A DNA stretch of 62,638 nt, from positions 1 through 62,638 of the IMG/VR virus record IMGVR_UViG_3300046792_000108. One strand, 5' to 3'. This document shows, piece by piece, positions 1-62,638 of this stretch. Position 1 is the stretch's first letter, and the number at the start of each line of letters is the position of its first letter. The translations under genes were made by a program, and so were the position numbers. The stretch comes from a virus (lineage: Duplodnaviria > Caudoviricetes). The notes beneath the pieces were generated by a model. The model did no database searches. It was not told where the DNA came from and saw only the letters and a program-made list of their open reading frames with translations.

Positions 1-137
1 AAATCCTGTCCGTGTTTCCTACGATGTCCTGATGCTTGTCATACTCGCACAACTCATCCAGCATCATGTGCCAGTTGTTGGATGCATCTTTGATCCAGAT
101 TTGCGCGTTGCTCACAAGTTCCATCCTGGCATTAGCG
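1..137. repeat. Terminal overlap, copy 1 (circular or permuted genome)
   Basis: 1-137 equals 62502-62638 except C11 vs A62512. Confidence 0.95.
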
Positions 138-436
138 GATGTTCCGATCCAGCAATGAATGGACTGAATGTGGATGGGAGCCTGAGTAGTATAGCTCCCA
201 TGATAATCTGTCACTACATTACACGGACCCGCTTTCATGATGATCATAGTACTGGACGGCATCGGCGCGAACCAGGCTTCGTAAGGAACAATTTGACAAG
301 GAAAGGTTTGACCAGCACTTCCGATGTAAGGAGTAAGGTGTCCTCCCTGCATTTGATCGGGAGCACCAGGATTCATAGATAGTTGGGCGAACGCGCTGGA
401 CATCAGCAGGGTGACAAGCAATAGAAGTTTTCTCAT
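1..436 (-). CDS. 5' part of origin-spanning secreted protein (~218 aa; continues at 62501..62281)
   Basis: Manual translation from ATG 436 gives MRKLLLLVTLLMSSAFAQLSMNPG..., open into MELVSNAQIW... of ORF 62281..62625; Sec-type signal peptide. Confidence 0.85.
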   Translation of the reverse strand, partial: MRKLLLLVTLLMSSAFAQLSMNPGAPDQMQGGHLTPYIGSAGQTFPCQIVPYEAWFAPMPSSTMIIMKAGPCNVVTDYHGSYTTQAPIHIQSIHCWIGTSANARMELVSNAQIWIKDASNNWHMMLDELCEYDKHQDIVGNTDRI

Positions 437-444
437 ACACGACT

Positions 445-474
445 ATCCTATATACAATGAATATGGGTTGTCAA
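445..474 (-). promoter_or_regulatory. sigma70-type promoter
   Basis: TTGACA-18nt-TAGGAT, ending 8 nt before ATG 436. Confidence 0.75.
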
Positions 475-493
475 TGGCAATAATTCTGAAAGC

Positions 494-1060
494 TTGGAAA
501 GGACTGGCGTGTGCATGATAGTAATTGGGTCGATCTTGTCAAATTTGTCGTGGCTAGTTTGGCCGCTGTACTTGTACGTGTTCTACGGGAGTATGTCAAT
601 CGCCGCTATCCTAGTAAGAGTCGGCGTCGAAGAGGGGAATCAAGCCGCGATGTTTCTAGACCGACACGCGCCAGAAAGCATCAAACTGATCGGGATGAGG
701 ATGAGTGATAAGGCAGCTCCTCGAATCTTCTACGCTATAGCTCTTATTTCCATTGGGTGGTTAGGACACGACAGTTGGGAATTTCACCACACATTTGTTC
801 TCACAGATCTGGCTACGATTGCTCAGCCAGGAGACACGATAAACTTTAGAGGAAGAGTAGAAATTGTAGCTGACAATACCTGGTGGTTTCAGAGAAATAC
901 TGAACCAGTTGGTCAAGCTTTCCCAGCTACTTTCTGTAAAGATTTTGTCCCAGGATTAAGACGTGGCCATCGTGTAGAGGTTGTGGTTTATTCGATTCCC
1001 GGAGTTATGAGTGATTGTTGGACCATAGCAAGTAATCCATTAGGCATCATATACAAATAA
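494..1060 (+). CDS. Membrane protein, lysis region
   Basis: Hydrophobic N-terminal segments; upstream of endolysin; start uncertain. Confidence 0.55.
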   Translation: MERTGVCMIVIGSILSNLSWLVWPLYLYVFYGSMSIAAILVRVGVEEGNQAAMFLDRHAPESIKLIGMRMSDKAAPRIFYAIALISIGWLGHDSWEFHHTFVLTDLATIAQPGDTINFRGRVEIVADNTWWFQRNTEPVGQAFPATFCKDFVPGLRRGHRVEVVVYSIPGVMSDCWTIASNPLGIIYK

Positions 1061-1073
1061 AGGAGAATGAAAC

Positions 1074-1184
1074 ATGTCAAACGGAAGCAAACCTCCGGGT
1101 GGCTGGAAACCCGGTGATAAGGAACCGAAACCGGAAGATCAACCGGAAGAAAAACAACCTGAAGAACAGAAGAAGGAAGAATAA
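1074..1184 (+). CDS. Small charged peptide (36 aa)
   Basis: AGGAG RBS; MSNGSKPPGGWKPGDKEPK... Confidence 0.5.
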   Translation: MSNGSKPPGGWKPGDKEPKPEDQPEEKQPEEQKKEE

Positions 1185-1191
1185 CTCAGAC

Positions 1192-1215
1192 GGGGAGTTA
1201 ACAGCTCCCCTTCCT
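1192..1215 (+). terminator. Hairpin, possible intrinsic terminator
   Basis: GGGGAGTT-AAC-AGCTCCCC followed by TTCCT. Confidence 0.5.
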
Positions 1216-1228
1216 TAAAGGATCTAAT

Positions 1229-1738
1229 ATGTTAGTTTGGGGATCAAGAGTTAGTCAGGATTTCCGCAACAGGGTGATTAACATCTCCCAATCTCTAGGA
1301 ATTGATCCAGATTTTCTTATGGCTTGTATAGCCTTCGAATCTGGAGAGACCTTCAGTCCATCTGTGAAAAACGCGGCCGGTTCTGGAGCTATTGGGCTAA
1401 TCCAGTTCATGCCGCAGACCGCGGCTTTACTCGGAACTTCGAGTGTAGAACTTGCCGGTATGACTGCCGAAGAACAATTGGGTTATGTTTATAAGTATTT
1501 CCTGCCGCATACTGGCAAAATGAAGACCCTTAGTGACCTGTATATGGCCATTCTGTGGCCTGCGGCTATCGGCAAAGCGGAAACATACGTATTGTTTTCT
1601 CAGACCGACTCGGAGCATCCAAAGCGGTATATTCAGAATCGTGGTTTGGACTTTAACCATGACGGGGTTATCACAAAAGCTGAGGCCGCGGCAGGTCCCC
1701 AGCACAAACTCGAGAAAGGAGTTAAATTCTCAGCATGA
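1229..1738 (+). CDS. Endolysin, lytic transglycosylase/lysozyme-like
   Basis: Catalytic ES motif (AFESG) and GAIGLIQFMPQTA. Confidence 0.85.
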   Translation: MLVWGSRVSQDFRNRVINISQSLGIDPDFLMACIAFESGETFSPSVKNAAGSGAIGLIQFMPQTAALLGTSSVELAGMTAEEQLGYVYKYFLPHTGKMKTLSDLYMAILWPAAIGKAETYVLFSQTDSEHPKRYIQNRGLDFNHDGVITKAEAAAGPQHKLEKGVKFSA

Positions 1739-2415
1739 CGCCACACATTAAGCATCTCATTATCACAGTTCTGGTAATAGTCGCCGCGTTAGTCGGGTTA
1801 ATTTCTTACGAGAAATATCGCCTTACCCTGGCGGATAAAACTCAGACTGCTACGGACAAGCTGTTGAAGGAAAACACTGATAAGGAAAATCAGAGAGACA
1901 AGGACTTCAACGATTTTAAGATCCAAGCTCTTCAGGCCATTGCTGAGATTAAAACAGCGAAGCAGGGAGTTACAGTTCTCCAACCGATCATGCAAGGAGC
2001 TGCTCCTCAGTCTGTAGCAAAAAGTGATCTTCCTCCGGACGTGCAGAAACAACTACCCAATACTGCCCCTGATGCCAGGTTTAATCTGTTAACGGATGAT
2101 CAGGTTGTGAATCTGGCAAAAAGCTCAAAACAATGCGACATCGACAAGGCCGGATTAACCACATGTGAAGAGAATAAACAGTCTATGCAGGAGAAGATTG
2201 ATTCCCTGACCAGATCTAACAAGAAATGGGAGGAGGCTGGGACCGTACCACGATGGAATGCCATGATCGGTATATCTAAGACCAGGGAAGGAAGTTATAA
2301 GCCTGCGGGAATACTCTCTTATCGTGTCCAGCATAACTGGGGCTTATCAATAGGGGCAGTTAATAATGCTGTGGTTGGTGGACTAAATATCAACGTTGGA
2401 GGAAACCCAAAGTGA
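1735..2415 (+). CDS. Spanin-like membrane protein
   Basis: N-terminal TM helix, coiled coil, C-terminal amphipathic beta strands; overlaps endolysin stop. Confidence 0.55.
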   Translation: MTPHIKHLIITVLVIVAALVGLISYEKYRLTLADKTQTATDKLLKENTDKENQRDKDFNDFKIQALQAIAEIKTAKQGVTVLQPIMQGAAPQSVAKSDLPPDVQKQLPNTAPDARFNLLTDDQVVNLAKSSKQCDIDKAGLTTCEENKQSMQEKIDSLTRSNKKWEEAGTVPRWNAMIGISKTREGSYKPAGILSYRVQHNWGLSIGAVNNAVVGGLNINVGGNPK

Positions 2416-2810
2416 TGACTTTCTACGTGGTAGAATCATCCGTTCTAATCCTGATGGTTCTTCTCGGTGCTCTGTTTTGGTGGTATGGCAAACTACCCTC
2501 TGTGTCCCAAACCAGGGAATTATTGGACCTAGTGAATAGTCGAGGAGGGAATATCATACTTCTCCTCCTTGCCACCATCATTGGAGCTGGGACAAGTCTT
2601 CGTTTGTTCTACTATGTGATTCAGTTATCTGTGGACGGGAAGTTGGCTCAAGATAACGTATTCGCCATCATGAGCCTCACTTTTGTCACAGGGACTATTA
2701 CCGGGAATTTTCAGGGAGCTTTGTTGAAGACAATGACTGGAGATGTCCCGATCCCCCGGAAAGATACCTCAACTCCAACCACCGGACCAAGTAATCAACC
2801 ACAGAGCTAA
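2412..2810 (+). CDS. Holin-like protein
   Basis: 132 aa with three hydrophobic segments; lysis cassette. Confidence 0.6.
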   Translation: MMTFYVVESSVLILMVLLGALFWWYGKLPSVSQTRELLDLVNSRGGNIILLLLATIIGAGTSLRLFYYVIQLSVDGKLAQDNVFAIMSLTFVTGTITGNFQGALLKTMTGDVPIPRKDTSTPTTGPSNQPQS

Positions 2811-3105
2811 CAATCCCGAGTTCTGGTCCTGACGGGCCTTGCGGATCGAATCTTACATACTTGAGTTTTTCCACATAATCTCGGAGAGGTACTCCATGCT
2901 GCAAACCGATGCTCAGTGTGATTGCCCAGGAATCGAGGAGTCCTGAGATTGTAGTTCCAATCTTTGACATCTTGACAAAGACCTCGGCAACTTTACCATT
3001 CTTGTAGCAGTTTACTGTGACGTAACCATCATTAATTCCGATGGTGAAGTGATGAGTTATTCCGTTTCTTTCAGGTGGAAGTTTTTTCTTCTTTGCCTCA
3101 GCCAT
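2698..3105 (-). CDS. Stand-alone TSCPD-type domain (class II ribonucleotide reductase C-terminal-like)
   Basis: GYVTVN..EVFVKMSKIGTTISGLLD..SIGLQHGVPL..RFDPQG..SSVVDY. Confidence 0.75.
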   Translation of the reverse strand: MAEAKKKKLPPERNGITHHFTIGINDGYVTVNCYKNGKVAEVFVKMSKIGTTISGLLDSWAITLSIGLQHGVPLRDYVEKLKYVRFDPQGPSGPELGIVSSVVDYLVRWLELRYLSGGSGHLQSLSSTKLPENSR

Positions 3106-3386
3106 ATTCTAACTCCTTCTACTGCGGTTTCAGGTGAGACTGCGAAGAAAGCACACCCACCTGCTCGTTCTATGGTTTTCAAAAAATAGGCCTGGGTAGG
3201 TTCCGGGAATTCACCAGGCTGTTTGACTTCGATAGCAATAAACAGACCTTTGTAGCAACAGATAAGATCAGTGATACCTGCCTCTTGATATTGATTACCA
3301 TGGATTTTTATAGGGCGGAGGCCCGGAAAGTTAAACTTAAGTGCTTCAACAATTTTGATCCTAAGCCTCGTTTCCGGACCTCGCAT
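3057..3386 (-). CDS. VRR-NUC / Holliday-junction resolvase-like nuclease
   Basis: ET..I...GITDLICCYKGLFIAIEVK PD-(D/E)XK pattern. Confidence 0.85.
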   Translation of the reverse strand: MRGPETRLRIKIVEALKFNFPGLRPIKIHGNQYQEAGITDLICCYKGLFIAIEVKQPGEFPEPTQAYFLKTIERAGGCAFFAVSPETAVEGVRIWLRQRRKNFHLKETE

Positions 3387-3422
3387 GGTTATCTCCTTAA
3401 CAGTGAATAGATCTAAAATAGA

Positions 3423-3998
3423 TCAGCTGAACAAGTCTTCCTCTTCTTCAGTTTCCTCTTCGTCTTTCTTCTTTTTGGACTTCTTGGGTTTTTCCTCTTC
3501 CTCCTCTTCAGTTTCCTCTTCCTCGACTGGCTTTTTCTTGGTTTTCTTCGGAGTCTCTTCCTCGTCCTCAGGTTCTTCCTCGATGTCATCTCCGGTGTTG
3601 CCGAAGTCGGACAAAGGATAGAAGGTGGCCACTTCCGATGTGGTTTTCCCTTCGTACTCTCCGTCCACGATGCTGACCGCACCTTCCAACCCGATCAGTT
3701 TGTCCAGGTCGATCTTCACAGGTTTGGACGGGACTTCTTTACCGCAGGCCTCGAGCAAGTTCCTCAGGTTCCACAAGGCTTGTTTCTGGAGTGAACAGGA
3801 ATGATGGAGAGTTTTCCCGTTTCCTTTCTTAGGTCCTGAATTGAGTTTGAGAAGAAAGAATAGAACAGGTTTCCCCGACTCAGACCCCTTCTTGGTTTTG
3901 ATTTCTGTGACCTCAAACTTGTAGTCTCCTTCGGGAACGTGTATCTTACCTCCTCCGGATTCTACTCCTTCGAAATCAATCGTTACTAGTCGTGGCAT
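3423..3998 (-). CDS. ssDNA-binding protein (DUF669/gp2.5-like)
   Basis: VPEGDY, ALWNLRNLL motifs, acidic tail, next to Sak4-like gene. Confidence 0.75.
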   Translation of the reverse strand: MPRLVTIDFEGVESGGGKIHVPEGDYKFEVTEIKTKKGSESGKPVLFFLLKLNSGPKKGNGKTLHHSCSLQKQALWNLRNLLEACGKEVPSKPVKIDLDKLIGLEGAVSIVDGEYEGKTTSEVATFYPLSDFGNTGDDIEEEPEDEEETPKKTKKKPVEEEETEEEEEEKPKKSKKKKDEEETEEEEDLFS

Positions 3999-4030
3999 GT
4001 ATTTCTCCTTTGTGTTAAGATTTAAGCTAC

Positions 4031-4354
4031 TTAGAAATTAAGTCCATCAAGTGCGATGGACGAGTTGGCAGCCATCACGGCTTCACGAAGTTTTCGGATG
4101 GCTTTGCTTTGATCTGACCCGCGCTGGGTGTTTGAGATGATCACTTGGGCCAGATATTTGCCGGCATTGCGGATTGTTTCATATCGAGGAACCTGATCTG
4201 GGCGAGGAGGATGGTACCGAAACAACTCCTCGATTTTCTCTTGTTGAGTCATCTCACGAGTATTTGTTGCCATCGTTTCAACTTGACTAACCTGGGATTG
4301 ATAGGGGATGCTCATTCTTGGTTCTCTGTTTTTCTCATCTTTCCAATCGCTCAT
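4031..4354 (-). CDS. Acb2/Tad1-like helical-hairpin protein (candidate nucleotide-signal sponge)
   Basis: FRYHPP..QVPRYETIR..AIRKLREAVMAANSSIA. Confidence 0.65.
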   Translation of the reverse strand: MSDWKDEKNREPRMSIPYQSQVSQVETMATNTREMTQQEKIEELFRYHPPRPDQVPRYETIRNAGKYLAQVIISNTQRGSDQSKAIRKLREAVMAANSSIALDGLNF

Positions 4355-4363
4355 GATGCTCCT

Positions 4364-5086
4364 TTATGTGGTTGAAACAGCTTTTACAATTCTTTCCCGA
4401 ATCTTCAAATAGGCCTCACCCATCATAAGCGGGTCATTTCCTAGCTTAAGATCTTTCGGGAAGACTGGTGGATTCACCCTGTCCTTTGCCTCAATTAGGT
4501 CTGTGAGTTTGAATGTGACCTTTCTTGAGTCTCCATCCAGATATAAACGCCCGATCCAGTCAACTTTGCTGGATAGAAATTCTCTTACTCCAGGTGTTAA
4601 GCTTGGAGCAAAGGTCTCAAACCCTTCATCGCCTTTCTTAGATTTTCTCCTTTCCTGTGCGAGATAAATCACTCCTCCTGGAAATTGGCTGGTCTCATGA
4701 ATACACTCAATTAACATTGACCCAACCTGTCCCCAGAGTCTTTGATTCATCTCTTTTTTATTCTTTCCTTTTCCCTTAACCTCTCGGATAGCCAGACTCT
4801 GCAATCCAGTTAAGGTATCGGGTATAAGAAGATCGAATTGTCCTTCTCGGTTGTTAAGCTCAGTTACAACCTCCAAGTAGTGAGCGATAGAACGAATCCT
4901 TACTATCTTTATATTCTTCGCTCCTTTCAGGGTCACCACGCCTGCATCTCCGCAATCAAGCTCAATGGTCCTAAGTCCAGTTCTTCCAGCAAAGGAAGTT
5001 TTACCAGTACCGTTGAACCCGTAGAAGCACATGTGGGGGTTGAAGTTTGAAAAATAATCTTCGAACGAGCTGAAAGTAATCTTCAC
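4364..5086 (-). CDS. Sak4-like AAA_24 ATPase (ssDNA annealing)
   Basis: YGFNGTGKTS Walker A, IPDTLT, LAQE, AKDR. Confidence 0.8.
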   Translation of the reverse strand: MKITFSSFEDYFSNFNPHMCFYGFNGTGKTSFAGRTGLRTIELDCGDAGVVTLKGAKNIKIVRIRSIAHYLEVVTELNNREGQFDLLIPDTLTGLQSLAIREVKGKGKNKKEMNQRLWGQVGSMLIECIHETSQFPGGVIYLAQERRKSKKGDEGFETFAPSLTPGVREFLSSKVDWIGRLYLDGDSRKVTFKLTDLIEAKDRVNPPVFPKDLKLGNDPLMMGEAYLKIRERIVKAVSTT

Positions 5087-6096
5087 TTTAAGGGCTCTCC
5101 TCTGTCGTCCTTAATCTGAACGAAATTTTTCTTAATCTCATGATTTCTGTCTGTCTTGCCCATCATGTCTGCCAGGCATAGGTCTGTGTAATCACAGGAC
5201 CATTTGCAGTCTCGGTTCCAATTTCTTGTGGGCCTGGTAATCTCTCTGGCTCTCTTAGCTCGATCGACCCAGTCTCGAACGAAAAGTTCTCCTAATTTCA
5301 AATTCGCCACGTTTGTCACGCGCATCAGAGATAGAGTTTCTGGCAGAGACTCAAGAAAAGATTTGTTGGGTTTAAGCCCAGCTTCTTCACAGGATAACAA
5401 ATAGCTCCTCTTATCTGTTTGAATCTTCCGTATGGAAAGACCACCTCTTTTCAAGATTTGTGGACGAGGTACGGGAGAAGTTCTTACGTAATTCCACACG
5501 ATCTTTTCAACCTTGATACCAACCTTATTCAATAGGAAGGCATAGGCATGAGGTTGTGGGGCGGCGATCCTTTCGTTCGAGTCAGGCATCTTCTCTTTGT
5601 TCTTTGTTTCAAGCAAACAGATTCTACCTTCTTCTTTGTAGACCAGGTCTGCTTTCCATCGGATCGGGAAACCAAATTTTGTCGGAAGTTCGTAAGATTG
5701 TTCAACATGAAGGATTTCCCAGTCTTTCTCGATAGGAAACCAGTGTTCGATATAGTGCTTCATCAGGAAATAAGCAATCTTCGGGGTAAATCCCTTTTCC
5801 TCAAACATCTCTCGTTCTTCATCGAATAGGTTGTCCCAGTTCTCAGCTTTAAGCTGTTTGTACTTAGGTTTGATGATGTCGGACGGGTTAATCACTAGGT
5901 GGTCTTTGACAGGCTTCGCGTTAAACTGTTGAAGCCAGCGATAGTATGCTTCTTCAAGATCATGCATCCACGACCCCATGTACAGGCCTTTTTTCTTGAC
6001 TCTGGGTTTGAGTCTCTGATCTGCTCGATAGCTGTATTGCATCTCACATCTAACTAATCTTCTGTCACTCGAGTAGGATACCCCAGTTACGCGCAT
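5083..6096 (-). CDS. PD-(D/E)XK Cas4/RecB-like exonuclease
   Basis: N-terminal Cys, GSWMH, KADL..ETK, QPHAY, C-terminal CKWSCDYTDLC. Confidence 0.8.
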   Translation of the reverse strand: MRVTGVSYSSDRRLVRCEMQYSYRADQRLKPRVKKKGLYMGSWMHDLEEAYYRWLQQFNAKPVKDHLVINPSDIIKPKYKQLKAENWDNLFDEEREMFEEKGFTPKIAYFLMKHYIEHWFPIEKDWEILHVEQSYELPTKFGFPIRWKADLVYKEEGRICLLETKNKEKMPDSNERIAAPQPHAYAFLLNKVGIKVEKIVWNYVRTSPVPRPQILKRGGLSIRKIQTDKRSYLLSCEEAGLKPNKSFLESLPETLSLMRVTNVANLKLGELFVRDWVDRAKRAREITRPTRNWNRDCKWSCDYTDLCLADMMGKTDRNHEIKKNFVQIKDDRGEPLK

Positions 6097-6641
6097 AACG
6101 ACCTCCTCTTTTTCTCCTCAACTCCTCGTGGGCTATCCCACCATTTTTTTCTTAAATCTGACCAAATTTTCTTCTGTTCAGCTGTGTGCTTCTTTCCCTT
6201 GTGATGTAATTTCTGATGGTCACCTCGAGTCATATCTCTAAGATTTGACGGGTTATCGTTTCCTGGATTCTCATCTATATGATGGACTATGTACCCTGGA
6301 GGTAGGGATTTTCCATGGACTGTTTCCCAAACTACGATTGCCTGATTTACGTACCCATTCCCTCTAGCACGAGGATGCCAGTCCATCTTTACGGATATCC
6401 TCCCTGTTTTTGAGTTTTGGTTTATCCCGCCTCTCCAGTTTGGGTTCTTTAACCCTTTCTCTCTTTCATGTCTTCTGTCAATTCCTAATCTTTTTAAGTG
6501 CCTAGCTACTGTGGCATGTGACATCTTGAATTTTCTACCTAATTGTTTCAAGTTAAGTCTTTTCTCTACATACAGAAACACCAGGTCGTGAGGAGTTGGA
6601 ATCCTACCATGAGGACCTCGGGATTTGAAATTTCTAGGCAT
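6087..6641 (-). CDS. HNH endonuclease with N-terminal HTH
   Basis: VHHIDENPGNDNPSNL; NPNWRGG. Confidence 0.85.
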   Translation of the reverse strand: MPRNFKSRGPHGRIPTPHDLVFLYVEKRLNLKQLGRKFKMSHATVARHLKRLGIDRRHEREKGLKNPNWRGGINQNSKTGRISVKMDWHPRARGNGYVNQAIVVWETVHGKSLPPGYIVHHIDENPGNDNPSNLRDMTRGDHQKLHHKGKKHTAEQKKIWSDLRKKWWDSPRGVEEKKRRSLCA

Positions 6642-6695
6642 GTTGGTCGCATCTTACAAGCTTCCGATCTGAGCTGTAGCTTACACCAGAGACTC

Positions 6696-7181
6696 TCATA
6701 TAGCTCCCTGATCTTCTTCTACATGAAGTAGTCGTTTTTCTGGGTTTTTGGGTTTGTACGGCTCATTCAACCTAAGATTCATTTGCTCCGGTTGTTCGAT
6801 GTCTAAATGTAATGAGTTCACCAGGTTGTAATAGCAAGTGAAAAAGTGATGTCTCACCAACCCATCCGGGTGTTCGTACCCAATCACCTCAAAAGCGTGG
6901 ATGATGTGCATCACGTAATGCATCGGATATCCGTCCAGATCTGACATCCATTTTTTCGTATCCTCGAACAAGTTCTTTAGATCATAACTCATAAAACCTG
7001 TCGGGTCTTCAATCTGATGTCTGACATCGAATGGCATCATCACGAAGTACCTGATGGCCCGGTTCATAGCTTTAGAGGCATCAAACTTACTCCTCCCATC
7101 GCATCCACGAGATGCTTGAATCAGAACTGCCTGGTGACGGAGCCCTAATTCCATTACCCAATCCTGTAAAACACTCTTCAT
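6696..7181 (-). CDS. Hypothetical protein, His-rich (paralog of 14837..15298)
   Basis: SVLQDWV..RGCD..HYVMHIIHAFEVIGYEHP. Confidence 0.75.
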   Translation of the reverse strand: MKSVLQDWVMELGLRHQAVLIQASRGCDGRSKFDASKAMNRAIRYFVMMPFDVRHQIEDPTGFMSYDLKNLFEDTKKWMSDLDGYPMHYVMHIIHAFEVIGYEHPDGLVRHHFFTCYYNLVNSLHLDIEQPEQMNLRLNEPYKPKNPEKRLLHVEEDQGAI

Positions 7182-7720
7182 GGTATAAACTCCCCCTTGA
7201 AAGCACTAAAGATTTGAATCATTGTTAGTGCCTGATTCTTCGCATCTTGCAATGCGTTGTGTGCTACACCTTCCTCAACCGCCGTATGTGGAAACATCTT
7301 TCTAATCGTGCGATAGCAGACATCTTGCTTGTGTGACCAGGGGCGAGGATTCCCACAGATCTCATAGGCATGGCTCAAGATCACGTTATCAAACGAAGCT
7401 CCATTACCCCAGATTAGAGGAACGGAATCGTCACTGGCTTTCACGAAGTAAGTAAACTCAGCCAGGGCCTTTTTGATCCCAACCTTTTCAGTGGTTTTGT
7501 CGAAGATCTTCCTGGCTTCTTGTCCTTGCTCCATCCACCAGTAGAAAGTCTCCGGGTCAAATTCAAAACCGAATTTCTTTAAACTTACCAGATCTATGAC
7601 TCGATAAAATTCCTCACCGAGTTTGAGTTCATTCAAATCAAATCTCACAGCCCCGATAGCACAGATTGCAGCCCGAGGACTGGAAGCCAAAGTTTCAAGG
7701 TCAAGCATTATGTGTTTCAA
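7178..7720 (-). CDS. DEDDh 3'-5' exonuclease (Rv2179c/DUF5051-like)
   Basis: MLDLETL, WGNGASFD, HNALQDA. Confidence 0.85.
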   Translation of the reverse strand: MKHIMLDLETLASSPRAAICAIGAVRFDLNELKLGEEFYRVIDLVSLKKFGFEFDPETFYWWMEQGQEARKIFDKTTEKVGIKKALAEFTYFVKASDDSVPLIWGNGASFDNVILSHAYEICGNPRPWSHKQDVCYRTIRKMFPHTAVEEGVAHNALQDAKNQALTMIQIFSAFKGEFIP

Positions 7721-9500
7721 ATTCTTTTCCCTCCCATTCTCTTTCGTAAAGACTCACGTCAAGTTTGATAGGTACACGCATCTCGATGTCAAACCATTCT
7801 TTCAAAGGCAGGTTATTCATGGTCCACAAGATGCCTTCTTTCAATTCCTGGGCATATGTCTTGTGTACCTCGAATAACAGAGAATCGTGAGACGTCCCAA
7901 TGGGAAAGCATTTATCCCTGTCGATCTTGAAGTCCCACTTCAAAGAATAGCTGGCAATCAAAGCACCCAATAAACTGATGAAATCAACTTCTGCTCTTTG
8001 GATTGGACTATTAATTGCTTGCCTAACGGCTTCTCGTTTTCTCCAGTCTTCGACATTTGCCTCATATCTAGCGTCCGGTAAGTGACGAATCGCCCCGAAT
8101 AGAGACCCGATCCAACCTGTGCGAGAAACAAAGGCCTCAACTCGACGATGCCAGGGTTCAAGCATCGAGTATTTGTTGAAGAACATTTCTCTGTATTCCT
8201 CACCTTGAGCTTCACTGAGTTTCAGGTCATAATTCTCAAGAGCATAAGCAATGAACTTTCTCGCCCACATCCCAAATACGAATCCAAAGTTAACAGCCTT
8301 AGCTTTCTTCCTAGTTTCCTTGTCGATTTCTCCATAAGGTTTTAGAGACCTAGCTGTGGTAAAATGGATATCTCCTTCTTCCATGATACCGTCACAACCT
8401 CTATTCCCGCAAGGGTCTCCGACTTTCAATGGTCCTTTTATCGGAATCTGAAATCCACAGATCTTGCACTCAAGTGAGTTAAATACTCTAATCATTGTAG
8501 GGTCGTTGGCTGCATGAGCTACCAGACGGAGTTGCACCTGTGACAAGTCTCCAGAGAGTATGCACCAATCTTCTGGCTTGGGGTTAATGATCAACCCTCC
8601 GGGATATACAGGTACGGCTCCTCGCGGAACGATGAGGTTTCGGATGAGTGGATCTCTTGGGCATTGATGCAGAACGGCTCCGAGCTTTTTCTCATGCCTC
8701 TTGTTTTTGACCATCGACGAGGAAAACCTTCCAGTATCAGTCCCGGTGTTATCATAACTCGCGTGGAGAACAGGCCCTTTGCTGATCCACGGAACAAGAT
8801 AAGTTCCTTTATACTTTTGCCATTTCCTCCACTCAAGAATTAGATCTGTAGCTCGATGTTCACCTTTCAAACGGATCATCGCAGCTTCCCCAGTTGACGG
8901 ATTTCCTTTGGCAGTCTTGATGTGACATTTAAGACCTAACCCATTTTTCTTATCATACAGGAATTTGACCAACTGCTTCGGAGAACCTGGATTGATATGA
9001 TACCCAGCGATCTTATCTATCTCTTTATTGATCCGCTCCATCTCTACTTTACATTGTTTTAGCTTTACCTTTGCAGCTTTCTCGTCGATGTGAAACCCAT
9101 TGCAGATCATCTCAATAACAACCTCTTCCATCGGAAGAAGTACGTACCTCATCAACTTGGCAATCTTTGGGTTGGCTTTTAAGAATGGAAGATCATGTTC
9201 ACGATAAAGCCTGTGACCATACTTCGAGTCTCTGGCATTGTAAGGTAACAGAGTCTCTGGGTTAGGATGGATGAAATCTTGTTCTTCATCCCAAGGCTCA
9301 ACTCCGAGAAGTTTCACAGCTTGATATTTAAGGCCAGACGGCTCATTCTCATCTTTGAGGTAAGCACATAGTTTGGTGTCGTGATAGATTCGAGGAGTTA
9401 CTCCAAGGTGTTGAAGAAACCATGTGCCTTCGAACGTACCTCGATGGGCAATGATTGGAAATCTCTCAACAACCTGTTTAAGGTACTCAGTTCGAGTCAT
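7701..9500 (-). CDS. DNA polymerase family A, lacking ExoI motif
   Basis: TGRFSS, motif A DLSQVQLR, motif B RKKAKAVNFG, motif C HDS, ExoIII YNARD. Confidence 0.92.
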   Translation of the reverse strand: MTRTEYLKQVVERFPIIAHRGTFEGTWFLQHLGVTPRIYHDTKLCAYLKDENEPSGLKYQAVKLLGVEPWDEEQDFIHPNPETLLPYNARDSKYGHRLYREHDLPFLKANPKIAKLMRYVLLPMEEVVIEMICNGFHIDEKAAKVKLKQCKVEMERINKEIDKIAGYHINPGSPKQLVKFLYDKKNGLGLKCHIKTAKGNPSTGEAAMIRLKGEHRATDLILEWRKWQKYKGTYLVPWISKGPVLHASYDNTGTDTGRFSSSMVKNKRHEKKLGAVLHQCPRDPLIRNLIVPRGAVPVYPGGLIINPKPEDWCILSGDLSQVQLRLVAHAANDPTMIRVFNSLECKICGFQIPIKGPLKVGDPCGNRGCDGIMEEGDIHFTTARSLKPYGEIDKETRKKAKAVNFGFVFGMWARKFIAYALENYDLKLSEAQGEEYREMFFNKYSMLEPWHRRVEAFVSRTGWIGSLFGAIRHLPDARYEANVEDWRKREAVRQAINSPIQRAEVDFISLLGALIASYSLKWDFKIDRDKCFPIGTSHDSLLFEVHKTYAQELKEGILWTMNNLPLKEWFDIEMRVPIKLDVSLYEREWEGKEFETHNA

Positions 9501-9703
9501 GACCAGTCAACTACCCCCAAAGGAATTTCGTAATACGGATAGGGACTATCATCTGAGAATTTTATTGCCTGACCATGTTCTTTATCAACACACCCGTATG
9601 GATCTGAAGCTTGAAAAACGATATCTCCAACATTTAAATCTCGGTGGGTAAAATTCCCTGGGTTATCTCCTCCCAAGAACTTGTTAATTGTTCCCTTTCG
9701 CAT
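9497..9703 (-). CDS. Hypothetical protein between the two polymerase parts
   Basis: 68 aa; overlaps both neighbours; ATGA coupling to pol. Confidence 0.65.
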   Translation of the reverse strand: MRKGTINKFLGGDNPGNFTHRDLNVGDIVFQASDPYGCVDKEHGQAIKFSDDSPYPYYEIPLGVVDWS

Positions 9704-10562
9704 TTGATACCTTCTTTCTCCTCAACATAAAAGCTGCAACGTCTTCTTTCTGAATGGTAGACACGCAGTGAATCTTTGCCTCAGGTCGAAACGGGTTCAG
9801 TCCATTCGTTTCGATGTCCAGATACACATACTTGTGATCAGGATCCAATCTAGTCGGTTTCTGAGTGAATTCAAACTCTTTCTTAGGCCCAGGATTTAAC
9901 ATCTTCCTGAACAGAATTAAATTCTCTCTGAATCTATTCATGATGAATGGGAATTCCCGAGTATCCTCGGCCCGAAGAACGCTAGATGGATGCCGACTGG
10001 GAACACACATGATGGGGTCTGGAAGAAACGAGGTAGACTTGTATTTGAATGGTGATCCCTCGATTTTCGTAACGGCTTCCTTTTTTCCTTTGGCAAACCT
10101 TACAGCCACATTTCCAAGGCAAAGAATCACCCTAGGATTGACCATTTTTACCTGATCTAACAGATAAAGAGTGGAGCAGGTATTAGCTTCCTTTGTAGTG
10201 GGAGTTCTATTACCGGGTGGGCGACAGGCTACGGTGTTCGTGATATAAATCTCACGAGGGTCTAGCCCGATTTCCTTAAGTGTACGTCGTAGCAATATCC
10301 CAGATTTTCCTGAGAATGGAATCTCAATATCTGCCTCACGAACTCCAGGACCTTCACCGATGACCATGGCTTCACATGGAACTGGACCGTCCCCTAACAA
10401 GCAGACTTTGTCAGGAATATTCTCCTCACACAGAGAACACTCTCGGCATTGTGGGTTGCGGAGTGCAGTCCAGACTTTATCGGAATCAGGATGTCGATTA
10501 GGCACGATGGATCGGTTCCTTCTCCAGTCTTTTGATTCGATTAACTTGAGGTTGGATTTCAA
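9684..10562 (-). CDS. Family-4 uracil-DNA-glycosylase-like domain fused to polymerase ExoI segment
   Basis: CRECSLC, GEGPG, PFSGKSG, ACRPPGNRTP, HPS; C-terminal YLDIETNGL. Confidence 0.88.
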   Translation of the reverse strand: MKSNLKLIESKDWRRNRSIVPNRHPDSDKVWTALRNPQCRECSLCEENIPDKVCLLGDGPVPCEAMVIGEGPGVREADIEIPFSGKSGILLRRTLKEIGLDPREIYITNTVACRPPGNRTPTTKEANTCSTLYLLDQVKMVNPRVILCLGNVAVRFAKGKKEAVTKIEGSPFKYKSTSFLPDPIMCVPSRHPSSVLRAEDTREFPFIMNRFRENLILFRKMLNPGPKKEFEFTQKPTRLDPDHKYVYLDIETNGLNPFRPEAKIHCVSTIQKEDVAAFMLRRKKVSNAKGNN

Positions 10563-10764
10563 CCATCAAATTCTTAACTTTCAGACATTCCTCAAATATT
10601 CGTTTCATCATGTCATTCTTCTCGACAAGGAAAGGAGGATCCTCAGGTCCCATGTTCATCATTCCAATAACTTCTTCGATGGGGATATTTGCAATTTCAT
10701 AGGAACACCTCATCAAGGTTTCCATGGCTAGTTTCAACTCATCAAGATCCAAGTGGCACCTCAA
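10498..10764 (-). CDS. Hypothetical protein
   Basis: Fills the gap in the operon; start uncertain. Confidence 0.5.
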   Translation of the reverse strand: MRCHLDLDELKLAMETLMRCSYEIANIPIEEVIGMMNMGPEDPPFLVEKNDMMKRIFEECLKVKNLMVEIQPQVNRIKRLEKEPIHRA

Positions 10765-11248
10765 CTATGTCCACAATCCCGGCAGACAGCGCGAGTTTCC
10801 GGCAGGTCCAGCAAATTCCTTTCTTCCACCCGTATGTGTATAGAGTACACCCCTCTACAGAGATACCGTAACGAGCTGCAAATGCGATAGCGTTAGCCTC
10901 AGCATGAGTAGTGCGAGTACAGTGATTATCAAATACCTCGCATCCTACATCTAGACAATGAGGCCTTCCTGGCGGAGAACCGTTGTATCCTGTGACAATG
11001 ATTCTACCATGTCGAGCTATCACACACCCCACTTGAGCTCGGCAACAAGTTCCTCTGGTGGAAATCAGCTTCGTAATTTCTCTCAGAACAAATTCTCTGC
11101 TCATTCTCGCCTTAACTGGCAAAGAATGTTCAACTCCAGGGTGAGGATCATAGGAAGTCATCTTACCTCTTTCCACTCTTAAGGCAGAATGCCCTTCTCG
11201 TCTTTGTTTATCCAATCCTGTATCCAGATCATCTTCTAGGTGCCCCAT
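10742..11248 (-). CDS. dCMP deaminase
   Basis: VGCVI..TGYNG, HAEANAI, CWTC. Confidence 0.92.
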   Translation of the reverse strand: MGHLEDDLDTGLDKQRREGHSALRVERGKMTSYDPHPGVEHSLPVKARMSREFVLREITKLISTRGTCCRAQVGCVIARHGRIIVTGYNGSPPGRPHCLDVGCEVFDNHCTRTTHAEANAIAFAARYGISVEGCTLYTYGWKKGICWTCRKLALSAGIVDIVEVPLGS

Positions 11249-11943
11249 TAGAATACTCCTTTCACGTCCTTACTGAAAATATGCAATGAACCCAACCAGT
11301 GTGTGAACGACCCCGACTTAACACCCAACTTCTCTGCTACGTAATCTTTCAATCTAGCAGCCAGCCAGATGTCGTTGTTGAAATGCTCGCTGAAATCCGC
11401 GGACCGTTGCAGATAAGTCATGTTTAGTTGGTCCTGGCGGTAGCTGAACCAATACCCGAGAGAACACGGGATCCTCACATCCATATCCTCAGCCCAATCA
11501 TCCTTATTGCTAAAGATTGGGAGAAAGGCCCGACGGGTGTACAAGTCTTTCTTCAAGGCAGATACTATGCTGGGGAGTTGCTGAAACATCCTCTCTGGAT
11601 AACTATAATCCATTACAGGATTCCTGGAATTCCCTTTGATCTTTGAAAAGAATTGTTCCCAGTATTCCTTTCTCAGAAGGTAGGCAAAGCCAGGATTTGA
11701 GGGCAATCCTGAAATCCTCTCTCCGAATTCTTCCTGGCACCATTGTGCATCTTTCAGAGGAATCAGGGCAATTTCAGGTTTAAGGACTACGTAAGCATAG
11801 TTTGTGATCTCAAGCATCTCGTAATCTGGGTTATTAGAGATGTCCATATTCTGGACACTCTTTGTGTGTAACTTCACCCCCATCTCACGGAGCTCACGGC
11901 GAAGCTCGTTCAACGCCTCTGGAAAGTCGCGGTAAAAACGCAT
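11248..11943 (-). CDS. Thymidylate-synthase-fold enzyme, likely dCMP-modifying
   Basis: YSYPER, TRRA, catalytic IPCS, RSADFSEHFNND (Asp at specificity site), GSLHIF. Confidence 0.85.
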   Translation of the reverse strand: MRFYRDFPEALNELRRELREMGVKLHTKSVQNMDISNNPDYEMLEITNYAYVVLKPEIALIPLKDAQWCQEEFGERISGLPSNPGFAYLLRKEYWEQFFSKIKGNSRNPVMDYSYPERMFQQLPSIVSALKKDLYTRRAFLPIFSNKDDWAEDMDVRIPCSLGYWFSYRQDQLNMTYLQRSADFSEHFNNDIWLAARLKDYVAEKLGVKSGSFTHWLGSLHIFSKDVKGVF

Positions 11944-11961
11944 CAGTTTTCCTTTCGATAA

Positions 11962-11991
11962 ATTCTATATAAACCCTATGGAGATTGTCAA
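11962..11991 (-). promoter_or_regulatory. sigma70-type promoter
   Basis: TTGACA-18nt-TAGAAT. Confidence 0.75.
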
Positions 11992-11995
11992 TGGA

Positions 11996-12859
11996 CTAAA
12001 GTTCTTCAAGTTCTGCATCACCGAATTCTTCTTGCTCCAACTCGGCAAGATCAAGCTTCTTCTGTTCCTTTCTGCTAAGCTTGAACTCCAGGCTCAACTC
12101 TTTAACCGGTACGGCTCCGGGTATCACGCCGTCTTCTGTCATTTGCTTGTTACGTTTTATAAGACGCTGCAATGGCCCGTAATTGGACTCAGGGTTCGAC
12201 CTGAGTACTTTGATGCGTCGTTCCAGCGAGTGGCCTTCCAGAGGAATCTTGAATACAGTCGTGTAGAAGGTTTGACTCACAGCAGAGATGAATCCAAGAG
12301 AAATCACCCATTGAGCTTTTACCTTCTTGAATTCCCCAACTCTAGCCAACTCCTTTGCCACAAGATGAATTAAAACCAGGTCCAAGAAACCTATCTTGTC
12401 GATCTGACAGGCTCGTGAATACAGGATCACTGTAGGAGTTGGGCAAACTCTAATCTGTAAAGAACTTAGGCATCCTCCATAGTTGTGTCCACCGTGTGCT
12501 CCAACTCCGACAATCTTGGATTCTGGGTTAAGGTTGATAGAGTAACTTGCCACAAAGGGACGTCTGTCGTATTTCGAGAGCTTATCATACGCCTCCTTAA
12601 TCCAATCGTTGAAGTCAGTCCTGAAGTACCGGCGAAGAAAACGAGTCCACCGAGATTTTGTGTAGCTGGACATGGCAAGGTGAAGTTTGTCGTCCAGAAG
12701 AGCATCTTCGATCTTTACTTCTACAAGGTCAGGATACCCAAGACAAACTCCCCATCGAAGAGGTTCCACTATTGATTTTGTGGAGAGTTTAGGGAAAGAT
12801 AGCTCTTTGACTAACCCATGCCAGGCATCTTTAACATCCATAAATCTTCGTATGATCAT
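11996..12859 (-). CDS. Divergent thymidylate-synthase-fold paralog
   Basis: GGCLSSL..ILYSRACQIDKIGFLDLVL; start moved to ATG 12859 (ATGA overlap with upstream stop). Confidence 0.65.
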   Translation of the reverse strand: MIIRRFMDVKDAWHGLVKELSFPKLSTKSIVEPLRWGVCLGYPDLVEVKIEDALLDDKLHLAMSSYTKSRWTRFLRRYFRTDFNDWIKEAYDKLSKYDRRPFVASYSINLNPESKIVGVGAHGGHNYGGCLSSLQIRVCPTPTVILYSRACQIDKIGFLDLVLIHLVAKELARVGEFKKVKAQWVISLGFISAVSQTFYTTVFKIPLEGHSLERRIKVLRSNPESNYGPLQRLIKRNKQMTEDGVIPGAVPVKELSLEFKLSRKEQKKLDLAELEQEEFGDAELEEL

Positions 12860-13314
12860 CTTTTCACGTCCACTAGAATCCCAGTTGCATTCCAATAAGC
12901 TCCCTGAAGTAAGTCCAGGCCTTGAGCTCCAAGAAAGAAACAGGTTTTCATAGACCTTTGCCATTCCCACATTCTACGGTATCCTGGATGAGGGTGAGCT
13001 GTTGGAAGTGGATACGTTCCTTTCTCAAACAGGTCAATACCTTCCCACCATTCTCCTTCATCTTTCATCTCAAACAGCATCCCACCACAAATAGGGCAGC
13101 ATGGTAGATCATGCCCGTCATTTATTGTTTGTTGATGCCGTGGATGCTTCTTTGTTGAACTAACTTCGTGAATCGAGCCGAACCAAGTGCATGAAGCACC
13201 GTAACAAAATCTCCCATCTGCCTCTCGTTTTCGGGCCTCACTTCCTTTGATACGAACTCCACCATCTCGTTCAAGAGCATCTAATACTTCCTTTGGGTAT
13301 TCTTTATTCTTCAT
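12856..13314 (-). CDS. Hypothetical protein, Zn-binding candidate
   Basis: CYGASC and CCPIC motifs; RBS AAAGGAG. Confidence 0.7.
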   Translation of the reverse strand: MKNKEYPKEVLDALERDGGVRIKGSEARKREADGRFCYGASCTWFGSIHEVSSTKKHPRHQQTINDGHDLPCCPICGGMLFEMKDEGEWWEGIDLFEKGTYPLPTAHPHPGYRRMWEWQRSMKTCFFLGAQGLDLLQGAYWNATGILVDVKR

Positions 13315-13323
13315 GTTCTCCTT

Positions 13324-13968
13324 TCAATATTTGCTGTTGATCCTGAATTGGTTGACCGCATTCTTGTTTAGATAAATCTGAGTTAAAGTTTTCGGGGTGA
13401 ATCCAACATTCGAGAGCAGAGCAAATAAAGCATGGTTGAACTGAATCACCTCGAACAGGAAGTTTGCTTTATCCGTCCCCATGTGAGTAGTTTTCCACGG
13501 CTTATTCTTCAAGCAATTCATGGCCACCCCGAGTTTTTCCACGGCTCTCCAGGTCAGAACATGAAGCGGTACTATATCGATCGGGTTCCCAGTCCCGTCT
13601 GTATTTGCTCGGATAGGAGGAAACTTGGCGAAGATCGCCTCAAGCAAGTCCATTATCCCTTCTGTCTCAGACTTTTGATAAGGGATAATTTTTTCTGGGG
13701 TTAATCCACACATCAGGTCAAACTCCACAGCGAAGTGAAGAGCATCTACCATCTCTTCAAGCAAGTGAAGTTCTTCTCCGAAACAAGACGTGGCTTCTGC
13801 TAGTTCTTCCGTGATACGCCAGGCAAATTCCTTCAATCGAAGTTGACTGGCTTGGTCGTCAAAGTCCAGGTGTTCTGGATGAGGAAGCTCCCGACCCAGG
13901 TTTGTTTGTTCTACTTCATGGTATTTGAGCATCAGAGAACGTTGATGACTGAAAATAGTCTCAAGCAT
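13324..13968 (-). CDS. All-alpha (dimeric dUTPase/MazG-like) dNTP pyrophosphatase
   Basis: EELAEA, EEMVDALHF, KNKPWK, YLNKNAVNQFR. Confidence 0.8.
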   Translation of the reverse strand: MLETIFSHQRSLMLKYHEVEQTNLGRELPHPEHLDFDDQASQLRLKEFAWRITEELAEATSCFGEELHLLEEMVDALHFAVEFDLMCGLTPEKIIPYQKSETEGIMDLLEAIFAKFPPIRANTDGTGNPIDIVPLHVLTWRAVEKLGVAMNCLKNKPWKTTHMGTDKANFLFEVIQFNHALFALLSNVGFTPKTLTQIYLNKNAVNQFRINSKY

Positions 13969-14011
13969 ATCTCCGGGAGGAATTTCAATGGCAAAATCTT
14001 GAATATTAATG

Positions 14012-14479
14012 TCAATTCTCCTTCCAACTATGTCGTCTGGCTATGTTGTAGACCTGAGTTCTGGTAATGCCATACCCCGCGGCTAAGAGTCTAGCATCAA
14101 CACCAGACTGTCTGAGCATTCTTATCTGTTGAACTTGTTTGAAAGAAAGTTTGTGTCGAGGATTTAACTCTCCCGACACATTAGGCGGATTTCTTCTCCC
14201 CTTCTTAGTCATATCCTCTAAATTTTCTTGTTGAGTTCCTAGGAATAGATGAGAAGGCCTAACACACCTTTTAACATCACAGTGGTGGAGAACAAATAAA
14301 CCTCCTGGTATTGAACCTCTGGATATAATCCAAGAAACTCGATGGGCAGTTGTTCCATCAAACATCCCATACCCAGATGAATTTTCATTAGACCAGGTCC
14401 AACAAGTTCCTTTGGGACCTTGACCTGGAGTTTTATTAACTCTACTCCAGAATCTTTCCTCATCCCAATCTGAATTCAC
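14012..14479 (-). CDS. HNH endonuclease
   Basis: CWTW..GYG..AHRVSW..VLHHCDVKRCVRPSHL. Confidence 0.9.
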   Translation of the reverse strand: MNSDWDEERFWSRVNKTPGQGPKGTCWTWSNENSSGYGMFDGTTAHRVSWIISRGSIPGGLFVLHHCDVKRCVRPSHLFLGTQQENLEDMTKKGRRNPPNVSGELNPRHKLSFKQVQQIRMLRQSGVDARLLAAGYGITRTQVYNIARRHSWKEN

Positions 14480-14570
14480 TTCGATTCCTCCTTCATCTTT
14501 TTAGTGAAAATCTTAACCAGCTCTGTCAAAGCCTTAAGAAGTTCACTAGCTGATTTGTACATCTCTTCTC

Positions 14571-14840
14571 TCATTGTTCATTCATCCTTTCTCTAGCTCG
14601 AGCGTAACCCGCAATATCTACTAGATTATCTCTCTTTGGTTTGTGTAAGTCTCTCCCAACTTTTAACAGTATCATCATCATTGGGATTTGTTCCGATTTA
14701 ATCTCTATACCCAAATAAGCAGACCAGAGTGCGGCAGTCCTCGAAAAAGCCACTTTGGGGTGTCCGTAGGAATCTGGTCTCTCACCAGAAGTGGCCTCTT
14801 GAGCTTCCTCCAGAATGTTCATAGGTTTCATCCCGATCAT
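14571..14840 (-). CDS. DUF6378-like protein
   Basis: YGHP..F..TAALWSAYLG..LKVGR..DNLVDIAGYA. Confidence 0.8.
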   Translation of the reverse strand: MIGMKPMNILEEAQEATSGERPDSYGHPKVAFSRTAALWSAYLGIEIKSEQIPMMMILLKVGRDLHKPKRDNLVDIAGYARARERMNEQ

Positions 14841-15298
14841 GAAACCACCGTTCCTTTCTCAATACGATCTTCAGTTAGACGTTCCCACTGTCTCGACTCA
14901 GATTCAATGTTCAAGTGGAGATTTTCTACCATCCTGTGGTACATTTCGAAAGCTTGTTGTCTAGTTCTCGTGTTAGGATGTTGATACCCGATAACTTCTA
15001 ACGCGTGCATCACGTGAGAATACCAATGTTGAGGCAAATGACCGAACTCAGAAGGCTTAAATGGACACGGAGGATCAGGCATGAAGAAGGCTCCTTCTTC
15101 TTTTCCCACCTCTCTAGGATCTGCTGGGTTCATGAAACAGAATCGAATGAAAGCGGTAACTCTTCTTCCTTGAGAATAAGCTACCCCAGTCTTCATCCAT
15201 GATTTAGGTTCTTCATCACATCCTCTCACAGCTGTGAGTAAAGTACCCTGAAACCTTAGAGGAAGGGTCATTACCCATTCTTGCAATACACTCTTCAT
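14837..15298 (-). CDS. Hypothetical protein, His-rich (paralog of 6696..7181)
   Basis: SVLQEWV..RGCD..HWYSHVMHALEVIGYQHP. Confidence 0.75.
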   Translation of the reverse strand: MKSVLQEWVMTLPLRFQGTLLTAVRGCDEEPKSWMKTGVAYSQGRRVTAFIRFCFMNPADPREVGKEEGAFFMPDPPCPFKPSEFGHLPQHWYSHVMHALEVIGYQHPNTRTRQQAFEMYHRMVENLHLNIESESRQWERLTEDRIEKGTVVS

Positions 15299-16701
15299 AC
15301 TTGTTCTCTTACCTCCTTAAGTAGTTTTACAAACTGATCACTTGCTTCCTGATGTTCTCCGAATGCTCGGTACAAACCGGCATCTAAAGTCCCTTTGGCC
15401 CGAAGCTGATAGTAAAAACAGGTTTTGGTCTGTCCGATCCGGTGAATTCGTTTCCTTCTTTGTACGTGGTTAGTGTAGCTGTAATCCGTAGAATAATCAA
15501 TGCAGTAATTACCTGCCTGGAGGTTCAGTGTTTCAGCTCCAGTACTACACTGAGCAATTAAGGCTCCACCGTTCGAGTTATACATGCTCACAGCTAGCTT
15601 TCTTTCCATAGCCTTGCTCTTGCCTGTGAGTGTGTAAGTGGCCCAATCGTTAGCTAGGACTTCTCGTATCCTGTTAATCTCCCAATGGAATGCAGCGAAG
15701 ATTACTACTCGCTCAACTCCAGACTCCTTCAAGTCCTCACAGATTTCTTGGAGTGCGTCCAGTTTGCACCTATGGACCTCAATGTCTTCGCCTTCATTTG
15801 TCCGTATGAACCCTCCAGCAATCTGTCTCAGCTTAATCATTTTGGCAAGAGCGATAGGAGCTGTGACAACTTTCTCTTCCTCAAGCTCAGCCAACATCTG
15901 TATGGCCATTTGCTTATAGATCGCTTTAGCTTTCGGGGTTAAATCGACCCGATAAGGGATATCGACTTGTTCCGGCAAACCTTCTGATTTTATCCTCATT
16001 ATATATGGCGCGAGAATTTTGCTTAGACCTTTGACATTGCGAAACTTGACTATTTTAAAACCACCAAACCCTGATCTGATACCGTACCTGTCCTTGTAAT
16101 CCCCGAAAGTCGGATCCAGAAGACCTGGGACGAGAAATTGAAATTGACTCCACAGATCTAGGATTCTCTTGTTGCCTTTCGGGGTTCCGGTCAAGTCAAT
16201 CGCATACTTACAGACTAATCCTAATCTGTGACACAGTTTAGCTCGTTGGGAATGAGGATTCTTTATTCTGTGTCCTTCGTCTATTACCACAATGTCCGGT
16301 TCCCAGTTGACCAACATGTCTCGGCGGGAGGTGTCTCGCTTGTATCCTTTCTTCCTCGTCGGGCACTTTTTCCTCCTAACTTTCACGAAGTCATAGCTTG
16401 TAAGAATGAGAGGCAGTGACCAATCAGGTTCTGGGTAATCAGGATGGAAAATCGCATACTTAACCCAGGGGCAATCTAACTCAATTTGTTCCTCCCACGT
16501 AGCAGCAAGGGCAGTCTTTGGGGCAATGACCAGGGCTCTTTGGGCTTTTCCGTGTTGGATCATCGTTCCGATAAAATCCAGTGCGACCTTCGTCTTTCCC
16601 TCACCCGGGTCTGCCCAAAGTAATAGGCGTTTTTCTCGAAACCACTTTTTCAACGCCGCCAACTGACCTGGTCTTGGTTTTCTCGTGTAGTTATAACTCA
16701 T
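15295..16701 (-). CDS. SNF2-like SF2 helicase
   Basis: DPGEGKT, DEGH, LTGTP, RIHRIGQ. Confidence 0.92.
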   Translation of the reverse strand: MSYNYTRKPRPGQLAALKKWFREKRLLLWADPGEGKTKVALDFIGTMIQHGKAQRALVIAPKTALAATWEEQIELDCPWVKYAIFHPDYPEPDWSLPLILTSYDFVKVRRKKCPTRKKGYKRDTSRRDMLVNWEPDIVVIDEGHRIKNPHSQRAKLCHRLGLVCKYAIDLTGTPKGNKRILDLWSQFQFLVPGLLDPTFGDYKDRYGIRSGFGGFKIVKFRNVKGLSKILAPYIMRIKSEGLPEQVDIPYRVDLTPKAKAIYKQMAIQMLAELEEEKVVTAPIALAKMIKLRQIAGGFIRTNEGEDIEVHRCKLDALQEICEDLKESGVERVVIFAAFHWEINRIREVLANDWATYTLTGKSKAMERKLAVSMYNSNGGALIAQCSTGAETLNLQAGNYCIDYSTDYSYTNHVQRRKRIHRIGQTKTCFYYQLRAKGTLDAGLYRAFGEHQEASDQFVKLLKEVREQV

Positions 16702-16709
16702 GAAGAATT

Positions 16710-16739
16710 ATGCTAAATAATCCCTATTAAGTTTGTCAA
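16710..16739 (-). promoter_or_regulatory. sigma70-type promoter (divergent pair, left)
   Basis: TTGACA-18nt-TAGCAT, 8 nt before ATG 16701. Confidence 0.65.
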
Positions 16740-16834
16740 TGGCCATATTCTTTAGATGATCTAAGCTTTACTTTTAAAAACTCAGTAACTTGTTGCAAAC
16801 ACACTACTTATTAGAATAAAGTTTGAAGACCCTA

Positions 16835-16864
16835 TTGACAAACTAACCCAATATCCATTATTAT
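16835..16864 (+). promoter_or_regulatory. sigma70-type promoter (divergent pair, right)
   Basis: TTGACA-18nt-TATTAT. Confidence 0.7.
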
Positions 16865-16876
16865 TGTAGTTTCACC

Positions 16877-17419
16877 ATGACTACTTTAACCTCTGCCGAG
16901 TTTTTTGCTCGTGTATGGCCTGCACGGCTCATGAAGAATGAGACTTTAGAGCTTCGTGTGAAAGACCAACGTGAAGGTAAAATGATCTCAGAATTCTTTT
17001 CTTCCACCCCAGAGTTTATCAACCGTGTCCATCAATACCAGAAAGAGGGCAGACACGATATATTCTTTGGTGTGGCTACTCGATCATCTCATCACTCAGG
17101 TAAAAAGAAAGATTGTATGAGAGTTCAATGTGTATGGGTAGATTTGGATAAGAGGCAAATATCACAACTGGACATGGAACCTAAACCGAGTATTCTTGTG
17201 GAATCAGGAACTGGAGTTCATGCCTATTGGGTTTTAGACTGTCCTCTGCTTGTTCAGAATGAAGAAAGATGGAAAGAAATCGAGGCTGTGAATCGTGGCT
17301 TAGTTTCAAGATTTGACGGAGATGACGGGGCAATAGACGTATCAAGAATTCTCCGTGTTCCGAATACTTTGAACCACAAGTACAACCCACCCCGCTCCGT
17401 TCGGGCTTATTTGCCCTGA
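16877..17419 (+). CDS. RepB'-like AEP primase domain
   Basis: WVDLD, ESGTGVHAYW, RILRVPNTLNHK. Confidence 0.88.
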   Translation: MTTLTSAEFFARVWPARLMKNETLELRVKDQREGKMISEFFSSTPEFINRVHQYQKEGRHDIFFGVATRSSHHSGKKKDCMRVQCVWVDLDKRQISQLDMEPKPSILVESGTGVHAYWVLDCPLLVQNEERWKEIEAVNRGLVSRFDGDDGAIDVSRILRVPNTLNHKYNPPRSVRAYLP

Positions 17420-17428
17420 TAGGTTAAT

Positions 17429-18880
17429 ATGAGATTAGAAGACTTCAAACAGATGGGTATCTATGAGTTCAAGGAGAACCTATCAAGTGACCTCGAAATT
17501 AAACGTGGAAGAATCATTACAAATCTTCCTGCTAAAACTCTCGCCTTGCTTAGAGTCGGTGGAAACAACTTCTCGGGTGACTTCTCAAGGCAAGATTTCG
17601 CTGCCATAACCTCCCTGCTCTCTCTCGGACACTCACCTGAAGACGTATATTCCACGTTCCGAGATTCTCCAAGAGGGCATCATGCGGCTGAACGAAAGTC
17701 AGGACACTTTGATGACTATGTCCAAAGAACTATTAAAAAAGCTGTTGCATTTCTTAAGGTGGAGAGGAACGGACATTCCAATGGAAATGGTTACAAGACT
17801 GAACCGAATGGAGCTGTCCATGTCAATTTCAGCAACAGAAAACCTGAAGTTGATCTACCTATGGGACTCATCGGAGTCAGGGCTAACACAGTAGAGGTTG
17901 AGCAACCTAAGTGGATTTGGCCCAAATATCTCCCTGCCGGAAAACTAACTGTCCTGGCAGGTGACCCCGGGTTAGGCAAATCTTCCATAGCTATTGACCT
18001 GGTCTCTCGCATCACTCAGGGAACATTCCTCCCGCTCTCAGAACAAAGAACAGGAAAAGGAACTTGTTTTATTGCATCTGCTGAGGATGCCTCTGAAGAT
18101 ACCATCGTTCCACGATTGATTTCATGCAAAGCTGATCTGGCTAGAGTCGAGATTTTCCGTCGAGTAAATACTGAAGACGGTGAGAGGTATATGACTTTCC
18201 CCAGAGACATCAATAGACTCAAAGACAAGGTCAGCAAGTGCGGGGCTAGGATTGTGGTGATTGACCCCTTGAATGCTTTCTTGTCCAAAGAAACTGATTC
18301 TCACAGAGACCAAGATGTGAGATTGGTATTGGCCCCGTTTGAGGATATGGCAGAAGAACTGCAAGTATGCATCTTAATCATTGCCCATTTGAATAAGAAG
18401 GAAGATTCAAGCACGATCTATAGGATAGGTGGCTCAATAGGAATTGTAGGAGCTGCTAGGTCTGTGCTAGCCGTAACCGAGCTTGACTCACCCACAAAAC
18501 CTAGGGTAATATACTCCATCAAATCTAGTTTATCCAAAAAGCCTCCTGCTCTAGAGTATCAGGTGCGTAATGCTAAGACTGTTAAAGAAGCTAGGGAATG
18601 GAAAGGCGAGGAGATTGTCAGGTCTTCTAAGATAAGATGGATGGGGATTGTAGATTTCGATATGAACAAGAAAGCTATTCAAAGCAAAGAGGTTGCTGTA
18701 GATTCAGTCAAGGAGTTCCTGCAACAAATCATCTTGGATGCACCTGTTCACACAGACGAGATTTTTAGAGAGGCAAAGAAGGCGGGAGTTAGTACTAGAC
18801 AGATTCTCGGGTCGAAAGATTCTTTGGGCATTAAGTCGCTAAAGAAACCTGACGGGTGGTACTGGTCCTGGAAATCTTAG
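17429..18880 (+). CDS. AAA_25 / RepA-like replicative helicase with primase C-terminal region
   Basis: DFSRQDF, GDPGLGKS, VVIDP, HLNK, GSIGIVGAARS. Confidence 0.88.
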   Translation: MRLEDFKQMGIYEFKENLSSDLEIKRGRIITNLPAKTLALLRVGGNNFSGDFSRQDFAAITSLLSLGHSPEDVYSTFRDSPRGHHAAERKSGHFDDYVQRTIKKAVAFLKVERNGHSNGNGYKTEPNGAVHVNFSNRKPEVDLPMGLIGVRANTVEVEQPKWIWPKYLPAGKLTVLAGDPGLGKSSIAIDLVSRITQGTFLPLSEQRTGKGTCFIASAEDASEDTIVPRLISCKADLARVEIFRRVNTEDGERYMTFPRDINRLKDKVSKCGARIVVIDPLNAFLSKETDSHRDQDVRLVLAPFEDMAEELQVCILIIAHLNKKEDSSTIYRIGGSIGIVGAARSVLAVTELDSPTKPRVIYSIKSSLSKKPPALEYQVRNAKTVKEAREWKGEEIVRSSKIRWMGIVDFDMNKKAIQSKEVAVDSVKEFLQQIILDAPVHTDEIFREAKKAGVSTRQILGSKDSLGIKSLKKPDGWYWSWKS

Positions 18881-19016
18881 ACCTATTGACAGCTCTACGG
18901 TACAAAGCCCATGCCCGCTGACGAGTTATTCCCAACTTTACACCAATCTCCTCAAACGTCAAACGGTCATTTTCTCTAAGCTTGATGATCTTCCGGTACC
19001 GTGAATTAGTACTCAT
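18831..19016 (-). CDS. Small HTH protein (sigma region-4-like)
   Basis: LTFEEIGVKLGITRQRA; start at ATG 19016 downstream of a promoter. Confidence 0.7.
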   Translation of the reverse strand: MSTNSRYRKIIKLRENDRLTFEEIGVKLGITRQRAWALYRRAVNRSKISRTSTTRQVSLAT

Positions 19017-19022
19017 ATCAAT

Positions 19023-19052
19023 ACTGTAAATCAAGATTAGGATGTTTGTCAA
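19023..19052 (-). promoter_or_regulatory. sigma70-type promoter
   Basis: TTGACA-18nt-TACAGT. Confidence 0.6.
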
Positions 19053-19057
19053 TAATC

Positions 19058-19963
19058 TTATTTCTTATCCCTGGCTGGGCCAAGAGCGGCCAACTTTCCT
19101 GCAAATGCTTCAAGTACTACTCTCTTCGATGAGCTTTTATCGGCGGATTCTATTTCATCCCGCAACGCTTCCCACGCCGTGACCAGTTGTGTCTCGGCAG
19201 CTTCGGCGCGTTCAAAGTTGCACTGGTTGCTTTCGATCATCGCCTTTTCGCATTCCTGTTGACGCTCCAACTGCTCCCGTAGACCAGCCGCTTCACGCTT
19301 CAGCTTATCTAATTCTTGTGCTCGTTCGCCCTGCTGCTTGTGTTTGCGGCTGAGTGATTTAAGCAGTTTGTTTTTTAATTGCCGCACTGAAAGCAGTTCC
19401 GCCACCATCCCCTTGGTGACGTGCGCGGCGTAGGCTTCGGCAAATTCATCTGCACTTATATAGTCAGTCCCGTTTGGGTGTTCCGCGCTGATTCCGCGTT
19501 CAGCCGTGTGAAAGAATTTTCCAATGCCATTATGCTTGCGCCACTGCTCCGCGCTCGGCTCGGCTCCCGCTGGCGAAATTATTGGAGAATGTTCATTGCT
19601 GAGCGAAGATTTAATCGGGGAAAGAGGCTGGGTGCCTGCGATTCCCTGCGCGGCCTTTGCTCCTATAGCCGAACCACCTTCACATTCTCCAATTCCAATC
19701 TCGCGCTCGATCTCATCAAGCGACTTCACGCGGCCTTCGGCATAATCAATCAGCCCAGCAGCCAATCCGCGCGCCTCTACTTTCGACAATTCTTGGGATT
19801 CTCTCTGCCCCACGGCGAACGCTACAACTTTCGGAGTAAGAGCTTCTAAAAGAGCCTGCAATTCCGATTCGGGATATTCCCAATGTGCGCCATCGCTTTC
19901 CTTAACATCATTTCTCAGAATATTTTCCAAAAGATCTCTCGCCCGTTCAGTCATATCGGTCAT
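19058..19963 (-). CDS. Hypothetical coiled-coil protein
   Basis: 301 aa with RBS AAGGAG. Confidence 0.7.
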   Translation of the reverse strand: MTDMTERARDLLENILRNDVKESDGAHWEYPESELQALLEALTPKVVAFAVGQRESQELSKVEARGLAAGLIDYAEGRVKSLDEIEREIGIGECEGGSAIGAKAAQGIAGTQPLSPIKSSLSNEHSPIISPAGAEPSAEQWRKHNGIGKFFHTAERGISAEHPNGTDYISADEFAEAYAAHVTKGMVAELLSVRQLKNKLLKSLSRKHKQQGERAQELDKLKREAAGLREQLERQQECEKAMIESNQCNFERAEAAETQLVTAWEALRDEIESADKSSSKRVVLEAFAGKLAALGPARDKK

Positions 19964-20082
19964 TACAGTTCTCCTTTTATGTCTGGCATGTCATGACATG
20001 TAACATGACTCAGAAATGCCTCATATCAAAACCTAGTGGCCTTAAATGACCATCTCGTACAGTCATATTTGTCAAATTAACA

Positions 20083-20111
20083 GGGAGGACGCTAAGTCAA
20101 AACGCCCTCCC
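20083..20111 (-). terminator. Hairpin after small gene, probable terminator
   Basis: GGGAGGACG...CGCCCTCCC inverted repeat. Confidence 0.5.
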
Positions 20112-20118
20112 AATGTAA

Positions 20119-20301
20119 CTACGCCTTCACGTAGGCGTTGACTCCGATTGTGATTTGTTTCCCCTTGTACTCAGTAGTTGTTTTCTCATTACCGTGAGTA
20201 CTAGCTAGGACCAGGTTCTTCTGTGATTTGCTGAGTTGAGGCTCAGCGTCCATATCCATTGTGATGATCAACTGCTTGCCTTTGATTTCAACCTTTGCCA
20301 T
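20119..20301 (-). CDS. Small phage protein (60 aa)
   Basis: MAKVEIKGKQ..SKSQKNLVLASTHGN; CAGGAG RBS before ATG 20301. Confidence 0.8.
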   Translation of the reverse strand: MAKVEIKGKQLIITMDMDAEPQLSKSQKNLVLASTHGNEKTTTEYKGKQITIGVNAYVKA

Positions 20302-20400
20302 TTGATTCTCCTGTGAGCGGTAGTCACCGCAGTCGGAGGTCGGACCCAAGTCCACTCAAGCGGTCAGGAGAAGTCCCGCCCATCCGACCTCCGACTCCGT
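20302..20400 (-). promoter_or_regulatory. Structured 5' leader RNA with anti-SD loop (candidate cis-regulator)
   Basis: 14-bp perfect stem 20331-20344/20383-20396; loop 20365-20372 complementary to SD 20306-20313. Confidence 0.65.
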
Positions 20401-20403
20401 TGA

Positions 20404-20754
20404 TTATCGGAGCCGTTCCACCTGTTCAACTTCTGCCAGTTTCTTCCCAATCATCACCCCCAAAGCTAGTATTCCAGCTTGAGATGCCATGATCGGAACT
20501 TCGAGACCCAGTAATTTCACCAGACCCGTTATCTGTGATCCAAGCATGAGATGATTTACGAATTCAAAAGACTCGGATATCTCCCTAGATCTCATTATTA
20601 CAGATGCCGTATCACAAATAGGGCAACCGATCTTTCCTCCAGAGTTCAGTACTTCTAAATTCTTTTCAACTACTCCTTGCCCGGAGTGGACATGATCGTG
20701 GGTTTTTCTAAGTTCTGAGACACAGGACTCAAATATCTCTTTTGTTAGTTCCAT
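20404..20754 (-). CDS. Hypothetical protein
   Basis: RBS AAGGAG; CPIC motif. Confidence 0.7.
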   Translation of the reverse strand: MELTKEIFESCVSELRKTHDHVHSGQGVVEKNLEVLNSGGKIGCPICDTASVIMRSREISESFEFVNHLMLGSQITGLVKLLGLEVPIMASQAGILALGVMIGKKLAEVEQVERLR

Positions 20755-20774
20755 ATTCTCTCCTTTAAATTGAA

Positions 20775-20802
20775 AAGGGTAGAGCCCGAAGACCCTACCC
20801 TT
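20775..20802 (-). terminator. Intrinsic terminator
   Basis: AAGGGTAG...CTACCCTT hairpin with T run on minus strand. Confidence 0.7.
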
Positions 20803-20819
20803 CTTTGGTTCAGCTCTCG

Positions 20820-21398
20820 TTAGTCCAGGTCTTCGACTTCTTCCTCCTCTTCCTCAACATCTTCGTTTTGAACCTTCTTCGAAGATTTCTTCCCGCCCTT
20901 CTCAGAACGGCCTTTCTTCAAGTTCTCGGCCCGATTCGCTTCCTGCGATTCCTGGTTGGCCTTGAATTCCTTCAACAGTTTGGCCAGGCGGGGACTGTCA
21001 GGTTCCCACTCGTAGCGGGCGTATTCCCCGTCAGTGTTGTGCCCCTTCGCCCGGAGATACCGACGCAGTGAAGCGGGAGAGACTCCGAGCATGTCGGCAA
21101 CTTCTTTACTCCCGATTGTGGTGGACTTCTCTTCTTTCTTGGAAGATTTCTTCGTGGTTACTTCTTCTTCCTCATCTTCCTCGACTTCAACTTTCTTCGA
21201 CTTGGGTGATGCTTTTGCTACTGTCTTTACGGCCATAGTGGCCTCCTTTGGTTTATTTAACAACTCGGTCGCTAATTTCACCCTATCCTTCCAGGCACCT
21301 CCCGTAGGAAGGGGAACTTTAAATTTCTTAGACCACAAGGTCAACGAGTTTTGGTGACCCCGTCCAATGGCCTCAAACAACTCGGATGCCATACTCAT
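20820..21398 (-). CDS. HTH DNA-binding protein with Lys/Glu-rich arms
   Basis: SKEVADMLGVSPASLRRYLR; second in-frame start at 21236 with its own AAGGAGG. Confidence 0.75.
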   Translation of the reverse strand: MSMASELFEAIGRGHQNSLTLWSKKFKVPLPTGGAWKDRVKLATELLNKPKEATMAVKTVAKASPKSKKVEVEEDEEEEVTTKKSSKKEEKSTTIGSKEVADMLGVSPASLRRYLRAKGHNTDGEYARYEWEPDSPRLAKLLKEFKANQESQEANRAENLKKGRSEKGGKKSSKKVQNEDVEEEEEEVEDLD

Positions 21399-21622
21399 TG
21401 GATTGTGGCCTCCTTGAAACCCTCTCCCTGCTCACCCCAGATAATCACAGTGAGGTCTATATCTTTCCCATCGTTTTCTGTTTTGCACTCACTACAGATG
21501 ATCATTTTGGGATAAAGAGGAGTATCAGGTACTACTTCAAACACGCGAGTCTCATCCCCGACATGAGGACAAACCAGGACTTTTTCTCCGTCTTGAGGCT
21601 CGAATTTTTCAGGCCTTTTCAT
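21395..21622 (-). CDS. Hypothetical protein
   Basis: RBS; CPH..CSEC. Confidence 0.65.
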   Translation of the reverse strand: MKRPEKFEPQDGEKVLVCPHVGDETRVFEVVPDTPLYPKMIICSECKTENDGKDIDLTVIIWGEQGEGFKEATIQ

Positions 21623-21633
21623 GAGTCTCCTTT

Positions 21634-21662
21634 ATCATAAGTCTTCTACAACAGATTGTCAA
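21634..21662 (-). promoter_or_regulatory. sigma70-type promoter
   Basis: TTGACA-17nt-TATGAT. Confidence 0.75.
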
Positions 21663-21677
21663 TGGCGGGTTAAAACT

Positions 21678-21881
21678 TTATTCTTGATTAACAATCTGTT
21701 TAATTCTCGATAACCTTGCTCCGTATTTTCCAGCCAGAGAACCGTACATGCCTGCACTGTCTAAAGATTGAACTACCAGCTCAACGTCGTCGTCCATCTT
21801 ATAAGCTTCAGGATTTTTTTCTCTGTACCTATCCACCGCTAACTGAATTCTTGTTATATCACTAGTTGACAAGCTCTTCAT
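21678..21881 (-). CDS. Hypothetical protein
   Basis: Translationally coupled to upstream ORF. Confidence 0.65.
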   Translation of the reverse strand: MKSLSTSDITRIQLAVDRYREKNPEAYKMDDDVELVVQSLDSAGMYGSLAGKYGARLSRIKQIVNQE

Positions 21882-22714
21882 TTCATCTCCTCCACGGCTC
21901 CTGCTTCGATCAGCACTTTCAGGAACCGAATCGTTATCTTCTCAATGTTTTGCTTCGTCTTAACTCTCTTCTCAGCAGCTTCAACAATCTGAGGAAATGG
22001 TACAGGATTCTTACCCTTCGAAAGTTCATGTATCACCTCGAAAAGTTGTCTCTCTCTTCCTCCCGCCAGTTTGAAGCTACCAGGTTTGGTCTTGAAGGAC
22101 TTGTGCATTGCTTCCTGCTTAGCTGAGACTTTCTTCACCCCAACCCCGTCCTCGCCTGGCTTGTACTCAGAAAGATTTTGCATATACTGTCTGACTCGTT
22201 TCTCTTGATTCTTAACCAGATAATCATCGTCATGAGCTACACCCAAATCCCGGTACCAAGTGAGTTGAACTATGCCTCGAAGTGGAGACTCCACGAGATA
22301 CCTAACGAAAGGATCAACTACGATGTTGTTTAGTTGGGCGAACGCCACAAGCTGTGAATCCATCAGCTTGTCAAGACAAGATGGTTCATGACCGTAAGTT
22401 CCTGCGCCTAGAGTCTTGTCCAGGTCGTAATCGACAGGAAATCGTACTTCACCTTGCATGAAATGCAGGTCGCCCTTTCGATTCTTTACCACATGCGGGA
22501 CTGACGGGTCATCTCCTCGTTGAGCTATCTCGTAGCATGAGTCGGAACAGAGATGGCCAAATTTCTTCGAAGAAAACTTGGACACCTTAACCTCACAGAT
22601 AGCGCACATCGGACGATCCGTTTTCGCTAGGTTAGTTTTTATCGTTTTATTCATAACCCTCACTCTCTCCGAGCAAATTCCTTCATGATCTTCCCCGCAG
22701 AATGAGCACCTCAT
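21878..22714 (-). CDS. Hypothetical protein, Zn-finger motifs and C-terminal winged-helix-like region
   Basis: CSFC..H..C, CAIC..CSDSC. Confidence 0.7.
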   Translation of the reverse strand: MRCSFCGEDHEGICSERVRVMNKTIKTNLAKTDRPMCAICEVKVSKFSSKKFGHLCSDSCYEIAQRGDDPSVPHVVKNRKGDLHFMQGEVRFPVDYDLDKTLGAGTYGHEPSCLDKLMDSQLVAFAQLNNIVVDPFVRYLVESPLRGIVQLTWYRDLGVAHDDDYLVKNQEKRVRQYMQNLSEYKPGEDGVGVKKVSAKQEAMHKSFKTKPGSFKLAGGRERQLFEVIHELSKGKNPVPFPQIVEAAEKRVKTKQNIEKITIRFLKVLIEAGAVEEMK

Positions 22715-22920
22715 CTCACCCTTCTGAAAGGAAGTTGTCTAAGGTTCTGGTTGAAAAACTTCCCCTTAGAACCTGCTTGCAAGAATTTATCATAGGTTTC
22801 TTTGGGGGTCCTGTAGGCGTGAGTTTCACCGGATTTGAATGTAAGATGAATTTCTTCAGTCTTATCATCATACCCGTGGTGAGTTGTAACTGAGCTATCG
22901 TGCGGATTCATCTTAGGCAT
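22711..22920 (-). CDS. KTSC domain protein
   Basis: SS....GYD....L.FKSG..Y..SKGKFFN. Confidence 0.85.
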   Translation of the reverse strand: MPKMNPHDSSVTTHHGYDDKTEEIHLTFKSGETHAYRTPKETYDKFLQAGSKGKFFNQNLRQLPFRRVR

Positions 22921-22921
22921 T

Positions 22922-23179
22922 TTAGTTCTCCAAATCGTTGAAATATTCGTCTGATACTTCTACTGAAACCATGTCAGGATCAAACTGAGCAGATTTCAGG
23001 TCGGGGTAATCATCTTCCTCATTGTGGTAACAGGAACGACAAACTATTGTTGTATCGTCGGGTAGTACAAAGATCGGGTTGTCAAAGTCTCCAATCTCTT
23101 GGTCACATAGATAGCAATCCATCCTAATCCTCCCTAAATCCCAGGAATACAGGATGCCTGGGTTTATCTTTGGTCCCAT
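22922..23179 (-). CDS. Small Zn-finger acidic protein
   Basis: CYLC..CRSC; true start probably at MDCYLC. Confidence 0.55.
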   Translation of the reverse strand: MGPKINPGILYSWDLGRIRMDCYLCDQEIGDFDNPIFVLPDDTTIVCRSCYHNEEDDYPDLKSAQFDPDMVSVEVSDEYFNDLEN

Positions 23180-23975
23180 GTTTTTGATACTTAAACTTCA
23201 CTGTCTTCCCCATCAGCTGTTTCAATTTGTCAGGTCTCCAAAATCCTCGACGTTGCATCTCAGTGAAACCAGTACCACAGGACACCTCAACGCCATCTGA
23301 CATACGCAAAAGCATGGCTCCGAGCATGTTCATCGGTACCATACCAGCTCTATGGTTTGACCGTTTCATCTTACCTAAAGCGTCTCGTTCAGCCTCGTTC
23401 GAGTTGTGCATTAGTTCTTCAAACCCGATAATGACTCCTTCCGCATCCTGGAATCTCTTGACCTTGAGGAGCCAACCCTCCCGAATTGTACTACGCCCGA
23501 ATTTGTAAGGACCGAGCGGGTCTCGGATCATTACCCCCTCAAAACCTTGTTCTAGGCATTGGATCTCGAACTCAAGCAACCCGTCCTCGTTTTCACAAAG
23601 AATGTGGGGTACTGCTTTCATCAGAGGATTTTTTTCTCTTCCGCAAAACTTTTCGACAGAAGCTAATCTCTTCTCAAACGTCTCAGAGACCAGATAATTG
23701 TCGAACAACCACCACGGTACAGGATTATCTCCCGAATGGCTCATCACGGCACTTGTGGTTTGTTGGAAATTCCCGTAGACTAATTCTCCATCCAGCCCCT
23801 TGAGATGAGGTTTGCTGAACCTGGCCCAGGTACACCTGTTCGGGATTAGTTTCAATCGACGTGATACCAAATCTCCCTCAACATTTAAAGCCCTAATCCC
23901 GTCGATTTTTGGACTTGCGAGAACTGGCCACCTTTGTCTTTTTGGGTCCCAGTCTTTTGCTAGCATTGGTTTCAT
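23124..23975 (-). CDS. lig: ATP-dependent DNA ligase
   Basis: PKIDGIR, LDGEL, FEGVMIR, LLKVKR, CGTGF, PRHPVF. Confidence 0.95.
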   Translation of the reverse strand: MKPMLAKDWDPKRQRWPVLASPKIDGIRALNVEGDLVSRRLKLIPNRCTWARFSKPHLKGLDGELVYGNFQQTTSAVMSHSGDNPVPWWLFDNYLVSETFEKRLASVEKFCGREKNPLMKAVPHILCENEDGLLEFEIQCLEQGFEGVMIRDPLGPYKFGRSTIREGWLLKVKRFQDAEGVIIGFEELMHNSNEAERDALGKMKRSNHRAGMVPMNMLGAMLLRMSDGVEVSCGTGFTEMQRRGFWRPDKLKQLMGKTVKFKYQKHGTKDKPRHPVFLGFRED

Positions 23976-24153
23976 ACTTTTTCACATCCTTAATCAGAGA
24001 TTCTAATTCTGTTATGGCACTTGATATTTCAGGACTTACCCTAACCCATTCATTCTCGTCCTCTAGAAAATCTAGGATGAATAGTAATCTCCCCACAAGA
24101 GTTTCAATTTCACCAGTGGGTAAACGACGTTCTCCGATTTGTAACCTCATCAC
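23893..24153 (-). CDS. Hypothetical protein
   Basis: In operon; overlaps ligase start. Confidence 0.5.
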   Translation of the reverse strand: MMRLQIGERRLPTGEIETLVGRLLFILDFLEDENEWVRVSPEISSAITELESLIKDVKKYETNASKRLGPKKTKVASSRKSKNRRD

Positions 24154-24395
24154 AAGTCCTTTCCCCTGGAAAGTTGAATACCACGTGACGCCAGCTTCAA
24201 CTGGATTATCACAGGAATAATATCTATCGTGATTCCAGGATCCAATGGGTGGATATCCTCGAGGAAGATCACGTCTGACAGGAATCTCAATGCGGCATCT
24301 AGACTCCCCAGGGACTCCTTTCTATCTTTAACTGACATGGCTTCGGTTAATGCTTTGATGGCCATGCTCATTGCACCTCTCGACTTTACGTTCAT
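24150..24395 (-). CDS. Hypothetical protein
   Basis: Coupled overlaps with both neighbours. Confidence 0.6.
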   Translation of the reverse strand: MNVKSRGAMSMAIKALTEAMSVKDRKESLGSLDAALRFLSDVIFLEDIHPLDPGITIDIIPVIIQLKLASRGIQLSRGKDL

Positions 24396-25219
24396 TCCAG
24401 CTCCTTCCTTTCTCCTCCTTGACCTTCGAATGCGTTCGCTTTCAGGTTCATACGATCAGCCGCAGATTTTCCTGCCTGGTACCCAAGCGTATTGAAGTCT
24501 CCTCGACCACCTAGGATCTTTGCTGATTTTCCACCACGATTCTTCAAATATTCTCGAACAGCTAAAGCTTCTCTGTTTATTCTTGCCAGAGCAGTTCCTG
24601 AATTGCTCTGCTCCATCTTCTTCTTTTCTTCCTCAAACCTTTGAGCAAGACGAGTCGTGAAACCTGAAAGCCAAGAACTCTTGAACCCGTGAGTCTGTGA
24701 CAGAAGATCTGCTACCAAGTACTTGTCGTCTCCACCCTGTTTCCTGCATTGGCGGCGGAACTTCATATACTCCTGGTGGCACATTTTCTCAGCAACTCTG
24801 TGCATCATAATGAACAAATATTCAACGATCGCAGCGTCGGATTTCCTACCTACAATGCACAACTGGCTGCTAGCTTTGTACACCATAAAACTGCACGAGT
24901 GTGCATCACAGATAACACGCATCAGATTCTCTGCCCACTCTGATCTACGGGACGTAACTTCTACGTCGGGATATTTCGTGTAGAACCTCTGTCTTCCCTT
25001 GTAAAAATATTCACTGTCTCCGACCGTGGATTCCTCCACTGGTTCGTCTTTCAGATGAGACGAGTATTGAATGTCGGTCATCTCTAGTTTGTGTCTTAGA
25101 AGCATGTTCTGAAGCATCGTGGCAAATGCTTGCGCTTCAGCCTCACTTCCTATCTCCTGGGCCGATTCCATGTGGGCTTTGATCTTGCCCAGTTTTTCCA
25201 GAATCTTTTCGTCAGGCAT
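24392..25219 (-). CDS. DUF2786-type protein
   Basis: KILEKLGKI..EAEAQAFA..ML.RHKL; FKSSWLSGF; GYQAGKSA. Confidence 0.8.
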   Translation of the reverse strand: MPDEKILEKLGKIKAHMESAQEIGSEAEAQAFATMLQNMLLRHKLEMTDIQYSSHLKDEPVEESTVGDSEYFYKGRQRFYTKYPDVEVTSRRSEWAENLMRVICDAHSCSFMVYKASSQLCIVGRKSDAAIVEYLFIMMHRVAEKMCHQEYMKFRRQCRKQGGDDKYLVADLLSQTHGFKSSWLSGFTTRLAQRFEEEKKKMEQSNSGTALARINREALAVREYLKNRGGKSAKILGGRGDFNTLGYQAGKSAADRMNLKANAFEGQGGERKELE

Positions 25220-25400
25220 AGTTGAGCAGCCTCTTGTTAATAGCAGTTAAACCTAGTTGAAGATGTGAGATTGCAATGTCCACATACGTGTCGGCGTCCG
25301 GGTCAAAGTTCTCCACATCCCCATACGTGATTAGCTCTTTAATCTTCTTTTCAAGGTAAGCTTTTTCCTTCTCAAGTTTATCCATTTGCTCGGTTGTCAT
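25212..25400 (-). CDS. Hypothetical protein
   Basis: RBS AAGGAG; operon packing. Confidence 0.65.
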   Translation of the reverse strand: MTTEQMDKLEKEKAYLEKKIKELITYGDVENFDPDADTYVDIAISHLQLGLTAINKRLLNYA

Positions 25401-25745
25401 AGTTTTTAACTCCTTACGGTTTTACCGTCGAACAGGATTCGACCGTCTTTTGCGTGGAACAGCATCTCATCCATCATGTTAGTGATTCTAATCTCACGTT
25501 TCTCTTTGATGGCCTGCTTAACTACATCAACGAAGAAGCAACGAAGCTGCCCGTCGTTCTTGATGTGGCGAGGTTTGTCATACTTACCATCTGCTCCGTA
25601 CTCATAACCTAGCATCGGGTAATTAGAACCACCGTGGTCTGGTAGTGGTTTGTTCACATTGCCTCCGTTAGTGCGCAGACTGCAACATACCAGAAGCATA
25701 TCAGCGCGATGAATACTCCAGCAAGCAACAGAATCCGACCTGGCT

Positions 25746-26006
25746 TCATACTTGCTCCTTCTTGATTAAACCATGTAACTCCAGGCCGTGACCTGTTTCT
25801 ATTGCGTGATTCAATGCCTCTACCAGCATCTTCCTCACATTTGTAGTTGGATTTCTGTCTGTGGATGATGCTTCCTCGGTTGCTATGAAACCACAACCGC
25901 AGTTTACTTTCAAAGTAAGTTTTGCCATAGTAGCTCCTTCTTCCGCGATTTCTAAAACCCGATAGAAGTCGCGGAGCAAGGCGTTACCTTGCCGGTGCAT
26001 GATCAC
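25746..26006 (-). CDS. Hypothetical protein (likely start MAKLTL)
   Basis: CGCGF..HAIETGH Zn-binding pattern. Confidence 0.6.
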   Translation of the reverse strand: MIMHRQGNALLRDFYRVLEIAEEGATMAKLTLKVNCGCGFIATEEASSTDRNPTTNVRKMLVEALNHAIETGHGLELHGLIKKEQV

Positions 26007-26242
26007 CTCCCTGCTCCTTTTGCCTTCTTCAAATTTTCTATCTTTAACCCTTTGTTCAAGTGATTGACAAACATCTCGAATACTTCAGTGTCTTGTAACC
26101 ACATGCAGAATTCTACGGTGATCTTTTTGTTGGGTTTAACCAACCCTTTGTTCAAGTGATTGACAAAACACGATTCACACAGGTATTCCCCGTTGACGAT
26201 CCTGGAGGCGACAGCTACACATTGGGTTCTGTCACAGAGCAT
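26003..26242 (-). CDS. Hypothetical Zn-finger protein with internal duplication
   Basis: FVNHLNKGL twice (26-bp exact repeat). Confidence 0.65.
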   Translation of the reverse strand: MLCDRTQCVAVASRIVNGEYLCESCFVNHLNKGLVKPNKKITVEFCMWLQDTEVFEMFVNHLNKGLKIENLKKAKGAGR

Positions 26243-26472
26243 TAGTTCTCCTCCCTGGCTACAACCTCTTGGTACACATTCTCTGCGATGAATAGGTCAT
26301 CGTCTTCAAAGTACGAGGTGTAAACCTCTGGGTTCATCTGAACATCCTCAAGTAATTCCTTTATCTCTTCTTCGCTCGGCTTGACAATAGCACGAAACTC
26401 TTCGGCAAGTTTTGCTATCTGATCCTGAATCTCATCAATTCGTTTCTTTTGTTCCGGTGTCCAGCGGCTCAT
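26242..26472 (-). CDS. Small acidic protein (paralog of 26810..27055)
   Basis: MSRWTPEQKKRIDEI. Confidence 0.7.
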   Translation of the reverse strand: MSRWTPEQKKRIDEIQDQIAKLAEEFRAIVKPSEEEIKELLEDVQMNPEVYTSYFEDDDLFIAENVYQEVVAREEN

Positions 26473-26663
26473 ATATCTAACCCCTGTTCTCTCTTTGTTG
26501 CACAAGAGTTGCAATACCCATACCCAGGACGAAGCCGAACTGTTCTTCCACATCCCTGGCATTTTGTTGGACGAGATTCCTTTTGAACCTGGCGATAAAA
26601 CTCAACGTCTTCCTCAGATTCAATCTCGTATTGACCAAAGTTGTCGTCATAATAAGCTGGCAT
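26469..26663 (-). CDS. Small Zn-finger protein
   Basis: MPAYYDDNFG..CQGC..CNSC; TAAGGAG RBS. Confidence 0.7.
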   Translation of the reverse strand: MPAYYDDNFGQYEIESEEDVEFYRQVQKESRPTKCQGCGRTVRLRPGYGYCNSCATKREQGLDI

Positions 26664-26809
26664 TACTTTCTCCTTATCCAACCTGGATAACTTTCCCACA
26701 TCGGGCACATTCGAAGCCGTGAGTTTGAACTGCAGGCCTGTAATCATAAGGTACTGGGACCTGATCTTTTTCAGGACAGGTGCACCAGAAATCGTCTACG
26801 ATTTTCTTC

Positions 26810-27055
26810 TTACTCATCTTCCCACTCGAATTCTCGATCGTCAAGGATCTGTTGAAGAATCATGATCTGACCTAATGAATCCTCCCATGTCACGATGCTT
26901 TGAATATCGTTGTATGGGTCATCGGTTAGCAGATCAATAGCCCTTATCAAATCTTCTTCCGTAGGATTAACTATCTGTTGAAATTCGCAACTCAACTTAC
27001 CGAGTTGAATGTAAATCTCATCTACCTTAGCTTGTTGTTCAGGTGTTAATGGCAT
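26810..27055 (-). CDS. Small acidic protein (paralog of 26242..26472)
   Basis: MPLTPEQQAKVDEI; GAGGAGG RBS. Confidence 0.7.
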   Translation of the reverse strand: MPLTPEQQAKVDEIYIQLGKLSCEFQQIVNPTEEDLIRAIDLLTDDPYNDIQSIVTWEDSLGQIMILQQILDDREFEWEDE

Positions 27056-27063
27056 ATTCCTCC

Positions 27064-27417
27064 TCAATCCCACCACAGTTTCAGGTAATTGATTCTTCCG
27101 ACTTTCTCAATCGAGGCCTCATCGCAGTTCTGGGATAACTCCACAAGATCTTCTTTCGATAGAACTCGAATCGGAATCCAAACATGATCGAAAAGAATTT
27201 CCTTATCTTCAACCATATCCGGTCTTTCCGGATCAATGGATGGACCGAACAAACAGTGGTCTAGAGGAAATGGCGAGGAAAATGTCTCCTCAACCTCATC
27301 TGCGTTGTGGATTGCCATAATCCTATCGGGGAATTGAGATTTCCAAACTGCCAGTGGCTTTGCTTCCATCTCCCGAAAACCGTCGGTAGATGCCGCATTA
27401 ACTATTGGTCGTTTCAT
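27064..27417 (-). CDS. Hypothetical protein
   Basis: RBS AAGGAG; ends LWWD. Confidence 0.7.
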   Translation of the reverse strand: MKRPIVNAASTDGFREMEAKPLAVWKSQFPDRIMAIHNADEVEETFSSPFPLDHCLFGPSIDPERPDMVEDKEILFDHVWIPIRVLSKEDLVELSQNCDEASIEKVGRINYLKLWWD

Positions 27418-27492
27418 AAAACTCCTTTTTGTCAGAACTTGGGACTGACATGTTGCATTAACAGGACGAGCTGTGCTCGCCTGCCCCTCTGC

Positions 27493-27687
27493 GACTATGT
27501 CTCATGCGAGATTAACTCGCATCCTGTCACCCGGACAGGTTTTCGGTTATTGGCGTCTTTTCGTATTCTTCAACGATTTCTCTTACACCATCGCAGAATT
27601 CATCAACCGTACAGCCTCCGCGGTTGTAGTGAACTATCAAACTATCTATCTTTTCTTTCATGGTTTAACCTCCCATGAGACATAGTC
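27493..27687. repeat. Inverted-repeat cassette 1 (23-bp arms)
   Basis: 27493-27515 vs 27665-27687; outer 14 bp perfect. Confidence 0.9.
27527..27661 (-). CDS. 44-aa peptide inside cassette 1
   Basis: GGGAGG RBS; MKEKIDSLIVHYNRGGCTVDEFCDGVREIVEEYEKTPITENLSG. Confidence 0.7.
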   Translation of the reverse strand: MKEKIDSLIVHYNRGGCTVDEFCDGVREIVEEYEKTPITENLSG

Positions 27688-27689
27688 CC

Positions 27690-27893
27690 TTCTGTGCATC
27701 ATGCGAGATTAACTCGCACCTTCAACTATAACTTTAAGATCAGTTAGAGTTACAGTACCATCCTTACGAGTAATACGAGTCTTATTCGTAAGAAATTCAA
27801 CCTGTTGACATTCTGTATAGATTGCAACCGGAGTATCACACCCCACATTCCATAAAGAAATCTTCATAGTTTAACCTCCCATGATGCACAGAA
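27690..27893. repeat. Inverted-repeat cassette 2 (23-bp arms)
   Basis: 27690-27712 vs 27871-27893; outer 14 bp perfect. Confidence 0.9.
27709..27867 (-). CDS. 52-aa peptide inside cassette 2
   Basis: GGGAGG RBS; MKISLWNVGCDTPVAIYTECQQVEFLTNKTRITRKDGTVTLTDLKVIVEGAS. Confidence 0.7.
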   Translation of the reverse strand: MKISLWNVGCDTPVAIYTECQQVEFLTNKTRITRKDGTVTLTDLKVIVEGAS

Positions 27894-27894
27894 C

Positions 27895-28422
27895 TTATGC
27901 TACTACCTAGACCGTTGTACGATTCGTTTCTTCTACTCACATACGTGGCTTTACTGGTGGTTCGTATGTGCCTCAGGAACTATGTCGTCGAATCTAGGAT
28001 TCACGCCGTGTGGTGCCGATGGCATCCTGCCGCACGGACTTTTCAAGATTTGGGAACCTTGACCTGCCTCGAGAAATGAGATCCGTAACTGAGTCGTACC
28101 CAGTGCAGAGCAATCGTGCGTCAAGTTAATTAACCTGACCATCCGGTCTGTGTCACACTCACAGCATCATAGATGTAGAACTTGCGATACTTCCGCTTCT
28201 CAATTTCTTTGCGCGGTCCAGGACCATTGGCCTGTCGCATAGTTTGAGAATTGGAAGGAAAGATATTTCCTCCGACGTGCCTGCGCAGCGTCAGATACAA
28301 ATTCCTCTCGCCGTAGCTTGTCGCATCTCCCTCGGCCTCGAACCGTTTCAAGGTCCCGTTTAACCGTTTTGACTCCGAGGTGCGATGGTTATCAAAGATT
28401 CAGGATTACGAAATCCTGTTAT
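27895..28422 (-). ncRNA. Candidate long structured RNA or leader
   Basis: Directly downstream of a strong promoter, no convincing ORF, many nested hairpins. Confidence 0.55.
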
Positions 28423-28428
28423 GTCAAT

Positions 28429-28458
28429 ATCATAAAAGACCTGCATAGTGTTTGTCAA
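28429..28458 (-). promoter_or_regulatory. sigma70-type promoter
   Basis: TTGACA-18nt-TATGAT. Confidence 0.8.
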
Positions 28459-28475
28459 TGGAGAACTAAAACTTT

Positions 28476-28784
28476 TTACTCAGTAGGTTTGCAATTTGGA
28501 TCAAACTCTCCTTCTGCTATGTCTACTACATCCACGAACACATACTCCCCGAAGGGTTGAGCTTCTTCTCCAACCACCCTAAAACCTTTCCTCACCTCTC
28601 CCGTAGCTCCACAGAAGAAGCATGAGGTAAGTTGACAACTCCTTATATCATCCAGATCAACAATTAAAATCTTACATTCACTCTCCCTAGAAACCTCGTC
28701 CGACTCCTCACAACAGCCAAAACCTACGGGGAGATCTTTAAGCTTTTTCGTTTTTACCCAAGCTAATCTCATAAGATATACCAC
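28476..28784 (-). CDS. Hypothetical Cys-rich protein
   Basis: CC..CFFC; start probably 28772. Confidence 0.6.
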   Translation of the reverse strand: MVYLMRLAWVKTKKLKDLPVGFGCCEESDEVSRESECKILIVDLDDIRSCQLTSCFFCGATGEVRKGFRVVGEEAQPFGEYVFVDVVDIAEGEFDPNCKPTE

Positions 28785-29197
28785 ACTGCCTTTCTACCAT
28801 GCTCCCTGGCGTAGATCGCTGTCCAGCAACCTCCGGATTTCACATGTGTTGTGGAGTTACAATGGTAGCACTGATCAAATCTTCTACCTTTGAAATCCGG
28901 CGGATACTGAGCAAGTACGATGTTGTGAATCTCATCTGACTTCAGTGCAATGCGAATGTTGCGAGGCTTGAATCCCGTGTTCCAGTCAAGGTGCCGTGGT
29001 GGAAATGGGTAGTACGGCTTGTCAAGTTCTAGGCATACAATCTTTGCCCAAATATCAATTCCTCCCAGATGACACTCACCAGATGCGACTCCAGTGCATC
29101 GAGGGTCTGAGATCAACCGAATGAGCAAAGTCTTTGCATCACTCTCGGTCTCAGGTGTGAACTTAGCTTCTTCAGCTCCGACGATACCGTAGATCAC
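28769..29197 (-). CDS. SLOG-superfamily-like protein
   Basis: YGIVG..VASGECHLGGIDIWA..RNIRIA..SGG..TA..A. Confidence 0.65.
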   Translation of the reverse strand: MIYGIVGAEEAKFTPETESDAKTLLIRLISDPRCTGVASGECHLGGIDIWAKIVCLELDKPYYPFPPRHLDWNTGFKPRNIRIALKSDEIHNIVLAQYPPDFKGRRFDQCYHCNSTTHVKSGGCWTAIYAREHGRKAVWYIL

Positions 29198-29360
29198 TTG
29201 ATCCTCACCACGAGTGCAGAGTTTAATCCTTTATCCTCCAAAAACATTTCAATCAAGGCGGTGTAACACTCTTCAGGTTTAGAATTTTTCCGAAGTTCAT
29301 CACTAACCAGTTTGTCCAATTCTTCTTTCTTGATCCTGATTGTAAACTCGAGAGTTTCCA

Positions 29361-29768
29361 TCATCCGAATATCTTCCTTTTCCTTGCGTACATGTCTCTG
29401 AGGCGGAACAGCTCATCTGGTGTGATTCTCTCCAGATCTAACTCATCCAACCATTCCTGGACCTTATCCTTAAACTTGCATTCGTATCGTGCGAACTGTT
29501 GGAGGATAAATTCTGCTTCCTGATTACGCTTAGGTTGGAATTTATGGCCTGTGCTGCGTCTCACGCTGCTATCTACACCGTACTGGTGGATAAACTTCTG
29601 TGGCTCGTCAGGTTTAAGATGAGACGGTTTACGTGGTTCAGGACCTTTCAGGATGGTCCGTATGCGCTGGCGAGATGCCGGGTTACGAGGCAATCCAATC
29701 GCTAGCGCAATCTTACCTGTCGTGAGGCCCTGCTTGTGCAACTCGAAGATGTGTTCAAGAGGGAGCAT
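29361..29768 (-). CDS. HTH-containing protein
   Basis: GLTTGKIALAIGL..SRQRIR. Confidence 0.65.
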   Translation of the reverse strand: MLPLEHIFELHKQGLTTGKIALAIGLPRNPASRQRIRTILKGPEPRKPSHLKPDEPQKFIHQYGVDSSVRRSTGHKFQPKRNQEAEFILQQFARYECKFKDKVQEWLDELDLERITPDELFRLRDMYARKRKIFG

Positions 29769-29981
29769 CTATATCTCCCCTTCGTGTTTGTAGTCTTCAC
29801 ACTCACAAGCTACGATCTCAACTACTCCTTCGCGAGGCAATGAGATCACTAGGCTAGTCCTGAATCTTCTGCTCTGGTCAAGATTCATACCGTACTTACT
29901 GACCGCGTAATCCTCGGCTTCTTCTCTATCAGTAAATACCCCTTCGAGATTCTTCCTGTTGTGAATTAAGATCCAATGCAT
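29769..29981 (-). CDS. Hypothetical protein
   Basis: GAGGT RBS. Confidence 0.65.
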   Translation of the reverse strand: MHWILIHNRKNLEGVFTDREEAEDYAVSKYGMNLDQSRRFRTSLVISLPREGVVEIVACECEDYKHEGEI

Positions 29982-29998
29982 GTTTTACCTCGCACATC

Positions 29999-30289
29999 TT
30001 ACCCGAAGTAAGCTATGATGATGTTGTCCATAGCATCTTGTAGTTTCTTATAAGTTCCTACCCAGCAAAATCCCATTGTCGCTCTCCAGTTCTGATCATC
30101 GAACCACAAAACTCCGAGAGGAGTGATTTTCTTATCCTTGGGATCTGTATGTATTACAACCCCGAAGGTGTTGTCCTCTGAACTTTCGGTGATAAGTGAA
30201 ACATCTTTCCTCTGTTTAGCTGTGAGAGGGTGTTCCTTCATTGAAGTTTTAAATGACCTCAAAAACTCAGGTTTCATATTACCTCGCAT
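29999..30289 (-). CDS. Hypothetical protein
   Basis: Downstream of promoter; start 30289 or 30277. Confidence 0.65.
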   Translation of the reverse strand: MRGNMKPEFLRSFKTSMKEHPLTAKQRKDVSLITESSEDNTFGVVIHTDPKDKKITPLGVLWFDDQNWRATMGFCWVGTYKKLQDAMDNIIIAYFG

Positions 30290-30294
30290 AATAC

Positions 30295-30324
30295 ATGATA
30301 CAAGATCTCACTCGTGTTTGTCAA
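30295..30324 (-). promoter_or_regulatory. sigma70-type promoter
   Basis: TTGACA-18nt-TATCAT. Confidence 0.75.
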
Positions 30325-30641
30325 TGGCGACGGTCTTTATCTTACGCTTCAACTCCTTCGGTAATTGATCTTCGTCAATTACCCAACCCCTAGGACAAAC
30401 TACTTCTCCGACCGTGTTCATCCTGAGATGTTCTTTTTCGGATTCTGTAAACTGAGACCTAATCTTCTCCCATACTGATTCTCGTATTATCATGTCCTCC
30501 TCGCAAATCTCCCGCCAGGTCGATGCGGGTACTTGCTCTTCTCGCTGGGCCCGCACAGGTTCAGTACAGCTAACACCCTGACCTGTCTTCGGTCTATCCC
30601 CACAAGTTTCCAACATGTCCCGCAAAGAATTAGTTTAGTCT

Positions 30642-30881
30642 TCAATGTATAAACATCCTTCTTATCCTGGCCCTCAAAGTTACAGGTTTAAAGAACTCGA
30701 GGGAAAGATCTGCTGACTTAGCCATTGCTGCGAACCTATCGAGTCTTGTTGTATCAATGGGTGTATACCACTCAAACCCGGAGGACTTACCCATAGCTCC
30801 TTCCCTGTACTGTCGGGCAAGTTCTGTGTGGTCTTCGTGGTACAGGTAGTGGAGAAACTTCCTTAATTCTTTCAGTATCAT
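30642..30881 (-). CDS. Hypothetical protein
   Basis: ATGA coupling. Confidence 0.6.
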   Translation of the reverse strand: MILKELRKFLHYLYHEDHTELARQYREGAMGKSSGFEWYTPIDTTRLDRFAAMAKSADLSLEFFKPVTLRARIRRMFIH

Positions 30882-31075
30882 TCTTCTACCTCATGGCACG
30901 CACAGTTGCAGGAGCTGATGGCTAAGCACGCTAGGCCATGCTTGCCTTTGCGACAAGCTGCTGATATCCGCTTCTCCCTCTCACGTTTGACATATCTTTT
31001 CTTCTTACCCAACATCTCATTATATGTAGATGTGGGAGCATCTGTGATAGTTAATCCTCTTGAGCTTAGTCTCAC
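30878..31075 (-). CDS. Hypothetical basic Cys-rich protein
   Basis: C..H..C..CNCACH. Confidence 0.6.
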   Translation of the reverse strand: MRLSSRGLTITDAPTSTYNEMLGKKKRYVKREREKRISAACRKGKHGLACLAISSCNCACHEVEE

Positions 31076-31401
31076 GATTCCTCCTCATCTAATACTTGTA
31101 CGACGTGCAGCATGTTGAGCCGTACAGCTGCCTCACGCATTGGCCCGGCGTATACTTCTGACTCTGCCCCCAGTCGTAAGAGCGTGAGGCGGTCTGGTAC
31201 TTTTACTCCTGGTGTATGCAGGTTAAGTGAGCGCAGAAACGACTCCGCCCGCGGCACACGCCTTTCCTTGTCCTCTCTTATCTTCTCATTTACATCTTTC
31301 CATGAGGTCATCTCGTCGTCTTCTACTGGTTCAATTCGAAGTGCTCCGTTGGAAAGATGCTTGACTAAGGCATAGTATTTCTTAACCACCCTGATCTTCA
31401 T
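31072..31401 (-). CDS. Hypothetical protein
   Basis: Coupled overlaps. Confidence 0.6.
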   Translation of the reverse strand: MKIRVVKKYYALVKHLSNGALRIEPVEDDEMTSWKDVNEKIREDKERRVPRAESFLRSLNLHTPGVKVPDRLTLLRLGAESEVYAGPMREAAVRLNMLHVVQVLDEEES

Positions 31402-31592
31402 AAGAGACCCTGTCTTTCAATTGGAAGGTCAGGTTTAGATGACGTGTCCCATCTGGTTACGAGAACCCACTCTTGCTCCACACCCCCCCGAATCGGAGCT
31501 ACCAAAATCGAATCTGGGTTAACGAACTTTACTATAGCTTTCTTTCCGTTAACCCAAACAGTTTCACCAATCATAACTGGCTTCATTTCCAT
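31398..31592 (-). CDS. Small beta-rich protein
   Basis: AAGGAG RBS. Confidence 0.6.
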   Translation of the reverse strand: MEMKPVMIGETVWVNGKKAIVKFVNPDSILVAPIRGGVEQEWVLVTRWDTSSKPDLPIERQGLL

Positions 31593-32341
31593 CTCCTTGA
31601 GGGGTCAAGTGATTTATCCATGTGCTTAATTTGTGTGTTCTTAACCCCATCGTCACACCACATACCTCTTTCATTTAGCCTATACCCAAATTTCAAAGCC
31701 TGGAGTATTGCCACCCTGTGGTAATAATTTCCACCCGACTGACCAGAGGTAATAATCTCTTTCTCAGATACTTCTCTCCGACTTGAGAATAAGCTATCTA
31801 TAAAGGAAATCAATTCCTCAAATTCCCTAGCTACTCCCTCATCTCTACTGCTATTGTGTTGAAGCAGGTAATACTTCGCCCCCTCATAGTCAACTTTGTC
31901 AAGCTCAAGATTTTTAACAGCTCGGGAGAAAGCATAAAAGGGAAACCCTCTACCAGTCCCATTCTTAATACGCCAGGCCTTGAGTTCTTCCTTTGCTGTT
32001 GAACATTTCGCAGCCAGGCCCTGTTGACACAAAAATTCTTTGAGAACAACTGTGAGACGCTCCCCCATCCGATCCTTACGGTTCTCCCACTTTACACCTT
32101 GTGATGTGATGCTGCCCTTGATAGCGTGATTTAGAGCAATTGTTGGTGCCAGCCATGCAGGTTTGCCGGCAATACGTTCTGTGGCAATGCCTAAAGCTCT
32201 ACGGGCTCTGGCAAGGGTTACTGGAGAGTATTTTAGGTCTATGTCTTTCACGTAAACTACTCGCTTCTCAAAATCTGTCCGACTATTAGAAGTTGGACTG
32301 AATAGTTCATATACTTCAACCAATATACCATTTTTAACCAT
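31583..32341 (-). CDS. Putative DNA-binding protein with winged-helix-like segments
   Basis: SPVTLARARRALGI..W resembles helicase C-terminus. Confidence 0.6.
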   Translation of the reverse strand: MVKNGILVEVYELFSPTSNSRTDFEKRVVYVKDIDLKYSPVTLARARRALGIATERIAGKPAWLAPTIALNHAIKGSITSQGVKWENRKDRMGERLTVVLKEFLCQQGLAAKCSTAKEELKAWRIKNGTGRGFPFYAFSRAVKNLELDKVDYEGAKYYLLQHNSSRDEGVAREFEELISFIDSLFSSRREVSEKEIITSGQSGGNYYHRVAILQALKFGYRLNERGMWCDDGVKNTQIKHMDKSLDPSRRWK

Positions 32342-32392
32342 TCTTATGATCTCCTTTTCCCATATAATTTGTGCTTATATAAGAGAAATACG

Positions 32393-32422
32393 ATATTAAC
32401 ATACGGTATATAAGAAAGTCAA
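32393..32422 (-). promoter_or_regulatory. sigma70-type promoter
   Basis: TTGACT-18nt-TAATAT. Confidence 0.65.
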
Positions 32423-32453
32423 TGAATATGCATATTATAAGATTAAAAGAAAG

Positions 32454-32489
32454 TCATCATACACTTCATCATACACTTCATTAAACATC
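32454..32489. repeat. 12-bp tandem repeat in AT-rich intergenic region
   Basis: TCATCATACACT x2 plus degenerate TCATTAAACATC. Confidence 0.7.
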
Positions 32490-32846
32490 TCCATTAACTA
32501 CTCTGTAGATTATAATCACGCAAGTTTGTTGGTCTTCTCTACTCCAATAAGTGGATAAGTGATTAGTTTTTACCTAGTCAATACAATTCCTTTGTTGATG
32601 AGTGATAGCTGGAGTTGGTTTTGGAGATGTCCAATGGAGCGTCTGATGAAGCGTATAATGACTTTGCTTTTATCTTATTAACCAGTATTTATGCATGTTG
32701 TAGGATAGCATGTACTCAATCGGTAAATACTCATATATCGCGCGTGCGCGAGAAGATGTTGTTTATACGTAGAGAGGGATTAAGGAAGGTGTTTATACAT
32801 GTAGAGGTCGAAAGATCATGTTGGTTTTAGGTAAGAATAAGAACCA

Positions 32847-32876
32847 TTGACTTCTGATCTTCCTTACACGTAAGAT
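32847..32876 (+). promoter_or_regulatory. sigma70-type promoter
   Basis: TTGACT-18nt-TAAGAT. Confidence 0.65.
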
Positions 32877-32957
32877 TTACTTGTAAGGTTCGGATTAACT
32901 GTCTGCTTGTTTCTGTCTGTAACTCGGTCCGGATTGTGTTGTGAAAGAGTTTCAAAT

Positions 32958-33197
32958 ATGGTGGCCCGTTCCAAAACACCAACGGAGCTCGAAACTAATC
33001 TGATGAGCGCTCGAATCAACGAACTTATCCGCTGGATCTCCAATCCTTTAGTGCCCGGATCTAACGATCTGTGGCTTGAGGACTTGTGGAAAGAGATCTC
33101 AACGCGTCAGCTGAGACAGAAACTTCTCTATAATTATACCACGGGATTAGGTTATTTCAAGACCAGGACTAAGTTTCTTGGTAAGGAGCCGAAGTAG
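32958..33197 (+). CDS. Hypothetical protein
   Basis: Downstream of promoter; abuts next ORF; start uncertain. Confidence 0.5.
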   Translation: MVARSKTPTELETNLMSARINELIRWISNPLVPGSNDLWLEDLWKEISTRQLRQKLLYNYTTGLGYFKTRTKFLGKEPK

Positions 33198-33523
33198 TGG
33201 CCAGGTGGGTTGTGAGATCGGTCGATGGGAGCACGCGGTACGTGCCGAAGACCGTTGCGTTGTTAGCTCTGCGCAAAAATTTGGCAGTACGGCCCGATTT
33301 GAATAAACGAGAAATCTTTGAGAAAGAGCTAAGAGGTGTATCCAGCTCAGACCCGACGCGGCTTGATCTTCCTCGGTTGGCCGTTGATCCCCGAGAAGGG
33401 GTTAAGAGACCCTGGCAGGCCAGTCACGGGTTGTTGGTGCGGTATCCGATCAAGGATCAGAGGGGTAAGATTGGTAAGACACCGAAGGTTGGGCACATGT
33501 ATGCGGAGAGTGATCCTTCATGA
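33197..33523 (+). CDS. Hypothetical basic protein
   Basis: TAAGGAG RBS, GTG start. Confidence 0.65.
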   Translation: MARWVVRSVDGSTRYVPKTVALLALRKNLAVRPDLNKREIFEKELRGVSSSDPTRLDLPRLAVDPREGVKRPWQASHGLLVRYPIKDQRGKIGKTPKVGHMYAESDPS

Positions 33524-33549
33524 GTGAAGTCTCGACCCTCCGCAGTTGG

Positions 33550-33762
33550 TTAGAGTCTTGTTTTCATCCAGTTTCCCGTCGGGGTCTTGGTCAGTTCAAA
33601 TCTGAGTTTCGCCGCTGTGTGGATTCTAACATCTCTCTTGCTTCTGAGGTTAAGAGCATACCAGCCTCCGTACTGAGAGACAGAGGTCAGCATTACAGGA
33701 GCCAACCTACCACTTATCTTAACGGCGTACACCTTCCCCACTGCAATCTCATTCTTCTTCAT
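33550..33762 (-). CDS. Small basic phage protein
   Basis: MKKNEIAVGKVY..GGW.A.NL..R; AAAGGA RBS. Confidence 0.75.
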   Translation of the reverse strand: MKKNEIAVGKVYAVKISGRLAPVMLTSVSQYGGWYALNLRSKRDVRIHTAAKLRFELTKTPTGNWMKTRL

Positions 33763-33877
33763 CTTGGTCCTTTCGTGAAAGTCCCCCAGACCGCATCACA
33801 TACTCGGTGTAAGAGTTCCGCGTATGGTGAATATGCGATCGCACCGCTTGGCAGTTTGCGTTTGAGCATGGTGCATT

Positions 33878-34036
33878 TCATGAGGATCTCCTTAAATCGT
33901 TTAGGAGAGTTTTGATCTCGGATATGGTTAAATCAATCTCCTCCTCTGTCATTACTACTCCGTCATCCAGATCACCGTCGATATTGAGTTCAACTGTCTT
34001 GTGTTTGGTTTTGGTTATCGTGACGTTCAAGATCAT
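33878..34036 (-). CDS. 52-aa protein (below ORF-track cutoff)
   Basis: GAGGAG RBS; MILNVTITKTKHKTVELNIDG... Confidence 0.6.
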   Translation of the reverse strand: MILNVTITKTKHKTVELNIDGDLDDGVVMTEEEIDLTISEIKTLLNDLRRSS

Positions 34037-34087
34037 GAGTTACTCCTCGAAAAAGGTTGGGGGAGTTTGATGTCCTCCCCCGTATTG

Positions 34088-34336
34088 TTACGCGGTGGCT
34101 TGTTCGGTTGGTGTCTCGACCGGGGGCGTGGTCTTCGTTTTCTTGACCTTTTTCGGGGCGGGTTTTGCGGGAGCGAGGTGTTTCGCGACCTGTTCGATGT
34201 CCCGCTTGCCGAGTTGGTAACGGGTGTATTTTCCATCAGCGTAGCGTTCGAAGGATCTCAAAATGCGGCGTAATTGTTTGCCGGTGATATTGAATTTCGC
34301 AGCGACGTCTTTCGTGGTCAAAGATTCGGATTTCAT
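34088..34336 (-). CDS. Small HTH DNA-binding protein
   Basis: TTKDVAAKFNITGKQLRRILR; followed by hairpin plus T run at ~34050-34082. Confidence 0.8.
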   Translation of the reverse strand: MKSESLTTKDVAAKFNITGKQLRRILRSFERYADGKYTRYQLGKRDIEQVAKHLAPAKPAPKKVKKTKTTPPVETPTEQATA

Positions 34337-34407
34337 ATGTCATCTCCTGTTATGTCAATTTCCGCTTGGGGCGGGTAACGTGATTTCATGTATCAGGTTA
34401 CATATAC

Positions 34408-34435
34408 ATCCTATCATAACAGGATTATTTGTCAA
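34408..34435 (-). promoter_or_regulatory. sigma70-type promoter with A-rich upstream element
   Basis: TTGACA-16nt-TAGGAT. Confidence 0.65.
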
Positions 34436-34475
34436 TGGCGAACAAAAGAATATTTTTTTCTGTACTTTTGCTTTT

Positions 34476-34570
34476 CTTTCGTGCCATCCGAATACACCAC
34501 GAAAGCTTTCAGGTTTTATTCGGGGGTGGGTGAATACAACACGAAAGGTGAATATAACACGAAAGGTGAA
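34476..34570. repeat. 18-bp direct repeats at early/late boundary
   Basis: GAATAYAMCACGAAAG core at 34490, 34532, 34550; inverted partial copy 34476-34483. Confidence 0.85.
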
Positions 34571-34679
34571 GCTCGAGCGCCGTGACTGAGTAGCAAAAAC
34601 TGTCAAGAATAATGAAAGTTAGAGATCTAACCAACGTGATTTTCGTAGACGAGGAAACCATCCTCACAAGTGAGTCTGT

Positions 34680-35405
34680 ATGAACCCTATTCTACAACCC
34701 GTCGATGACCTACTGAATCAGAAAGACCAAGCAATTCTTCTGCTGCAGAAAGCAGCTGACCTAACTCGAAGCACGTCTGTCTTCCCAGACCTCGAGTGTT
34801 CTCCTTGGCTTGTGGCACCAGGTACAGCAGCCAATACCCCAGGGTCTGGTGCAACTATGATACCGAGCCAAGCTATCCCATCTACCAACAGTGCCTGGCT
34901 GGGGATAACTCCACAGGATCCGTGGGCCAATGCCTACTTTTACAAAAGGTTAGGAGCAGACGCATCCAAGAACACTTTCACGTTTGAACTCTTCGCCTTA
35001 TTTGCTGACATGTTCTCTTCCCAGGCATCCAATTGTGTAGAACTGGACATCCAGCAGGTCATAACTGGACTCGGATTCAATCCGGGATTCCAGTTTGATT
35101 TCGGAGGCAATCGCCTGCGGGTATGGGACAGAAACTCAAAGCAATGGATCGCCACTGGACAACCTTGCCAGCGGTGGACTCCGGGGCAGTGGAACCACAT
35201 TGTATTCGAGGCGCACCGAGACAACACAACCATCTACCATGATGCGCTCACTTTGAACGGAGCACGGATCGTATTGGGGCAGAGTTTTCCAGCACCACAC
35301 CTGTCGCTTCCCGATATGCTGAACTGTGCTATCCAGTTGGACGGAAACAAGGCGGCTCAACCACACAAACTTTACCTGGACCGAGTGAAGTTCACAGCGA
35401 GGTAA
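34680..35405 (+). CDS. Concanavalin/LamG-like beta-sandwich protein
   Basis: Trp-rich, WTPGQWNHIVF, ends YLDRVKF. Confidence 0.6.
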   Translation: MNPILQPVDDLLNQKDQAILLLQKAADLTRSTSVFPDLECSPWLVAPGTAANTPGSGATMIPSQAIPSTNSAWLGITPQDPWANAYFYKRLGADASKNTFTFELFALFADMFSSQASNCVELDIQQVITGLGFNPGFQFDFGGNRLRVWDRNSKQWIATGQPCQRWTPGQWNHIVFEAHRDNTTIYHDALTLNGARIVLGQSFPAPHLSLPDMLNCAIQLDGNKAAQPHKLYLDRVKFTAR

Positions 35406-35459
35406 TTCACATGAAAGCTCTTTTTATTAAGGACGGAGAGGACATGCACATTGAACTGA

Positions 35460-36203
35460 TTGCCGAAGACCAGGAAGAAAGAGAACAGTTGCTTAAACAC
35501 TGGGAATTTGAGTCGATGGCAGTCAGCTGTGAGGAGTGGAGAGAATGTGCCTGTGATTAAAACTGGACGACAACGCGGGGACAACCGTAAGATATACGGG
35601 AGCAAGCCTGGCAGGTTGAGCAAGCGTAATCCTATCAATGATGATCAGGTCGGCACAGCTCATGCCAAGCGCAGCAGGTTCATCGACCATTACATGGTTA
35701 ATCTATCTGTGAAAGAGGCTGCTCAGGCTGTGGACATCTCCATACGCCAGGGGAGCAAGTATCTCAATAAACCTGAGATTCAGCTTGAGATTCAGGAACG
35801 CATGGAACGGCGCTCTCAGCGGTTACAGATCGACAGTGACTACGTGCTTGAGACAATCCGTGATACTGTGGAACGGTGCAGATCTCTCAAATCTGTCAGG
35901 ACTCGGGAAGGAATTCCCATCTTAGTCCATGTCCCAGATCACGGCGAGGCAATGGCTTTAGTTGAATTTGACGCTATGGCTGTGCTTAAAGGATGCGAGC
36001 TCCTTGGCAAACACTTGAAGATGTTTACTGAGAAATTCGTGCTTGACTTTGAGGATATTGAAAACATGACAGACCAGCAACTGTCGGTCCTGGCGAACAG
36101 GATCCGCCGCGCATTGATGAAAAAATCGGCTATTGATGGTGATCAATCGGACACAACAGTCACTCAACAACCCAGGTTGACGGAGGGAGTTGAGCTTGGC
36201 TAG
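35460..36203 (+). CDS. terS: Terminase small subunit
   Basis: FIDHY..N..EAA..YLNKPEIQ..IDSDYVL..ELLGKHLKMF; start probably ~35547. Confidence 0.88.
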   Translation: MPKTRKKENSCLNTGNLSRWQSAVRSGENVPVIKTGRQRGDNRKIYGSKPGRLSKRNPINDDQVGTAHAKRSRFIDHYMVNLSVKEAAQAVDISIRQGSKYLNKPEIQLEIQERMERRSQRLQIDSDYVLETIRDTVERCRSLKSVRTREGIPILVHVPDHGEAMALVEFDAMAVLKGCELLGKHLKMFTEKFVLDFEDIENMTDQQLSVLANRIRRALMKKSAIDGDQSDTTVTQQPRLTEGVELG

Positions 36204-37098
36204 TCACTCCACAGATTTGGAGTTCTTGAATGCTTTTTTGCTTAATGAGCAACGAAAGCGGGTCACTCTCCGCGCTAAGCATCGTAAGATCGACACTTAT
36301 TACCCTGACGAGGGACCGCTTCGCCGAGAACTCTACCCCAGACACCTGGAGTTTTTTGCCGCAGGAGGAAAACATCAGCCTAGTCCTGCCTGCCCTCCAG
36401 GTTGTGATGGGAAGCCACACACAGAAAGATGCTTCCTCGCCGCTAACCGTGTGGGAAAAACGGAAGGTGTGGGCGCCTACGAGATGGCACTTCACTTGAC
36501 CGGTGATTATCCAGCCTGGTGGCCTGGCCGTCGATTCAGCCATGCTACTCGATGCTGGGCTGCCGGTGATACTTCCAAGACTGTTCACCTGGAAATCCTG
36601 CAACCGAAACTCCTAGGGATGCCTGGTCAGTTTGGTACTGGTATGATTCCTGGAGATAAGATTAAGGACTTGACCAGGAAAGTTGGAATGCCAGATGCCA
36701 TCGAGACCATTTATGTGTATCACGCTGCTGTGACAAGAGACTCATCCTTCCCCGGAAGCAAAAAAGCTCATGAGGTTTCGATTCTCACATTAAAATCGTA
36801 TGAGCAGGGCAGAGAATCGTTTCAGGGAACTGAGAAAGATGTAATTTGGCTTGATGAAGAGTGTGACAGGGAGATTTACACTGAATGTCTGCTCCGCCTC
36901 TTGGCTGTAATACCTGGCAAAGCCAACGGACTTATGATCTTGACCTTTACACCGCTTGAGGGAATGACCGACATTGTGAGGGATTTCCTCGGCATGAACG
37001 AATCTACCACCCCAGGAGCTGTTGGAAGCCCTGAGATGGAGAATTTTGGAACCCCGAAAGGAGAATTGACTCATGGACGTATTAAAACCGTTTCGTAA
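36190..37098 (+). CDS. terL: Terminase large subunit, N-terminal ATPase part (P22 gp2-like)
   Basis: AANRVGKT, KSYEQGRESFQG, WLDEE, TFTPLEG. Confidence 0.93.
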   Translation: MSLASHSTDLEFLNAFLLNEQRKRVTLRAKHRKIDTYYPDEGPLRRELYPRHLEFFAAGGKHQPSPACPPGCDGKPHTERCFLAANRVGKTEGVGAYEMALHLTGDYPAWWPGRRFSHATRCWAAGDTSKTVHLEILQPKLLGMPGQFGTGMIPGDKIKDLTRKVGMPDAIETIYVYHAAVTRDSSFPGSKKAHEVSILTLKSYEQGRESFQGTEKDVIWLDEECDREIYTECLLRLLAVIPGKANGLMILTFTPLEGMTDIVRDFLGMNESTTPGAVGSPEMENFGTPKGELTHGRIKTVS

Positions 37099-37669
37099 CT
37101 TCTTCTCTCAACCTAAAGAAACCGATATCACCCGCAGGAATTTCCTGCTTGGAGCTAGTGCTGTCACAGGATTGGTTGTGGCAAGCCGAGTTTTTCCGTT
37201 CCGCACTTACAGCTTTGCACCTCAACTCCATTCCCTGAGTGTACCTGGTTCACTGTTTAAAGTCGGTGACAGATTCTCGACTCCTACTGGAGTGATTTAT
37301 GAGGTGACTGGGATAGGAGAGTCAGATCACACAGTGGATGCTCTCAGGTATTCTGTTCCTCTTACCGTGATCAACGAGTATGACTTCCGAAATCAGTCTA
37401 AGTTGATTAGTCGAGTTGATGAACTTTACGGGTTTGGTTATGTTGACCCGAAAGCTGACTGGACTGAGCCTTCTACAATACGTCAAAGGTTGATGATGGA
37501 TTCAAGACTAAAGAACTTCAAAGCATCCCTACACGATATTCATCTTAGAGGAATAAATGTCAACCGGGATATTCACGGGGAAAGGAAGTTTGAACTTGAA
37601 AGGAACGGTTCAGTTAACAAGATCATTACGAGATTTTATCAAGGAGAGGAGCATAATGAGCCCAGTTAA
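37073..37669 (+). CDS. Twin-arginine-signal protein with coat- and terminase-like peptide segments
   Basis: TRRNFLLG plus hydrophobic stretch; FKVGD, DHTVDALRY, RVDELYGFG; AAAGGAG RBS. Confidence 0.8.
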   Translation: MDVLKPFRNFFSQPKETDITRRNFLLGASAVTGLVVASRVFPFRTYSFAPQLHSLSVPGSLFKVGDRFSTPTGVIYEVTGIGESDHTVDALRYSVPLTVINEYDFRNQSKLISRVDELYGFGYVDPKADWTEPSTIRQRLMMDSRLKNFKASLHDIHLRGINVNRDIHGERKFELERNGSVNKIITRFYQGEEHNEPS

Positions 37670-38126
37670 AGATATTCATCTGATGTCCGACGAAGAGATT
37701 GTCAAACTCGTCGGTGAAGCCCATAACCACGTCAAGCAAGTTCACAACATCGACAAAGATCATGCGGAGTTTGACAAGTTCCTGGCAATGCATCCTTATT
37801 ACGCAGATGCCGTCGCCGAGTATAAGAGGCGGAATCTCGGTGAAACTCTTAAGAAAGGTGATGTTATCAGCATCCCGAGTATCAATCTCGTCAACCCGAA
37901 AAGTTCATCCTCAGTTGAGATCCCACAGAAGTCAGAAGAAGCACAGAATCCGATTCCTGAGGGATCTGGTCAAGAGGTTCCTCTGATTCCTCCCGAAGGA
38001 AAACTTCCGTCAGAGGAAGTCCCAGCCCACAAGCTGGAAGAAGCTATCAAGAAGGAAGAACCAAACATCACCGACGAGCAGTTGAAAGAAGAAGTCAAGC
38101 TCCGTAAGGAAGAAACCAAGAGCTAA
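37656..38126 (+). CDS. Acidic protein with coat-like segment
   Basis: GETLKKGDVISIPSINLVNPKS; RBS AAGGAGAGG before ATG 37656. Confidence 0.8.
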   Translation: MSPVKDIHLMSDEEIVKLVGEAHNHVKQVHNIDKDHAEFDKFLAMHPYYADAVAEYKRRNLGETLKKGDVISIPSINLVNPKSSSSVEIPQKSEEAQNPIPEGSGQEVPLIPPEGKLPSEEVPAHKLEEAIKKEEPNITDEQLKEEVKLRKEETKS

Positions 38127-38851
38127 TGTCCAGGTTTGTCATCACCGCAACGTGGGACGATGTACCTCATCTCAGCGAGGAAGCGAAGTCTCAACTCCTC
38201 GCTGGGATTCCTCCTTATCAGAGGGACGCCAGGACGAAAGGAATTCCTCAGTTAGGTTCTGGAGCTATCTATCCTGTCCCTGAGCAAGATATCTTGGTGA
38301 ACGATTTTCCAATCCCGACCTGGTACCCTCAAGGTTATGGGATGGATGTTGGGTGGAACCGGACTGCTGCACTTTGGGGTGCATTAGACCGAGAAAAAGA
38401 CATTCTATACCTGACATCAGAACATTATCGTGGTCAGGCAGAACCTATTGTCCACGCTACAGCAATCCGAGCTCGTGGCTCGTGGATACCCGGAGTGATT
38501 GATCCCGCAGCTCGTCAGAGGGGACAGAAAGATGGCATTCGGCTGATGCAGACTTACATTGAACTTGGGCTGGATTTGTCAAAGGCTGTAAATGCTGTAG
38601 AATCAGGAATTTATCTTGTGTGGCAGCGGTTGAGCACTGGTAGGCTCAAGGTGTTCCGCAGCATGAGTAACTGGCTGTTGGAATACCGAGTCTACCAGAG
38701 GGACACGGATGGAAAGATCGTGAAAGAGAATGATCACTTGATGGATGCTATGAGGTATCTGGTAGTATCCGGTATTCATCGAATGATCACACAACCTTTT
38801 GAAGAAAGCCATGAAAGCAAACCTCCTCGCATCGTAAGTGCTTGGGGGTAA
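38126..38851 (+). CDS. terL: Terminase large subunit, C-terminal lid plus nuclease part
   Basis: TWDDVPHL, GSGAIYP, GMDVGW, IDPAA, DHLMDAMRY; TAATG coupling. Confidence 0.93.
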   Translation: MSRFVITATWDDVPHLSEEAKSQLLAGIPPYQRDARTKGIPQLGSGAIYPVPEQDILVNDFPIPTWYPQGYGMDVGWNRTAALWGALDREKDILYLTSEHYRGQAEPIVHATAIRARGSWIPGVIDPAARQRGQKDGIRLMQTYIELGLDLSKAVNAVESGIYLVWQRLSTGRLKVFRSMSNWLLEYRVYQRDTDGKIVKENDHLMDAMRYLVVSGIHRMITQPFEESHESKPPRIVSAWG

Positions 38852-38860
38852 GGAGACTAA

Positions 38861-39154
38861 ATGAACTTTTTGAAAAAACTACACCCAGTATTTCAATTCA
38901 TCATCATTGGAGTACTGTTGATTCTGTTCTTCTACACCTGCATCCACTTCCGGGTAGGTCCTCTCCCGGCATTTATACTGTTCATCGTCCTGTTGCCACT
39001 AGGAGCTTCAATCACAACTCATGTGGAAAACCAGCTCCAGTACAACCTGGAGGACACAGAGATGGACTTGCTTCGAAACATTGAGGCTCGAGTCGTCGGA
39101 GACGAGAAGAAGGTATTGCAGAAAGTTAAGTCAATACTGGGGAAGAAAGCATGA
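38861..39154 (+). CDS. Two-TM membrane protein
   Basis: Two hydrophobic helices; TAAGGAG RBS. Confidence 0.7.
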   Translation: MNFLKKLHPVFQFIIIGVLLILFFYTCIHFRVGPLPAFILFIVLLPLGASITTHVENQLQYNLEDTEMDLLRNIEARVVGDEKKVLQKVKSILGKKA

Positions 39155-39963
39155 AAAAGCTTTTATTCTTTTTTCTCTTGTATTTGCCTGCCTTCGGACA
39201 GATTACGAACTACGTGACAGGAAATTTGGGGGCCGCCGGATCAACCTGTTCTACAACTTCTCCTTTCAACTGTGTAGTTCTTCAACTCCCCCCTGGTACA
39301 CAGAGTGTTGGGATCAATATCTCAGGTACTTGGGTAGCAACTGTTCAGTTTGAAGGGACGACAAATAATGGTAACACTTGGGTAGCTGTAACTTCGTTTC
39401 CTGTCCCAAACGGGTTGGCTGTAACATCTTCTACGACTAATGGGACCTGGGTCTCTTCGACTGCCGGATTCACGCATGTGAGGGTGAGAAACTCAGCATT
39501 TACCAGCGGGACTGTTGTAGTTGAACTTTCTGCCTCATTCGCTACAAATCTGGGAGAAGCTTTAGATTCTAGTGGGAGAGTAATCACTACCTCTACTGCC
39601 GGAGTCCCTCTTAGCTATACCGCTCAACAAGGAGCTACTCTTCTGAATGCAGCACCTACAGTTAGTGGAGCTAATGCTGCGGCAGTAGTAACCTTAACTG
39701 GGGCTGCGGGGTTTAGAGTGTGTGTTAGATTTATCGCAGTGAAGGCAACCGGGGCTGCGGCTACTAGCACCCTGACTGTTTCAGATGGAGCAACCGTTGT
39801 ATTAGACCTAGGAACCATCTCTGCAACGCTTGCTGGACCTTCAATCAATTTCTTCAATGCCGTTCTTCTGTGTGGTTCTCCGGGGAACAACGTTGTGGTT
39901 AATATCGGAGCCGGTGGAGTTGGAGCTATTACAACCACCAGTGTGATTGCGGATAGACAATGA
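39151..39963 (+). CDS. Signal-peptide-bearing putative virion protein
   Basis: MKKLLFFFLLYLPAFG|Q; GTW..TVQFEGT.NG..W beta-sandwich pattern. Confidence 0.75.
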   Translation: MKKLLFFFLLYLPAFGQITNYVTGNLGAAGSTCSTTSPFNCVVLQLPPGTQSVGINISGTWVATVQFEGTTNNGNTWVAVTSFPVPNGLAVTSSTTNGTWVSSTAGFTHVRVRNSAFTSGTVVVELSASFATNLGEALDSSGRVITTSTAGVPLSYTAQQGATLLNAAPTVSGANAAAVVTLTGAAGFRVCVRFIAVKATGAAATSTLTVSDGATVVLDLGTISATLAGPSINFFNAVLLCGSPGNNVVVNIGAGGVGAITTTSVIADRQ

Positions 39964-40121
39964 AAAATCATCCAGGTTTCAAATCAGTCCAGGCCTCTAT
40001 TGAAAAACGTGGAGGTTACAGTAAGGAAGCAGCTGGAGCTATCCTCGCTTCGGCAACCCGAAAGACCTCTGCAAAAGCCAAGAAAGCTAACCCTCGCCTA
40101 AAACGCGTGAAAGGGAAATGA
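39960..40121 (+). CDS. Small basic protein (53 aa)
   Basis: MKNHPGFKSVQASI..AGAILASATRK..ANPRLKRVKGK; ATGA overlaps at both ends. Confidence 0.75.
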   Translation: MKNHPGFKSVQASIEKRGGYSKEAAGAILASATRKTSAKAKKANPRLKRVKGK

Positions 40122-40420
40122 TGGGCTCAGTAAAAAGCTCTGCTTACAGTCATAGGGTAGGGAGAAAGAATATCCCGGCTCCAAAGCTAAGATCAATCGA
40201 GATTTCCCCTGGTGCAGATGGTGGACATTCAGTTCAACACCACATGGACTTTGGGGACGGTCCTTACTTAGGACAGCCGAAACCTTTTGTATTTGGTTCA
40301 ACAGAGGGTCCAGCTCTAGCTACTCATCTCTCAAAACACCTCGGAATCAAAGGGATCAAGCCGAGAAACACTGCCCAAAAGAATGTGGCAGAAGCCGAAG
40401 AGGAAGCTGAAGGTGAATAA
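40118..40420 (+). CDS. Hypothetical protein
   Basis: Coupled in late operon. Confidence 0.7.
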   Translation: MMGSVKSSAYSHRVGRKNIPAPKLRSIEISPGADGGHSVQHHMDFGDGPYLGQPKPFVFGSTEGPALATHLSKHLGIKGIKPRNTAQKNVAEAEEEAEGE

Positions 40421-40620
40421 TGCCAGAATTCCTCGAGAAAAAACTTGCTAGTTCTGCTCGTAAGAAAGGGTTAAAGGGGCGAAAGGCAAAACAATACATT
40501 TATGGGGCAATGAACAACCTTGGGGCAATGCACGGTAACCAGGAAACTGCTAGAGGTGTCGAGATGGATCGCCTCCATTCAGGTTTCAAAAGCGTGAGGA
40601 GAGCTACTCGTGGAAAATGA
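40420..40620 (+). CDS. Small basic protein
   Basis: MPEFLEKKL..YIYGAMNNLGAM.G. Confidence 0.75.
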   Translation: MPEFLEKKLASSARKKGLKGRKAKQYIYGAMNNLGAMHGNQETARGVEMDRLHSGFKSVRRATRGK

Positions 40621-40855
40621 CAAACAGATTTCTCGGCAGATAGCTAAGGATTTTGTTGGAATCCTGGCAAAGAATAGACCTGGGTTGAGTAAAGAAGCTA
40701 TGCTTGGTGCGTTAGTCAAAGACGATGCTCATCTTCGGGAGTTTCTGCTGACTATCCCCTCAGGAAAACGACGAGAAGTCTACCTGGCTCTAAGGCTCCA
40801 TCTTAACTTTACCCCAAAACCGTTTCTTCTCCTTATGAAGGTGATAAATGGCTGA
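40610..40855 (+). CDS. Hypothetical protein
   Basis: GAGGAG RBS, overlaps portal start. Confidence 0.7.
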   Translation: MENDKQISRQIAKDFVGILAKNRPGLSKEAMLGALVKDDAHLREFLLTIPSGKRREVYLALRLHLNFTPKPFLLLMKVING

Positions 40856-42953
40856 AGATCGCACAGACGAGACCAAAGAACTACTCGAAAAATACGACAC
40901 GTATCTCGAAGAATGGAGGCCAATACGGGATGCCGGGAACAAGGACATGAAGTCTGTGGCAGGAGACCCGTGGGACCCAGCAGAACGCCAGAATCGTGAG
41001 ACCAATGATCGTGTGTGTATCACTGCTGATGAACTCAATCAATATATTAACCAGCTCAATAACAATGTGAGACAGAACAAACGTGGCCCCAAAGTCACTC
41101 CACTGGGCAATGGTGCCAATGACAAGTCTGCTGAGTGGATTACCGGCATGATTCGTGGCATAGAATTTGAGAGTCGAGCTGATCAGGCCTATATCTGTGC
41201 CTTTGAGAATGCTTCCTCTCGTAGTTACGGGTTTTGGGTCATCCGGAAGAGGTATGTCAATGAGAGGAGCTTTAATCAGAAACTAGTCATTGACCGAATC
41301 CCAAATCCCAACTCGGTGCTAATGGATCCGTTCATTAAGAAGATCGACGGTTCTGACCAGAAGGGGTGTTTCGTCGTCGATCGGATGCCCAAAACTGAGT
41401 TCAAGAGGAGATGGAAGAAAGCCAGGACGGTTGACTTCAATAATGAGCATCAAACCTACGCCCCTAAGTGGTTGGATGATAAGACTATCCAGGTAGGAGA
41501 ACATTGGTACATCGAAGAAGACCCAGATACCCTGATCGAGTTTGTTACTCCACAAGCGATCCAGACTATGCTCAAGTCTGAGATTAAAGAGAAGAAATAC
41601 ATTCTCCAGGATAGCGGAGTTATGCTTCCAGACGGTAAAGTCTATCCCATAACCCATGAACGAGACGTTATGGTACCATCGGTGAAACAACAGTTCACCA
41701 ACGGGATCGAGATTCTTGAGGAGAATGATTGGGAGGGGAAATTCATTCCCGTAATCCCGGTGTTTGGGAAAGAGATCTATGTGGATAAGGGAGCAGGCGA
41801 CGTTCGCATGTTGGAGTCATTGGTCCGTCGAGCCTTAGATCCCTTCATGCTCTACTGTTACTACCGTACTTGTGAGGCAGAGGTTGTGGGACAGACCCCA
41901 AAGACTCCTTTTGTAGGAGCTGTTGGTCAATTCAAGAGTGATAAGGCCTCGTGGGAGAATCTCCATAAGGTTCCTCGTTCTTTTGTTCAGTATGATGTTG
42001 TGACAGACCAGAACGGGACCCCACTTCCTCCACCCTCTCGTCCACAGTATGAGCCCGCAATTCAGGCTTTAGAGCTAGGTGCTGAGGCAATGAAACGCCA
42101 AATCCAGAGCTCAATAGGTATGTATAATACCTCTGTGGGAAGGGCAGATACGAAAGCAAGCTCTGGAGTGGCCATTTCGAAGTTAGATCAGCAAAGTGAT
42201 CAAGGGACTTTCCACTTCATTCAGAATTTTGATTTCTCGCTTCAACACAGCTATCGTTGTATGGTGGATTTATTCGATGATATCTATGATACTCCTCGTC
42301 AAGTTGCTATGGTGGACAAAGAAGGGAAATTTGGATTCTTCCACCTAACGATGGGTCCGAATGGGGAGATCATCGAACACAACGGAGAACATGATGTTAC
42401 CGTTGTGACAGGACCAAGCTTCGATTCCCAACGAGATGAGGTGGATGATTTCATAACTAATCTTGCTAAGATTCCTCAGATGTTTGGTCTGGTCGCTGAT
42501 CTTCTGGTCAAGGCTAAGAATATGGGTCCTCTTGGGGATCAGATTGCGGATAGATTAACTCCTCCACAGTTTAAACAACCCGCCCCGATGCCACCTGAAG
42601 CTCAACAAGCTCTTCAAGGGATGCAACAGAAGCTCATGGCTATCAATGCACACTCTCAACAGGTCGAGAAAAGACTTGCCCAGCTTGTGCAGGAGAAACA
42701 GGCTAAGATCATTGATAATCAATTCAAACAGGCAATGCAAACTATGGATCAACAGACCCAGCTTGCCATTGCCTGGATCAAGGCCAAAGTCGATGTGGGG
42801 ACTCAACTCGGAGAGCAAGAGTGGAAAGAACTTGAGCTGATACACAACTCAGCTCTTGAGGCTGCGAAACTCGCAGCTCAACATGCCCATGAGTTTAGTA
42901 TGGCACAGTTTGAGGCTGAGAACCAGCCTGAGCCAGCAACACCGGTTCAATAG
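40848..42953 (+). CDS. Portal protein (P22-like)
   Basis: 701 aa, GDPWD..R, GKFIPVIPVFG, SGVAI, Q-rich C-terminal coiled coil; position. Confidence 0.92.
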   Translation: MAEDRTDETKELLEKYDTYLEEWRPIRDAGNKDMKSVAGDPWDPAERQNRETNDRVCITADELNQYINQLNNNVRQNKRGPKVTPLGNGANDKSAEWITGMIRGIEFESRADQAYICAFENASSRSYGFWVIRKRYVNERSFNQKLVIDRIPNPNSVLMDPFIKKIDGSDQKGCFVVDRMPKTEFKRRWKKARTVDFNNEHQTYAPKWLDDKTIQVGEHWYIEEDPDTLIEFVTPQAIQTMLKSEIKEKKYILQDSGVMLPDGKVYPITHERDVMVPSVKQQFTNGIEILEENDWEGKFIPVIPVFGKEIYVDKGAGDVRMLESLVRRALDPFMLYCYYRTCEAEVVGQTPKTPFVGAVGQFKSDKASWENLHKVPRSFVQYDVVTDQNGTPLPPPSRPQYEPAIQALELGAEAMKRQIQSSIGMYNTSVGRADTKASSGVAISKLDQQSDQGTFHFIQNFDFSLQHSYRCMVDLFDDIYDTPRQVAMVDKEGKFGFFHLTMGPNGEIIEHNGEHDVTVVTGPSFDSQRDEVDDFITNLAKIPQMFGLVADLLVKAKNMGPLGDQIADRLTPPQFKQPAPMPPEAQQALQGMQQKLMAINAHSQQVEKRLAQLVQEKQAKIIDNQFKQAMQTMDQQTQLAIAWIKAKVDVGTQLGEQEWKELELIHNSALEAAKLAAQHAHEFSMAQFEAENQPEPATPVQ

Positions 42954-42998
42954 GTTCAAACCGCCGCCGGGGCGTTAACCGTGCGAGAAGGAGATAGT

Positions 42999-44111
42999 AT
43001 GCCAGTTAAAGAAGACGTAAAAGAGGAAGTCCAGCAGGAAGAATCTACTGAGAAAGAACTAACTCAGGAAGAGTCTACGTCAACTGCGGAATCGAACACG
43101 GAAGCGCTTTCCAACTTAACTCCAGACCAATATAAGGAATGGAGGGCGAGCGGGAAGTTACCGGAAACCACAGAAACCAAGAAGGTTGTAAAGAAAGAAC
43201 CTATCAAGGAAACTGTGGATGATGAGGAAGAGGAGGAGGAAACTCCGAAACCTTCCAAAAAGATGTCACGGTCTGAGGCTCGTAGGAATGAGTTGAATGA
43301 GGAGATTCGGAATCTTGCCACGAAACGTCAACAGGAAGAGCAAGCCCTGAATGACATCCTGGAGAAGAAAAAGAAAGCTGCTGAGCCTCCTGAGGAGAAG
43401 AAGGAAGAACCAAAAACTATTAGCCTTAAAGACCTGGTGGCAAAGGTCAAAGCAAGAGCTGACAAAGGAGAGTTTGCCTCATACGAGGAAGTCGTTGCGG
43501 CAACCGCCGAAACACTGATCGAAGAAAGAGGCATGATCAGCGAATCGAAACTACAGAAGATGCTATCAGATGCGATGGATAAGTTCAAAACCGACTGGGT
43601 GAAAGAACAGAAAGACGCCCAGGAAAAGACTACGGTTGAAACTCAGAGGAAAGCTCAGGAAACTGAGTGGGTGAATAAGGTAAATGAAGCTGAGAAGAAA
43701 CATTCTGACTACAAGGAAGTTTGTTTCTCCAAGGACAGTCCAGCTGCTCGAATCAAATCGGGTAGTCCTCTGGACAGGGCCATTCTTAAACACAAATCTG
43801 GGGCTGAACTGCTTTATCACGTCTGTAGCATCGAAGGAGAAGTAGAGCGTATCAATGCCTTGGACCCCGATCTCGATCAGCCGGCTGAGATCAAAGCCAT
43901 CATCGCTAAGTTTTCTGAGGAGCCTGAGAAAGAGACTCCTACTCCACCTACTACGAGGGCCAAAAAGCCTCCGACAGAAGCATCCGGTCGTTCATCTGCG
44001 ACTGCTGATGCCTCAGAGGCAGCTCTCAAGAACAAAGACGTTGGAGCTTATATGTTAGCTGAGAACGCCAAAGAGCAAGCTAGGCGTAAAGCTGCATTAG
44101 GACTCAAATAG
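42999..44111 (+). CDS. Scaffolding protein
   Basis: Acidic and helical, between portal and coat; GAELLYH..RINAL. Confidence 0.82.
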   Translation: MPVKEDVKEEVQQEESTEKELTQEESTSTAESNTEALSNLTPDQYKEWRASGKLPETTETKKVVKKEPIKETVDDEEEEEETPKPSKKMSRSEARRNELNEEIRNLATKRQQEEQALNDILEKKKKAAEPPEEKKEEPKTISLKDLVAKVKARADKGEFASYEEVVAATAETLIEERGMISESKLQKMLSDAMDKFKTDWVKEQKDAQEKTTVETQRKAQETEWVNKVNEAEKKHSDYKEVCFSKDSPAARIKSGSPLDRAILKHKSGAELLYHVCSIEGEVERINALDPDLDQPAEIKAIIAKFSEEPEKETPTPPTTRAKKPPTEASGRSSATADASEAALKNKDVGAYMLAENAKEQARRKAALGLK

Positions 44112-44127
44112 TCTTGAGGACTAAGTA

Positions 44128-45414
44128 ATGTTGATCTTCAAGTTGCTTGTTCTCCCTTGGCTCGTTGGAGCTTTAGGGAGATTTGTCAACCTATTCGATC
44201 TGACTGACTGGATCAGCATGGAGAGCCTCCGGGTTCTCATGAATGAGACCAAGTGCGCTACGTACTTCAACACGACTTACAACAAGGAGTTCAAACAAGC
44301 CTTCCCTGTTGGCAGTACCGTGCGCGTTCCGCTCCCACAGCGCTTCCTGGTTACCGACGGGCTCGGTTATCAGCCTCAACCAATTAACCGCATTCATACC
44401 ACTGTGAACGCTGATCAGTTCATCGGAGTTCACTTCGAGTGGGATGCTGCGGAAAAGGCTCTCAAGATGGGTCGTGATAAGGACTACATCAAGAGAGAAT
44501 TCATTGACCCCATCATGAAGCAGCTGGCGAACGAGCTTGACAGTCGCTGCGCACTGTGGGCTTATCAGAATACCAACAATGTGACCGGGGTCCTCGGGAC
44601 CAACCCCACAACTGTCACGCCTTTCGCCCAAGCTCGTCAGCGACTGAAAGAATTAGCTGCAACCGGTAAGGAAATGTGCATGCTCATTCCTCCAGCTGTG
44701 AATACGAACATGGCGACCAACCTAAACACTCTGTTCAATCCTCAGACGGATATCTCCAAACTGTTCAAAGACGGACAGCTTGGCCGGTTGCAAGGGTTTG
44801 ACTGGTATGAGGAAGTCAACCTCTGGTCGCATGTTGCCGGGACCTGGGCTGGTGCAGTAACAGTTAACGGAGCCAATCAGGTTGGTTCTTCGATCATCAT
44901 CACGGCAACTGCCGGCGACACCTTCAAGAAGGGAGATGTCATTTCCTTCGCCAATGTCAACGCGGTCAACCCGGTCTCACGCCGCATCATCGGTTCTGGA
45001 GTCAAGCATTTTGTGGTGACTCAGGATCTGACTGCGGCTGGTGGTGGAGTTGATGTCCTTCAGATCTCACCTCCAATCTTTGGACCTGGTTCTCAGTATC
45101 AGAACGTTGATGCTCTTCCGGCTAATGGCGCAGCACTGACATTGTGGCCAGGGACTGCAGCACCTAACGGCAAGCAAGGATTCCAGTCCCTCGGCATGAC
45201 TGAGAACGCCTTTGCCCTGGTTGGACTCGAGATGGAACTCCCGGAAGCTGTGGAAGTCTCGTCTCGCGCCCGTGATCCGCAGACGGGAATTGCCATCAGC
45301 TTCATCCGGCAGTGGGATTCTCTCCTCTACCGCATGACCAACCGGTTCGATATGCTCTTCGGATTCGGAAACCTATACCCTGACAACTGCGCTGTTCGCG
45401 TGGCCTGCGCATAA
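44128..45414 (+). CDS. Major capsid protein (P22 gp5 coat family)
   Basis: GSTVRVPLP, KKGDVISF, RFDMLFGFG..P; position. Confidence 0.92.
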   Translation: MLIFKLLVLPWLVGALGRFVNLFDLTDWISMESLRVLMNETKCATYFNTTYNKEFKQAFPVGSTVRVPLPQRFLVTDGLGYQPQPINRIHTTVNADQFIGVHFEWDAAEKALKMGRDKDYIKREFIDPIMKQLANELDSRCALWAYQNTNNVTGVLGTNPTTVTPFAQARQRLKELAATGKEMCMLIPPAVNTNMATNLNTLFNPQTDISKLFKDGQLGRLQGFDWYEEVNLWSHVAGTWAGAVTVNGANQVGSSIIITATAGDTFKKGDVISFANVNAVNPVSRRIIGSGVKHFVVTQDLTAAGGGVDVLQISPPIFGPGSQYQNVDALPANGAALTLWPGTAAPNGKQGFQSLGMTENAFALVGLEMELPEAVEVSSRARDPQTGIAISFIRQWDSLLYRMTNRFDMLFGFGNLYPDNCAVRVACA

Positions 45415-45422
45415 GGAGCTAC

Positions 45423-46406
45423 ATGAAGAAAACTTTTCTCTACGCTTTAATCGTGGGGATTCTCTCGATTACTCCTTTGGGAGCGCAGACGATCCTTACC
45501 AACACAACCTTAGCTGCGGCTTTGAACGGCACGTCCAGGGATCAACTCCTGACCGTGGCAAGCGCAACAAACATCAATGCCCCAAGCCCTCAGGACGTCA
45601 CGAAACAAACCTATCTTTACATCGACAGGGAGGCTGTGGAAGTCCGGGCTGTTAACGGGACCTCAGTTTCTGTGATCCGTGGAGTCTCGTCAACTACTGT
45701 AGCAGCTCACAAAAGTGGTGCGGTAGTTTTTGTCATTCCTGCCTCACTAACGCTCTACACAGGAGGTAGGTACGGGGATGCTCCTGGTGTACCACAAGGG
45801 TCTTGTACCAGAAGCAATGAGCTTGTTCTGCCTCGAATCCAGTTCCAGAGCGGTATGATCTCTGATTGCTTGGGGGGTCAATGGGTTACTGGGGACATGC
45901 TCCAAACTTCACGAACTACGAACAGCCTATTGAGATCACCTGAACCAGGAGCTACCGCGCTAACCGCGCTGGAAACTGCTGGTACGGCCGCAGCAGCTGC
46001 CACAGAAATCTACTGTACAGAAGTTACACTCCCCTACAGTATGTTGCTGACTGGTGCAGCTGTTCTTAATGGGACTACTGTCGGAACCAACAAGCACTTC
46101 ATTATCCTTTATGACTCATCGGGTAACGTGCTTGCCACTTCCGCAGTAGCCGGAACAACCACCGCCGGAGCTTCAGTTTATCAAAAGCTGAATTTCGTCA
46201 GCAAGTATCTGGCAGTTGGCCCGAACCGGTACTTCGTCTGTGATGGTCTGAACGGAACGACTGATACTATCCGTCATGCAATCACGGCAGTCAATGACAA
46301 TATCATCGGAGGAGCAGTAACTGGTCAAGTTTTTGGCACAGCCGCAGCTGTTACTCTCCCAACAACTTTTACAACGGCCAAAGCACCGTACGTGGCCTTG
46401 TTCTAA
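45423..46406 (+). CDS. Signal-peptide-bearing putative capsid decoration/virion protein
   Basis: MKKTFLYALIVGILSITPLGA|Q; IDRE..V.RG..T.AAHKSGA.V domain; follows coat. Confidence 0.75.
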   Translation: MKKTFLYALIVGILSITPLGAQTILTNTTLAAALNGTSRDQLLTVASATNINAPSPQDVTKQTYLYIDREAVEVRAVNGTSVSVIRGVSSTTVAAHKSGAVVFVIPASLTLYTGGRYGDAPGVPQGSCTRSNELVLPRIQFQSGMISDCLGGQWVTGDMLQTSRTTNSLLRSPEPGATALTALETAGTAAAAATEIYCTEVTLPYSMLLTGAAVLNGTTVGTNKHFIILYDSSGNVLATSAVAGTTTAGASVYQKLNFVSKYLAVGPNRYFVCDGLNGTTDTIRHAITAVNDNIIGGAVTGQVFGTAAAVTLPTTFTTAKAPYVALF

Positions 46407-46426
46407 CAATTCTCTTCCTTAACCCT

Positions 46427-46451
46427 GGGGGCTATGGAGCCCCCGATTTTT
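46427..46451 (+). terminator. Intrinsic terminator
   Basis: GGGGGCT-ATGG-AGCCCCC followed by GATTTTT. Confidence 0.8.
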
Positions 46452-46461
46452 GAAAGGATTT

Positions 46462-46986
46462 ATGTCAGAATCAACTGATGTTGAACAGATTGCCAACAAG
46501 ACCTTTCCTCTTCGTCTTTATCACAGGACCCGCCCTTCTGTAGTTGTGACAAACAAAGAAGAGAAGACTCAACTAATATCTCAAGGGTTCACAACCAGGT
46601 ACCTCCACGAGGAGTATCCTGTTATGGTCTATCACAAAACGAAGAAGGTCAAAGAACATGGGCATACACTCGTTCCCGCTTCCAAAATCGTCAAGAATGC
46701 CGATGAGGAAGAGAAACTCGGCTCAAACTGGAGCAGAGAGCATCCCGGGGTGACCTACATCGACAATACCGGATTTGAGGATATTGGCGAGAAACACGTC
46801 AAGTTTCTTCAGTCCAAGGGTTTTCGCGTGGGGAGTATCGAGGATGCCCAGGTTTACTTCTCTCAGTTGAACGACGACATGCAGGAAGAATTCCTCCAGC
46901 AGGTTGAAGATTGGGACGAGTCAAGTCTTCCCGTTAAATCTGAAGTCCCGAAGATGAAAACGAAGAAGAAATCGAAAGAGGAATAG
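46462..46986 (+). CDS. Hypothetical protein with duplicated P..YH..V...EE motif
   Basis: FPLRLYH..VVTNKEE and YPVMVYH..IVKNADEE. Confidence 0.7.
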   Translation: MSESTDVEQIANKTFPLRLYHRTRPSVVVTNKEEKTQLISQGFTTRYLHEEYPVMVYHKTKKVKEHGHTLVPASKIVKNADEEEKLGSNWSREHPGVTYIDNTGFEDIGEKHVKFLQSKGFRVGSIEDAQVYFSQLNDDMQEEFLQQVEDWDESSLPVKSEVPKMKTKKKSKEE

Positions 46987-46989
46987 CCC

Positions 46990-47724
46990 ATGAGCATAGC
47001 CATTTTGGATCTCATTGCTGCGGCGTATCTTGAGTTCAACTTCATCGCAGCGGGAGAACCCGTCCCGGATGAGGATGCCGTCTTTGCACTCAATAAGATG
47101 AACCTCATCCTGGATGAATGGGCTGGTGATGAGTTCTATGTGTATAACACCACCATTCAACTGTTCAATTACACTGCCAATCATCAGCCGACCCTGATTG
47201 GCCCCACAGCTGTGGCTCCGGATTTTGTTCTCCCAGGACCACGCCCAGTCGGGATTAGGGATGCTGGTTGGATGTTAGGAACTGTGAGGGTTCCTCTTGA
47301 CATCCTAGACGATGATGGTTGGTCATCCACTTCGATCAAGACTCAGAAGGCAGTTACTCCCCTGAAACTTTACTACACACCCAACGTCCCGAACGGGTCT
47401 ATCTTCCTGTGGCCCATTCCAACAACCTCAAGTCAGGTAGAACTTGAGATGGAAAACCTATTGCAACAGGTTGCCGATCTGAATACTCAACTAGACTTAC
47501 CCACAGGTTATCAGGCTGCAATGACTTTGACTCTGGCAGAGACACTTGAACACTCTCTGGGATTTCCTCCAACTCCAGGGTTAGTTGCCGGGGCGAACAG
47601 GGCAAGGTTGAAGATTCAGCAACGCAATGTGGAATCACCTCGCTCAGGGACAAGAGATGTTGGGATGCCTGGCGGAAAAGCTACGAGTTGGAACTTTAGA
47701 ACCGGTCCTTATAGGAGAGGGTGA
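46990..47724 (+). CDS. Head-tail adaptor (P22 gp4-like)
   Basis: DLI..A....GE......AL..MN..LDEW; LP.GY..A...LA; position. Confidence 0.75.
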   Translation: MSIAILDLIAAAYLEFNFIAAGEPVPDEDAVFALNKMNLILDEWAGDEFYVYNTTIQLFNYTANHQPTLIGPTAVAPDFVLPGPRPVGIRDAGWMLGTVRVPLDILDDDGWSSTSIKTQKAVTPLKLYYTPNVPNGSIFLWPIPTTSSQVELEMENLLQQVADLNTQLDLPTGYQAAMTLTLAETLEHSLGFPPTPGLVAGANRARLKIQQRNVESPRSGTRDVGMPGGKATSWNFRTGPYRRG

Positions 47725-49535
47725 TGGGAGGTCAATTCGGTCTTGTAGGACCAACATATTCGTCTCAGTCTCCTCGCGCTGATGGTCAGAGGTGTATTAA
47801 CTTATACCCTGAGAGGGATGAAAGTGGAGAGGGGAAATACGAGTGGACTCTTTACGGAACTCCTGGACTGGCTCTCGCCTATGATCTTGGAGTAGGAATT
47901 ATCCGGTGTATCTTTTACTCAGGCACTCGGTGTTTTGCCATAGCGGGGAACTTTCTGTGGGAACTGATGGCTGATGGTACTAAGGTAGAGATTATGCAGG
48001 TAGCAGCAGATGCTAACCCTGCGTACATCTCCTTTGGTATTCAACAGCTGATGGTAGTGTCGGGGTCTCATGGGTATTGTATTCTTCCCAATGGGACAGT
48101 AGTTGTAGATCCCCCAGGGTTGGTTGTACCTAGACAGGTTGACTATTGTGATGGATTCTTCGTTGCAATGAGAACAGATGGTAAATGGCAGGTCACCCTG
48201 GACGGAACCGACTGGACCGACCCAGGATTCATCTCTGCAGCCTCAGTTTTCTCCGAATCTCCAATCTCTCTCATCTGTGATCATCGAGAGGTTTTTCTAC
48301 TTAGTGCAAAGAGAGGTGTCTTTTACCAGAACACCGGAAACACCTTCCCATTTGATGTGATCACCGGATCAATGACTGAGATGGGCATCGGAGCTATCGA
48401 CAGCATCACCCGATTGGATAACTCGATCTTCTGGTTGGGTCAAGATGAGCGTGGCGGTAGAATGGCCTGGAGGGCTCAGGGACAAACTCCTGTAAGGATA
48501 AGCAATCATTCCACTGAGCATTTTTGGAACAAGAAGAAGCAGTATCCAACGATTGCAGATGCCATCGGGTGGGCATATCAGGAAGAAGGTCACACTTTCT
48601 GGGTCGTATATTTCCCTACGGCGAACACTACATGGGTTTTTGATGCGGCTACTAACATGTGGCACGAGAGATCATTTCGAGATAAGACAACCGGAAAAGA
48701 TCTTGCACACTTAGGTAGATGCCACGCCTATGCCTTTGATCGGCACCTAGTAGGAAGCCGAGTGGACGGAAAAATCTACGAGATGAGCCTTCCTGTCGAT
48801 AATGGAAACGGAGGATGGAACTTTGTCACAGATGCAGGAAATCTCATCCATCGAATCAGGATTGCTCCTCCTATCTCTCGTGAGAATGAACGAGATCGTT
48901 ACAGCCGATTGACTGTGGAAATGGAAGCCGGGTTAGGTCCTCAGCCTCCGTTACAAGGAGGAGGGATTCCGACTATACTGACTTTGGCAGATATCAACGG
49001 AGCTGTTTGGGATGTAACTATCAAAGATGATGGACAGACCTTCGGGTTTGCTCCGAGTCCCAACATTGCTAAGGTTTATAAGCTGACTGAACCGGGGTTG
49101 ACTACGACTTGGCAGTTAGGAATTGATGCCCAACAAAGATTCACAACTACAGCTATTGCTTTGGACATAACTCAACCTGTGGGCATCGACATGATTAGCG
49201 TAGCAGGAACAATGGAGTTCACTTTGCAGGTAACAGCTCAGGGCCTGATTCAAACAGTAGCAACTGGAGAGATCTCTAGAGACCCACAACTCATCGTATC
49301 CTGGTCTGACGACGGAACCAGGACGTGGAATGTGAATCCTCGCATACTTAACTGTGGTCAAGCTGGAGATTTCAAGCGAAGAGCAATCACCAGCCGCATG
49401 GGTGCTTCTCGTAATCGCAACTATAAGATTGAGTGCAGTGACCCAATTCCGTGGAGAATCTTGAACGCCACCCTGAAGGGTGACCAATTCCAACCAACCG
49501 AAAGGTATGTGAAGCAAGTAGGTAAAATCTCATGA
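47721..49535 (+). CDS. Tail hub / packaged-DNA stabilization protein (P22 gp10-like)
   Basis: CINLYPE..TPGL, YQEEGHTF..TWVFD..WHER, WSDDG. Confidence 0.85.
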   Translation: MMGGQFGLVGPTYSSQSPRADGQRCINLYPERDESGEGKYEWTLYGTPGLALAYDLGVGIIRCIFYSGTRCFAIAGNFLWELMADGTKVEIMQVAADANPAYISFGIQQLMVVSGSHGYCILPNGTVVVDPPGLVVPRQVDYCDGFFVAMRTDGKWQVTLDGTDWTDPGFISAASVFSESPISLICDHREVFLLSAKRGVFYQNTGNTFPFDVITGSMTEMGIGAIDSITRLDNSIFWLGQDERGGRMAWRAQGQTPVRISNHSTEHFWNKKKQYPTIADAIGWAYQEEGHTFWVVYFPTANTTWVFDAATNMWHERSFRDKTTGKDLAHLGRCHAYAFDRHLVGSRVDGKIYEMSLPVDNGNGGWNFVTDAGNLIHRIRIAPPISRENERDRYSRLTVEMEAGLGPQPPLQGGGIPTILTLADINGAVWDVTIKDDGQTFGFAPSPNIAKVYKLTEPGLTTTWQLGIDAQQRFTTTAIALDITQPVGIDMISVAGTMEFTLQVTAQGLIQTVATGEISRDPQLIVSWSDDGTRTWNVNPRILNCGQAGDFKRRAITSRMGASRNRNYKIECSDPIPWRILNATLKGDQFQPTERYVKQVGKIS

Positions 49536-50335
49536 TGAAAAAAGTTTTCGTAGTATTGATGCTTTTCGTGTTTCTCGCTTGCACTGTTGGATTCATGCAG
49601 ACCCACACTTTTGCTGCGTTGGATACAAACAATGCTTTTACTGGGACTAATACCTTCAATGGGTCAACTTCATTAAGCACGATCACCTCAAGTACAAAAC
49701 TCAGCGAGATTGCAGCTCCTTCTTGTCTAGCCGGGTTTGACTTCCTCTGGGCAGATTCAACAGCTCATCGAGTCAAAGAATGTGATAACGGGGGGTCTGC
49801 GACTCAAGTCGTTCATTCTGGGGTAGACGTTAGTACCGCGGATCAGGTAACAGTTACTCACCTGGCGTCTCCTCTTCCTCAAGCTCAAGGAGGAACTGGA
49901 CAGAACTCATCGGCAACTTTTCCGCTTTCAGGGGTTGTATCTTCGACTATAAGTTCTGTTGATCTTACTGGTCAAAATGCCGCCATAACTACTACTAACC
50001 TGAACTCAACAACCCTGGTCGCAGGTCAGTATGAGGTGTCTTGGAACTCGAAAATTACTACTGCTGCGGGGGCTTCATCAATATTAGGCGGTTTAACCTT
50101 GGGGTGGACAGATCCGGATAACACGACTCAGAGTTTAACCGTGGTGGCAACTACTCTTGGGGGGACTGTTGCCCAATCCTCAGCCAATAACACCACAGGA
50201 ACTATGTTACTTGGAGTTCCAGTTCTTCTAAACGTGAAGTCCAGTACGAACATCACTTATGCCTTTGCTTATGCTTCAAATGCTGCAAACATCATGACTT
50301 ACAATCTCCATATAAAACTGAAAGCACTGCAATAA
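49532..50335 (+). CDS. Signal-peptide-bearing tail-associated protein
   Basis: MKKVFVVLMLFVFLACTVG; NAFTGTNTF; LPQAQGGTGQ fibre motif. Confidence 0.7.
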   Translation: MMKKVFVVLMLFVFLACTVGFMQTHTFAALDTNNAFTGTNTFNGSTSLSTITSSTKLSEIAAPSCLAGFDFLWADSTAHRVKECDNGGSATQVVHSGVDVSTADQVTVTHLASPLPQAQGGTGQNSSATFPLSGVVSSTISSVDLTGQNAAITTTNLNSTTLVAGQYEVSWNSKITTAAGASSILGGLTLGWTDPDNTTQSLTVVATTLGGTVAQSSANNTTGTMLLGVPVLLNVKSSTNITYAFAYASNAANIMTYNLHIKLKALQ

Positions 50336-51049
50336 ATGGCATTACCAGTCCCATCATTCCATCAGCTTAAAGACCCGATAATCGGGAAGGATGGAAAGCC
50401 GACTGTATCTTTCAAGAAAGTTCTCCAGGAGTGGCAGACAAAGCTTAATCAGACGATTACACTTCTCGGAGAAATAAACTCCAAGATTCCTATTCAAGGT
50501 CGAACTGAAGGAATCGGGACGACTGTTCAGCATGTGGATGCCACAGGGAATCTCGTCAGCCTAGCGAATGTCAATAACACCAATACAGATCTATTAACAG
50601 ATGGGACTGGAACTCCTCTGACAGGGGGAAAACGAGGAGCTATTGCCCTAGACACAAACAGCCGGCTGGTTGATTCATTCCGCAACGTCCCAATGGATGT
50701 CTCGAACACTCCGACATCGGCAACTACTCTATCCAACAACGGGATATCGACTGCGATACCTATTGCAGCAAGCATCAACCAATTCAGTCCTGCGACTGTG
50801 AGCTATAATTCAGGTTCGGTTGACCCGGGAGTATTCGGAGGTCCTAACTTTGTTGTGACATCCGACTCGACCTTTGCCGGAGGAGCTGTTACTTATACCT
50901 CGAGTACCTCACCGCAAACCCAAACTGACGACAAAGGTCATGTGCTATTCGGCTCAATTACTACAGTGAATGGAGCGGCAAAGACTGGCGGAGGAAACAC
51001 CGGGGGAACTGGAGGTAAGGCAGGAGGGAGAGGTTATGTCCAATCATAA
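50336..51049 (+). CDS. Putative tail protein
   Basis: Position; Thr/Ser/Gly-rich. Confidence 0.6.
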   Translation: MALPVPSFHQLKDPIIGKDGKPTVSFKKVLQEWQTKLNQTITLLGEINSKIPIQGRTEGIGTTVQHVDATGNLVSLANVNNTNTDLLTDGTGTPLTGGKRGAIALDTNSRLVDSFRNVPMDVSNTPTSATTLSNNGISTAIPIAASINQFSPATVSYNSGSVDPGVFGGPNFVVTSDSTFAGGAVTYTSSTSPQTQTDDKGHVLFGSITTVNGAAKTGGGNTGGTGGKAGGRGYVQS

Positions 51050-51440
51050 AACTAAAGTGATTGAAGTTTTACAGGTCGCGGATGGTATCGTTTCCGTCTG
51101 CATCTCTTGTTGTGACCTTCACGGGGAATGGAATCCTTGTGTCAACTGTGGTGGATGTCCTGACGGGTGTTTGAACTGTCTTAAAACTGCTCTTGAGCCT
51201 CACCCGTCTGGAGGTCAATTTCCCGTTGTGCGCCCAGGCTATGTGAAAGATCCAGACACTCGCTCGTGGAATACTTTTCATATTGTGGCACAGGAACCAA
51301 CAGGACCGCGAGTAAGAACGACTGATGAACTCCAAAAGTTCTTAGATGATCAACACGAGAGGATAGCTTCTCAACACGAAGCAGCTAATCAGGCTATTAA
51401 ACATGCTAATTCTCTCGTTGGTCAAGAGGTCAAGCATTGA
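51036..51440 (+). CDS. Cys-rich hypothetical protein
   Basis: CISCC..CVNCGGCPDGCLNC. Confidence 0.65.
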   Translation: MSNHKTKVIEVLQVADGIVSVCISCCDLHGEWNPCVNCGGCPDGCLNCLKTALEPHPSGGQFPVVRPGYVKDPDTRSWNTFHIVAQEPTGPRVRTTDELQKFLDDQHERIASQHEAANQAIKHANSLVGQEVKH

Positions 51441-51919
51441 TCTCGATTATTCATCCGTGTCCTTTGGAGAACCTACCTGTGGTGTGGGGGTGGCTTTCTC
51501 ACTTTGCTAATGAGACATTGGATTCTAATGCCCCGAATAATCTCGGGGAATTTCTTCGTAGTGAAGCTATATGTAGGATGAATGGCGGAAAGACCTTCTG
51601 TATCCATAACGATGGGGTAATGGTCGGAGCTGTTTGGGTTGAAAACATTGGAGATGGTATCGGGGTTGGGCATCTGGTATTTGATCCTGGCCACACCATT
51701 TCTACCTCAGAAAAGCTTTATTCTTCAAAATTGGTCATGAAAGAGATCTTTCAACACTTCAGGAAAGTGATGTGGGCATTCTTTGCAGATAATCGAGCTT
51801 TCCGCGTGTTCCTTAAAAGAATGGGAGCAATCGAGGAAGGCATATTTCATCAACACGTCAGGCGTGGGTCTGACTTTGTGGATCAGGCCTGGATGGCTTC
51901 GTTCCCGGAGACCAAATGA
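51437..51919 (+). CDS. GNAT-fold protein
   Basis: ADNRA..FLKRMGAIEEG; typical position before ejection proteins. Confidence 0.7.
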   Translation: MISIIHPCPLENLPVVWGWLSHFANETLDSNAPNNLGEFLRSEAICRMNGGKTFCIHNDGVMVGAVWVENIGDGIGVGHLVFDPGHTISTSEKLYSSKLVMKEIFQHFRKVMWAFFADNRAFRVFLKRMGAIEEGIFHQHVRRGSDFVDQAWMASFPETK

Positions 51920-53295
51920 AAATTCTGTTTGAGTTGTGGTTACGTCCTATCGCTCAAGGGATTATTGGAACAACTGCTGCATTACTTGGCATTGGATTAG
52001 CCAGTGCAGCAGGAAGTGCAGCCTCAGGAATCATCGGGTCAAGCGCTGCTAGTAAAGCTGCTCAAGGACAATCAGATGCGGCATTACAAGCTGCGAATCT
52101 ACAGCATCAGGATGCTCAGGCCGCGTTAAAGTTCCAGGAACAGCAGTATCAAGATTCGATTACCAGGATGCAGCCGTGGTTGAGAACTGGTTCTGGGGCT
52201 ACTAACACGCTGGACTACCTGATGGGAATGAGTCCTCAATTCTTAAATTCAGTGACTCCTGGTACTCCTTCTCAATCAACCCCTACACTCCCGAATATTG
52301 CAAGTCCTGGTGGACAAGTTCCACGGACAGGTATTCCTCAGGTTTCTTCTGGTAATCCTTTAGCTAATGACCCCAATCTAGGACCGCTTGGGCCGAATAT
52401 GACTGGTGGCGGGACTCGTCAGCCAATTCAAGATGGTTCGGCTACTGGAGGAGGTCCGGTCAATCGGTTTGCAGCAATGGTCCCGCAGACAGGGATGGCT
52501 ATTGATAACAATGGAGTAGTTAATGCCGGTATCCATCCTGGCAATACTACTGCTAATGCGAATCCCGGGACGGTGCCGTTCCAGAATCCCGACATCGGCA
52601 CCTTTAACGCCGGGCCTCCAGGAACAGTTACAGCCAGCACGGGGGGAGCGGTTACGGCAGATGGTTCACCGGGGATGGTACCGAAAACCGACGGTGGAGA
52701 TCCTAATGCCATAGCGGCAGCTTCACCTGGTAGTGCTCAAAGCACGTTACCTGCCGGGTTCTTGAACCAGATTTGGGACAAGCAGTTTCAAGCCCCAGAT
52801 CAATTAACCGAGCAGAATGACCCAGGATTTCAGGCTCGTCTAAGACTTGGGTCTGACACTCTTGAGAGATCTGCTGCAGCTCGTGGCAATTTACTCACCG
52901 GAGGAGAAGCTAAGAATCTTGACCAGTTTGCTCAGGATTATGCTTCGAACGAGTATGGTAATGTGTATAATAGAGCTGCGAACACGTTCTCAACAAATTA
53001 CAACATCTTCAAACAGAATCAAAATGATATCTTCAACCGTTATGCAACCTTGGCTGGGTTCGGTCAAACAGCTGCCGGAGAATTAAACAACTCTGGGGTA
53101 GCAACCTCGGGTCAGGTAGGAAACACCCTCTTGACCTCTGGTGCTCAAATTGGTAGTGATATTCAAGGAGCAGCCGCTGCCAGGGGTTCAGGATATGTAG
53201 GGAGTGCAAATGCGGTTACTGGAGCTATTGGTAGTGGAATCAATAGTACGGCTGATCTACTAGCCTTATATCAAGCAATGCAGAAACACGCATAG
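51916..53295 (+). CDS. DNA ejection protein (P22 gp7-like)
   Basis: Gly/Ala-rich N-terminus; DPGFQARL..ERSAAARGNLLTG..AQDYASNEY. Confidence 0.8.
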   Translation: MKILFELWLRPIAQGIIGTTAALLGIGLASAAGSAASGIIGSSAASKAAQGQSDAALQAANLQHQDAQAALKFQEQQYQDSITRMQPWLRTGSGATNTLDYLMGMSPQFLNSVTPGTPSQSTPTLPNIASPGGQVPRTGIPQVSSGNPLANDPNLGPLGPNMTGGGTRQPIQDGSATGGGPVNRFAAMVPQTGMAIDNNGVVNAGIHPGNTTANANPGTVPFQNPDIGTFNAGPPGTVTASTGGAVTADGSPGMVPKTDGGDPNAIAAASPGSAQSTLPAGFLNQIWDKQFQAPDQLTEQNDPGFQARLRLGSDTLERSAAARGNLLTGGEAKNLDQFAQDYASNEYGNVYNRAANTFSTNYNIFKQNQNDIFNRYATLAGFGQTAAGELNNSGVATSGQVGNTLLTSGAQIGSDIQGAAAARGSGYVGSANAVTGAIGSGINSTADLLALYQAMQKHA

Positions 53296-53304
53296 GAGAA
53301 AGAA

Positions 53305-55302
53305 ATGTCAGGTTATCCTTTACCAGCTCTCGATGTGAAACCTCCACAACCTGGTCCTAATGCCCTGGACATCTATAAAGGGATGTTGGGGATGCAGATC
53401 ATGCAGCAGCAAGTCCAGAAGAATCAGATGAATTTGAACGACCAGAAGATTTTCCGTCAATCTTATCTGGACTCGATTGACCCAAAGACTGGTCGTCCTG
53501 ATGATGACAAGACGATTTCTCTAGCTGCTCAGAGAGGTGCTTCTCCTCAGGGAGTTCAAGCATATCAAATTCATGTTCAGGACTTGGCTGACAAGAGAGC
53601 TAACTTGGTCAAAACCAACTATGACAATGCAAAACTCCAAACTGATCTTATCGGACAAGCGGCTCAAGCTACACTTAGTGCTCCCCCAGATAAGAAACAG
53701 CAAGTATACCAACAATGGGTCCAGAAGCTTGAAAACAACAAGGTGATCCAACCTGGTCAGTTCGATCCAAACACTGTCCCTGATGATGATACCTTGAAAT
53801 TCTATGCGGCAAGCTCTCTACAAGCAAAGGATCAATTGGATGAAGCAAGAAAAACCCAAGAACAACAGACTAAACAACCAGGGGAAGCAGCGGATGCGGC
53901 CCATAAGCAAAGATCTAATGCCGCGACAGTCCTGGCGGGAGCTAAGACTCAAGAAGATTATTCAGCGAAGTGGGGTCAACTTCCAGCATCTGTGGCACAG
54001 GCATTTCCAAAACCCGAGGAATGGACTCCGAATGCACGTCAGACGATTTTACAGGCAGGTATGACCCCAAAAGACATCGCTGATAGCCCGATCGCCAATC
54101 AAGCTGCCCAGGCGTGGTTATCAGACCCAAAGAATAAGAAAGCTGACGGTACTCCCCCTACAATGGTTGATTTTTTGCGATACGAGAAGACTATCCCGCA
54201 ACAGTTTACAATGAGCGGTGGAGGGTTGATTCCGCCAACCGGAGGGAACCCGCCTCTGTCTGTACCCGCAGTAACTCCCGGACCGACTGGACCACCCTCT
54301 TCTTTGACTCAACCAATCGCTAATGTCCGTACGGGAGCCCCACTTGTGGCAAGCAATACCCCACCTCCACTACCAGGTGCTGGGATGCCTGCCCCCTCGG
54401 TTTCAGTTCCAAACACTCCGATGGCTCCTGAAGAAGCTGCGAAATTTGGACTTGTGCCAAGCGGGAAAAAACCTGATGGAAGTCCGATCTACACTGCTGT
54501 TGATCCAGAGGCCGAGTTTAAGAGACAGCAAACAACTCTGTCCAATGATGTCCCTGAGAGAATCAGAGATCAAGTTAAGTCCATTATTAACTATCAGTCT
54601 CCCATGCCTCCACTCGGTAGAAATAACCCGATCAGCCAAGCCATTGACTATTGGGTGAAAAGAGTTGATCCGAATTATGATGTGAAAGATTTTGCATCTC
54701 GAAACAAAATGATGTTGGACTATACAAATCACTCAAGCGGGACTGGGAAACAAATTGATGCGATCAATACCGTTGGTGGACACCTGTCTACTCTTAATGC
54801 GGCAATCGACTACTTGGACAACGGATCTCTCAAGCAGATGAATCGTCTGGCTAACTTTGTAGGAGTCCAAACTGGCAGTGATAAGAAGAAAGTATTTGAC
54901 ACTATTATTCACCGCATTGGTCCTGAAATCACACAGGCATATATCTCTTCTGGAGGTTCTGCTGGAGAACGTGGTTCTAACGAAGCAGATTGGGATCCGT
55001 CCTTAGGTCCACAAGTACTAAAGGCTACGAGTGGGGTGACGGCTCAACTCCTGGACTCAAAGATTGAGTCTGTGGAACAGGGTTGGAAGACGAACATGGG
55101 GAGGGATGACTTCCGTCAGAGATTCCTGACTCCTAGGGCTAGAGACGCGTTTGAAAAACTTGTTCCTCAGTCTCCAGTTCAGACTCAGTTTGATAAGCAG
55201 AAGACTCAAGGTGCTCCGGTTGTGGCCCCTGCGCCGCGTCAACAGTTGACTCCCGATCAGATCAAAAAGAGGGATCAAGATTTAGGAGTAGTCTATAAAT
55301 GA
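53305..55302 (+). CDS. DNA ejection protein 2
   Basis: Q/P-rich helical protein; position. Confidence 0.7.
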   Translation: MSGYPLPALDVKPPQPGPNALDIYKGMLGMQIMQQQVQKNQMNLNDQKIFRQSYLDSIDPKTGRPDDDKTISLAAQRGASPQGVQAYQIHVQDLADKRANLVKTNYDNAKLQTDLIGQAAQATLSAPPDKKQQVYQQWVQKLENNKVIQPGQFDPNTVPDDDTLKFYAASSLQAKDQLDEARKTQEQQTKQPGEAADAAHKQRSNAATVLAGAKTQEDYSAKWGQLPASVAQAFPKPEEWTPNARQTILQAGMTPKDIADSPIANQAAQAWLSDPKNKKADGTPPTMVDFLRYEKTIPQQFTMSGGGLIPPTGGNPPLSVPAVTPGPTGPPSSLTQPIANVRTGAPLVASNTPPPLPGAGMPAPSVSVPNTPMAPEEAAKFGLVPSGKKPDGSPIYTAVDPEAEFKRQQTTLSNDVPERIRDQVKSIINYQSPMPPLGRNNPISQAIDYWVKRVDPNYDVKDFASRNKMMLDYTNHSSGTGKQIDAINTVGGHLSTLNAAIDYLDNGSLKQMNRLANFVGVQTGSDKKKVFDTIIHRIGPEITQAYISSGGSAGERGSNEADWDPSLGPQVLKATSGVTAQLLDSKIESVEQGWKTNMGRDDFRQRFLTPRARDAFEKLVPQSPVQTQFDKQKTQGAPVVAPAPRQQLTPDQIKKRDQDLGVVYK

Positions 55303-58300
55303 TAACTGATCCTCAAGACAGTTCGGTCCCGATGTTCTCCCCAGAGGGAAAGTTAGCTCAAGTCCCACAAGAGAAATACAAAGATGCCATCGGGCAGCAA
55401 TTTTCTCCAGCTATCGCTGTGACATCCCCAGAAGGTCAAGATGCGTATCTTCCGCATGAGAAGGTAGATTCAGCAATTAAGGATTACGGGTTTGCTCTTG
55501 GACCTGCTCAGCAACAACCTCGCACAAAGATGTACACCAAGTCGGGTCAGTATGCTGAGATTCCTGAGAACGCGAAGGGCTACGCGCAGCAACAAGGCTG
55601 GAAGCCAGGAGTCCAGATGACCAGTCCTTTGGGTATTGAACTAACTGTTCATCCGGACGAGGCAAAAAAAGCTTTGGATATGGGTTGGGGGATTGGTCCA
55701 GCACAGCAACAAGAGAAACCAGGTTTCATGACTCGAACTCTTGCTGGTATGGCTGGTATAGATTCCGGAGACATTGCTAATACTAGATTCTCTGGTTCTG
55801 CTACGGGGCGTAATCCCGCTTTTAAGGACTCAGGAACTAATCTCTATTCGGCCGGGCAAATGACTTATGGGAAAACCCTCGAATCGAATAGCGATATCCT
55901 AAAATATGCTGGAGTAAGTCCCAAAGTTTATGCAAATCTAGATGACAAACAAAAAAACCTGGTTCTAATGGAAGCCAGAGCTAAACTCGGTATGCCTTGG
56001 GAAGAAAAAGTTGCCGAAAACCTTCCGGTTGTTGGTTCGATGATCCGTTCGGGGACTAAGGCAGTACAATCTGCTAAGAAGGGGAATATCTCTGAGGCTG
56101 CTGGTCATGGCCTTGCGGCAGGATTACCCGTCTTTGGTTCTCAGGCCGAAGCATCCGGTGAAGAATTTGGGCAAGGACATGTCCAGGAAGGACTAAAACA
56201 AGCCGGATTGGCATTAGCTCCATTTGTGGCAGAACCTGCGGTTAAGGCAGCAGGAAAGCTTGACTTCTCTACAACTCCTCGTAGCCCATTATCCAAAGTT
56301 GTGATGCCGGATAATGTCCCCGCTTACCACGCAGCGGAAGAACTAGCTAAACCCTCCATCGTTACAGCGGCCAAAGAAGTTGGGGTGAAACTTGAGACTG
56401 CCGATGATTTGCTCCAGGCTGTGAAACAGGCGAAGCAGAATACGTTGCTAGATGCTCATGAGTCCGCCGGAACTGGAAAAACCATAGCAGATTTAGCTCC
56501 TGAAGATCAGAAAGCCGTTTCACAGAAAATGGCTGCACTCGATGCAGTTCAGAGACATGTTGAAGATGCTGTTAAGATCGCGAAGGATGCCCCAGAACAA
56601 CCAACTAAAAAAGAAGCTGCCCAGAGAATGCTGACTGGAGCTGCGAAGATGGCTGGTGGAATCGGGTTTGCCCGAATGATTCCTGGCGGTCATTGGGGCT
56701 TGGAGATCGCTGGAGTCGGGTGGGGATTAAAGGATTTAGGCGGTGGGTTACACGATCTGGTCAGGTCTCCAATCCTAAATGAGACCAGACTCAACGGAGC
56801 GGTTAAAGACACATTCTCAGGTATTAAACCTGAGATTCGTCCTTCCGCTACCCCAGGAATTACTAAACCGCCTTTCGTTCCGGCAACCGATATCTCAGTT
56901 GAACATACCGGGAATGTAACTGCCCCCAAAAGACCTTTTAGCGACATCCCCGTTACTCCCGACGAAGAGCCAACAGAGCCTGAGACGGTCTCTCCATATA
57001 CGCCATATACGGGAAATCGCGCCGTGACACACGAGACCATCCCTGGCCCACCTACGCAACCGCACGGGGACATCAATGTCACACCTGACGAAACATTGTA
57101 TCCAGAAAAGCCAGTAATTAAACCGCCAGTGAGTGAAACAGACATCTCTCCTCCATCTACTATCAATGTTCCGAAAACGATACGAGACCCGAAGACCGGG
57201 AGATTTACCAAAAATCTCCAGAGAGGATCAAGCACTACTGAAGAAGACGCGGATACCTTCTCGAAACTCCCAAAGATGACTGTTGGAACTGTTGAGGGAT
57301 CTCAGAATGACACTGCTTTATTCGCTCAAGCAAAGAAGAATCTCGGTCCTGATGCTACCCTGAGTCAGGTTGCTCAAGAAGCTCAACGGATGAAGATGAA
57401 TCAGGGATCTACTCCGCCGAGTAATAAAGTTGGTGGATATAACCCAGCTGTGGAAACAGAGGGATTGCCATCCTCTCTCAGAGATGTAGTTCCTCGCGAG
57501 ATAACTCCAACAGATGTGAAGAAGTCCTATCTTCAGTATGATATTCCTCGTTTGAAAAAACTCCTGGCAGATGCTTCGGATGAGGAGAAACCATATTATC
57601 AGTCAATGATCGATCAACTGACTGAAAAACAAAAGAACATGCGCGGATCAGGGAGGCCTGAGGAGTTTACCAAGCTCCCTTTCTTCAGCCGCGCCGCAGA
57701 CGTCGTTGAACGGAAACTGGCTCCTTGGTTCTCACCAGACCAAGCCTTTAACACCTTGAAAAATGCAGGGGTCTCTGCTGATGAGTTGGACACGATTAAG
57801 CCGTGGTTGGATCAACAGGGGAAGAAAGTCCAGAAACAAGCTTTGTTGGATCACATAGAGAACAACAGGTTGAAGGTGAATGTCACGATGAAAGGTGAAA
57901 ATTCATTGCATCCAGAGGCTCAAGCTGAACTAGATAAGATTAAAGACCCAGAAGTCAAAGAAGCTATGAAAGACGTTCTGGTGAATGGTCATTTAGAAGA
58001 CTTTGTAGATGGGGAGTTTGAGCCCGGTCAGTTGTCAGAGACCTACGGATTGAACGATGCTCAAGAGGAACAACTGATCAAACTAATTGACAGGTTTGGT
58101 GACATGAAGAATATCAACTCAGATGTCCCGTCTGATCTCCACAAGTGGAATAGGTCCATGTATGCTGCTCAAGATTTAGTTCCGGTAACTGATGAACATA
58201 CCCAATCAGCTATCCATAATCTCCCAGCAATTTCGATTGGAAAAGGTCAGTCAGTTGACGAAGCTATCAATGAATATTTCAAATCTCATCCAGATGAGGG

Positions 58301-59660
58301 AGTAGTTCCCTCAAAGAAACTAACTGAGATAACTAAGGATGTTGGAAAGGATGAGGATTACAGATACTTTGATGGAGCCAAAAAACTCGGCTACCGAATC
58401 TTTCAAGACCCGGACAATGTAAACAGCTATCTTATGAAAAAGGGAGAGCCGATTCGAGTAAATGGAGAAGGAAACGAGGATAGTCCTGAACAATTAGGTC
58501 AAACAGGACCGAAGTTTGAAGCAGACCAAAAAATTAAAGCTCACGAGATCTATAAAGCTGAAGGTGGAAAGTACGGTCAAAGTGGAACTCAGTACGGAGA
58601 GTACACTTTACCTGGTGGTGAGAATTACCGCGAGATGCTGATTCAAGCTCCGATCAAAGATATTGAGCATAAGGGGGGAAATCTCTACGGTGAATCCAAC
58701 AATTTCTCTGGTGGTCACTTTGACGAACCAAACGTGCTTGCTCATGTTCGGATGAATGATCGAACAATCGACGGGAAGAAGACTCTGTTCGTTGAGGAAG
58801 TTCAGTCCGACTGGCATCAACAAGGAAGAGAAAAAGGATACCAGGGACAACCTAATCTTAAGATTACAGAATCCACCCGTAAAAGCTCCTACGGGAACAG
58901 AAATCAATTTGAGGTTGAATACCCCGGAGGCAGGGGAAGCATCTTCATTGACAGACCTGATGTAACTACTCTAGAAGAAGCACAAACTTGGGTAAGAGAA
59001 CATCCTGATAATCTTATGCAACTCTCAGTGGTCCCTGACGCTCCTTTTAAGAAGGATTGGCATGAGCTTGCGATGAAACAAGTCCTCGACACGGCTGTGA
59101 GAGAAGGTTACGACCAAGTTGGTTGGACAACAGGTAAACAGCAGATTGACCGTTATTCCGATCAACTTCGTCAGAACGTGGATGAGATTAGGTATTCAAG
59201 GGATCTATCTAAACCAAATTCAGTGAAGATTGAGGCTTTTTCAAAATCCTCAGACTCTAGGTTTCCGACTTTTTCTGACTCCATTCCTCTTCAAGGGAGT
59301 ATTAAATTGAGGGGAGAGACTGTTTCCCTAGATGATGTGGTTGGAAAAGAAATGGCCCAAAAGATTAGAGAATCTAAAGAAAACGGTTCATTCAAAGGTG
59401 ATGATCTCACAATCGGAGGCTCAGGCATGAAAGGGTTCTATGACGAGATGCTTCCACAGTTTATGAACCGATACACAAAGAAGTGGGGCGGGAGAGTTAA
59501 AGATTCAACTTTAAGTGTTCCTGAAAACAGAGAACCCGGTCTTGAAGAGAATCAACCTGTCCACACAATCGAGATCACCCCAAAGATGAAAGAAGAGATT
59601 AAGAAACACGGCCAGCCGATAAGCGGCCTAACCGAAGGACATGAAGAGGTTGCTGCATGA
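55299..59660 (+). CDS. Large ejection protein with polyvalent-protein-type C-terminal domain
   Basis: 1453 aa; four N-terminal repeats; LPGGENYRE..EEVQSDWHQ..PDAPFK. Confidence 0.75.
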   Translation: MITDPQDSSVPMFSPEGKLAQVPQEKYKDAIGQQFSPAIAVTSPEGQDAYLPHEKVDSAIKDYGFALGPAQQQPRTKMYTKSGQYAEIPENAKGYAQQQGWKPGVQMTSPLGIELTVHPDEAKKALDMGWGIGPAQQQEKPGFMTRTLAGMAGIDSGDIANTRFSGSATGRNPAFKDSGTNLYSAGQMTYGKTLESNSDILKYAGVSPKVYANLDDKQKNLVLMEARAKLGMPWEEKVAENLPVVGSMIRSGTKAVQSAKKGNISEAAGHGLAAGLPVFGSQAEASGEEFGQGHVQEGLKQAGLALAPFVAEPAVKAAGKLDFSTTPRSPLSKVVMPDNVPAYHAAEELAKPSIVTAAKEVGVKLETADDLLQAVKQAKQNTLLDAHESAGTGKTIADLAPEDQKAVSQKMAALDAVQRHVEDAVKIAKDAPEQPTKKEAAQRMLTGAAKMAGGIGFARMIPGGHWGLEIAGVGWGLKDLGGGLHDLVRSPILNETRLNGAVKDTFSGIKPEIRPSATPGITKPPFVPATDISVEHTGNVTAPKRPFSDIPVTPDEEPTEPETVSPYTPYTGNRAVTHETIPGPPTQPHGDINVTPDETLYPEKPVIKPPVSETDISPPSTINVPKTIRDPKTGRFTKNLQRGSSTTEEDADTFSKLPKMTVGTVEGSQNDTALFAQAKKNLGPDATLSQVAQEAQRMKMNQGSTPPSNKVGGYNPAVETEGLPSSLRDVVPREITPTDVKKSYLQYDIPRLKKLLADASDEEKPYYQSMIDQLTEKQKNMRGSGRPEEFTKLPFFSRAADVVERKLAPWFSPDQAFNTLKNAGVSADELDTIKPWLDQQGKKVQKQALLDHIENNRLKVNVTMKGENSLHPEAQAELDKIKDPEVKEAMKDVLVNGHLEDFVDGEFEPGQLSETYGLNDAQEEQLIKLIDRFGDMKNINSDVPSDLHKWNRSMYAAQDLVPVTDEHTQSAIHNLPAISIGKGQSVDEAINEYFKSHPDEGVVPSKKLTEITKDVGKDEDYRYFDGAKKLGYRIFQDPDNVNSYLMKKGEPIRVNGEGNEDSPEQLGQTGPKFEADQKIKAHEIYKAEGGKYGQSGTQYGEYTLPGGENYREMLIQAPIKDIEHKGGNLYGESNNFSGGHFDEPNVLAHVRMNDRTIDGKKTLFVEEVQSDWHQQGREKGYQGQPNLKITESTRKSSYGNRNQFEVEYPGGRGSIFIDRPDVTTLEEAQTWVREHPDNLMQLSVVPDAPFKKDWHELAMKQVLDTAVREGYDQVGWTTGKQQIDRYSDQLRQNVDEIRYSRDLSKPNSVKIEAFSKSSDSRFPTFSDSIPLQGSIKLRGETVSLDDVVGKEMAQKIRESKENGSFKGDDLTIGGSGMKGFYDEMLPQFMNRYTKKWGGRVKDSTLSVPENREPGLEENQPVHTIEITPKMKEEIKKHGQPISGLTEGHEEVAA

Positions 59661-62278
59661 AGAAACTGCTTTCGTTGTTAATCCTTGTTAGCTCTTTGTT
59701 TGCTCAGGACCGAGTTGCTCCACTTCCTAACTCGAAGCCACAGTTCTTTACCAAGACCGGGACTTTATGTTCGGGATGCAAGCTTTATAGCTTTGTGACA
59801 GGTACAGTAACTCCACTTCCGACTTATACGGATTCAAGCGGGGCTGTGCAGAACACCAACCCCATTACTATGGGTTCGGACGGTAGACCTCCTCAGGAGA
59901 TTTGGCTTGGAGCGTTTGCTTATGACATCACCTTGAAAGACTCGTTTGGGGCAGCTATTTATACTGTGAAGAATATCTCGGTCCCGAATATTCAGGCTTT
60001 GACTCAAGTGAGTCTCACAGTGACTGGACCTGTGATTATCGCATCCTCGACACCAGGAATCGCTAGTAGCTCTTCTGTACTTGAATGGGACGCGTTATAT
60101 TCAAATGGAACCAGTATTCTTACTGACAAATTCCAGTGCAGCGATATCCCTGTTAGTTTCATCTCGGCGAATCCAGCAACTGTTTTAACCTGTAATCATA
60201 CAGGGAGTAGCGGGGGCGGATCAGTATTATTCAATTTTCCATTCTTATCAATATCCGTAACAGGTCTTTCTACATTATCCGGCGGAGTGTGTTATTCATT
60301 CGAGAATGGACAATCTGTGGTCAAAGTATCCGTCTCATGTGGATATACAACCTGGGCATTAGCTTTGGCTGCATGTCCTTCCACAGGATGCATTCTGGAC
60401 GGTTGGGCACCTGATGTTCCTCTTGCACTCGGAGCATTCGATACAGCCTCGAATACGAAGCCTGTGACGGTGAGACTTGGACCGTACAACTTTACAGCTA
60501 CACAAATCACCGTACGCCAAGGGCTGGACTTTGCCGGAGCTGGGATTGTAAACACCAACGTTACTTCCAACGGGACCAATGCACAACCTCTCTTCGTCAA
60601 TCCCCAGGTCAACAACAACGCGATCACGGTGAAGATCCACGACTTTAGCGCGAACGCCCTTTCAGGCAATACCTCGCAGGATGGCTTCTTCTTCGACTGC
60701 TCCACGCTGACGAATGCTGGAGTGGAACTATCGCGCTTCGACAACATCATCTTCAACGGCTTCAAGGGAGCGGTTGTCCACTTCAAGGCCACACAAGACG
60801 GGGCATCAGGTTCGATTGGATGCACTCAGGGGAACACACTCGCCAATATCACTGCCATACGTCCTACGGGCGCAACCGGAGCAAGCCAGAATGCTCTCCG
60901 TATAGAAGGCGGCGCAGGGCAGTTCGATTTCTGGAACTGCTGGTTTGATGGGCAGTCAAGCGACACTGGAACCAATGTCTTCGTAGGCACGACCGGAACG
61001 CAGTCGCCGTACTCAATTCGCTTTCACGACACGACAAACCAGAACGGCTTTGCCTACCTGTTCGATGGTTGCATTGGATGCACAACTGAAAAAGATCACC
61101 TTGAGGTCATTAAGGGAGTCTACAACTTCGCCAACACGGCTTCGCCTGTCGTTGGCTTCCACTCTGCTAATCCTTACATCAACTCGAATGTGGCGGTCAA
61201 TGCAGGCAACGGCTATATCGTCAATATCCCCGCTGGAGCTCCGCAAACAGATGTAATCGTAGAGTCGCCACTGATCGGCGGCCAGCCCGACAAGTGCGTA
61301 ATCAATGCCGCGAACGGCGCAAACGTCCAGATATTGAATGCGCAGTATCAGCCGAACAACACGCCTACAAATGTATGCGTAACCTCTGGCATGACCTTTA
61401 CCGCTGCGCCAGCGGCCACGCTCGATATTCGGCGCGCTCACACCGTACAGCTTTCCGCATCTGGCACGTCAATCACAACGCTCAGAAGTGACCTCCAGCC
61501 TGGTGAGATAGTCACATTCTACCCTACGGGTAATGCCCAATTTGCTACAGGTGGAAACCTTTCATTAGCCAATTTCGGATCTCCTTTAGTTCTGACTAGC
61601 GGGGACAGTATCACCTTCATCAGAGTAGATGCTGGAACACCAGCCTTTATTGTTCAGTCAGTCGTAAAACTTGGACGCCCTACTTTCCAGAGCTTCACGG
61701 CCAGTGGCACACACACAATCGCGGCCGGGGTGACTGCCGAGAAAGTTACACTTTGTGGTGCGGGCGGAGCTGGTGGAGGCGCGACAGCAGCCAATAATGG
61801 AGGCGGCGGTGGCGCAGGTGCGGCAGCGGTTAAGTACCTCACAGGGCTTACCCCAGGCAACACGATCACGGTAACGGTTGGTGCTAAAGGAACAGGAGTA
61901 TCAGCAGCGGCGGGAAATTCCGGCACAGCTTCGTCTATCGCGTCTGGGACTCAGACAATCACGACTGTTACAGCCCCAGGAGGAATCGGAGGAAACGCTA
62001 ACGGAGCACAAAGTGCCGGAGGGGCAGGCGGTGGAATTAGCACAAATGGTGATCTCAATTTTGGAGGTAACCCTGGTGCTGGAGATTGGTCAACTATCAG
62101 TGGCGCGGCTGGTGGTGGCTCGATTTGGGGCGGAGCAGGTACTGATTCCGCTGGTGGCAATCCTGGTGTGGCATCTACGGCAAACAGTTGCAGTGGTGGC
62201 GGTGGTGCAGGGGCCGGGGCCAACCGCACCGGAGGGAACGGAGCGGATGGCCTGGTGGTATTTGAATGGACAAACTGA
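59657..62278 (+). CDS. Tail fibre/tailspike with N-terminal signal peptide
   Basis: MKKLLSLLILVSSLFA|Q; anchor QFF..G..LY..GT.TP..TYTD..NTNPI; beta-helix-like middle; Gly-rich C-terminus. Confidence 0.85.
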   Translation: MKKLLSLLILVSSLFAQDRVAPLPNSKPQFFTKTGTLCSGCKLYSFVTGTVTPLPTYTDSSGAVQNTNPITMGSDGRPPQEIWLGAFAYDITLKDSFGAAIYTVKNISVPNIQALTQVSLTVTGPVIIASSTPGIASSSSVLEWDALYSNGTSILTDKFQCSDIPVSFISANPATVLTCNHTGSSGGGSVLFNFPFLSISVTGLSTLSGGVCYSFENGQSVVKVSVSCGYTTWALALAACPSTGCILDGWAPDVPLALGAFDTASNTKPVTVRLGPYNFTATQITVRQGLDFAGAGIVNTNVTSNGTNAQPLFVNPQVNNNAITVKIHDFSANALSGNTSQDGFFFDCSTLTNAGVELSRFDNIIFNGFKGAVVHFKATQDGASGSIGCTQGNTLANITAIRPTGATGASQNALRIEGGAGQFDFWNCWFDGQSSDTGTNVFVGTTGTQSPYSIRFHDTTNQNGFAYLFDGCIGCTTEKDHLEVIKGVYNFANTASPVVGFHSANPYINSNVAVNAGNGYIVNIPAGAPQTDVIVESPLIGGQPDKCVINAANGANVQILNAQYQPNNTPTNVCVTSGMTFTAAPAATLDIRRAHTVQLSASGTSITTLRSDLQPGEIVTFYPTGNAQFATGGNLSLANFGSPLVLTSGDSITFIRVDAGTPAFIVQSVVKLGRPTFQSFTASGTHTIAAGVTAEKVTLCGAGGAGGGATAANNGGGGGAGAAAVKYLTGLTPGNTITVTVGAKGTGVSAAAGNSGTASSIASGTQTITTVTAPGGIGGNANGAQSAGGAGGGISTNGDLNFGGNPGAGDWSTISGAAGGGSIWGGAGTDSAGGNPGVASTANSCSGGGGAGAGANRTGGNGADGLVVFEWTN

Positions 62279-62280
62279 TG

Positions 62281-62638
62281 CTACTTCCCAGTTCCGTAGA
62301 ACCTCCAGTGAGTTTCCACGGCGCAATGGTCCCAACTGATCCCGGGATCAACACCATTGGTAGGTTGCAGAAGAGAACCATTCCCGGAGGACGGACCTTC
62401 GATATGCCAAAAATCGACACCGCAGAAAATCAGACCCCCGATGTAGGGGTAAACATTTATGACCGACCCCGCCGGGATGTCAATACCGAGCGGGAAAGTC
62501 CAAATCCTGTCAGTGTTTCCTACGATGTCCTGATGCTTGTCATACTCGCACAACTCATCCAGCATCATGTGCCAGTTGTTGGATGCATCTTTGATCCAGA
62601 TTTGCGCGTTGCTCACAAGTTCCATCCTGGCATTAGCG
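62281..62638 (-). CDS. 3' part of origin-spanning secreted protein
   Basis: Frame open to window end and continuous with 138..436. Confidence 0.85.
   Translation of the reverse strand, partial: ANARMELVSNAQIWIKDASNNWHMMLDELCEYDKHQDIVGNTDRIWTFPLGIDIPAGSVINVYPYIGGLIFCGVDFWHIEGPSSGNGSLLQPTNGVDPGISWDHCAVETHWRFYGTGK
62502..62638. repeat. Terminal overlap, copy 2
   Basis: Matches 1-137 with one mismatch. Confidence 0.95.

Follow-up and report, generated by a model that had tools for sequence, protein, structure and literature searches.

The minus strand of a soil phage carries, within the 62,638-nt stretch of DNA analysed here (the window), two units of 195 and 204 nt that lie 2 nt apart. In each of them a small open reading frame (ORF) is enclosed by inverted repeats that cover its own Shine-Dalgarno (SD) sequence. 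This arrangement raises the question of whether the repeats control translation of the enclosed ORF, mark out a transcript for processing, or are the ends of a mobile DNA element.

Anatomy and genetic context of the two units

Unit 1 begins with a 5' arm (27871–27893), which comprises an outer 9 nt (27885–27893) and a conserved 14-nt core with the SD (27871–27884), and ends with a 3' arm (27690–27712), in which the 14-nt core (27699–27712) precedes the outer 9 nt (27690–27698). A 2-nt spacer (27688–27689) separates it from unit 2, whose 5' arm (27665–27687; outer 9 nt, 27679–27687; core with SD, 27665–27678) and 3' arm (27493–27515; core, 27502–27515; outer 9 nt, 27493–27501) are laid out in the same way, all on the minus strand. 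In both units the arms pair over 23 nt with 91% complementarity (21 Watson-Crick pairs, one G-U and one G-G), across inter-arm distances of 149 and 158 nt. The inner 14 nt are the same in the two units; the outer 9 nt differ at five of nine positions and stay fully complementary. The ATG of each ORF is located 3 nt past the 5' arm. At the other end, a local 3' hairpin of 6–7 bp (27701–27719 in unit 1 and 27504–27522 in unit 2, minus strand) can form from an anti-anti-SD, a 5-nt loop and the anti-SD, with a computed energy of −8.4 kcal/mol. A preliminary description of the locus had reported the units, their 2-nt gap, the arms with one G-G and one G-U, the identical inner and differing outer segments and the alternative hairpin, and all are present at these positions. 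It made no mention of the adjoining twister ribozyme, of the promoter and leader, or of the invariance of the G-G mismatch.

The shared 20-nt 3' module is found twice in the window, compared with 0.01 copies expected, and none of 100 shuffles reached two. The whole 62.6-kb window contains only 12 inverted repeats that are 15 nt or longer and span no more than 600 nt. The 14-mer alone, with three mismatches allowed, is not enriched (seven matches versus 6.9 expected).

The unit 1 cargo ORF (27709–27867, minus strand) encodes 52 residues and ends with the UAA within the 3' hairpin loop. The unit 2 cargo ORF (27527–27661, minus strand) encodes an acidic peptide of 44 residues that terminates at a UGA located 15 nt upstream of the hairpin-loop UAA and in frame with it. 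Neither peptide matches a Pfam or PHROG family at the curated level, and homologue searches returned only the window's own clusters and one further protein: no homologue of the unit 1 cargo was detected beyond its own cluster, and the unit 2 cargo has a single one (P0003, 50 residues, 76% identity). AF2 predicts a helical hairpin for the unit 2 peptide (pLDDT 86), and its model of the unit 1 peptide (pLDDT 45) is unreliable. The peptides have GRAVY values of 0.0 and −0.53 and maximum 19-residue hydropathies of 0.44 and 0.20, with no hydrophobic segment, in agreement with their earlier description as soluble.

Only two promoter-like sites were found between 26500 and 29500. One of them is a sigma-70-like promoter (28429–28458, minus strand) with TTGACA, an 18-nt spacer and TATGAT, which matches the consensus at 11 of 12 positions and is putatively functional. 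The plus strand of this region contains no promoter-like site, and an antisense RNA was rejected as a candidate on that ground. The arms and the space between them also contain none, and the 3' hairpin is not followed by a U tract. Both units are placed as the first ORFs past a near-consensus promoter and an ORF-poor leader of about 530 nt (27894–28428, minus strand). The leader contains only weak TTG- or ATG-initiated ORFs without an SD, folds with a modest z-score of −2.1, and has no Rfam match at E≤10; in other strains it shows indels near 28190–28195.

A type-P5 twister self-cleaving ribozyme is predicted at 27432–27493 (minus strand), starting at the last base of the unit 2 3' arm. The match to RF02684 spans the full model (positions 1–58 of 58) and exceeds the curated cut-off by a narrow margin (38.5 versus 37.6 bits); it is the only Rfam family above its cut-off in the window. 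Cleavage is presumably at the U-A step of UAAUGC, at about 27460/27459, a position taken from the twister literature. No hammerhead, pistol, hatchet or twister-sister was detected in the window at E≤5, and no other Rfam family in 26800–28900 at E≤10. The possibility that the arms are halves of a known ribozyme was rejected for want of Rfam support. The next gene (27064–27417, minus strand), which encodes 117 residues of no known family and for which no relatives were found, has its own SD 8 nt past the twister. The 3' end of the leader appears to include a degenerate copy of the twister module (27889–27986, minus strand), whose alignment with 27425–27510 has 46 invariant columns and begins and ends with shared 8-mers; Rfam does not recognize it as a ribozyme. 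A distant phage (G040) that has one neighbouring gene in common with the window contains seven twisters, all of which separate a stop codon from an SD. Such arrays could already be contained in the supplementary locus lists of ribozyme surveys.

Cassettes in other genomes and in close strains

The preliminary description had made its reading depend on the existence of homologous cassettes, and two unrelated contigs carry the same arms. A search with the exact 20-mer retrieved these two metagenome contigs (L075 and L076), with one cassette each. Only the arms are common to them and the window, and to one another (blastn, word size 7), tblastx at 1e-3 detected no similarity among the three, and the cargo ORFs between the shared arms are unrelated. 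No relatives were found for the ATPase of L075. All four cassettes have the SD core 3–4 nt ahead of the ATG, an identical 3' module of 22–24 nt and an invariant local 3' hairpin. The stems span 23, 23 and about 21 bp in three of the cassettes and 18 bp with a mismatch in L076. The first ORFs downstream of a promoter match of 10–11 out of 12 are, at each of the three loci, those of the cassette or cassettes. Neither contig contains an RNA family at E≤5, except for two chance matches below cut-off (CRISPR-DR2 and mir-242_2).

The exact 20-mer was not found in viral_contigs or genome_contigs, nor were both arms with a gap of 145–175 nt in viral_contigs. The 5' arm followed by an ATG gave 11 matches in viral_contigs, none of which comes with a 3' arm inside 600 nt; they are SD sequences matched by chance. 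Among GenBank phages, the 1.5-kb region has no match and the junction has only an 18-nt match at E=5. Homologues of a 142-residue neighbour gene were located at 61 loci; within 4 kb of them, neither the arms nor a strict twister pattern occurs at any locus. Literature searches yielded no account of such a cassette architecture.

Alignment of the four cassettes (the two window units, L075 and L076) showed that 93.9% of 82 stem cells pair, compared with 34–45% when the partners are slid. Five pairs are altered on both sides, and the observed covariation score was reached by one of 500 shuffles. The covariation of the arms proposed earlier is thus borne out for the outer stem, and for the outer stem only, since the SD-containing core never varies among the four. 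Recent transfer, instead of constraint, could account for the core being 100% identical. The G-G mismatch is invariant in all four cassettes; with it, GGGAG is kept in the 5' arm and the 3' arm is still a perfect partner for the local hairpin. The A/G variation at core position 10 is compatible with pairing only if read as a sense-strand G-U, which fits recognition as RNA (or sense-strand ssDNA) better than recognition as duplex DNA.

Close strains in other soil runs, compared over the stretches that contigs cover, either lack both units or retain the arms with different cargo. In each of two runs, a contig joins 27494 to 27884, such that both units are missing, and four letters at this empty junction are unexplained. 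In one further contig, with a joint from 27522 to 27664, 141 nt of the unit 2 cargo are replaced by 220 other letters exactly between the arms. A third run yielded short contigs that match only arm and junction modules, and a contig of run X2 has one base fewer in the C run at 27687–27689. In a variant from run X3, according to our reading of loose-end letters, the cargo ATG is about 30 nt past the arm and has an SD-like motif of its own; in that variant the arm would not be the working SD. The twister is kept in strains without cassettes. The modular units with swappable cargo envisaged in the preliminary description are matched by these observations, with the same arms around unrelated ORFs in the two unrelated contigs and other or no cargo in the close strains.

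Predicted clamp and competing explanations

Folding of a 476-nt stretch gave a z-score of −9.0, and none of 100 shuffles folded as well. Both long-range stems are found in the minimum-energy and centroid structures. The predicted duplexes between cis arms (−33.9 kcal/mol for unit 1 and −33.8 kcal/mol for unit 2) are much stronger than those with the neighbour's arm (−19.9 kcal/mol) or the local hairpin (−8.4 kcal/mol), and freeing the 5' arm is predicted to cost 28.9 kcal/mol in unit 1 and 20.1 kcal/mol in unit 2. Sequestration of the SD by the arms, as originally suggested, is thus strong in silico, with duplexes of −34 kcal/mol and 20–29 kcal/mol needed to free the 5' arm. Three of the four cassettes have the clamp in their minimum-energy fold. 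L076 has an extension of only 4 bp; local hairpins make up its minimum-energy fold, where an upstream segment pairs with the SD. When the outer 9 bp were removed in silico, unit 2 switched to the open form and unit 1 was still clamped; therefore, opening of the clamp by an RNase III cut would not be a general step. None of the 24 runs listed is an RNA run.

The explanation that we place first, with about an even chance of being correct, is a portable, promoter-less cassette in which a 5'-3' RNA clamp on the SD and a competing 3' hairpin constitute a two-state switch, the stem is probably an RNase III substrate, and the arms bound cargo exchange. From the anatomy, predicted energetics, covariation, presence in unrelated genomes, and polymorphism of presence and cargo, we infer each of its RNA-level steps as follows. 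The cassettes would ride in the first transcription unit behind an early-type promoter. The 5' element would be the gene's own SD, and the 3' element an anti-SD preceded by an anti-anti-SD, which together would make the small local hairpin. After transcription of the 3' element, the ends of the mini-mRNA would zip into a stem of 18–23 bp and lock the SD; in the alternative state, the 3' hairpin would be folded and the SD free. Consequently, translation would be limited to a co-transcriptional window, or the clamp would have to be opened or cut. The long stem would also be an RNase III substrate, such that the units are separated from each other, and the adjacent twister would separate them from the downstream mRNA. 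The sequence-free outer extension would lengthen the stem and, in a tandem pair, would bias each 5' arm towards the 3' arm of its own unit. Cargo exchange by recombination may also use the invariant cores as break points.

The arms may instead be a pure processing stalk, that is, an RNase III site that excises each mini-mRNA, with the SD overlap being incidental or serving only to define the leader. The flanking stalks of rRNA and the hairpin sites of T7 early mRNAs are precedents for such excision by RNase III. The stems of 23, 23 and about 21 bp in three of the four cassettes, with sequence-free extensions, exceed what masking of the SD needs, and the X3 variant appears to bring its own SD. 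A twister directly adjoins the units, to which the arms would correspond as a protein-dependent version, and in G040 each gene is preceded by a ribozyme. A review notes that ribozymes have been proposed as processors of polycistronic transcripts (PMC6765202). However, a plain double-stranded RNA site needs neither an invariant G-G mismatch nor an invariant competing 3' hairpin, the SD-to-ATG spacing is near-optimal in all four cassettes, and the L076 stem has just 18 bp with a mismatch. We consider a pure processing stalk unlikely.

A DNA-level mobile element is somewhat less likely again. In that case, a transposase or recombinase whose gene lies elsewhere would recognize the arms as terminal repeats or ssDNA hairpins (in the manner of MITEs, MPMEs or integrons), with RNA folding as a by-product. 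Identical arms in three otherwise unrelated contigs are consistent with mobility, as are the presence or absence in close strains and the four unexplained junction letters, which may be compared with the six extra bp at MPME insertions (PMC3029335). The inner partners of the outer extensions match the older local flank, which could indicate templated insertion. Against this, a target-site duplication is seen in none of the four cassettes, apart from the palindromic 4-mer TGCA, and the outermost 9 nt vary around a conserved inner core, the reverse of typical terminal repeats; the features of MITEs and other terminal-inverted-repeat transposons (target-site duplication and conserved outermost termini) are thus lacking. 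CATG was considered as a target duplication and rejected, as the empty allele lacks it. Moreover, the G-U pairs make sense on the sense strand only, the position of the core is that of the SD with its spacing to the ATG, and an attC-type core fits only two of the four cassettes by eye. A Pfam scan of 30 window ORFs, in a record that is 83% complete, found no transposase or integrase family. The ssDNA-hairpin (integron-like) gene cassettes offered as one option in the preliminary description are not supported in that form: the arms flank the ORF, no attC lies 3' of it, and these 30 ORFs include no integrase or transposase.

The clamp and competing hairpin on an ORF of 44–60 codons resemble the folding logic of hok and of aapA (PMC6733600), which raises the possibility of type I toxin-like mRNAs, in which a small toxic peptide gene is silenced by 5'-3' fold-back and released by 3' trimming. 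This is very improbable: the peptides are not hydrophobic, the plus strand of 26500–29500 offers no antisense promoter-like site, the cargo is unrelated and interchangeable, and either the next unit or the P1 hairpin of the twister shields the 3' end. A recent local duplication of a functionless UTR pair, which the adjacent units and identical cores might suggest, is disfavoured to a similar degree by the same arms in two unrelated contigs, the covariation of the outer stem in all four cassettes, and the retention of the arms while cargo changes.

If the clamp works as we propose, the arms would amount to a compact natural part, some 40 nt altogether, that travels between unrelated phages and lets any small gene be expressed without dependence on its neighbours and for a self-limited time. 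It would then provide a concrete and testable case for shuffling and control of the earliest phage accessory genes, broaden bacterial 5'-3' UTR pairing from a feature of single genes to a module that is portable, and set a twister, next to its protein-dependent counterpart, in a defined context of processing. New small host-takeover or anti-defence proteins could naturally be sought in the polymorphic slot. A broader and more speculative version, which we hold to be improbable, is an integrase-free phage cassette system. The SD/anti-SD inverted repeats would be a universal adaptor that makes any small ORF self-contained, context-insulated and self-limiting, and the arms, perhaps as hairpins whose extension into the local flank is templated, would be the specific sites for trade in first-expressed accessory genes (e.g. 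anti-defence) between unrelated phages. If this were true, the adaptor, taken with the layout of one ribozyme per gene in G040, would indicate a broader natural grammar by which early phage genes are insulated from each other at the RNA level.

Comparison with known systems

Integron cassettes resemble the phage cassettes in being promoter-less tandem ORFs with an imperfect inverted repeat, unpaired bases and an upstream promoter. In attC sites, both halves of the inverted repeat are 3' of the ORF and have GTTRRRY-type cores. The phage arms are instead located on either side of the ORF, a core-like heptamer is seen by eye in only two of the four cassettes, and the 30 window ORFs scanned include no integrase; the cassettes lack the repeat halves together 3' of the ORF that define attC.

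The MPMEs of mycobacteriophages are likewise very small, with inverted repeats, one small ORF, variable presence in near-identical phages and unexplained junction bases (PMC3029335). They are about 440 bp long with a constant ORF and copies that are 100% identical, whereas in the cassettes only the arms are constant and the ORF varies.

Twisters have been described near phage genes, and their roles in bacteria and phages are still called elusive (PMC6765202); here one lies between cistrons, and G040 has one per gene. The synthetic pRAP system (PMC9872166) follows the same idea, with ribozymes that turn a polycistron into monocistrons. The cassette arms, unlike twisters, are not a ribozyme, and no Rfam family matches them.

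The hok mRNA is locked by fold-back and has metastable hairpins. In hok/Sok and aapA/IsoA, as in the cassettes, the ends of a small-ORF mRNA pair against translation and local hairpins steer its folding; the cassettes differ from type I systems (PMC6733600) in having no antisense partner that we could find, peptides that are not of the membrane type, and variable cargo.

In icaR of Staphylococcus aureus, pairing of the 3'-UTR with the SD blocks initiation and creates an RNase III substrate (PMC3868564). The cassettes have the same defining feature in silico, an anti-SD downstream of the ORF paired with the SD of the same mRNA. In contrast to icaR, a lone chromosomal gene whose 3' UTR is long, the cassettes have a short portable pair around interchangeable phage ORFs, with a built-in competing hairpin, a tandem arrangement and an adjacent ribozyme.

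The PeSLs of T4-type phages are similarly short regulatory motifs around ORFan genes in variable early regions, at the boundaries of indels and replacements (PMC2839356). Motifs at such boundaries between close relatives are also seen here (27494 to 27884 in two runs; 27522 to 27664 in one). A PeSL combines a sigma-70 promoter with a terminator stem-loop in direct orientation. The cassettes do not share this defining feature, being an inverted SD/anti-SD pair without a promoter or U-tract terminator, and their arms presumably act on translation or processing. By analogy, the cassettes may best be viewed as akin to known kinds of element, with 5'-3' pairing like that of icaR and hok and shuffling like that of PeSLs.

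Architecture and genomic setting of the two units

Two units had been placed on the minus strand in the preliminary description, and both inverted repeats were recovered there by repeat search. The arms of unit 1 span 27690–27712 and 27871–27893 (23 nt, 91% complementary, 158 nt between arms) and those of unit 2 span 27493–27515 and 27665–27687 (23 nt, 91% complementary, 149 nt between arms), with a gap of 2 nt between the units. Each pair encloses a minus-strand ORF whose ATG lies 3 nt past the 5′ arm (unit 1, 27709..27867, 52 aa; unit 2, 27527..27661, 44 aa). As had also been claimed, the inner 14 nt of the arms have the same sequence in both units, and 5 of the 9 outer positions differ between units with complementarity kept. 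The 5′ core reads as a strong SD, well spaced from the ATG. The 3′ core is complementary to it save for one G-G mismatch, by virtue of which the 3′ core can pair perfectly with the preceding anti-anti-SD. The 20-nt 3′ module is present in two copies versus 0.01 expected, a count reached in none of 100 shuffles; the 14-mer core alone, with up to three mismatches, is not enriched (7 matches versus 6.9 expected). The 476-nt stretch containing both units has a computed fold of −169.2 kcal/mol (z = −9.0), with the long-range stems of both units present in the minimum-energy and centroid structures.

The 62,638-bp IMG/VR virus record has an estimated completeness of 83%. Its gene products include a P22-type portal and coat, a terminase, a family-A DNA polymerase, an SNF2 helicase, a primase-helicase, a ligase, a PD-(D/E)XK nuclease and an AAA_24 protein. 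The units are located on the minus strand among small family-less ORFs, upstream of the replication genes; the 10 ORFs around them gave no PHROG or curated Pfam family, except for one DUF protein (24392..25219). A promoter-like site (28458–28429, minus strand, 11/12 matches) lies upstream and is separated from unit 1 by a ~530-nt leader poor in ORFs (27894–28428, minus strand), which has no Rfam match and folds with a modest gain over shuffles (z = −2.1). Contigs of other sequencing runs show insertions or replacements in the leader near 28190–28195 and 28195–28305. Elsewhere in the window, a 67-nt inverted repeat (32437–32503 and 32612–32678, 79% complementary, 108 nt between arms) lies upstream of the early small-ORF region in AT-rich surroundings with promoter-like hexamers. 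On the plus strand, a terminator-like hairpin with a T-run is found at 27523–27539, inside the ORF end of unit 2; since no plus-strand promoter was found, it probably mirrors a sense-strand hairpin around the UGA stop.

Cassettes in other contigs and their cargo

An exact 20-mer search gave no match in viral_contigs or genome_contigs and identified two metagenome contigs, L075 and L076. These contain one cassette apiece, in which the 14-nt 5′ core has A for G at position 10, the 3′ module is identical, and the cargo ORF encodes 57 or 60 aa. When the window and the two contigs were compared with blastn (word size 7), the arm modules alone reached E≤0.1; the other matches (15–25 nt, E 0.85–0.95) are at chance level, and tblastx at 1e-3 gave no match among the three. 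At each of the three loci, the first ORFs past a strong promoter-like site are those of the cassettes, at distances of ~535 nt in the window, 238 nt in L075 (promoter match 10/12) and ~90 nt in L076 (11/12, as in the window).

The stem extends past the core by 9 bp in each window unit, by 3 bp, a bulge and 4 bp in L075, and by 4 bp in L076. Covariation was counted over the 23-pair stem of the four aligned cassettes, a small set of sequences giving 82 cells, of which 93.9% pair versus 34–45% with slid partners. Fifteen pairs are invariant, one varies on one side (A-U/G-U) and five have changed on both sides; the covariation score was reached by 1 of 500 shuffles. The SD core shows no covariation among the four cassettes, and the G-G mismatch is seen in all of them. 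All four ORFs share the reading frame of the hairpin-loop UAA; two terminate at it and two at a UGA lying exactly 15 nt before it, a regularity that carries weak weight.

The unit 2 peptide is probably a real protein: it has one homologue (76% identity, with an identical block of 19 residues), and its predicted model is a helical hairpin with a pLDDT of 86. For the unit 1 peptide no homologue was found outside its own cluster, and its model is unreliable (pLDDT 45). Hydropathy agrees with the initial view that both peptides are soluble, as neither is hydrophobic. Roles in host takeover or anti-defence would fit the position of the cargo as first-expressed, interchangeable small genes.

Twister ribozymes and variation at the slot

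A type-P5 twister ribozyme is predicted directly downstream of unit 2 (27432–27493, minus strand; 38.5 bits versus an Rfam cut-off of 37.6, full model). It starts at the last base of the unit 2 3′ arm, and the SD of the next gene follows 8 nt past its end. It is the sole Rfam family above its cut-off in the window, where no other ribozyme class was found at E≤5. The last ~100 nt of the leader (27889–27986) can be aligned with the twister module (first and last 8-mers shared with it, 46 invariant columns); this segment was not detected as a ribozyme by the search and may be a decayed second twister, in which case the cassettes may occupy a slot with a ribozyme module on either side.

Parts of the stretch are contained in 24 soil or rhizosphere DNA runs, and contigs of four runs were compared at ≥80% likeness. 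In one contig apiece from runs X2 and X4, which belong to two studies, position 27494 is followed by 4 other letters and then by 27884, the flanks having 0–5 differing letters per aligned piece. This is an allele with neither unit that keeps the leader and twister, and it represents either the ancestral state or a deletion. Another X2 contig keeps both unit 2 arms, with 220 other letters replacing 141 (27522 to 27664); the replaced part runs precisely from the inner edge of one conserved module to that of the other, and unit 1 is unchanged. Three short X3 contigs match arm or junction modules only (27666–27722, 27871–28017 and 27455–27507) and turn into unlike sequence at the expected cargo place. 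By our reading of these loose ends, one alternative cargo begins 4 nt past the arm and another, preceded by an SD-like motif of its own, ~30 nt past it. The empty allele and the replaced cargo thus indicate a slot polymorphic for both presence and cargo, with the arms as its boundaries. In the X3 contig at 27455 the twister diverges past UAAUGC and, with the loose end read likewise, contains an additional hairpin ahead of its final stem, so that the ribozyme varies in form but is retained.

The outer partners of both 9-nt extensions are part of the older flanking sequence. Given this, and the alignment of the leader end with the twister module, the inner partners match their local flanks, for which selection, templated palindrome extension and in-situ origin are candidates.

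Related phages were sampled through 61 loci with homologues of the 142-aa neighbour gene, of which 50 viral records were searched for twisters (11 were left out). Four of the 50 have a match at E≤0.1 and one, G040 (44,934 bp, terminal repeats, 64% GC in the examined part), is above the cut-off. It contains seven tandem type-P5 twisters on the minus strand (L074 2709–5587, equal to G040:C1:15208–18086), six scoring 50.7–60.8 bits and one 26.4, each preceded by a stop codon and followed by a conserved SD leader, 350–560 nt apart with 1–2 genes per interval. Judged from sequence, the array is a natural ribozyme-punctuated operon. In G011, a twister-like element with an extra stem (L065 409–480; 27.6 bits, below cut-off) follows a stop codon and precedes the next SD; the ORF after it enters a long and very regular repeat of short period, which continues to the contig end (L065 1–300). 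Early genes separated by predicted RNA cleavage elements are thus a recurrent feature of this loose group, and the clamps lie in a setting of this kind. The roles of bacterial and phage ribozymes are described as largely elusive in PMC6765202, with polycistron processing as one proposal.

Proposed mechanism and comparison with known systems

Computed duplex energies of the cis arms are −33.9 (unit 1) and −33.8 kcal/mol (unit 2), compared with −19.9 kcal/mol for the 3′ arm of unit 1 paired to the 5′ arm of adjacent unit 2 and −8.4 kcal/mol for the local 3′ hairpin. Keeping the 5′ arm unpaired would cost 28.9 kcal/mol in unit 1 and 20.1 kcal/mol in unit 2. With roughly even confidence, we propose that each cassette is a two-state RNA switch. 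In the open state, kinetically favoured during transcription of the unit, the 3′ hairpin would be folded and the SD free; in the closed state, overwhelmingly favoured thermodynamically, the 5′–3′ clamp would form, and the sequence-free extension would give each tandem unit its own address. However, L076 favours local hairpins, computed removal of the outer 9 bp frees unit 2 and leaves unit 1 clamped, and one variant cargo appears to bring its own SD.

The extension makes the stem 21–23 bp in three of four cassettes, a length that is plausible for an RNase III substrate given what is established about the enzyme. RNase III cleavage, together with the twister, would split the early transcript into separate mini-mRNAs. 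That the arms serve purely as such a processing stalk is unlikely, and a DNA-level mobile element slightly less likely still. Type I toxin mRNAs share the fold-back logic of the clamp, but the units lack a hydrophobic peptide and an antisense promoter, and this identity is very improbable. Equally so is a functionless duplication, which would explain the common core of adjacent units and leaves aside the compensated outer 9 nt.

The features tested set the units apart from attC cassettes, MITEs and MPMEs, and the ssDNA-hairpin gene cassettes suggested initially are not supported in an integron-like form. In icaR, 3′-UTR/SD pairing can block initiation and also feed RNase III (PMC3868564); the modelled clamp would work alike through 5′–3′ UTR pairing. 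The PeSL cassettes of T4-type phages resemble the units in population behaviour, but contain a promoter and a terminator, both absent from the units (PMC2839356). In a literature search (supplements outside its scope), no account was found of exchangeable phage ORFs set between the two halves of a portable, inverted SD/anti-SD pair.

Follow-up and report, generated by a model that had tools for sequence, protein, structure and literature searches.

The tail fibre of a P22-like podovirus, together with four further proteins of the same genome, begins with a leader that has the character of a Sec export signal, and this suggests that such outer parts complete their maturation beyond the cytoplasm and are added to the particle at a late stage. 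The window (the whole stretch of DNA that was analysed, 62,638 nucleotides) is a circular, soil-type genome whose two ends share 137 nt (1 mismatch); its portal and coat are of the P22 type (Pfam P22_CoatProtein for the coat). The first-pass annotation had placed leaders on the genes at 39151, 45423 and 59657, on the origin-spanning gene and, less cleanly, on the gene at 49532, and all five were seen again when scored with our own rule-based scripts, which were used for leaders throughout. The features concerned are as follows.

1..436, minus strand: origin-spanning gene, N-terminal part; 218-aa product, leader MRKLLLLVTLLMSSAFA then Q at 386-436
62281..62638, minus strand: origin-spanning gene, C-terminal part; 436..1 runs on into 62638..62281, joined via the 137-nt end overlap and the translation
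1229-1738, plus strand: SLT-type endolysin, leaderless (lysis region 1229..2810)
1735-2415, plus strand: N-terminally anchored coiled-coil protein (lysis region)
2412-2810, plus strand: multi-span membrane protein (lysis region)
38861..39154, plus strand: 97-aa small membrane protein upstream of 39151; strong Shine-Dalgarno site, weak DUF4131 match under the cut-off
39151..39963, plus strand: 270-aa leader-bearing protein; leader 39151-39198, MKKLLFFFLLYLPAFG then Q
44128..45414, plus strand: P22-type capsid ORF (Pfam P22_CoatProtein); 18-residue hydrophobic N-extension, outside the exported set
45423..46406, plus strand: 327-aa fibre- or decoration-like protein directly behind the capsid gene; leader spans codons 1-21, 45423-45485
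46990-47724, plus strand: gp4-like adaptor, PHROG adaptor Ad3; 0/54 homologues flagged as leader-bearing
47721-49535, plus strand: gp10-like hub, PHROG head closure Hc3; 1/43 homologues flagged as leader-bearing
49532..50335, plus strand: 267-aa protein after the gp10-like gene; strongly hydrophobic, less canonical leader
59657..62278, plus strand: tail fibre gene, 873 aa, 17 Cys; PHROG tail-fibre families, Pfam Gly_rich_2 at the C-terminus
59657..59704, plus strand: fibre leader, codons 1-16, MKKLLSLLILVSSLFA then Q
59705..60031, plus strand: particle-binding (anchor) domain of the fibre, residues 17-125
59768..59779, plus strand: CSGC turn (Cys38, Cys41) in the anchor domain; paired Cys at matching alignment columns

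Leader-bearing and leaderless proteins of the window

The five leaders follow one plan, in which an MKK or MRK start is followed by a hydrophobic stretch, a small residue and then Gln. All five have two K/R within the first five residues and 9-residue Kyte-Doolittle maxima of 2.9-3.5, and four have small residues at -3 and -1 (A-F-G/Q, L-G-A/Q, L-F-A/Q and A-F-A/Q); the site of 49532 (G-F-M/Q) falls outside the small-residue rule at -1. Gln occupies +1 in at least four of the five, four of them at canonical sites. The leader of 49532 is MMKKVFVVLMLFVFLACTVGFM then Q, with Met at -1, or alternatively a lipobox-like FLAC, and the full-length relative P0281 reads CAGFA/QTRTF at the aligned place. 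No membrane-span-like segment was found in the mature parts of the leader-bearing proteins (19-residue hydrophobicity maxima 0.99-1.66, the top segment containing Arg). It is the physico-chemical character of the leaders that is kept, not their sequence. In all four plus-strand leader genes the start either forms an ATGA with the upstream stop or lies no more than 9 nt from it, and some have Shine-Dalgarno cores. As a control, the same crude detector was applied to portal, capsid, scaffold, adaptor, hub, ejection, terminase and needle-like homologues from 77 related loci, and it flagged 2 of 257.

It had also been claimed that the portal, scaffold, gp4-like and gp10-like proteins lack leaders; this was borne out, and the ejection proteins likewise have none. 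Together the gp4-like and gp10-like proteins make up the tail hub, which is leaderless and cytoplasmic and is the expected attachment point of the fibres. The capsid ORF has an N-extension that the earlier annotation does not mention, and the capsid ORF of the related locus L080 has one too, so hydrophobicity at the N-terminus does not in every case signal export here. Among capsid relatives 33/35 begin MANNF/MPNNF-like, and no start codon was found in codons 6-31 of the window's capsid ORF.

The protein encoded next to the capsid, 45423, has the leader MKKTFLYALIVGILSITPLGA followed by Q and belongs to a family of 392 homologues. Leader and invariant Q were seen by eye in about 118 of the 120 homologues listed (110/120 by the strict script), Gln stands at the junction in 109/110 leader-bearing members, and the family alignment (A1) shows no variation at Q22 or at four Cys. 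No internal in-frame start follows the leader. The model of this protein (pLDDT 77) is similar to distal domains from minor tail and fibre proteins of phages and to a capsid-associated chain of cyanophage A4. Leader-bearing and leaderless homologues share the slot after the capsid gene (34/36 and 23/25 adjacent). As for 49532, its C-terminal ~130 aa form a module common to 45 proteins, some of which have the fibre anchor domain.

The fibre leader and paired cysteines

The fibre gene is the last of a morphogenetic operon that also contains the P22-type portal, coat, gp4-like and gp10-like genes, and its start overlaps the stop of the ejection-protein gene at 55299-59660. The anchor domain lies directly behind the leader and its Q, and tblastn aligns residues 19-124 with the N-terminal domain of tailspikes and fibres from related podoviruses (9 phage records). 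Over those residues this particle-binding domain is 36-41% identical to its counterparts in PBR31-type/P22-like podoviruses, a group made up of Xanthomonas phage PBR31, Rhodoferax phage P26218, Shewanella phage X14 and phages of Vibrio, Thalassomonas and Pseudoalteromonas; the PBR31 paper names the corresponding part of the fibre the virion-binding domain. The group shares the P22-type portal and coat with the window. Unlike the window, which adds a 16-residue leader and CSGC, the 11 deposited phage relatives examined (37 records matched; PBR31 and P26218 among them) all lack both the leader and the Cys pair at the turn, and begin MAV... or MS... right at the anchor domain, which runs from residue 4-6. 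Judged from these alignments, the fibre leader is an addition of 15-18 residues ahead of the particle-binding domain. For the anchor domain phmmer found 12,181 relatives, and the leader was present in 110 of the 150 best representatives, a list biased towards such forms in that the query contained both the leader and CSGC; Gln stands at the junction in 90/105 leader-bearing relatives. No in-frame ATG, GTG or TTG was found in codons 15-40 of the fibre gene, and therefore no leaderless isoform would arise from an internal start.

The fibre is rich in cysteine, as had been noted earlier, with 17 Cys that include CSGC (38-41), CPSTGC (240-245) and CIGC (472-475). At the fibre turn, CxxC is found in 80/110 leader-bearing rows versus 1/40 rows classed as leaderless, and in that one (P0249) a leader can be seen by eye. 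Similarly, the C-domain pair C198/C273 of 45423 is present in 38/38 proteins from leader-bearing loci, whereas leaderless homologues in the same post-capsid slot have Cys at 198 in 1/37 and at 273 in 0/37. Cysteine pairs in two unrelated domains are thus confined to proteins that carry a leader, a pattern that agrees with folding in an oxidising periplasm. The link between leader and CxxC comes down to two independent pairs on supported branches (sign test p = 0.5), so that phylogenetic independence is not demonstrable, and phage Milano illustrates that virion disulfides are possible without export. By these sequence criteria the leader is a genome-wide trait: loci with a leader-bearing 45423 homologue have a fibre leader in 6/6 cases by eye and 4/6 by script, versus 0/7 for loci with the leaderless form, and leader-bearing genes number 56/365 in leader-type loci versus 7/367 in leaderless-type loci.

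Host and glutamine after the predicted cleavage site

Heavy use of Shine-Dalgarno sites is a poor fit to Bacteroidota. The window has Shine-Dalgarno cores before 56/90 genes against a background of 17%, and a Bacteroidota host, which the first-pass annotation had disfavoured, is unlikely because of this strong use. Acidobacteriota, then only a guess, are now a supported candidate for the host phylum: a contig related to the window sits in a Terriglobales MAG; in the Terriglobales MAG G001 (unpublished) Q follows admissible sites in 20/67 leader-like ORFs versus 3/40 in E. coli (p = 0.007); and the glutaminyl cyclase PF05096 occurs in G001 and in 13/61 sampled Acidobacteriota genomes. Gln after the leader is known as the Q-rule for signal peptidase I substrates of Bacteroidetes, where pyroglutamate capping has been proposed as a shield against aminopeptidases for proteins that are exported (Bochtler et al. 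2018, PMC5837995; Szczesniak et al. 2023, PMC10653852). The rule is held to be Bacteroidetes-specific in these papers, and Acidobacteria do not appear in their accessible text; here the proteins concerned are phage fibre proteins, and Shine-Dalgarno use is heavy. The window was rejected as a Bacteroidota Q-rule case on the Shine-Dalgarno count and the Terriglobales contig, and its processing is taken to be Q-rule-like in its working only.

Leaders of this kind are also found in cultured phages of Acidobacteriota, which adds to the case for such a host. Tunturi_1, an acidobacterial podovirus (PMC11924767), bears them on gp12, gp13, gp14 (annotated tail spike), gp16 and gp17 (annotated virion structural protein); these proteins have 2-32 Cys (the four large ones 10-32), versus 0-8 in other structural proteins. 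Tunturi_2 has the same trait, likewise on Cys-rich proteins deposited as tail spike or virion structural protein; the annotations are the depositors' own, PHROGs giving one weak match. Both phages resemble the window in having a block of large, Cys-rich, leader-bearing proteins in the structural region, 4/5 with Q after the site, but no sequence homology to the window's proteins was found. The paper on these phages never uses the term 'signal peptide' in its main text, nor does it report proteomics. Not all acidobacterial phages have the trait, since a leader was found in 0/28 structural-region proteins of Tunturi_3. Phages of Porphyromonas gingivalis encode proteins with Q-rule leaders as well, from five genes of unknown function that were interpreted as host-surface modifiers; predicted signal peptides on capsid proteins were set aside there as protease-cleaved, and fibres with a particle-binding domain are not described in the accessible text (Matrishin et al. 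2023, PMC10367356).

Proposed assembly in two compartments and competing readings

Tailed-phage assembly is wholly cytoplasmic in textbooks. Filamentous phages have virion proteins with Sec-type leaders, pIII and pVIII, and pIII forms periplasmic disulfides before assembly; their coat proteins remain membrane-anchored and assembly is by extrusion without lysis. The window differs from these in being a tailed podovirus that bears a lytic cassette and in having mature parts without a membrane span, and membrane-assembled coat proteins of the Inovirus type were rejected on the lack of such an anchor. Literature searches found no account of export-signal-bearing tail fibres that mature in the periplasm in tailed phages; missing signal peptides have even been argued to mark a protein as being of phage origin, in the Hankyphage paper.

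We put at about even the probability that the leaders are genuine Sec/signal-peptidase-I signals and that the proteins mature in the periplasm and attach to particles, as we infer, at lysis. The signals would suit a host whose exported mature proteins usually start with Gln. Late in infection the peripheral, receptor-contacting proteins 59657, 45423 and 49532 (a short fibre-like protein) would cross the inner membrane; in the periplasm the leader would be removed, the new N-terminal Gln could cyclise to pyroglutamate, and Cys pairs would form disulfides. The capsid, portal, adaptor, hub and ejection proteins would remain in the cytoplasm and make DNA-filled particles without fibres. At lysis the holin would open the inner membrane and let the two pools mix, and the mature fibre would dock on the tail hub by its particle-binding domain, which starts one residue past the cleavage site.

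That the export signals are real but the proteins act only in the envelope, and not as virion fibres, is unlikely, though far from negligible; possible roles there are masking or destruction of receptor or exopolysaccharide from inside, superinfection exclusion, keeping progeny off debris, or an aid to lysis. The fold of 39151 described below and the position of its gene behind that of a small membrane protein point this way, as do the pectate-lyase-type or esterase domains of some fibre homologues and the interpretation of the P. gingivalis proteins (PMC10367356). Against this, a complete particle-binding domain lies right behind the cleavage site of a fibre encoded in the operon's fibre slot, the window has neither a leaderless fibre nor an internal start for one, and 45423 keeps the slot of its leaderless homologues. 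Every fibre-like protein of the window bears a leader, so a virion that received none of these proteins would have no fibre.

Improbable, in our judgement, is a reading in which the N-terminal segments are uncleaved helices, such as a membrane tether on the cytoplasmic side or a part buried in the hub, and assembly stays cytoplasmic. The capsid N-extensions of the window and L080 and the non-canonical -1 residue of 49532 are in its favour, but a structural contact predicts something other than what is conserved, namely charge, hydrophobicity and a small-x-small/Q junction only. In addition, the basic N-terminal residues would put the bulk of the protein outside, the frequency of Q at the junction in the fibre and 45423 families is that of a host processing rule (PMC5837995, PMC10653852), and Cys pairs occur solely alongside leaders. 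It is barely credible that the leaders are artefacts of wrong start codons or chance hydrophobic N-termini of spurious ORF extensions: the longest ORF does often overshoot the true start in GC-rich relatives, but the plus-strand starts are fixed closely by the upstream stops and, at some, by Shine-Dalgarno cores, leaders recur in hundreds of homologues, and false calls in the control families are few.

Assembly with periplasmic maturation of fibres may, tentatively and with somewhat less than even confidence, be extended to a large and mostly uncultivated set of tailed phages comprising the window's clade, the unrelated Tunturi_1 and Tunturi_2, and some phages with Burkholderia-phage-like fibre tips. 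Heads and hubs would be cytoplasmic, and fibres, spikes and decoration-like proteins would be Sec-exported, disulfide-bonded, capped and attached once the holin joins the compartments; Q-rule-like processing would then exist in Acidobacteriota too, and the Q-rule itself may reach that phylum. This would be a new branch of Caudoviricetes morphogenesis and would explain the Cys-rich fibres of soil phages. Annotation pipelines should in that case keep leader-bearing 'tail fibre' genes instead of discarding or re-labelling them, and Q at +1 together with Shine-Dalgarno use would serve as a host-prediction feature for soil viromes. The proposal can be tested at present, Tunturi_1 and its host both being cultured.

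The earlier reading that outer parts are exported stands in that the leaders are export-signal-like, that of the fibre is added relative to its relatives, and Cys pairs are restricted to leader-bearing forms; it is weakened for 39151, which may be no virion part. This protein and the origin-spanning one (6 Cys in the mature form; no Pfam family found) would also be exported, possibly as accessory envelope proteins. The start of 39151 overlaps the stop of the small membrane-protein gene, and the leader is present in 8/8 aligned relatives. The modelled N-domain of 39151 (pLDDT 84-95) matches YomS of SPbeta and the exported protein XepA of PBSX (Foldseek E 2.8e-4, TM 0.67 on YomS), and the Atlas lead was likewise a XepA domain (0.89). 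The likeness is one of fold, no Pfam family, including the XepA domain, being found at E <= 0.01, and on this model 39151 may be an exported accessory protein. XepA and YomS come from a monoderm host; in relatives the 39151 gene sits among tail genes, between the gp4-like and gp10-like genes. The protein resembles an exported lysis-cassette protein rather than a virion part.

Leader peptides in the window and among relatives

Canonical tripartite leaders, read from the translations, are present on the five genes to which the first-pass annotation had assigned them. Each leader has an MKK or MRK start, a hydrophobic stretch and a junction before Gln, the slash marking the predicted cleavage site:

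39151, leader MKKLLFFFLLYLPAFG/Q
45423, leader MKKTFLYALIVGILSITPLGA/Q
49532, leader MMKKVFVVLMLFVFLACTVGFM/Q, with Met at -1
59657, tail fibre, leader MKKLLSLLILVSSLFA/Q
436 to 1 continuing into 62638 to 62281, minus strand, origin-spanning gene, leader MRKLLLLVTLLMSSAFA/Q

The junction of the 49532 protein looks like a degraded canonical site, since its full-length relative P0281 carries a small residue before Gln (...GFA/QTRTF) at the aligned place. The mature parts of the five proteins contain 4, 4, 2, 6 (origin-spanning gene) and 17 (fibre) cysteines and no membrane-span-like segment; the fibre is indeed Cys-rich, as had been claimed, its 17 cysteines including those of CSGC, CPSTGC and CIGC. 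Leaders were detected with a rule-based script, which as a control flagged 2/257 portal, coat, scaffold, adaptor, hub, ejection, terminase and needle-like homologues from 77 related loci. A dual start, giving a long exported and a short cytoplasmic form of the fibre and of the 45423 protein, was considered and rejected: there is no suitable in-frame start codon just past either leader, which rules out a leaderless isoform.

Of 8,000 scored candidates, 392 are homologues of the 45423 protein at E <= 0.001. Judged by eye, 118 of the 120 homologues listed bear a leader and the remaining two are N-terminally short; the strict script, which misses a two-segment variant, found 110/120. These leaders are variable in sequence and end in a small-x-small motif, followed by an invariant Q and a conserved QT(I/L)LTNTTLS. 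In IMG/VR the script flags 33/39 loci with full-length matches, the six unflagged loci being three truncated where the contig or locus ends, two run-on ORFs and one two-segment leader. The leader of 39151 is found in 8/8 aligned relatives. Fibre residues 1-130 retrieved 12,181 proteins by phmmer, and 110 of the best 150 cluster representatives are leader-bearing (111 with P0249 added by eye), a list that is biased because the query itself contained the leader. The whole fibre used as query in viral contigs gave no related loci.

The leader trait belongs to genomes as a whole. Where the 45423 protein has a leader, so does the fibre (6/6 loci by eye, 4/6 by script), as against 0/7 loci with a leaderless 45423 homologue; among plus-strand genes of at least 120 aa, leaders occur on 56/365 in the first set of loci, 53 having the small-residue/Gln junction, and on 7/367 in the second, with three such junctions. 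Genes with leaders recur at set positions (behind the capsid gene, between those for the gp4-like and gp10-like proteins, and behind the ejection genes), and some of the proteins encoded there have 600-950 residues and 16-28 cysteines.

When the fibre was compared with 50,697 phage records by tblastn, matches were confined to residues 19-124. Eleven of the 37 matching records were inspected, namely eight isolates (including Xanthomonas PBR31, Rhodoferax P26218, Shewanella X14 and Pseudomonas PAE2) and three metagenomic genomes, and 11/11 begin with MAV... or MS... right at the N-terminal anchor domain and have no leader. Judged by these alignments, the fibre leader is an addition relative to the deposited relatives. 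The corresponding fibre part is termed a virion-binding domain in the accessible text of the PBR31 paper. A predicted complex that joined the fibre anchor (residues 17-125) to the gp10-like protein and the gp4-like protein scored 0.00 in a run without controls, and speaks neither for nor against docking.

Some leader-bearing fibre anchors (P0168, P0187, P0220, P0241, P0242, P0253 and P0264) end in AQA/A or ANA/A rather than in a small residue before Gln. The C-terminal half of P0168 is 38-45% identical to Burkholderia phage tail fibres, a hint that betaproteobacterial phages share the trait; taken with the AQA/A leaders, this means that the trait may extend past one host phylum.

Cysteine pairs and a possible route to the virion

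Cysteine pairs track the leaders in both the fibre turn and the C-terminal domain of the 45423 protein. Scored at the columns aligned with Cys38 and Cys41, the CxxC of the fibre turn is found in 80/110 leader-bearing representatives as against 1/40 classed as leaderless (best 150 of 12,181), and this single case, P0249, is in fact leader-bearing; leaderless fibres have LAGG, LSGG and similar forms at the turn. The association of leader and CxxC gave a raw Fisher p of about 6e-16, uncorrected for relatedness, and a tree-based test was underpowered, with only two independent contrasts on supported branches. In the leader-bearing group of 45423 loci, 38/38 have the pair C198/C273; the leaderless homologues, which have only the C-terminal domain in common and differ at the N-terminus, have Cys at 198 in 1/37 and at 273 in 0/37. 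Both forms sit directly after the capsid gene (34/36 and 23/25 loci). Virion disulfides form without export in phage Milano, as stated in the accessible part of that report.

As modelled (pLDDT 77), the 45423 protein is similar to distal domains of minor tail proteins or collagen-like fibre proteins from Streptomyces phages and mycobacteriophages, and also to a capsid-associated chain of cyanophage A4. At its C-terminus the 49532 protein has a module of ~130 residues common to 45 proteins (P0278-P0322), and in P0312-P0314 it is combined with the same anchor domain as in the fibre. This module is mobile, being found behind leaders, fibre anchor domains or carboxypeptidase-regulatory-like domains, or alone in 147-aa proteins. 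The 39151 protein matches no Pfam family; the model of its N-terminal domain (pLDDT 84-95) has fold matches in YomS and in XepA, an exported protein of PBSX. An Atlas lead at 0.89 likewise points toward XepA, and on this fold match the 39151 protein may be an accessory protein that is exported. Within 38861-39963, a membrane protein of 97 aa with two spans is translationally coupled to 39151 through an ATGA overlap, and the two may form a second pair that acts in lysis or on the envelope, apart from the main lysis region.

The best-supported reading of the leaders is genuine Sec export of peripheral proteins, with cleavage by signal peptidase I. Disulfides would then form in the periplasm, with pyroglutamate capping possible, and the proteins would, we infer, dock late onto cytoplasm-built particles once the holin breaches the inner membrane. 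Such late docking is workable, since P22 tailspikes and the Dec protein of phage L can be added to completed particles in vitro, and the holes opened by canonical holins are very large.

In the literature searched, no description was found of tailed phages with Sec leaders on their tail fibres, although the supplementary tables to the papers on the P. gingivalis phages and the Tunturi phages might list such genes. The nearest case is that of the P. gingivalis phages, for which the accessible text gives five Q-rule proteins with function unassigned (PMC10367356). The absence of signal peptides was taken as support for phage origin in the accessible part of the Hankyphage paper.

Cultured precedent and host

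Tunturi_1 and Tunturi_2 are podoviruses of Tunturiibacter, a member of the Acidobacteriota (PMC11924767). Leaders were read in Tunturi_1, and the gene layout of Tunturi_2 is the same.

Leader-bearing proteins of Tunturi_1 (locus L049)
gp12, leader ending AAASA/Q, 20 cysteines
gp13, leader ending AGFA/Q, 10 cysteines
gp14, annotated tail spike, leader ending LANA/T, 21 cysteines
gp16, leader ending LANA/Q, 2 cysteines
gp17, annotated virion structural protein, leader ending LAGA/Q, 32 cysteines

Gln follows the site in 4/5 of these leaders, and the other structural proteins have 0-8 cysteines. Functional annotations are the depositors' own, PHROGs having given one weak match. Tunturi_1 is a cultured precedent for leaders on cysteine-rich structural-region proteins, with sequences non-homologous to the window: by tblastn, window proteins have no homology to Tunturi_1-3 except one 47-residue match. 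In Tunturi_3 a leader was found on 0/28 structural-region proteins. Signal peptides go unmentioned in the main text of the Tunturi paper, which also contains no proteomics (PMC11924767).

Shine-Dalgarno cores precede 56/90 genes of the window against a 17% background. Heavy Shine-Dalgarno use does not fit Bacteroidota, and a Bacteroidota host, which the first-pass annotation had already disfavoured, was rejected on this ground. The Q-rule was defined for Bacteroidetes, and in their accessible parts both papers treat it as specific there and never mention Acidobacteria (PMC5837995, PMC10653852). Gln appears to be enriched after signal-peptide cleavage sites in the acidobacterial genome G001, an unpublished Terriglobales MAG (loci L007-L026): it follows an admissible site in 20/67 leader-like ORFs (372 kb of G001) as against 3/40 (250 kb of E. 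coli K-12; p = 0.007), counted with a crude script that misses the leaders of 39151 and 45423. G001 has a syntenic 38.8-kb contig with leader-bearing homologues of both these genes, and it encodes a PF05096 glutaminyl cyclase, as do 13/61 sampled Acidobacteriota genomes. Names on homologues include one Candidatus Angelobacter and one Candidatus Nitrosotalea. Two findings weigh against a host in the Acidobacteriota: among 401 genomes of the phylum, G001 alone has a full-length 45423 homologue (six others match a short part of the query only), and the G+C content of the window (43-52%) is below that of its relatives (53-65%).

Genome layout

The window is an IMG/VR virus record. Its two ends share 137 nt, apart from one mismatch, which makes the genome, of ~62.5 kb, circular or circularly permuted. 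Its structural genes are arranged as follows:

35.4-62.3 kb, plus strand, P22-like morphogenetic operon
44128-45414, plus block, P22-type capsid ORF with an 18-residue hydrophobic N-terminal extension MLIFKLLVLPWLVGALGR ahead of the conserved N-terminus

The operon encodes terminase, portal (P22-type, Pfam E 9.5e-112), scaffold, coat protein, a gp4-like adaptor, a gp10-like hub, three ejection proteins and the terminal fibre, which has a Gly-rich C-terminal domain. Capsid relatives start MANNF/MPNNF-like without a hydrophobic extension in 33/35 cases, and locus L080 has a similar extension. Codons 19-30 of the capsid ORF are homologous to the relatives' N-terminus and there are no start codons between codons 6 and 31, so the ORF must begin at or near 44128; the extension seems to be translated, and it is a caveat to reading every hydrophobic N-terminus here as an export signal. 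After the origin comes a lysis region that encodes an SLT-type endolysin with no leader, a coiled-coil protein anchored at its N-terminus and a membrane protein with several spans.

An insert of ~1 kb with two ORFs divides the large terminase into an N-part at 36190-37098 and a C-part at 38126-38851, and locus L060 shows a similar division. An Rfam scan of this insert gave no intron or other match; a weak motif resembling a twin-arginine signal (TAT_signal E 0.008, below cut-off) is present in its ORF 37073-37669. A 156-aa ORF (50970-51440), which overlaps the end of 50336-51049 and matches no family, has 8 cysteines (5.1%) in CxxC-like clusters. The ejection proteins (51916-59660; 459, 665 and 1,453 aa) have zero cysteines in 2,577 residues, and the same holds for the homologues listed from eight relatives.
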